Translations under genes and position numbers: made by a program | Shown here: positions 1 through 20,000 of the stretch, piece by piece | Numbering within the stretch: position 1 is the first letter of the stretch | Layout of the letters: each line of letters starts with the position of its first letter | Origin: an uncultured virus (IMG/VR IMGVR_UViG_3300017912_003267) | Taxonomy: Duplodnaviria; Heunggongvirae; Uroviricota; Caudoviricetes | Direction: 5' to 3' (one strand) | IMG/VR virus record: IMGVR_UViG_3300017912_003267 | DNA: 20,000 nt | Notes under the pieces: model-generated | What the model was told of the DNA's origin: nothing | Databases searched by the model: none | What the model saw: only the letters and a program-made list of their open reading frames with translations

Positions 1-2
1 CA

Positions 3-3000
3 GGCGTACAACCTGGAGATAAGATTCAGTTGAGAGTTGATGTACCAGCATCTTATGTCACAACCCAAGCTGTTACTTTCACAGTTAGTGATACAAATAT
101 TCCTGGTAAAACTTGGCCAGATGATACGGAAGTTACTGATACTTGGCATTTTACTAGTAGGGCACAAGATCAACAACCATCAGCATTTTCTTTTCAGGAT
201 AGAGTAGATGAAGTTCCATATAATGTAGCTACAGAAAATAGAAGCACTGGAATACAATATTATTACAAATATGTAGATATTGAAACAAGACCAATTGCTA
301 GTTCTGATACAACTGGTATTGACTATGATGCTGTTCTCAGGTGTAGAACTACTAATAATTTACAAGTATATCTAGATCAAGGTTCAACGGTTGAGCAGGC
401 GGATCTGCCTAGTAGTGGGTGGACAACTAATACTGGCAATACAGTTGTTGCTGGCGATAGATTGTGGTTTAGGTTACCAGTTGGAACTGGATTTACAAAT
501 AAGAGAACTGGTAGTGTAACACTTGATTCGGTTGGTGGTGCTACTTATAGTAGAGGAGGAAATAATTACGAAAATGTTAGTGCTGGCACTTTTGGTACGG
601 GCGATTATGCTGTCACACAATCATTAGGAACTTTTACTAATGATTGGCAGATTTGGACAGAGGTTGATAGATATCCAAATGCTATTGACACAGCTACTAA
701 CGCCTCTCAAGTTTACACTTATGGTGTGAAATTTGATATCTCTAGTGCTGGTACGGGATATGTTCTAAATCAAGAATATACAACAACTACTTTAACTGGA
801 TCTGGATCTGGGTTAAAGTTGAAACTGGTTGCTGGTGGGCAGGTTAATGATGCTCCATCTTTTATTCAAGGTTCTACTATTAAAGATAATATTCAAGTTA
901 CTGATCCTGGATATGGATACAGTGTAGGTGACCAAATTAGAGTAAATGGTGGTAGTGTTAATGTTACTTTGACATTTGCTGAATATCAAAAAGTATATGT
1001 AACATCCGATGGTTCTTTTAGTGCTACTACAGAACCTGGATTTATGTACTTCACTGATTTTAATGTCAATGGTCTTGGTACAGAATATCCTTCTGGTACA
1101 TATAGTGACTTAACTAATGGTGCTAATGGATTAATTACTACTGTCGCTCAAGCCCAAGCATATGCTAATGCCTTAAATGGAGACACTGTTAGATTAGAAG
1201 CCCAATGTGTCGGGGGGAATGGATTAATCAGAAAAAATAACACTGGTGATTGGGTTAATGTTGTTTCAGTTGAAAATGGAGATGTCATTAATTTTAAGAT
1301 GCCATCTGATAATAATTATAATGGTGTTAATACAGCAACAGTTGAGCTATTAGGTCCACCACAACCGCCACCAGACCAAAATTTACCTACTGGTGGACCC
1401 TCACCATCCTATGACAATAAAGATGTAACAATTACTCTTACCACTAGAGGTGTTAGACAACTTCCATTCCCTTTTCATGCTACTCCTGTATTTTTGTCCA
1501 ATCCTCTTCAACAACATACGGCCGAAGTAAAAATTACTGGTATTGATATTGGACAGCAAGTTACTGTAAGAAGAATTGGAACTACCGTAGGTGGAGTTTC
1601 AACATCACCTAGCGGACCATTTTTGGCATCAACAACATTTGCTTTAAATCAAATTTATGATGAATCAATTTTATATGTAAGAACTGAAGCATCTGAAGTT
1701 AGTGGAGGTGTAACAGAATTTCAGTATCAGTTCGTAGCTGATGATGGATCTGTAATGAATGATGTTTTTAGAGTATATACTAGAGAGTTTTCAGAAGAGC
1801 AAGGAAATGCTCCCAATTATTCTGTTTCTGGTGGTTCAGTTGGATATTCTAACGTGTTTATACCAAGTTATGCTCAAAGTGGATTTTATGTGACATTAGT
1901 TGGAGCTGGTGGTGGTAATGGTGGTTGTGATGCCCCCGTATCTGTTGGTGGTGGTGGTCAATCTGGAGAACTTATTAAAGTAAGATTATCATTGACAGAT
2001 GATGACTGGGTAACTACTTCTGGTTCTGGTGCTGTAAATAGAATTATTCGTGTATATGCTGGTTCCAAAGGAGAAGATGGTGTTGATTTTACAAGTGGTG
2101 GTGCTGGAGGAGCTGGTGGCACTGGATTCTTAGAAGGAGGTGATGGCGGTCAAGCGGGTCCTGGCACTGCCGCTGAGCCAGGTGATAGATCTGGTGGAGG
2201 TGGCGGTGGCGGTGGTGCCACTGGCGTTACATTAGAAGATGGCACGGTCCTCGCTTGGGCTGGTGGAGGCGGCGGTGGAGCTGGCGCTGGTAATGATACT
2301 TTGCCACCCGAAGATGATGAACATGGCAATGGAACTGGATCATTAATTCAGTCTGGAGTACAATCAAATTTCAGTTTCAATGGAGAAAATGGCGCTAATA
2401 ATACCACTGTTGGTGGTGGAGGTGGTGGCGCTGGTGGTGGTTTTATTGGCGGTGGCGGTGGTCTTAAAACCACTCCAGATCAATTCGGCAACACAGATAT
2501 GGATGGTCTTGGTGGTCGTGCTGGTGGAGCTTATGTTAACACAGCTTATGGACAATTAATTGGTTCCAACATTTTAGCACAACGTGGTTCTGGTCCAGGT
2601 GAACATGGTGCTGCTTATATTGAATATGATCTTCAAGACGTTGATCCTATTCTTATTGGTGACTATAGTCCAGTAGATGCTGATATTAATTCAACTGTCG
2701 AATCAGTTGATTTTGTACAAGTTACTGATATTACAGGAACGATCAATGTAACCACTGTTGCTGGTGGTTGGTCAGTTAGGGTTTCTGTTGGAGAGTCTGC
2801 TGATGGTGTTAACTTCCAGTGGCAACCATTTGCTAATAGTGCTAGTGTTACCAATAATCAATATGTGAGGTTGGAGGGAACCACTGGTTCTGATTATAAT
2901 TACCCATATACTGCCACTATTTTATTTAATACTACTGAAAAAACTTGGACAGTTAATACAGGAGCAGTGCCAGATGACACACCAAATGCGTTCTCTTTTG

Positions 3001-5525
3001 CCCCACTCTTCAATCAAGAAAAGAGTACGTTAGTTTTTAGTGAATTGACAGATCCCATTAGTGGTCTTTCAGTTCCTGCTGCGGTACAATTAGGATCTAA
3101 TACAGAATTAAATATTAATGGAACTAGTACATGGTATAGCTCTACTGATACTATCCCAGGAATTGTAAATGGCGATGTACTACAATTAAGACTAACCACG
3201 TCTGATCAATATAACACTGCTGTTTTTGGTACAATTACAGTTGGTAGTGGCGATGAAGTTACATGGACAGTTACTACGAGGAAAGAGGGATTAAATTTCC
3301 CAGAAGGATTTATTTTTCTACCCGCTACTGATATTGACTTAGAAACTCCAGTTACAAGTAATGTAGTCCAGATTGATAAAATTGATGAACCAATTGATTT
3401 TATTGTAGAAGCACACCCAACAGATGATGAACCAGAAAATCCAGCTACTGCTGAGTTGCCGAGGATTTATTTGAATAGTGTATTACAACCCGAAGGTGTG
3501 ACTCAAGTAACAGTCGAGGATGGTGATTTCATTGCTCTATACTATGTCACCAGTGATGTTATTGGTGAACCCCGTGTATTTAAAACTAAGACTGGTCTTT
3601 CTGATTCTACTTTGGGATACTATGAAACCAATTGGCAAGTAACAAATGCTGGAACATTTGGTACTACACCTGATGAGTTTACATTTAATAATGTTGTGGT
3701 AGATCCTGGAACATTTGGAGTTGCTTCTGAAGTTCCTACAATTTCTGGATTAAGTCCAAATTCTACTGTAGTTAATATATTTACGACTAACGGATTACAA
3801 GTTAGGAAAGGAACTAATGGTCAGCAACCATCAGGAAGTTTTGTTGAAGTACCTTTTGGTGGTACAACTGTGCTTTCGGTGAGAAATGGTGACAGAATTG
3901 AGGTAAGATTACAAGCGTCTATTATTCCTGGTTTGCCTAGAACTGGAGCAATTAGTGTTGGTGGTTATACTACAACATTTACTGTCTTAGCATCGGCAGA
4001 AGTTCAAGATCCTATTTTAGGTCAGTGGTATAGTTCTGTACAATCGATCATTTATCAAGAAATTTCTGGCAATCAAGAACAAATTAGATTTAATCATAAG
4101 TTTGATGGTTTACCAATCGGTTCAATGATACCAGTTTTCCAAGATGCTACCGAAGATGATGGGTGGGGAATTTTAAATGGAAATATTAACTCCAGATTCC
4201 ATGGTTGGTTATATTGTGATGGCGATACCTATAATCCAGAAGAATATCCACAACTATTTTCTGCTATTGGTTACACATATGGTGCCGTAGAGGTTCTTCC
4301 TGGTGTACAATATTTCAAAATTCCTGATATGAGGAATAGATATGTGAAGGGAGTTGGTCCTGTAGATGGTACACAGTTGTCATCTCCTTCTTTATCACCT
4401 ACTTTTGGACCAAATAAAGCACCTGGAAATGTAGGTAATGATACTCCTGGAGCATCAGGTGGTTCGTGGTTCGTTGATACGATTGCTGACCCTGGAACAG
4501 CTGAATTAGAACAAATTGAAACACCACCTATAGGATTAGAACCAACAGAATCTCAATTTTTCGGTATTGCTCAAATTCAGACAAATGGATACACTAATGT
4601 TTCTGGTATTGTTGAATTCTCAACTGAAGGACAGTGTGGAGTTACTGTTAGATTAGACGACGAACCATTATATGAAGTTCCTTCTCACACTCATAATGTT
4701 ATTATGGGTCAAGCAGACCCAGGTAACTTCAAAGGTGCTATTTATTGGGGACAAGAAGGTGGTCGTCGTTCTTCTATTAATACTGACGCTTTAATTGGTG
4801 AACAACAAAATGGTCCATATGAAGCATCTGCTTCAGCAATTGTAAACATGTGGGGATATCCAACAGGAGATACTGTCGATGTCTCAGATGATAATCTTCC
4901 CGATTCTGTTAAATGCCCAGGTGATAGTGTTTGGTGGGATGGAAGTGTAACTGATTGGACGAATTCTTCTGGATGGATAGGAGTCAATAATATTGGTAGC
5001 CATGGCCAGCAAACCTTTACTTTTGGACAACTTGCTGGTGGTCCTCTTAATGAAATCCGTCAGTTTATAAATGTAGATGGTGTCATGGGAAATAACGATC
5101 AAGGTGATGTAGGCAACAATAATGCTTGGAGGCAACTCGCCGCCATTGATATTCCACGAAAACAAACTTTCTTTAGGCAGTATACTCCTACTACTAGGAT
5201 GGATCATACACATTATCTTTCTAATGTTCAAATTGAGCAAAATACGAATTTGGGTCCTATATATGCTTTTGGTAATGTTGTTGGTGGTGGTACTAAGAAC
5301 CAATCTCTTCTAACATTTGAACAGCTTCTTCCTGATGATGTTAATTTAGATACTAATGTTGACCTAACTTACTCTGCTTCTGAGATAGGTATTACTGTGC
5401 TTCCAGGAACTTTCACATTACAGGCAACTAAACAGATTATTCCCACACCTTCATTACAAGCGAGAGATAAGGTCGCTGTTATGTCACCTTATACGTGGGT
5501 TAAATGGGTAATCAAAGCTTTCTAA
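3..5525 (+). CDS. Large tail fibre / tail-associated virion protein (5'-truncated) with repeated beta-rich modules, a Gly-rich domain and a phage tail collar domain
   Basis: The frame is open from position 3, so TTG at 30 is probably not the real start. The protein is T/G/S/V-rich with recurring P-x-x-F-x-F modules (QPSAFSF, TPNAFSF, FPEGFIF, TPDEFTF). Gly-rich GAGGG tract at about 1890-2620. Tail-collar signature PIGSMIP...GWLYCDG..Y...EYPQLFSAIG.TYG...FKIPDMR.RYVKG at about 4113-4352. Confidence 0.8.
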   Translation, partial: GVQPGDKIQLRVDVPASYVTTQAVTFTVSDTNIPGKTWPDDTEVTDTWHFTSRAQDQQPSAFSFQDRVDEVPYNVATENRSTGIQYYYKYVDIETRPIASSDTTGIDYDAVLRCRTTNNLQVYLDQGSTVEQADLPSSGWTTNTGNTVVAGDRLWFRLPVGTGFTNKRTGSVTLDSVGGATYSRGGNNYENVSAGTFGTGDYAVTQSLGTFTNDWQIWTEVDRYPNAIDTATNASQVYTYGVKFDISSAGTGYVLNQEYTTTTLTGSGSGLKLKLVAGGQVNDAPSFIQGSTIKDNIQVTDPGYGYSVGDQIRVNGGSVNVTLTFAEYQKVYVTSDGSFSATTEPGFMYFTDFNVNGLGTEYPSGTYSDLTNGANGLITTVAQAQAYANALNGDTVRLEAQCVGGNGLIRKNNTGDWVNVVSVENGDVINFKMPSDNNYNGVNTATVELLGPPQPPPDQNLPTGGPSPSYDNKDVTITLTTRGVRQLPFPFHATPVFLSNPLQQHTAEVKITGIDIGQQVTVRRIGTTVGGVSTSPSGPFLASTTFALNQIYDESILYVRTEASEVSGGVTEFQYQFVADDGSVMNDVFRVYTREFSEEQGNAPNYSVSGGSVGYSNVFIPSYAQSGFYVTLVGAGGGNGGCDAPVSVGGGGQSGELIKVRLSLTDDDWVTTSGSGAVNRIIRVYAGSKGEDGVDFTSGGAGGAGGTGFLEGGDGGQAGPGTAAEPGDRSGGGGGGGGATGVTLEDGTVLAWAGGGGGGAGAGNDTLPPEDDEHGNGTGSLIQSGVQSNFSFNGENGANNTTVGGGGGGAGGGFIGGGGGLKTTPDQFGNTDMDGLGGRAGGAYVNTAYGQLIGSNILAQRGSGPGEHGAAYIEYDLQDVDPILIGDYSPVDADINSTVESVDFVQVTDITGTINVTTVAGGWSVRVSVGESADGVNFQWQPFANSASVTNNQYVRLEGTTGSDYNYPYTATILFNTTEKTWTVNTGAVPDDTPNAFSFAPLFNQEKSTLVFSELTDPISGLSVPAAVQLGSNTELNINGTSTWYSSTDTIPGIVNGDVLQLRLTTSDQYNTAVFGTITVGSGDEVTWTVTTRKEGLNFPEGFIFLPATDIDLETPVTSNVVQIDKIDEPIDFIVEAHPTDDEPENPATAELPRIYLNSVLQPEGVTQVTVEDGDFIALYYVTSDVIGEPRVFKTKTGLSDSTLGYYETNWQVTNAGTFGTTPDEFTFNNVVVDPGTFGVASEVPTISGLSPNSTVVNIFTTNGLQVRKGTNGQQPSGSFVEVPFGGTTVLSVRNGDRIEVRLQASIIPGLPRTGAISVGGYTTTFTVLASAEVQDPILGQWYSSVQSIIYQEISGNQEQIRFNHKFDGLPIGSMIPVFQDATEDDGWGILNGNINSRFHGWLYCDGDTYNPEEYPQLFSAIGYTYGAVEVLPGVQYFKIPDMRNRYVKGVGPVDGTQLSSPSLSPTFGPNKAPGNVGNDTPGASGGSWFVDTIADPGTAELEQIETPPIGLEPTESQFFGIAQIQTNGYTNVSGIVEFSTEGQCGVTVRLDDEPLYEVPSHTHNVIMGQADPGNFKGAIYWGQEGGRRSSINTDALIGEQQNGPYEASASAIVNMWGYPTGDTVDVSDDNLPDSVKCPGDSVWWDGSVTDWTNSSGWIGVNNIGSHGQQTFTFGQLAGGPLNEIRQFINVDGVMGNNDQGDVGNNNAWRQLAAIDIPRKQTFFRQYTPTTRMDHTHYLSNVQIEQNTNLGPIYAFGNVVGGGTKNQSLLTFEQLLPDDVNLDTNVDLTYSASEIGITVLPGTFTLQATKQIIPTPSLQARDKVAVMSPYTWVKWVIKAF

Positions 5526-5528
5526 ATA
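5522..5528 (+). promoter_or_regulatory. Possible T4-type late promoter (CTAAATA)
   Basis: CTAAATA overlaps the tail-fibre stop codon about 25 nt upstream of the next structural gene. It resembles the TATAAATA/TAAATA late promoter of T4-like phages, but the motif is short. Confidence 0.45.
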
Positions 5529-5551
5529 ATATATAAACAGGCGATGTAGAG

Positions 5552-6484
5552 ATGGCATTCAATCCAGACAATTTTCAATTTGAGAGAATTCTACCACCAG
5601 AGCTTAATAAACCAATTTTGGAGTGGGACGCTCTACATAGATTCATTGTAGTTAGAGTGTTTGACGGGGATGAGTTTTCTTTTCACTCTACATTATTAAG
5701 TAGTCAAGTTAATAAAAATATTCATGATGGGATGCCAGATGAATGGTCTCATGAAAATGATAGAATTGTTAGTTTTTCGATTTACGAAGATGGTGATTAT
5801 TTACTAGAGAAAGAAAAAATTAAATTTGATTTTTCTACTAAAAAGACGAAAAGAGTAAGATACAAGTATACTGATTTAGAAGAAACACAGGCAATAGAAA
5901 TCTTCAACGTACTAAAGGCAGCAATTCAAGTCGCCACTATTCAAGAAAAAATTGATAGATCAAAAGCTGTTATAGATCTAGCATCTAGACAATCATTTTT
6001 AACACAATTGGATAGTGAAAGACAAGATCAAATCAATACTTTGATGACATCATCTGACTGGACACAGTTAGCTGATGCTACAGAAAGTTTTACTGGTGAA
6101 ATTGCTCTCTGGACATCATATAGAGCATATTTGAGAAATAATAATCAAACGGTGGATACATTTGATGATCCATTAGATTTCTTGCTATATGAAGAAGATT
6201 TTAAATGGCCTATTGATCCTATAGAATATCATCGTACAGATCCAAGTCACGACGTTGAATATCTATCAGTGCCAGAACATTTCACGAACTCTCCTCATTC
6301 AGCTGGTGTACGTTCTTCTGAACAATTAAATGGAGCATTGAATGAAGCGGCGATAACTGAGAAGATGATCGCTAGAAATGGTGGCATTCCTATTAGCACT
6401 GAGATCTGGAATAAAGTACAACAGTACAATTTAAATAGAGACATCGCTAATGTAGATCTAGATCATTTAAACGTAGGAGGTTGA
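5552..6484 (+). CDS. Tail fibre assembly chaperone-like protein
   Basis: Motif ERQDQINTLMTSSDWTQLAD...WTSYRAYLRN...WP is typical of phage tail assembly chaperone domains. It lies directly downstream of the tail-fibre gene. Confidence 0.65.
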   Translation: MAFNPDNFQFERILPPELNKPILEWDALHRFIVVRVFDGDEFSFHSTLLSSQVNKNIHDGMPDEWSHENDRIVSFSIYEDGDYLLEKEKIKFDFSTKKTKRVRYKYTDLEETQAIEIFNVLKAAIQVATIQEKIDRSKAVIDLASRQSFLTQLDSERQDQINTLMTSSDWTQLADATESFTGEIALWTSYRAYLRNNNQTVDTFDDPLDFLLYEEDFKWPIDPIEYHRTDPSHDVEYLSVPEHFTNSPHSAGVRSSEQLNGALNEAAITEKMIARNGGIPISTEIWNKVQQYNLNRDIANVDLDHLNVGG

Positions 6485-6485
6485 C

Positions 6486-6872
6486 ATGTCATACATTGGA
6501 TCTAAAAACTTTAAAGATTGGGCGAAAAGTTATACGGAGGCAGTTGATAATGCTCTAGTTCTATTGAGAACTGTAGGACCAGATAATGTAACTGATGATG
6601 TAAAAGCAAATAAGATTTACTCGGCATATTATTTGAATATGCAAACAGAGCACCCAGGTATTTTTGATAAACTATTATATAATGAATTCACATTTGTAGA
6701 GTTTGATACAGAACAAGAAGCATTGGACTTTGTTATTGATAATTTTCCTAACACTGTAACAGATGATTTGGATTATTTTGTACAGTATGTGGTATTTTGT
6801 GGTGGAGCAGTAATCAGAACCAATAATGGTCTCACTGGTCTTGCTGAACCAGCTCCAGAACCACTTGAATAA
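6486..6872 (+). CDS. Hypothetical phage protein (128 aa)
   Basis: ORF with a strong SD (AGGAGG, 6475-6480). Last gene of the structural block. Confidence 0.75.
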   Translation: MSYIGSKNFKDWAKSYTEAVDNALVLLRTVGPDNVTDDVKANKIYSAYYLNMQTEHPGIFDKLLYNEFTFVEFDTEQEALDFVIDNFPNTVTDDLDYFVQYVVFCGGAVIRTNNGLTGLAEPAPEPLE

Positions 6873-6913
6873 CTGGCACAGACCGCCCACCACGGGCGGT
6901 TTTCTGCTATAAT
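6859..6913 (+). promoter_or_regulatory. Dispersed dyad-hairpin-(-10) element, copy 1
   Basis: AACCA-cttgaataac-TGGCACA, hairpin ACCGCCC/GGGCGGT, extended -10 TGcTATAAT (6905-6913), upstream of the helicase ATG at 6939. Confidence 0.8.
6882..6904 (+). terminator. Intrinsic terminator-like hairpin ending the structural block (embedded in element copy 1)
   Basis: ACCGCCC-accac-GGGCGGT followed by TTT, 10 nt after the stop at 6872. Confidence 0.55.
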
Positions 6914-6938
6914 TACAGGGTAGTCAGCAAGGCAATCG

Positions 6939-8186
6939 ATGCTCACCCTTCGTCCTCACCAGCAGCGTGCTCTCACTGCTCTTGAGAACAACACTCACGG
7001 TCAAGTCATTGTTCCCACTGGTGGTGGCAAGACTATTATCATGATCAAGGATGCTCAGCGTCGTCTGACTGCTGCCACCACGCCACAGACTATTGTAGTG
7101 GTCGCCCCACGTATTCTGCTGGCAAACCAACTCTGTGATGAGTTCTGGTCTGCTTTCAATGGTGATGTCAATGCTGAGTTCTTCCATGTTCACAGTGGTG
7201 AGACTTCTTTCGGTAGTAGCACTAAGGTTCAGAAGATTCAATGTCACGATGCTGTCTGTAAGACTGCTGGTATTCACCAAGTTATCTTCACCACCTACAA
7301 TTCGCTCCGTCGTGTTGTAGAAGCAGGCATTGATATTGACTGTATCTATTACGATGAGGCACACAACTCTGTTCGTCGTGACTTCTTTGAATCTGTTCTT
7401 GAAGTTGATGCCAAGTCCTACTATTTCTTCACTGCTACTCCTAAGCACACTCGTTCTGCTTATGGTCGTGGCATGAACAACAGCATGGTTTACGGTCCTA
7501 TTCTTGAGACTGTTCCTGCTCCCGAACTTGTCAACAACGGCAGCATTCTTGCTCCTGAGGTTGTCTCTTACGAGGTTGACTTCGAGCGAGTCAAGGGTAA
7601 GTTCTCTTACGAGTCTGACAAGGACACTCTCACCAATCTCATCAATGACATTGATGCTGATGGTAACAAGATCCTGGTTGCTGCTCCTAGCAGTAAGATC
7701 ATGTTCAACCTGCTGTCTAAGACTAATATCCTTCAATACTTTCATGACAAAGGTTATGATGTGCTTCACATCACCAGCAAGTATGGTGCTTATGTGAACA
7801 AGACTAAGGTCAACCGTGAGCAGTTCTTCGACACTTTCAATGCTTGGGGCAAAGATCCTAACCGTAAGTTTGTGATCTTCCACTACAGCATCCTGTCTGA
7901 AGGCATCAACGTCCACGGTCTAACACACTGTGTATTCCTTCGTCAACTGGATGTCATCCAAATGGCACAGACTGTCGGTCGTGTCATTCGTCTTAACAAA
8001 GACGACGCTGCTGACATTGCTTGTGGTAAGATTATCCCAGGTAAGTTTGACATGTACCGTAAGTCTACTGGCAAGGTCATTGTTCCTGTCTTCAAGAACT
8101 ACGGCACTCCCACTATCAAACGCCTTCAAAACCTTGTCGATACTATCTTCGTCAAGGGTCTCCCTGCTGTTTCTGTCACTGTCTGA
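6939..8186 (+). CDS. Superfamily 2 DEAD/DEAH-box helicase/ATPase (restriction ResIII-like)
   Basis: Q-motif LRPHQ, Walker A PTGGGKT, Ia VAPRILLANQ, Walker B YYDEAH, III FTAT, V ILSEGINV, VI QTVGRVIR. Confidence 0.9.
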   Translation: MLTLRPHQQRALTALENNTHGQVIVPTGGGKTIIMIKDAQRRLTAATTPQTIVVVAPRILLANQLCDEFWSAFNGDVNAEFFHVHSGETSFGSSTKVQKIQCHDAVCKTAGIHQVIFTTYNSLRRVVEAGIDIDCIYYDEAHNSVRRDFFESVLEVDAKSYYFFTATPKHTRSAYGRGMNNSMVYGPILETVPAPELVNNGSILAPEVVSYEVDFERVKGKFSYESDKDTLTNLINDIDADGNKILVAAPSSKIMFNLLSKTNILQYFHDKGYDVLHITSKYGAYVNKTKVNREQFFDTFNAWGKDPNRKFVIFHYSILSEGINVHGLTHCVFLRQLDVIQMAQTVGRVIRLNKDDAADIACGKIIPGKFDMYRKSTGKVIVPVFKNYGTPTIKRLQNLVDTIFVKGLPAVSVTV

Positions 8187-8188
8187 TT

Positions 8189-9157
8189 ATGAAATCCACT
8201 CGTATCACTGGTCACCAAATTCTTACTTGGGAACAGGTACAGGGTCTCCTGGCAAATGAGGAGACCTTGCTAACTGGAGGTGCTGCTATTCGTGAGAAAG
8301 CATACACTGTGGACACTACTTGGGCAGCAGCAGAAGAGTATTATTACGCTCACAGCACTGCTGACCGTGCCCAAATTCGTAAGACTGGACAGCAGAATCA
8401 GATCGGTTGGTGGGATCCTGCTACCCAGACTCACACAGACAATCCTACCCATGCCCGTGGCATCTTGGTCTGTCAAATGTACCTGAACCAGGATCGTAAG
8501 TGTGCTTACACTGGCACTGGTCCTTACAGCATTCTTGACTACCAAGTGGAGCACATTGAGCCCAATGGTGGTGATCATCCTGACAACATGCTGCTGGTAG
8601 TTTACAACGTCAATGAAAACCGTAAGCAGTCCACCATGGATGGGTTCATTGCCCGCTGGCGCAAACGTGCTTCCAAAGGAATGGAAGAATACAACAAATG
8701 GTACGATGATACCATGAAAGCATCTGCTAAGGGGCAGAAAGAGAAAGTTAAGATTCTCAGTATGGATGAGGAAGAACTTAAAACCTTTGCTCCCAACTGT
8801 GCCAAGAAGTACCACAAATATATGTGGAGAAACATTGGTATGTCATCTCTTCAACCTTTCCGTTTGACTAAGAAAGGTGTGGCACGTGCTGGTGGTAGTC
8901 AGGGCAACTACAAAGAGGTTCTGAACACTGTCCTACAAGAGTATTTGTATGGAGACAAGAATCTAGCAGCACAGATCTTCCACACTGTTCGCTCTGGTGC
9001 TGACCGCTATGTTCGTGGATTCATTAACAACACGGATTATATTGAGATGATGTGTGTTGCCATTGAGTTGTCAAATCATGTGGCAGCAGAGTATAATAAG
9101 GAAAAGTTTACCGCTAAAGTCCTCCGTAACACCTATTCATGGCCCCATCTAAAGTAA
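8189..9157 (+). CDS. HNH endonuclease-domain protein
   Basis: MYLNQDRKCAYTG...YQVEHIEP...DHPDNMLLV..NVNENRK matches a beta-beta-alpha-metal HNH motif. Starts 2 nt after the helicase stop. Confidence 0.75.
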   Translation: MKSTRITGHQILTWEQVQGLLANEETLLTGGAAIREKAYTVDTTWAAAEEYYYAHSTADRAQIRKTGQQNQIGWWDPATQTHTDNPTHARGILVCQMYLNQDRKCAYTGTGPYSILDYQVEHIEPNGGDHPDNMLLVVYNVNENRKQSTMDGFIARWRKRASKGMEEYNKWYDDTMKASAKGQKEKVKILSMDEEELKTFAPNCAKKYHKYMWRNIGMSSLQPFRLTKKGVARAGGSQGNYKEVLNTVLQEYLYGDKNLAAQIFHTVRSGADRYVRGFINNTDYIEMMCVAIELSNHVAAEYNKEKFTAKVLRNTYSWPHLK

Positions 9158-9978
9158 CAAACCATTCTCTCTACCGATATGCTGGTGGGAAGAATCGTAT
9201 GAAGAAGGATCTTATCAAGATTATTCGTGATGTCAACCCAGGCATCGAATATCTTGTGTCGCCCTTCTGGGGTGGTGGCAGCACTGAGATGCTGATCGCC
9301 AGTGAGGGAGTCAAGGTCCAAGGTTATGATGTCTTCCGCCCCCTGGCAGACTTCTGGGAGATTGTGTGTGGTGATGGTGGTGCTGCCATCCTTGCCGACA
9401 TGGCGGAGCAGCACTATCCGCTAGTTGATAGTGATCACTACAAAACGTTCCTCCCAGGGTTAGATAGTGAGGATAAATGGGAGCGAGCACTGTCATTTTA
9501 CATTGCAATCAAGGGTTCGTACTCAGGTAAGATCGGATGTTCTACTGTTCGTAGTAGAGCAGAGTTCAGATTGGTGGGCATTGATAAACTTAGGAATTTT
9601 CATGCTCCCAACGTGACGTTTTGCCATGGGTCGTGCTTCGATACGATCCCAGCACACGAAAATGACTTCTTATACCTGGACCCACCATATTATGAGACTG
9701 TGAGTCACTACTATGGCAAAGATGGTGCTCTCCACAAGTCATTTGATCATGAAAGGTTCTGTGAGACACTCAAACAGCACAAAGGTGGGTTTGTGATGTC
9801 CTATGACAATAGTGATGCTGTCCGTGCTCTTTATGATGGGTGGACTGAGTTCAGGTATCTTACATTTCCATATCAAATGTCTGGTACTAAGCGATATGAC
9901 AAGACAGAACTAGTTATTGTTAAATATCCTGAAAAGGTAACACCTAGACAAAATATACTAGAGGCATTCATGGTATGA
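9139..9978 (+). CDS. Dam-family (D12 class) DNA N6-adenine methyltransferase
   Basis: N-terminal RYAGGK, SAM-binding SPFWGGGS, catalytic YLDPPY, C-terminal FVMSYDN...ELVI. Overlaps the HNH gene by 19 nt. Confidence 0.9.
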   Translation: MAPSKVTNHSLYRYAGGKNRMKKDLIKIIRDVNPGIEYLVSPFWGGGSTEMLIASEGVKVQGYDVFRPLADFWEIVCGDGGAAILADMAEQHYPLVDSDHYKTFLPGLDSEDKWERALSFYIAIKGSYSGKIGCSTVRSRAEFRLVGIDKLRNFHAPNVTFCHGSCFDTIPAHENDFLYLDPPYYETVSHYYGKDGALHKSFDHERFCETLKQHKGGFVMSYDNSDAVRALYDGWTEFRYLTFPYQMSGTKRYDKTELVIVKYPEKVTPRQNILEAFMV

Positions 9979-10214
9979 GCATATATTACTCTTTTCTTAT
10001 CACTATTTTTGGTGTTGTACTAGTGTTAATGTTGACTGATCCTAACATTGGTTATTGGATTGACTTACAGGCACAAAATGCTATAATACAACTGAAGCGA
10101 CGATACTATATCATCACATTAGGTGTAGTTGTCAAGTTTCAGACTTGGAGATTAAAACGAGAGATTGAAAAGATTAGAAGAGAGTACAATCTACCCGAGG
10201 ATAACAATGGATGA
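9975..10214 (+). CDS. Small hypothetical protein with an N-terminal hydrophobic helix
   Basis: ATGA overlap with the MTase stop. Hydrophobic stretch YYSFLITIFGVVLVLML. Confidence 0.6.
   Translation: MSIYYSFLITIFGVVLVLMLTDPNIGYWIDLQAQNAIIQLKRRYYIITLGVVVKFQTWRLKREIEKIRREYNLPEDNNG
10060..10087 (+). promoter_or_regulatory. Host-like sigma70 promoter (internal to an ORF)
   Basis: TTGACT-N16-TATAAT with an extended TG (TGcTATAAT). Confidence 0.55.
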
Positions 10215-10461
10215 ATATTCAAGACAACGTAAGGAAAGATTACAAGAAGCAATAGATGATTATCTCCTAGATGATGCTGTTCCTAGCAGACGAATCTATG
10301 AGGAGATGCTGTCTTGTATTGATGATACACTCTCATACTACGAGAAACAAGCAGATAGAATCAAGGATCTAAAAGATCTGATGATGGGTCACCGCTTGGT
10401 TGACGATATGGAGGATCTAGCTGTAAAATGGCAGTATGATAAACTACCAGACCGATACTAA
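10207..10461 (+). CDS. Hypothetical protein (MDEYSRQRKERLQEAIDDY...)
   Basis: ATG at 10207, preceded by GAGGA, is a better start than the TTG at 10165. Confidence 0.7.
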   Translation: MDEYSRQRKERLQEAIDDYLLDDAVPSRRIYEEMLSCIDDTLSYYEKQADRIKDLKDLMMGHRLVDDMEDLAVKWQYDKLPDRY

Positions 10462-10625
10462 TGATACTTGAATTATCATCCAATCAAGTCAAGTTTCTTA
10501 TGGACTTAATGATGGGTTGTCCTCTTGGATTTACCAAAGATCATGCCATTGATAATAACATCTGTGATAGCTGTCTTTATAACTATTTGGAGCAACGTTA
10601 TCGGGAGGAACTAGATGAGAGTTGA
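10461..10625 (+). CDS. Small hypothetical protein (54 aa, MILELSSNQVKFLMD...)
   Basis: Translated by hand. TAATG coupling to the upstream stop; fills the gap before the oxygenase gene. Confidence 0.6.
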   Translation: MILELSSNQVKFLMDLMMGCPLGFTKDHAIDNNICDSCLYNYLEQRYREELDES

Positions 10626-11121
10626 ACGTAATGTGCTTGACATGGGACTATTCAATAAAGTGGTAGATCATGCTAAGCGGAACTTTGCTCAAAACAAACA
10701 CACATATGAGGATAATCGTGATCTTTGGCAGGCAAACTTAGTACAAAACTTGTCGGGACCATGTTGGGTAACTGAAGTAGAAGAAACTTGGAGTGTTGTC
10801 CTTGAACAAAAACTCAGTAAGTATTTTCCTTCTTATAGCAAATTGAATATGATGTGGTATGTGTGGCAGAAGGGTTCTGGTATCAACTGGCACACCGATT
10901 TTCCTCACAAATTCACAGCTTCTTTATATCTTACCAGTAGTGTTCGTGAAGATGGGGGAACATTGATATGGCAAGATCATGATGATTATAGTATTCATGG
11001 ATTCATGGCAAAGCAAAATTGTATGTCCATCAATGTGAAGAATGAGCATCACATGGTCACACCAGTGGGGCAATCTAAAGAGAAAGACCGATATACCATC
11101 CAGATCTTTGGACAGTTCTAG
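10615..11121 (+). CDS. 2OG-Fe(II) oxygenase
   Basis: HxD (WHTD), ASLYL, GGTL, distal H (HMVTPV) and R (RYTIQ). SD GGAGG upstream. Confidence 0.85.
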   Translation: MRVERNVLDMGLFNKVVDHAKRNFAQNKHTYEDNRDLWQANLVQNLSGPCWVTEVEETWSVVLEQKLSKYFPSYSKLNMMWYVWQKGSGINWHTDFPHKFTASLYLTSSVREDGGTLIWQDHDDYSIHGFMAKQNCMSINVKNEHHMVTPVGQSKEKDRYTIQIFGQF

Positions 11122-11165
11122 CAGTGTCCACTCTAGTGGCACAGGCACCCAGAACCATGTATATT
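11110..11165 (+). promoter_or_regulatory. Dispersed element, copy 2
   Basis: GGACA-gttctagcag-TGTCCAC, a second GTGGCACA at 11136-11143, -10 TATATT at 11160-11165. The upstream stop (11119-11121) lies in the spacer. Confidence 0.7.
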
Positions 11166-11188
11166 AAAAGGGTCAAAGGAACACACCC

Positions 11189-11431
11189 ATGAGACTGCTC
11201 ACTTCCGCCACACAAGTTGACTTCTATCCTGTTGCTGGTGGCAAGCGTTTCGTCAAGCGTGTCATCTGGCACCCCACTGAAGAGATCTCTCAGCAGATGA
11301 CATCTTTCACCACTCGTGTCAAGTCTGACGCTCTCTACGACATCCGTAACTACCTTGCCAACGGTGCTGAGGTTGTTGACTTCAACACTGAAGCATACAC
11401 TGGTAAAGATTACTCTCCTGTCTACTGCTGA
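11189..11431 (+). CDS. Hypothetical protein (80 aa)
   Basis: First ORF after element copy 2, with AAGGA upstream. Confidence 0.75.
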   Translation: MRLLTSATQVDFYPVAGGKRFVKRVIWHPTEEISQQMTSFTTRVKSDALYDIRNYLANGAEVVDFNTEAYTGKDYSPVYC

Positions 11432-11436
11432 TTATT

Positions 11437-11604
11437 ATGATCACTTCCAAGGCATACATGATTAACATCATGAAAAAATGTGAGTATGCAGATACTCTCA
11501 CCCGAGAAGAAAAGTTTCAAGTCTTCTGTAGAGTATGTGACAACATGCTCAAAGAAGGTAGAATGACCAAAACAACACACAAACGATTCACGGAGATCTG
11601 GTAA
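11437..11604 (+). CDS. Small hypothetical protein (55 aa, MITSKAYMINIMKKC...)
   Basis: Translated by hand; tightly packed between neighbours. Confidence 0.6.
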   Translation: MITSKAYMINIMKKCEYADTLTREEKFQVFCRVCDNMLKEGRMTKTTHKRFTEIW

Positions 11605-11771
11605 TGACTAATCCATTTTCTTTGACTTTCGACGATTTGATTGAACAAATGGCAAATGATCCCATGTTTATCCAAGCATGTGAGGAGAACAATCGTATGT
11701 GGGATGAAGAAGCAGCAGCAGAGTTGGAGGTGACAGTTGATGAACTTCATCATATGATGAAGAATAAGTAG
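11604..11771 (+). CDS. Small acidic hypothetical protein (55 aa, MTNPFSLTFDDLIEQ...)
   Basis: Translated by hand; TAATG coupling. Confidence 0.6.
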   Translation: MTNPFSLTFDDLIEQMANDPMFIQACEENNRMWDEEAAAELEVTVDELHHMMKNK

Positions 11772-11784
11772 TACCGTTACACAA

Positions 11785-11937
11785 ATGACTATTATGGACG
11801 ATCGTACTGCTGCTATGTTTGAAGAGCTTAAAGATCTTCTCAAAACTCTTCAACATCGTATTGATGAACAGGATTCTTACATCAAAGAACTTCAGCAAGA
11901 GATGGCAGATATGGAGAACAAAGAATATGATTGCTGA
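11785..11937 (+). CDS. Small coiled-coil-like hypothetical protein (50 aa, MTIMDDRTAAMFEELK...)
   Basis: Translated by hand; heptad-like L/I spacing. Confidence 0.55.
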   Translation: MTIMDDRTAAMFEELKDLLKTLQHRIDEQDSYIKELQQEMADMENKEYDC

Positions 11938-12193
11938 CATTATTGTTGATCTAGAAGATCATATTCGTAATGGAAATGTCTACCTAGTTGAAGTAGAAAT
12001 GTCATGGGTTGATGACAAAGCAGAGCCAGATAATGGATGTATCAACTATCATCTATATCTAATTGCTACGTCTAGTGCTCAAGCTTCTTACTTAGCTTCT
12101 TGCCTGTATCCTAATGCTGACGGAATCTATGTCCACGACGAACCAATCACGGAATTCGAGTATGCTTCCCGTAGGAACAGAAGTATATTATAA
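11927..12193 (+). CDS. Hypothetical protein (MIADIIVDLEDH...)
   Basis: ATG at 11927 avoids a long overlap with the previous ORF; it is the C-terminal part of track ORF 11819..12193. Confidence 0.6.
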   Translation: MIADIIVDLEDHIRNGNVYLVEVEMSWVDDKAEPDNGCINYHLYLIATSSAQASYLASCLYPNADGIYVHDEPITEFEYASRRNRSIL

Positions 12194-12353
12194 GGGTCAC
12201 TTCGGTATAGTAAAATTTGCATGTGAAGACTCTATGTCAATTTGTGTCAGGATATTCCCTGACGAACCATCCAGAAATGTCTGTTTGGTAGTATATAAAT
12301 GGGACTTCGATGAAGTCGAACTAACAACTGGTAATCAAGCACAACGAGACTAA
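12162..12353 (+). CDS. Small hypothetical beta-rich protein (MLPVGTEVYYKGHFGIV...)
   Basis: ATG at 12162 within track ORF 12114..12353; SH3-like pattern (inference). Confidence 0.6.
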   Translation: MLPVGTEVYYKGHFGIVKFACEDSMSICVRIFPDEPSRNVCLVVYKWDFDEVELTTGNQAQRD

Positions 12354-12481
12354 TGAATGATTTTGAAGGCGACATCTTTGGCGATTATGAGCTCCGAGAG
12401 AGTATTATTCGAGAAATGAGTGAACAAGAATTGTGGGAGACGCCTGAGACCCTGCCAGAAGACCTTCTAGCAGACTTTTAA
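12353..12481 (+). CDS. Small acidic hypothetical protein (42 aa, MNDFEGDIFGDYELRE...)
   Basis: Translated by hand; TAATG coupling; ends 3 nt before element copy 3. Confidence 0.55.
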   Translation: MNDFEGDIFGDYELRESIIREMSEQELWETPETLPEDLLADF

Positions 12482-12484
12482 GGC

Positions 12485-12541
12485 ACCCAGCGTACAAAGT
12501 GTCACAAGACCCCTTCAGGACGCCCTGGAGGGGTTTATACT
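12485..12541 (+). promoter_or_regulatory. Dispersed element, copy 3
   Basis: ACCCA-gcgtacaaag-TGTCACA, hairpin ACCCCTTCAGG/CCTGGAGGGGT (12509-12534), -10 TATACT at 12536-12541, ATG at 12548. Confidence 0.8.
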
Positions 12542-12547
12542 GTATAC

Positions 12548-13285
12548 ATGATTGAGTTACCCAATGATTTTCCCCATCAACCCCCAGAAGGATATTTCTA
12601 CGAGACGGTATCATTTAAACGTTCTGTTCATGCAATTTGGCTTGTATCTAATCGTGGGTGGATTTACAATGGTGGCGATCAATGTCGCACTATCTGGGGA
12701 TTCTACAATACAAAGAAGCGTACCTACCATGCTCCAATCAACTCCAAGCGAGTCGGAGACACGGTAGATCCAGAGAAGACGAGAGCATGGACCGCCATGC
12801 CACTCCTCAAACTGGCACTAGACTCCGCCGATCCGCCCTCGGCACCCTCTATACTTAGTTTCATACCAACGGACGACGACTCCATGACTGCTCAATCCTT
12901 CGCTGACTTCGCTGCCACTCAGCAGGCACGGAATGACATCCAACTCAATGTCCGCAAGTACACTCTCATGCTGTGTGATGCCCTGGAGCAGAACTTCAAG
13001 GATCGTAACCACGGTAAAATCGGTCAGCATGAGGCACCTGAGTACAAGTTTGTGATCGAGTCTGGTCGTAAGTATCACAAGATCATCATGGAGGTTCCTA
13101 ACCACAATCGTCCTCCCTCCCGTAGTGTTCACGCTTTCGTGGATAAGAAGACTGGTGAAGTCTACAAACCAGCATCGTTCAAAGCACCTGCTAAGCACGT
13201 CCGCTTCAACCTGCTCGTTATCACCGAACGTGAATGGTTGCTCCAACATGCCGATTGGGCAGGTGGTTATCTCTATAAGCGTTGA
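12548..13285 (+). CDS. Hypothetical protein, apparently an in-frame fusion of two small phage genes (second start at 12884)
   Basis: 245-aa ORF with element copy 4 (12798-12855) inside it, encoding a low-complexity linker, followed by an in-frame ATG at 12884. Confidence 0.65.
   Translation: MIELPNDFPHQPPEGYFYETVSFKRSVHAIWLVSNRGWIYNGGDQCRTIWGFYNTKKRTYHAPINSKRVGDTVDPEKTRAWTAMPLLKLALDSADPPSAPSILSFIPTDDDSMTAQSFADFAATQQARNDIQLNVRKYTLMLCDALEQNFKDRNHGKIGQHEAPEYKFVIESGRKYHKIIMEVPNHNRPPSRSVHAFVDKKTGEVYKPASFKAPAKHVRFNLLVITEREWLLQHADWAGGYLYKR
12798..12855 (+). promoter_or_regulatory. Dispersed element, copy 4 (intragenic)
   Basis: TGCCA-ctcctcaaac-TGGCACT, hairpin GCCGA/TCGGC (12827-12843), -10 TATACT at 12850-12855. 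Confidence 0.8.
12884..13285 (+). CDS. Hypothetical protein (MTAQSFADF...GRKYHKI...SVHAFVDKKTGEVYKPAS..APAK.VRF), probably independently expressed
   Basis: In-frame ATG 28 nt after the -10 of copy 4; the sequence reads as a self-contained phage domain. Confidence 0.65.
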   Translation: MTAQSFADFAATQQARNDIQLNVRKYTLMLCDALEQNFKDRNHGKIGQHEAPEYKFVIESGRKYHKIIMEVPNHNRPPSRSVHAFVDKKTGEVYKPASFKAPAKHVRFNLLVITEREWLLQHADWAGGYLYKR

Positions 13286-13287
13286 GG

Positions 13288-13316
13288 TTGACAGCAGAGA
13301 CTTTCTCTGCTAAATT
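13288..13316 (+). promoter_or_regulatory. Host-like sigma70 promoter with a palindromic spacer
   Basis: TTGACA-N17-TAAATT with an extended TG. The spacer is the inverted repeat AGCAGAGA-ctt-TCTCTGCT. Confidence 0.75.
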
Positions 13317-13345
13317 ATTATAGCACCTCTACTTTTCTCAAACAA

Positions 13346-13567
13346 ATGGACACCGATCTGATGTATGTTGTGGTCAATGGTGAAGCCATTATGATTGAAA
13401 ATGGCATCCCTGTGACTTACCTCATTGATGACAATGATGGTACTATTGATTGGACTTCTCAGGATACTATTGACTGGGAAGATCTTCTCCCTGGTAGTTA
13501 CCAGATGTACAAATCTGCTGTAGACTTCCTTGAGACCTATTCTTCTAGCTACATTTACACCAAATGA
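13346..13567 (+). CDS. Small acidic hypothetical protein (73 aa)
   Basis: ORF directly downstream of the sigma70 promoter. Confidence 0.7.
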   Translation: MDTDLMYVVVNGEAIMIENGIPVTYLIDDNDGTIDWTSQDTIDWEDLLPGSYQMYKSAVDFLETYSSSYIYTK

Positions 13568-13791
13568 CTCAATTTTCATACATTTCAGATCTCTTTGCTC
13601 CCATCAATTATGATGAGAGTCCTGTTCGTATTCGTCCACGGGAAGACCTGGAAGAGGATATGGTTAACAAATTTTGGAGATATCACGGACGCTTCCCAAA
13701 TGACTTCGCCCGTGCTATTATAGAGATCCTGCCAGAGGACAAGACCTTTGTCAGCTATGATCACCTTGCCAATTCGCTTGTAACCAAATGA
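13564..13791 (+). CDS. Hypothetical protein (75 aa)
   Basis: ATGA coupling at both ends. Confidence 0.7.
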   Translation: MTQFSYISDLFAPINYDESPVRIRPREDLEEDMVNKFWRYHGRFPNDFARAIIEILPEDKTFVSYDHLANSLVTK

Positions 13792-14015
13792 ACCCGCTCC
13801 AACAAGAACAAGAATCAATTTGCTATCAAGTTGATAAGATCATGACCAATCGTCATCGTCGTTTCATGTTTCTGATGAAGAAAGATCGTATTGATGATGC
13901 TATTGCTATTGGTGAAGAGTTTCAAGAGTGGATGTATCTTGGTGATGACAGTCATGATGATGAAGAACTATTGTACTTCCGTCTTGATGATTTGATGGAT
14001 ATGACTAATGGATGA
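13788..14015 (+). CDS. Hypothetical protein (75 aa)
   Basis: ATGA coupling. Confidence 0.7.
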   Translation: MNPLQQEQESICYQVDKIMTNRHRRFMFLMKKDRIDDAIAIGEEFQEWMYLGDDSHDDEELLYFRLDDLMDMTNG

Positions 14016-14640
14016 ATTTATTAGTCATAAACCACTCGTTGGTAAACAAAGTGGTTTTCAATGGTATGTACAAGATACCAGATTACCTGATGGTTTATGT
14101 GATTCAATCACTGAATACTTTGAGGATAATGTAGAACCAAAACCAGGATTAAATATGGGTGATACTGACCCTGATTATCGTAAGGTTGATGCTCGTTGGG
14201 CACAACCTCACGATTGGGTTGGTCCCTTTATTTGGAGTTATATTGAACGTATCAATCATGAAAACTTTCAATATGATCTTTCTCATTTAGCATTTAATGA
14301 AGTACATCATTTGACCTATGGTGTTGGTCATCAGTATCGTTGGCATTCTGATGATACTATTGCTATGACAACACGTCGTGGTCCAATTAGTTGGGAATGT
14401 ATTGATTTAGTTCATCTAGAATATACAAGAAAACTTAGTTTTACTCTTCAACTTTCCCATCCTGATGAGTATACTGGTGGTGATTTACAAATTATAGATG
14501 TGCCACATATGTTTTGGTGTCCTAAAGATAAGGGATCATTGATGGTATTTGATTCACGTCTTACTCATCGTGTATTACCTGTTAAATCTGGACAGCGGAA
14601 ATGTTTAGTAGGATGGGTATTAGGACCTCGTTGGAAGTAA
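14008..14640 (+). CDS. 2OG-Fe(II) oxygenase (prolyl-4-hydroxylase/PKHD-like)
   Basis: YRWHSD, RKLSFTLQLS..EYTGGDL, FDSRLTHRVLPVKSGQRKCLVGW. Confidence 0.9.
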   Translation: MDEFISHKPLVGKQSGFQWYVQDTRLPDGLCDSITEYFEDNVEPKPGLNMGDTDPDYRKVDARWAQPHDWVGPFIWSYIERINHENFQYDLSHLAFNEVHHLTYGVGHQYRWHSDDTIAMTTRRGPISWECIDLVHLEYTRKLSFTLQLSHPDEYTGGDLQIIDVPHMFWCPKDKGSLMVFDSRLTHRVLPVKSGQRKCLVGWVLGPRWK

Positions 14641-14643
14641 ACT

Positions 14644-15321
14644 ATGAAAAACATGTTCATTGCTGCTCTCACAGCATTATCACTAGGTACAGCACATGTA
14701 GCACTAGCGAATGAGGATAAAATCACCAAAGGATTCTATTCAATGGATGCTATGGGTTGTATGCTACTCCGTGAATGTACGGATGGTGTTGAGGAAGTAC
14801 ACTCTCTCCTGGATATCTCATCACAATATGATGACCCAGAGCGTTACACACCAGTAGCACAAGAGTTTAATACCATGTTGATGACTCTTAATCAAATTGG
14901 TATTAAAGTATTCCTTGCTGATGAGAAGTATTTCCCATCACTTCATCGTGGTGTTTATCATACAGTATCCAATAATTTCTATCTCAATAGGACGTACATG
15001 GATGAACCACATGTATTGATGATGGTAATGAGACATGAAGGATGGCATGCAGCACAAGATTGTATGGCAGGTAGTATTGACAATAGCTTGGTTGCTATTA
15101 TAATGCCAGAAGAAGAAGTTCCTATCCTATGGCGTACACTAGCAGAACGTACTTATCCTGAACATGCTGTACCATGGGAAGCAGAAGCAGGTTGGGCAGG
15201 TAGAACTGAAAACATGACCATGAAAGCATTACAATCCTGTGCTGCTGGTACGATGTGGACAGATTATGAACCGACTCCGTTAACATATAAATGGTTACGA
15301 GAGAATAATTACGTAGACTAA
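14644..15321 (+). CDS. Exported HEXXH zinc-metallopeptidase-like protein
   Basis: Signal-peptide-like N-terminus (MKNMFIAALTALSLGTAHVALA), HEGWH motif, downstream WEAEA as a candidate third ligand. Confidence 0.65.
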   Translation: MKNMFIAALTALSLGTAHVALANEDKITKGFYSMDAMGCMLLRECTDGVEEVHSLLDISSQYDDPERYTPVAQEFNTMLMTLNQIGIKVFLADEKYFPSLHRGVYHTVSNNFYLNRTYMDEPHVLMMVMRHEGWHAAQDCMAGSIDNSLVAIIMPEEEVPILWRTLAERTYPEHAVPWEAEAGWAGRTENMTMKALQSCAAGTMWTDYEPTPLTYKWLRENNYVD

Positions 15322-15734
15322 TGGGTATGTTTGATACAATTCATTGTTCCTATGATCTAGGACCAGGCTTTCACAATAAAACATTACAGACCAAGGATAT
15401 ATCATCCACAATGTCTGAATTCTGGTTATCACCTAACGGTGAATTGTATCTGATTGACTACAGTGGTACACAAGACTTTGTATTGGGTGATCAACCACCA
15501 TTCCACAAACCTAACGGTTGTCGTGGTAGAGTTGTCGCCACCGAATTTCATGGTAGAATAGAAGTGTACCCAGAAGTATGGACAGCACATTATGCCCCCT
15601 TCCCTAGACTAATGCTTACTTTTATTCATGGTAAAATCCAAGACACAATCCAATCTATCAAAAAATTTAAAAAATCTTACTACTACCAACCAATCGACTA
15701 CCAAACGCTCTCGGAAGAAGGTTTCCAAGAATAA
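15321..15734 (+). CDS. Hypothetical phage protein (MGMFDTI...LQTKD...)
   Basis: TAATG coupling; 137 aa. Confidence 0.7.
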   Translation: MGMFDTIHCSYDLGPGFHNKTLQTKDISSTMSEFWLSPNGELYLIDYSGTQDFVLGDQPPFHKPNGCRGRVVATEFHGRIEVYPEVWTAHYAPFPRLMLTFIHGKIQDTIQSIKKFKKSYYYQPIDYQTLSEEGFQE

Positions 15735-15915
15735 TACTATTAAAGTACAAAACTCTCGTAAAAAAGAGAACTTCCCATGGATTGAAACTTTCCCCATCTT
15801 TCTTCTTAATAGATCAGAAGATAAACGTTGTTGGTTTACTTGTATCGATCATGCCCAAAAGTATATCGATAGATATAATCCACAATACTCATGCTATCAA
15901 TATACAGGTAAATAA
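15628..15915 (+). CDS. Basic hypothetical protein (95 aa)
   Basis: K/T/N-rich N-terminus overlaps the previous gene by 107 nt, so the start is uncertain. The C-terminal half looks globular (FPIFL...CWF). Confidence 0.55.
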   Translation: MVKSKTQSNLSKNLKNLTTTNQSTTKRSRKKVSKNNTIKVQNSRKKENFPWIETFPIFLLNRSEDKRCWFTCIDHAQKYIDRYNPQYSCYQYTGK

Positions 15916-15918
15916 CAC

Positions 15919-16068
15919 ATGACTCAACGACAATGGCAAGAAGTAGAAGCAATCGTTCGTAAAGAACAATCAAAAGCATTACAACAATTTAATACACATC
16001 GTTATGATGAACTTAAATTAATCCTTGATGAACTATACAATCTAGCACACCAATGTACGAAGAACTAA
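15919..16068 (+). CDS. Small hypothetical protein (49 aa, MTQRQWQEVEAIVRKEQ...)
   Basis: Translated by hand; fills the gap. Confidence 0.55.
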   Translation: MTQRQWQEVEAIVRKEQSKALQQFNTHRYDELKLILDELYNLAHQCTKN

Positions 16069-16247
16069 ACTGTTTTGAAGAAGCACTAAAGCATTTTGGT
16101 ACAAGAGTAGAAATCATTACTGCTATGGAAATGGCACGTAAGATCTCTGCTGAAGATGCTTACCAAATGATTAAAAATGAACTTAAAGACGTAAAGCTAT
16201 GTCGTAAACAATTTAATAAACATGAACCCCTCAGTAATAACAATTGA
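16053..16247 (+). CDS. Small hypothetical protein (MYEELNCFEEALKHFGTRVE...)
   Basis: 64-aa helical ORF in the tight operon. Confidence 0.7.
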   Translation: MYEELNCFEEALKHFGTRVEIITAMEMARKISAEDAYQMIKNELKDVKLCRKQFNKHEPLSNNN

Positions 16248-16827
16248 AACTGATTGTTCCCCTCTAGTCTTACAAGAGATCACTAACGATCTACAACAAT
16301 ATGAACAAAAACCAGCACTTACAGCACCTACTAAACAATACCCCGATGGTAAACTAGACACATCAACACGTAATTGTACATCAGCATCTCTACCTACATC
16401 TAAATGGTATGCTGGTATGTTGTGGCATCATATCTCACGTGTTAATCAACAACTATTCCATTACGATATCACTTGCTTCGATCAAGATACGATCACGTAC
16501 ATATCATATACTGATCAACAACACTATAACTGGCACATCGATGTAAATCCCCCTACTAATAACATATACCGTAGACCACAAGAAAATACACCAGTACAAC
16601 ATACTAACAACTATCAACGTAAACTATCATTCTCCTTCATCCTCTCTAACAACTATACAGGAGGAGAACTAGAAGTAAAAGATATAGCAGATAATACTAC
16701 ATCACATTCACCTAAGCAAGGTCAACTACTCATCTTTGATTCAAGACTAAAACATAGAGTAACACCTATTCAATCAGGTAGACGTGATGTTCTAGTAGGT
16801 TGGGCAATAGGTCCACAATGGAGATAG
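16222..16827 (+). CDS. 2OG-Fe(II) oxygenase (paralogue of 14008..14640)
   Basis: YNWHID, RKLSFSFILS.NYTGGEL, FDSRLKHRVTPIQSGRRDVLVGW. Confidence 0.88.
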   Translation: MNPSVITIETDCSPLVLQEITNDLQQYEQKPALTAPTKQYPDGKLDTSTRNCTSASLPTSKWYAGMLWHHISRVNQQLFHYDITCFDQDTITYISYTDQQHYNWHIDVNPPTNNIYRRPQENTPVQHTNNYQRKLSFSFILSNNYTGGELEVKDIADNTTSHSPKQGQLLIFDSRLKHRVTPIQSGRRDVLVGWAIGPQWR

Positions 16828-16970
16828 TAACTCCACAGCTACTCACAAGTATCCACATAGGCACTCTCCAGTGTACATCAGCACTCTTTAACGTAATTAT
16901 ACTCCCTTGTGGAAAAACCTGTGGAAAAGTTAAGATGTTAATTAATGTTTAAAAAAATATAGGTAACGTT
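16809..16970. other. DnaA-box-like cluster plus AT-rich tract (candidate replication origin)
   Basis: TGTGGAAAA (reverse complement TTTTCCACA) at 16908-16916 and 16920-16928. GTATCCACA at 16849-16857. TCCACA also at 16812 and 16832. AT-rich 16930-16970. Confidence 0.45.
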
Positions 16971-17030
16971 CTGTAATGTACGGAGGTGTTGTTGTCTTAG
17001 CACACCACCCAACGACTGTCAAGCACTCGT

Positions 17031-17088
17031 AGACACCCCTTGTAGTGGCACACAGACCCCTCTCAGGGCATCCTAGGCACTGTATAAT
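17031..17088 (+). promoter_or_regulatory. Dispersed element, copy 5
   Basis: AGACA-ccccttgtag-TGGCACA, -10 TATAAT at 17083-17088. No real ORF follows for about 130 nt. Confidence 0.75.
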
Positions 17089-17096
17089 TACTATGT

Positions 17097-17188
17097 TCTG
17101 AAAAATCGAAAAAAGTCAAAAAACTCAAAAAACCAAAAAGTTTAATTTTTAAAAAAGTGAGATTTTTGAGTTTTTTCGTTTTTTCAGA
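17097..17188. repeat. Long A-tract/T-tract inverted repeat
   Basis: TCTGAAAAATCGAAAAAA (17097-17114) pairs with TTTTTTCGTTTTTTCAGA (17171-17188) at 17/18 positions. AAAAAACTCAAAAA (17118-17131) pairs with TTTTTGAGTTTTTT (17163-17176). Confidence 0.85.
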
Positions 17189-17217
17189 TTTTAAAATAGT
17201 TAAACTTTAACAATTTC

Positions 17218-17457
17218 ATGTTAATCTCACATTTTGATAGTACAGCTATTGAAAGTATTGAATTAGTATCAAATAAAAGCTTTGATATGACTATTATTTT
17301 CAAAAATAGTAATAAATCATACAATTATATTATTAATAACGAAGATTTTAGAAAAAATCTGTTATTGAGTCTATTAGCTGAAGCAAGTATTGGTAGATTA
17401 ATCAACAAATCCATCAAAAATGAGGATATTGTTGTACTAAATACTGGCAAAGTTTGA
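17218..17457 (+). CDS. KTSC-domain-like small protein
   Basis: STAIESIE....MTIIFKN.NKSYNY...SIGRLIN resembles the KTSC pattern (SS.I..v.Y...L.I.F..G..Y.Y...S.G.f.n). Very AT-rich. Confidence 0.5.
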   Translation: MLISHFDSTAIESIELVSNKSFDMTIIFKNSNKSYNYIINNEDFRKNLLLSLLAEASIGRLINKSIKNEDIVVLNTGKV

Positions 17458-17479
17458 TATCAAGTATTACCACAGATTA

Positions 17480-17641
17480 ATGGCAAAAACTAATCGTAAT
17501 TCCACTCAATCTTACAAAGCACAGTTTGAAGATGAGTACGAAGATTTCGGGTATAATGTAAAGAATGCCCGAAGATATCAGTCAAAACAGAAACGTACCC
17601 CAAAGTTTAAAGATTACAGTGACTACGAGGACAGTTATTGA
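17480..17641 (+). CDS. Small hypothetical protein (53 aa, MAKTNRNSTQSYKAQFEDEY...)
   Basis: Translated by hand; its stop lies in the spacer of element copy 6. Confidence 0.6.
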   Translation: MAKTNRNSTQSYKAQFEDEYEDFGYNVKNARRYQSKQKRTPKFKDYSDYEDSY

Positions 17642-17684
17642 AGTGTCCATTATTTGCTGACAGACGCTAAATTTCATGTATTGT
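17629..17684 (+). promoter_or_regulatory. Dispersed element, copy 6
   Basis: GGACA-gttattgaag-TGTCCAT, -10 TATTGT at 17679-17684. Shares TGTATTGTATAGAAGTC with copy 7. Confidence 0.7.
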
Positions 17685-17706
17685 ATAGAAGTCGTCAGGA
17701 ATTGTT

Positions 17707-17949
17707 ATGAATCAATCTGATCTCTTCACTCTTAAAGAGAACTATGCCAACCTAATTGTGGATGGCATGGATATAGATACGTTGGCACAATTTGCCTACG
17801 ATTCTATCATGGATAATCTGAAAGATTATGAAGAGCAAGATTTAGAGGCAGAAATCACTGATCTTTATGGTGAAGAAACTTACAAAGATTTGGCAGACGT
17901 TGATGATGTCAAAGTGACCTATGGGCAGACGATGAATGCTGCCAGTTGA
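17707..17949 (+). CDS. Acidic hypothetical protein (80 aa)
   Basis: AGGA upstream; a single gene bracketed by element copies 6 and 7. Confidence 0.75.
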   Translation: MNQSDLFTLKENYANLIVDGMDIDTLAQFAYDSIMDNLKDYEEQDLEAEITDLYGEETYKDLADVDDVKVTYGQTMNAAS

Positions 17950-17996
17950 GATAGTGGCACACAGGGGGTTGTGATTGCCCCCTGATCCTGTATTGT
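17940..17996 (+). promoter_or_regulatory. Dispersed element, copy 7
   Basis: TGCCA-gttgagatag-TGGCACA, hairpin CAGGGGG/CCCCCTG (17962-17984), -10 TATTGT at 17991-17996. Confidence 0.8.
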
Positions 17997-18023
17997 ATAG
18001 AAGTCAACCAAACGACACCAAAC

Positions 18024-18374
18024 ATGCGTAAGATCGAACAGCAAATGTGTGCCGCTATTCAGGCAAACAAGAACTGGCAATCTGCTAACACTGCTGTTAC
18101 CTTTGATCCTGAAACTGGCATCTCTACAGTGTTTCTCCATGGCAACAAGATTGCTGAGGTTAGTGACACTGACATGACAATCTTTGATGGTGGATGGCAA
18201 TCCAACACCACAAAGTCTCGTCTCAATGCTCTCTGTTCTGAGTTTTGTATTGCTGGTGAAGGTGTCTTTCAGAAGAACTTTCAGTGGTTTGTTCGTAAGT
18301 TTGTCGGACAATCTTCCATCACTGGTAAAGTCTTCAACGTAGAAGATTTTGAGAATGGTTTTGTCTTCGCTTGA
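18024..18374 (+). CDS. Hypothetical phage protein (MRKIEQQM...LHGNKIA...GGWQSNTTKSRLNAL)
   Basis: 116-aa ORF after element copy 7. Confidence 0.8.
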   Translation: MRKIEQQMCAAIQANKNWQSANTAVTFDPETGISTVFLHGNKIAEVSDTDMTIFDGGWQSNTTKSRLNALCSEFCIAGEGVFQKNFQWFVRKFVGQSSITGKVFNVEDFENGFVFA

Positions 18375-18419
18375 CACATTACAATATGCCCCATTTACCC
18401 ACTGGGGTAGATGATGTTC

Positions 18420-18445
18420 ACCACCGTCGTCGGTGGTATTTTTTT
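18420..18445 (+). terminator. Rho-independent terminator
   Basis: ACCACCG-tcgt-CGGTGGT followed by A and T7. Confidence 0.75.
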
Positions 18446-18470
18446 ATCTACAAATGTTGGAGGTTTGTTA

Positions 18471-18593
18471 ATGACAGTTCAGGAAATGTATGATGAAATG
18501 GTAGAACAATCTATAGAAGATAGCTATTATGAAATTCAGGACTATGACGATCATTGTGACATCATAGAGGTTGAATATACCACTCAAAATTAA
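18471..18593 (+). CDS. Small acidic protein (40 aa, MTVQEMYDEMVE...)
   Basis: GGAGG 7 nt before ATG 18471. The track start at 18411 would span the terminator. Confidence 0.55.
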   Translation: MTVQEMYDEMVEQSIEDSYYEIQDYDDHCDIIEVEYTTQN

Positions 18594-18610
18594 TCAATCA
18601 TCTTTTAATC

Positions 18611-18811
18611 ATGAATTTTCAAGTCACACAAATCGAGTTTGATTTTGATGATGAATTTGGACCTTATCCCGAAGAAGAGAAACAAGGTGCAATCAATCAA
18701 ACGATGTCAACAATTTGGTATGCAGTTGATGAGGATGATCTCATTGAAGAAATCACATGTGCATCAGGTTGGTGTGTCAAATCCATTGATTATAAAATAG
18801 TATTGGACTAG
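18611..18811 (+). CDS. Acidic hypothetical protein (66 aa)
   Basis: ORF with DEDDLIEEIT..SGWCV.SIDY. Confidence 0.75.
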   Translation: MNFQVTQIEFDFDDEFGPYPEEEKQGAINQTMSTIWYAVDEDDLIEEITCASGWCVKSIDYKIVLD

Positions 18812-18847
18812 TTAACCAGTTAGTGATACAAACTGCGCTAGCTGCGT

Positions 18848-18906
18848 GACCAGTTGGCGAAGTGGCACAGTACCGACCCCAAACGTCCCCACCCTGTGCC
18901 TATAAT
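18848..18906 (+). promoter_or_regulatory. Dispersed element, copy 8
   Basis: GACCA-gttggcgaag-TGGCACA, inverted repeat GGCACAG/CTGTGCC, -10 TATAAT at 18901-18906, ATG at 18913. Confidence 0.8.
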
Positions 18907-18912
18907 GGTTTC

Positions 18913-19077
18913 ATGAAAACAAACAACCCCTACGTTCAACAGATCCTCTCCAAGGGTCGTGATTATGTTCCCACCCCTGCTAAGTTGGGTGAGTTTCCTA
19001 AGACTATCCATGGTCGAGTTTTTAACACTGAAGAGGAGTATCGTGAGGCACTCGCTGACTTCATGAACGGTCTTTGA
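18913..19077 (+). CDS. Small hypothetical protein (54 aa, MKTNNPYVQQILSKG...)
   Basis: ATG 6 nt after the -10 of copy 8. The track start at 18862 lies inside the element. Confidence 0.7.
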   Translation: MKTNNPYVQQILSKGRDYVPTPAKLGEFPKTIHGRVFNTEEEYREALADFMNGL

Positions 19078-19241
19078 TGTATACTGACCCTTGCACAATT
19101 GCCCTTCGCTTTGATAAACTAATGTGGGATGAAATCATGGACATGCCAGGTGAAATATTCGACCTGGACATTGATGATCGTGAGATGATGCCACCTGACA
19201 TGCAGGATGACATTGAAAAAGACGATCCTCTTCTAGACTGA
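19077..19241 (+). CDS. Small acidic protein (54 aa, MYTDPCTIALRFDKLMWDEIMDMPGEIFD...)
   Basis: Translated by hand; TGATG coupling; start uncertain. Confidence 0.55.
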   Translation: MYTDPCTIALRFDKLMWDEIMDMPGEIFDLDIDDREMMPPDMQDDIEKDDPLLD

Positions 19242-19263
19242 TCCTAACCTCTTCACAATCATC

Positions 19264-19512
19264 ATGAACAAAATGTCAACCAAAGGCAACTATTCTTTCT
19301 ACAAGGTAGAGATCGAGATTATAGAATCTCCCCACCATCCGATCATCTTCTTTAGAAAAGAACGTAAGTGCAAGACTGCTAAGGGCATGGATAGGCAACA
19401 CAATCGAGTTGTGAACGAGACTATAGAACAGTGGAGACAGTATGATCAACAGATCCGCCGTTACACTGTCTCACGTGTGCCAGCAGACAAGGTGGACTAT
19501 GTGGTGAACTGA
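19264..19512 (+). CDS. Basic hypothetical protein (82 aa)
   Basis: ORF whose 3' end runs into element copy 9. Confidence 0.7.
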   Translation: MNKMSTKGNYSFYKVEIEIIESPHHPIIFFRKERKCKTAKGMDRQHNRVVNETIEQWRQYDQQIRRYTVSRVPADKVDYVVN

Positions 19513-19535
19513 TCGCCACCCTGACCCCTTATAAT
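19478..19535 (+). promoter_or_regulatory. Dispersed element, copy 9
   Basis: TGCCA-gcagacaagg-TGGAC, hairpin GTGGTGA/TCGCCAC (19501-19519), -10 TATAAT at 19530-19535, ATG at 19542. Confidence 0.75.
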
Positions 19536-19541
19536 TGACCC

Positions 19542-19733
19542 ATGAACACAAACGACATGAACCACGATCAACGCTTCTGCCGTGCTCCTTACCGTGCCAC
19601 CTTTGCTGATCTGACGGGACGGGCAGGGCAACCCATGGACTTCGACGGCGACTTCGACGATCACTTCACAGCAGAAGACTACGACCGCCGTCGTTGGGAA
19701 CGTGATGCCCGACGCTATGGGTACGGTCGCTGA
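19542..19733 (+). CDS. Small hypothetical protein (63 aa; alternative start at 19557)
   Basis: Single gene bracketed by element copies 9 and 10. Confidence 0.65.
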   Translation: MNTNDMNHDQRFCRAPYRATFADLTGRAGQPMDFDGDFDDHFTAEDYDRRRWERDARRYGYGR

Positions 19734-19777
19734 ACCGTCCCCCATGGGGCAGACTTCGCCCCATGACCGTCTAGGAT
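19721..19777 (+). promoter_or_regulatory. Dispersed element, copy 10 (divergent)
   Basis: GTACG-gtcgctgaac-CGTCC, hairpin CATGGGGC/GCCCCATG (19743-19765), -10 TAGGAT at 19772-19777. Confidence 0.6.
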
Positions 19778-19802
19778 ACACACAACACACAAACGACACA
19801 CG

Positions 19803-20000
19803 ATGAACGGTTGGAAAAATTGGGAGACCTGGAATGTCGCCCTCTGGATTCAGAATGACGAGACGACCTACAAGGTCGCCCAGAAATACGACTCCTACGA
19901 TCATCTCATCCCCCGTCTAGAATTGATGTGGGGACAGATGACCCCTGACGGTGCCCGTTGGATGGATGGACGGATCGACACCGATGAGTTGGATGAGATG
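19803..20000 (+). CDS. Hypothetical phage protein, 3'-truncated (MNGWKNWETWNVALWIQNDE...)
   Basis: Translated by hand; open to the end of the window. The NGW.N.ETWNVALWI.ND pattern is one I recall from small phage proteins. Confidence 0.7.
   Translation, partial: MNGWKNWETWNVALWIQNDETTYKVAQKYDSYDHLIPRLELMWGQMTPDGARWMDGRIDTDELDEM

Follow-up and report, generated by a model that had tools for sequence, protein, structure and literature searches.

A two-armed promoter element of T4-like cyanophages recurs in host Yfr2 promoters and may be read by the host regulator PlmA

What turns on the small genes at this locus, and whose protein would read the elements that precede them? The window, a stretch of 20,000 nucleotides from an uncultured virus (IMG/VR record IMGVR_UViG_3300017912_003267) whose contig is 38% complete, is derived from a T4-like Synechococcus myovirus. 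From 6939 to 20000 it carries an array of mostly small plus-strand genes, encoding a helicase, a methyltransferase, 2OG-Fe(II) oxygenases and many phage families of no known function. These co-oriented genes are headed by ten genuine copies of one element, which is confined to this small-gene region. To our knowledge, no factor that turns on the early genes of marine T4-like cyanophages has been identified to date.

In all ten copies, a two-armed site (dyad) is followed at a fixed distance by a -10 box. A preliminary description had given the site as two 5-nt half-sites around a 10-nt spacer; rechecking every copy returned exactly the same ten half-site pairs and spacers, as well as the same -10 offsets (34, 35, 36, 37, 37, 35, 36, 38, 37 and 36 nt from the start of the right half-site). 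The extent of 5+10+5 nt was too narrow, since the site spans 24 bp and is composed of arms with the consensus AASTGKCAC around a 4-nt centre. In leave-one-out scans, nine of the ten copies came among the five best of 144,682 positions, with copy 10 at rank 31. The copies scored 22.2 to 31.5 against a best score of 22.07 in 50 shuffled genomes, a comparison in which the model was trained on the same ten copies that it scores. In the structural region, no plus-strand match scoring above 14 was present at window positions 1-6858, and one weaker 11th copy was found at contig position 6938, ahead of a single-strand DNA binding protein gene. No Rfam family was found in the window, and DnaA-like boxes were not enriched over its whole length.

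All copies lie on the plus strand. Copy 1 (6857-6913) comprises a dyad at 6857-6880 that includes the stop codon of ORF 6486-6872, a hairpin with a short T tail (6880-6902) and a -10 box (6908-6913), and precedes helicase, endonuclease-like and methyltransferase genes starting at 6939. In copy 2 (11108-11165) the dyad (11108-11131) includes the stop of ORF 10615-11121, an additional half-site follows at 11134-11143, and the -10 box (11160-11165) precedes an ORF from 11189. Copy 3 (12483-12541) has a degenerate left arm, a hairpin at 12508-12535 and a -10 box at 12536-12541; the ATG at 12548 coincides with the predicted start site, so that the transcript would be leaderless. Copy 4 (12796-12855, -10 box 12850-12855) lies within ORF 12548-13285, whose product combines two phage families, with phrog_573 in residues 1-91 and phrog_818 in residues 116-245, and is followed by an in-frame ATG at 12884. 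Copies 6 and 7 (17627-17684 and 17938-17996) have dyads that include the stops of ORFs 17480-17641 and 17707-17949, with -10 boxes at 17679-17684 and 17991-17996 and ORFs from 17707 and 18024; copy 7 also has a hairpin at 17962-17984. Copy 8 (18846-18906, -10 box 18901-18906) again has its ATG (18913) at the predicted start site and would be leaderless. The dyad of copy 9 (19476-19535) lies inside the 3' end of ORF 19264-19512, with a hairpin at 19501-19519, a -10 box at 19530-19535 and an ATG at 19542. Copy 10 (19719-19777) has the most divergent dyad, which includes the stop of ORF 19542-19733, a hairpin at 19743-19765 and a -10 box at 19772-19777, with an ORF from 19803.

Two further features had been ascribed to the element, a GC hairpin in the -35 region of six copies and the absence of a consensus -35 box. 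The hairpin was significant in copies 1, 3, 7, 9 and 10; in copy 4 it was weak (z -1.6, p 0.08), and copies 2, 5, 6 and 8 had none. The lack of a -35 holds for most copies, the exception being copy 6, where a hexamer at 17657-17662 matches the -35 at 5/6 positions and stands 16 nt from the -10 box; it is the only one of the ten with a match of at least 5/6.

The same geometry was recovered from 121 phage loci and extends across T4-like cyanophages. In two sets not selected for -10 spacing, 157 of 206 non-redundant dyads had a plus-strand -10 match at offsets 35-38, and dyad-selected viral sites had a -10 box so placed in 108 of 158 cases, compared to 4-11 in control windows. The gap between the arms was 4 nt in 157 pairs and 5 nt in 16, and a third arm upstream of the dyads was not enriched. 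The half-sites had been thought to co-vary under selection on symmetry; in 174 non-redundant sites, however, no pair of arm positions was more complementary than in shuffled arms, and the arms vary independently of one another. Nor is the hairpin a defining part, being significant in just 45 of the 174 sites. A -35 of at least 5/6 was kept in 20 of them, indicating that the dyad does not always replace this box, and dyad strength showed no trade-off with the -35 match (rho 0.10). Some dyads can serve two directions, with a -10 box on both sides in 21 of 158 cases versus none in six control windows. Independent arms, a kept 4-nt gap and two-sided -10 boxes are the behavior of a symmetric protein site, and we consider it very likely on these comparisons that the elements are promoters with a protein-binding site. 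Of the earlier proposal, that of a promoter class read by a dimeric activator or a cruciform, the promoter class is supported, and with a dyad at fixed distance and usually no -35 a dimeric activator would be its simplest reader.

Doron et al. (2016, ISME J 10:1437) reportedly described a "novel regulatory element" of early genes in the T4-like cyanophages Syn9 and P-TIM40, and are said to have left the factor acting on it unidentified. After training a model on the ten copies of the window, we found 8 plus-strand sites in Syn9, clustered at 43.1-53.0 kb, and 9 in P-TIM40, clustered at 45.0-55.0 kb, both clusters adjoining the same helicase; shuffles gave 0-7 matches. Given this clustering, the window element probably corresponds to their early-gene element and so would already be published; passages of citing papers contained no description of that motif. 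Its importance would then lie in the identity of its reader.

A clue to the reader, missed in the preliminary description, came from the host. Yfr2/Cyano-1 genes were picked by RNA family alone, and the best dyad under the phage model was sought in 200 nt. It lay at -70 to -62, where the phage has it, in 26 of 30 Yfr2 promoters of picocyanobacteria and in 19 of 36 phylum-wide (5% by chance), counts whose p-values are overstated by common ancestry. Yfr2 promoters without the dyad at this place mostly have a TTG-type -35 (15/18 versus 6/18). A model trained on host sites put 9 of the 10 window copies in the top 15 of 72,373 positions; its training sites had been chosen with the phage model, so that this result is partly circular and is not counted as evidence. 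Picocyanobacterial genomes seldom contain the strict pattern (19 of 41 with at most 2 mismatches, below the reversed control), and the 35 cyanobacterial pattern matches largely represent one orthologous locus. The long Yfr2-like RNA behind a Nostocales dyad matched no relevant family. The presence of this site in host Yfr2 promoters suggests that the factor comes from the host and not from the phage, and a GntR domain was found neither in the 38%-complete contig nor in 4 of 4 complete relatives.

The GntR-family regulator PMM1637 (PlmA) binds and activates the yfr2 promoter of Prochlorococcus MED4, and activates both yfr2 and yfr4 (PMC6191309). Binding was shown only for a face-to-face arrangement of arms, CGRE1; no shift was seen with yfr3, with yfr5 or with the regulator's own promoter (PMC6191309). 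CGRE1 and the phage element share the 9-bp arm and a position upstream of the core promoter, where the activator works, and one CGRE1 arm matches the phage left arm in sequence, orientation and distance to the -10 box (primer 68; counted by eye). They differ in the second arm, which in CGRE1 lies upstream and face to face (1-2 nt centre, 21-22 nt in all), whereas in the phage it lies downstream and back to back with the 4-nt centre. The phage site is therefore not CGRE1 by definition, not being a face-to-face 21-22-nt palindrome that ends at -55 to -57, although one arm coincides; as a PlmA site it is a candidate. Face-to-face pairs are not enriched in phage loci (1-2 versus 157 back-to-back). 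Yfr2 promoters of many cyanobacteria have the phage arrangement. In the titles and abstracts searched, which cover little of the subscription literature, neither a PlmA site nor a link between PlmA and phages was found, and the PlmA regulon is described as unknown (PMC7344720).

The site also occurs in Acidobacteria, where 23 of 33 dyads have a -10 box at 35-38; among other sites, 5 of 57 do. Of the 32 dyad-bearing acidobacterial genomes, 30 encode a PlmA-like GntR protein that is long or nearly full length, whereas such a protein is encoded by 7 of 60 genomes of a phylum sample and by 2 of 45 other matched genomes (common ancestry again overstates p-values). It aligns with picocyanobacterial PlmA over ∼245 residues. 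PlmA is described as restricted to cyanobacteria; these results suggest that it has relatives in Acidobacteria, where the site is the same. A dyad stands ahead of the PlmA-like gene itself in 7 of 36 cases versus 15 of 331 control windows, mostly in one clade, so that self-regulation is only partially indicated.

Since the phage site matches host Yfr2 promoters in both sequence and position, we predict that PlmA switches on the phage genes, and we assign a probability of about 0.6 to PlmA being the reader of the elements. A two-armed protein site at about -65 to -42 combined with a sigma-70-type -10 box would make an activator-dependent promoter, at which PlmA likely binds the dyad and recruits host RNA polymerase in place of a -35. 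The genes behind it, which are likely early ones, would then be transcribed without any new phage protein, and the hairpin, where present, likely terminates the upstream transcript.

The same early promoters might instead be read by a virion-delivered or immediately made phage activator, or by a different host regulator that shares Yfr2 promoters with PlmA. The phage's exclusive use of the back-to-back arrangement, when PlmA binding is shown only for the opposite one, speaks for such a reader, as does the largely unassigned function of the small genes in an incomplete contig. A phage-specific factor, however, would not account for the recurrence of site and spacing in the host's Yfr2 promoters and in Acidobacteria that have PlmA-like genes, and both arrangements occur in the one Yfr2 promoter family with one arm in common; we regard another reader as unlikely. 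T4 middle promoters, which depend on AsiA and a MotA box, are similar in having an activator site in place of the -35 next to a sigma-70 -10 box. The MotA box differs in being single and asymmetric; it lies near -30, and the protein that reads it is the phage's own. A passage on marine T4-like cyanophages describes them as lacking motA and asiA (PMC5780444).

It is improbable that the dyad serves as an operator, with PlmA or some other protein adjusting or repressing promoters that do not depend on it. Many GntR proteins are repressors, and the sites that keep a -35, copy 6 included, would suit such a role. The site nevertheless keeps a tight spacing upstream of the polymerase core region, a -35 is missing from most copies, and PMM1637 acts on yfr2 and yfr4 as an activator.

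We give still less weight to the elements being mainly recombination cassettes, PeSL- or integron-like, with the dyad as crossover or recombinase site. Phage L441 is 100% identical over 14024-19804 and carries one extra 184-bp promoter-gene module at an 18-nt stretch starting at 19770 in copy 10. Upstream stop codons fall inside the dyad at 71 of 174 sites, and of 90 alignment ends 22 lie inside elements (7 of the 40 distinct ones), where 5.8% would be expected, an excess confounded with gene boundaries. The L441 event, the only clean one, crossed over in the 18-nt repeat at the -10 box and leader, outside the dyad, and cassettes would explain neither the fixed -10 distance nor the host Yfr2 copies. 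Under the activator reading, recombination between the similar -10/leader stretches may also add or remove whole promoter-gene modules. The likeness raised earlier to PeSLs, the promoter/stem-loop cassettes of T4-like phages, holds in part: both are repeated promoter units between small variable genes, with an optional terminator-like hairpin and gain or loss of modules through unit recombination, seen here once. PeSLs, as described in PMC4122927, have -35 and -10 boxes and a stem-loop upstream of the promoter, without a dyad. In the window, by contrast, the hairpin is optional and falls on the -35 region, and what stays constant is the dyad; across the phage sites a stem-loop lies upstream of the dyad in only 9 of 174, and a sigma-70 promoter with both boxes is the exception.

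That dyad and spacer hairpin extrude as a cruciform recognized by the polymerase instead of a -35 is hardly credible despite strong spacer hairpins in 5 of 10 copies, since compensatory change between the arms is absent, pairing in the window copies is limited to 2-8 of the 10 arm positions, 126 of 158 sites selected by pattern have mismatched bases at the spacer edge, 129 of 174 sites have no significant hairpin, and the retained -35 boxes and divergent sharing likewise favor a protein site.

The comparative evidence bears both on the early-gene factor of cyanophages and on the PlmA regulon. More broadly, T4-like cyanophages might place their entire early regulon under host PlmA at the onset of infection. 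The promoter class (back-to-back dyad, no -35) would be an old one, read by PlmA-type regulators in Acidobacteria as well. This is a tentative proposal that we would put at slightly less than even odds. If true, the host's nitrogen and redox state would set the strength of the phage's start, since PlmA is tied to PII-PipX nitrogen signaling and to thioredoxin. PlmA is scarce (PMC7344720 gives 200 dimers per cell for S. elongatus), which counts against its being the reader; if it is, the dozens of sites that enter the cell might titrate it away from Yfr2.

Copy 5 (17029-17088; dyad 17029-17052, -10 box 17083-17088) is followed by a non-coding hairpin and no gene. Its dyad is common to a predicted leftward promoter on the minus strand (16994-17022), which has a perfect -35 at 17022-17017, a 17-nt spacer and a weak -10-like hexamer at 16999-16994, at the same 36-nt offset. 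This leftward promoter is largely conserved in 5 of 5 aligned phages.

We assign the source of the window, a linear virus contig of 72,397 bases (estimated to be 38% complete) whose final 20 kb the window represents, to the T4-like cyanomyoviruses, since its DNA matches 371 phage records of which 306 are Synechococcus phages (e.g., S-CAM3, S-H9-1, Sf-FP1, and S-WAM2). A tail chaperone gene and a long fibre-like gene end at 6484; starting at 6939 come a helicase gene, an endonuclease-like gene, a methyltransferase gene, and then many small co-oriented genes without assigned function. All ten dyads of the preliminary description (at 6859, 11110, 12485, 12798, 17031, 17629, 17940, 18848, 19478, and 19721; copies 1 to 10) were confirmed, as were the offsets from the start of the right half-site to the −10 box. 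In leave-one-out scans of both strands (144,682 positions), nine of the ten copies ranked in the top 5 and copy 10 ranked 31st. No plus-strand copy was found within 1-6858, in agreement with the preliminary description, which had noticed none in the structural region. An 11th, weaker element lies far upstream, at contig 6936-7000 (locus L571), where it precedes a gene for a single-strand DNA binding protein and contains the stop codon of the upstream gene; the upstream stop codon is inside the dyad in five of the ten window copies, too. Copy 9 sits in the 3′ end of a gene, and copy 4 within the linker of a fused ORF (12548-13285), which joins two phage families with separate profiles and reads through the promoter.

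The spacer hairpins claimed for six copies proved significant in copies 1, 3, 7, 9, and 10 and only weak in copy 4, and were absent from copies 2, 5, 6, and 8; the claimed lack of a consensus −35 fails for copy 6, which has a 5-of-6 match. An ATG stands at the predicted transcription start at 12548, 18913, and 19542, which suggests that these mRNAs may be leaderless. Ordinary sigma-70 promoter matches, with a −35 and no dyad, occur between the elements at 10060-10087, 13288-13316, and 15077-15104, the match at 15077 being perfect and located within a gene. Behind copy 1 (8189-9978), the DNA methyltransferase gene adjoins an HNH/endonuclease VII-like gene.

Scanning related cyanophage genomes revealed clustered copies in Syn9 (8 of 15 hits at 43.1-53.0 kb) and in P-TIM40 (9 of 19 hits in the whole genome at 45.0-55.0 kb), with 0 to 7 hits in 20 shuffles of each. 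A novel early-gene element was reportedly described in these same two phages by Doron et al. in 2016, and the window element, of which both phages carry copies, is probably identical to it. The element is thus probably a new instance of an already published kind, and its main value lies in a proposed reader, the host GntR-family regulator PlmA, that can be tested.

To define the element, we used 117 viral loci collected via two window proteins (37 for the helicase and the best 80 of 597 for ORF 18024), together with four named phage regions. A dyad-only model found 317 sites in this set versus 8 to 10 in shuffles; among the 206 non-redundant sites, gene-strand −10 matches peaked at offsets 35 to 38, with 157 falling there, and we kept the 174 sites that had a −10 and dropped 32. 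The site spans 24 bp and consists of two back-to-back arms with a 4-nt centre (157 pairs; 5 nt in 16). A good −35 was kept in 20 of the 174 sites, a spacer hairpin was present in 45 (versus 9 in a control window; 19 of the hairpins have a U tract), an ATG stood at the predicted start in 32, and the upstream stop codon fell within the dyad in 71. For a second set we selected loci with a stringent dyad pattern in 6 of the 64 collection parts (170 loci; 158 non-redundant sites). Here 108 sites had a −10 at offsets 34 to 38, versus 4 to 11 in control windows, and 21 of these had one on both sides, versus 0.

Besides a dimeric activator, the preliminary description had considered a cruciform, and had read co-varying half-sites as selection on symmetry. 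Only 2 to 8 of 10 arm positions pair in the window copies, the half-site pairs singled out were not linked (P = 0.34 and 0.46), and no position was enriched for pairing over shuffled arms in the 174 non-redundant sites (z, −2.3 to +1.1). Independent arms, a fixed gap, a fixed distance, and two-way use of the −10 oppose the cruciform and indicate, on sequence grounds, that the dyad is a protein site. Identity with the PeSL cassettes was rejected, since according to the available text (PMC4122927) these contain a −35 and place their stem-loop upstream. A likeness to PeSL shuffling, as that text presents it, was seen in a near-identical phage (L441), which is 100% identical to the window over 14024-19804 and yet carries an extra 184-bp unit of leader, small gene, dyad, and −10. 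The unit is bounded by a repeat of 18 nt that coincides with the copy 10 −10 box; the crossover lies at the −10/leader and not in the dyad.

When prokaryotic genomes were scanned for the phage pattern, 8 of the 64 collection parts yielded 122 loci, 35 being cyanobacterial and 33 from Acidobacteriota by record title. A −10-like hexamer at 35 to 38 accompanied 28/35 cyanobacterial, 23/33 acidobacterial, and 5/57 other sites. Cyano-1 RNA, presumably the Yfr2 family, lay directly downstream of the dyad in 3 of 20 cyanobacterial loci tested, with a 5′ end agreeing with published yfr primers. Twelve aligned cyanobacterial loci have in common a longer stretch that resembles an RNA and whose ends are Yfr2-like, so the cyanobacterial hits largely represent one orthologous locus. 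In filamentous cyanobacteria (L178, L182, L189, L199, L202, L203, L209, L213, L221, L228, L238, and L243), a conserved non-coding stretch of ∼160 nt with a Yfr2-like 5′ end and terminator follows the dyad; it had no Rfam match.

As an independent test, we picked Yfr2 genes solely on the basis of their RNA family. Across the phylum (36 promoters from the 29 best loci), the top-scoring dyad of the phage model within 200 nt fell at −70 to −62 in 19/36 promoters, the others having mostly a TTG-type −35. In the family of the picocyanobacterial genome G146 (alpha-carboxysome marker), it did so in 26/30 (30 of 41 genomes, each represented by its best locus), although P values for such counts come out too small because the genomes are related. 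The phage left arm lies at −63 to −67 in these promoters, and the strict phage pattern is rare genome-wide in this family.

In the available text of PMC6191309, PMM1637, the Prochlorococcus PlmA, was recovered by pull-down on the yfr2 promoter and activated yfr2 in E. coli; in gel shifts it bound yfr2 and yfr4 but neither yfr3 nor yfr5 nor the promoter of its own gene. In primer 68 of that paper, the downstream arm of the PMM1637 site (CGRE1, with face-to-face arms) starts by eye 53 nt before the −10, the distance of the phage left arm at offset 36. The arms thus fall into three slots (near −75, −65, and −51), with CGRE1 occupying the first and second and phages, like many Yfr2 promoters, the second and third; both arrangements occur among picocyanobacterial Yfr2 promoters. 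However, PMM1637 binding is known from that text for the CGRE1 arrangement only, which phages do not use, and this difference is the main weakness of the case for PlmA as the predicted reader. No GntR domain was found in the source contig (38% complete) or in four complete relatives. Beyond the sequence and geometry, which were observed, we infer transcription, timing, binding, and activation as follows: most likely, a dimer or higher oligomer of host PlmA would bind the dyad on incoming phage DNA and recruit sigma-70 polymerase to the −10 box without a −35, small genes would start immediately upon DNA entry, and the hairpins would likely halt read-through. PlmA has been linked to PII-PipX and thioredoxin, its regulon being described as unknown in the available text (PMC7344720).

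Acidobacteria offer a separate line of evidence for a PlmA-type reader. Two acidobacterial dyad loci lie upstream of a GntR gene whose product aligns over ∼245 residues (27 to 29% identity) with the one hit obtained from each of four picocyanobacterial genomes, and the helix-turn-helix of that hit matches by eye the stretch encoded by the PMM1637 primers. PlmA-like GntR proteins were encoded in 30/32 other acidobacterial genomes with the dyad, in 7/60 of an even sample of the phylum (5 long and 2 short matches), and in 2/45 other dyad-hit genomes (45 of 54 loci covered), where both start like cyanobacterial PlmA. The dyad preceded the PlmA-like gene itself in only 7/36 cases, versus 15/331 control windows. 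The available text (PMC7344720) restricts PlmA to cyanobacteria; nevertheless, acidobacterial loci L387, L388, and L521-L547 encode PlmA-like GntR proteins. Sphingomonad genomes (L206, L258, L274, and L295) carry tandem dyad copies with a 23-bp period, and a search of two of these genomes found no PlmA-like protein.

At copy 5, a promoter-like sequence pointing leftward is also conserved, at offset 36. It lies in a conserved non-coding locus (16790-17200), with an outline common to five aligned phages, that may be an origin of replication or else a small RNA. This locus contains two perfect minus-strand 9-mers resembling DnaA boxes (16908 and 16920), an AT-rich hairpin of 92 nt (17097-17188; z, −6.5), and the cumulative GC skew minimum for the second half of 8000-20000.
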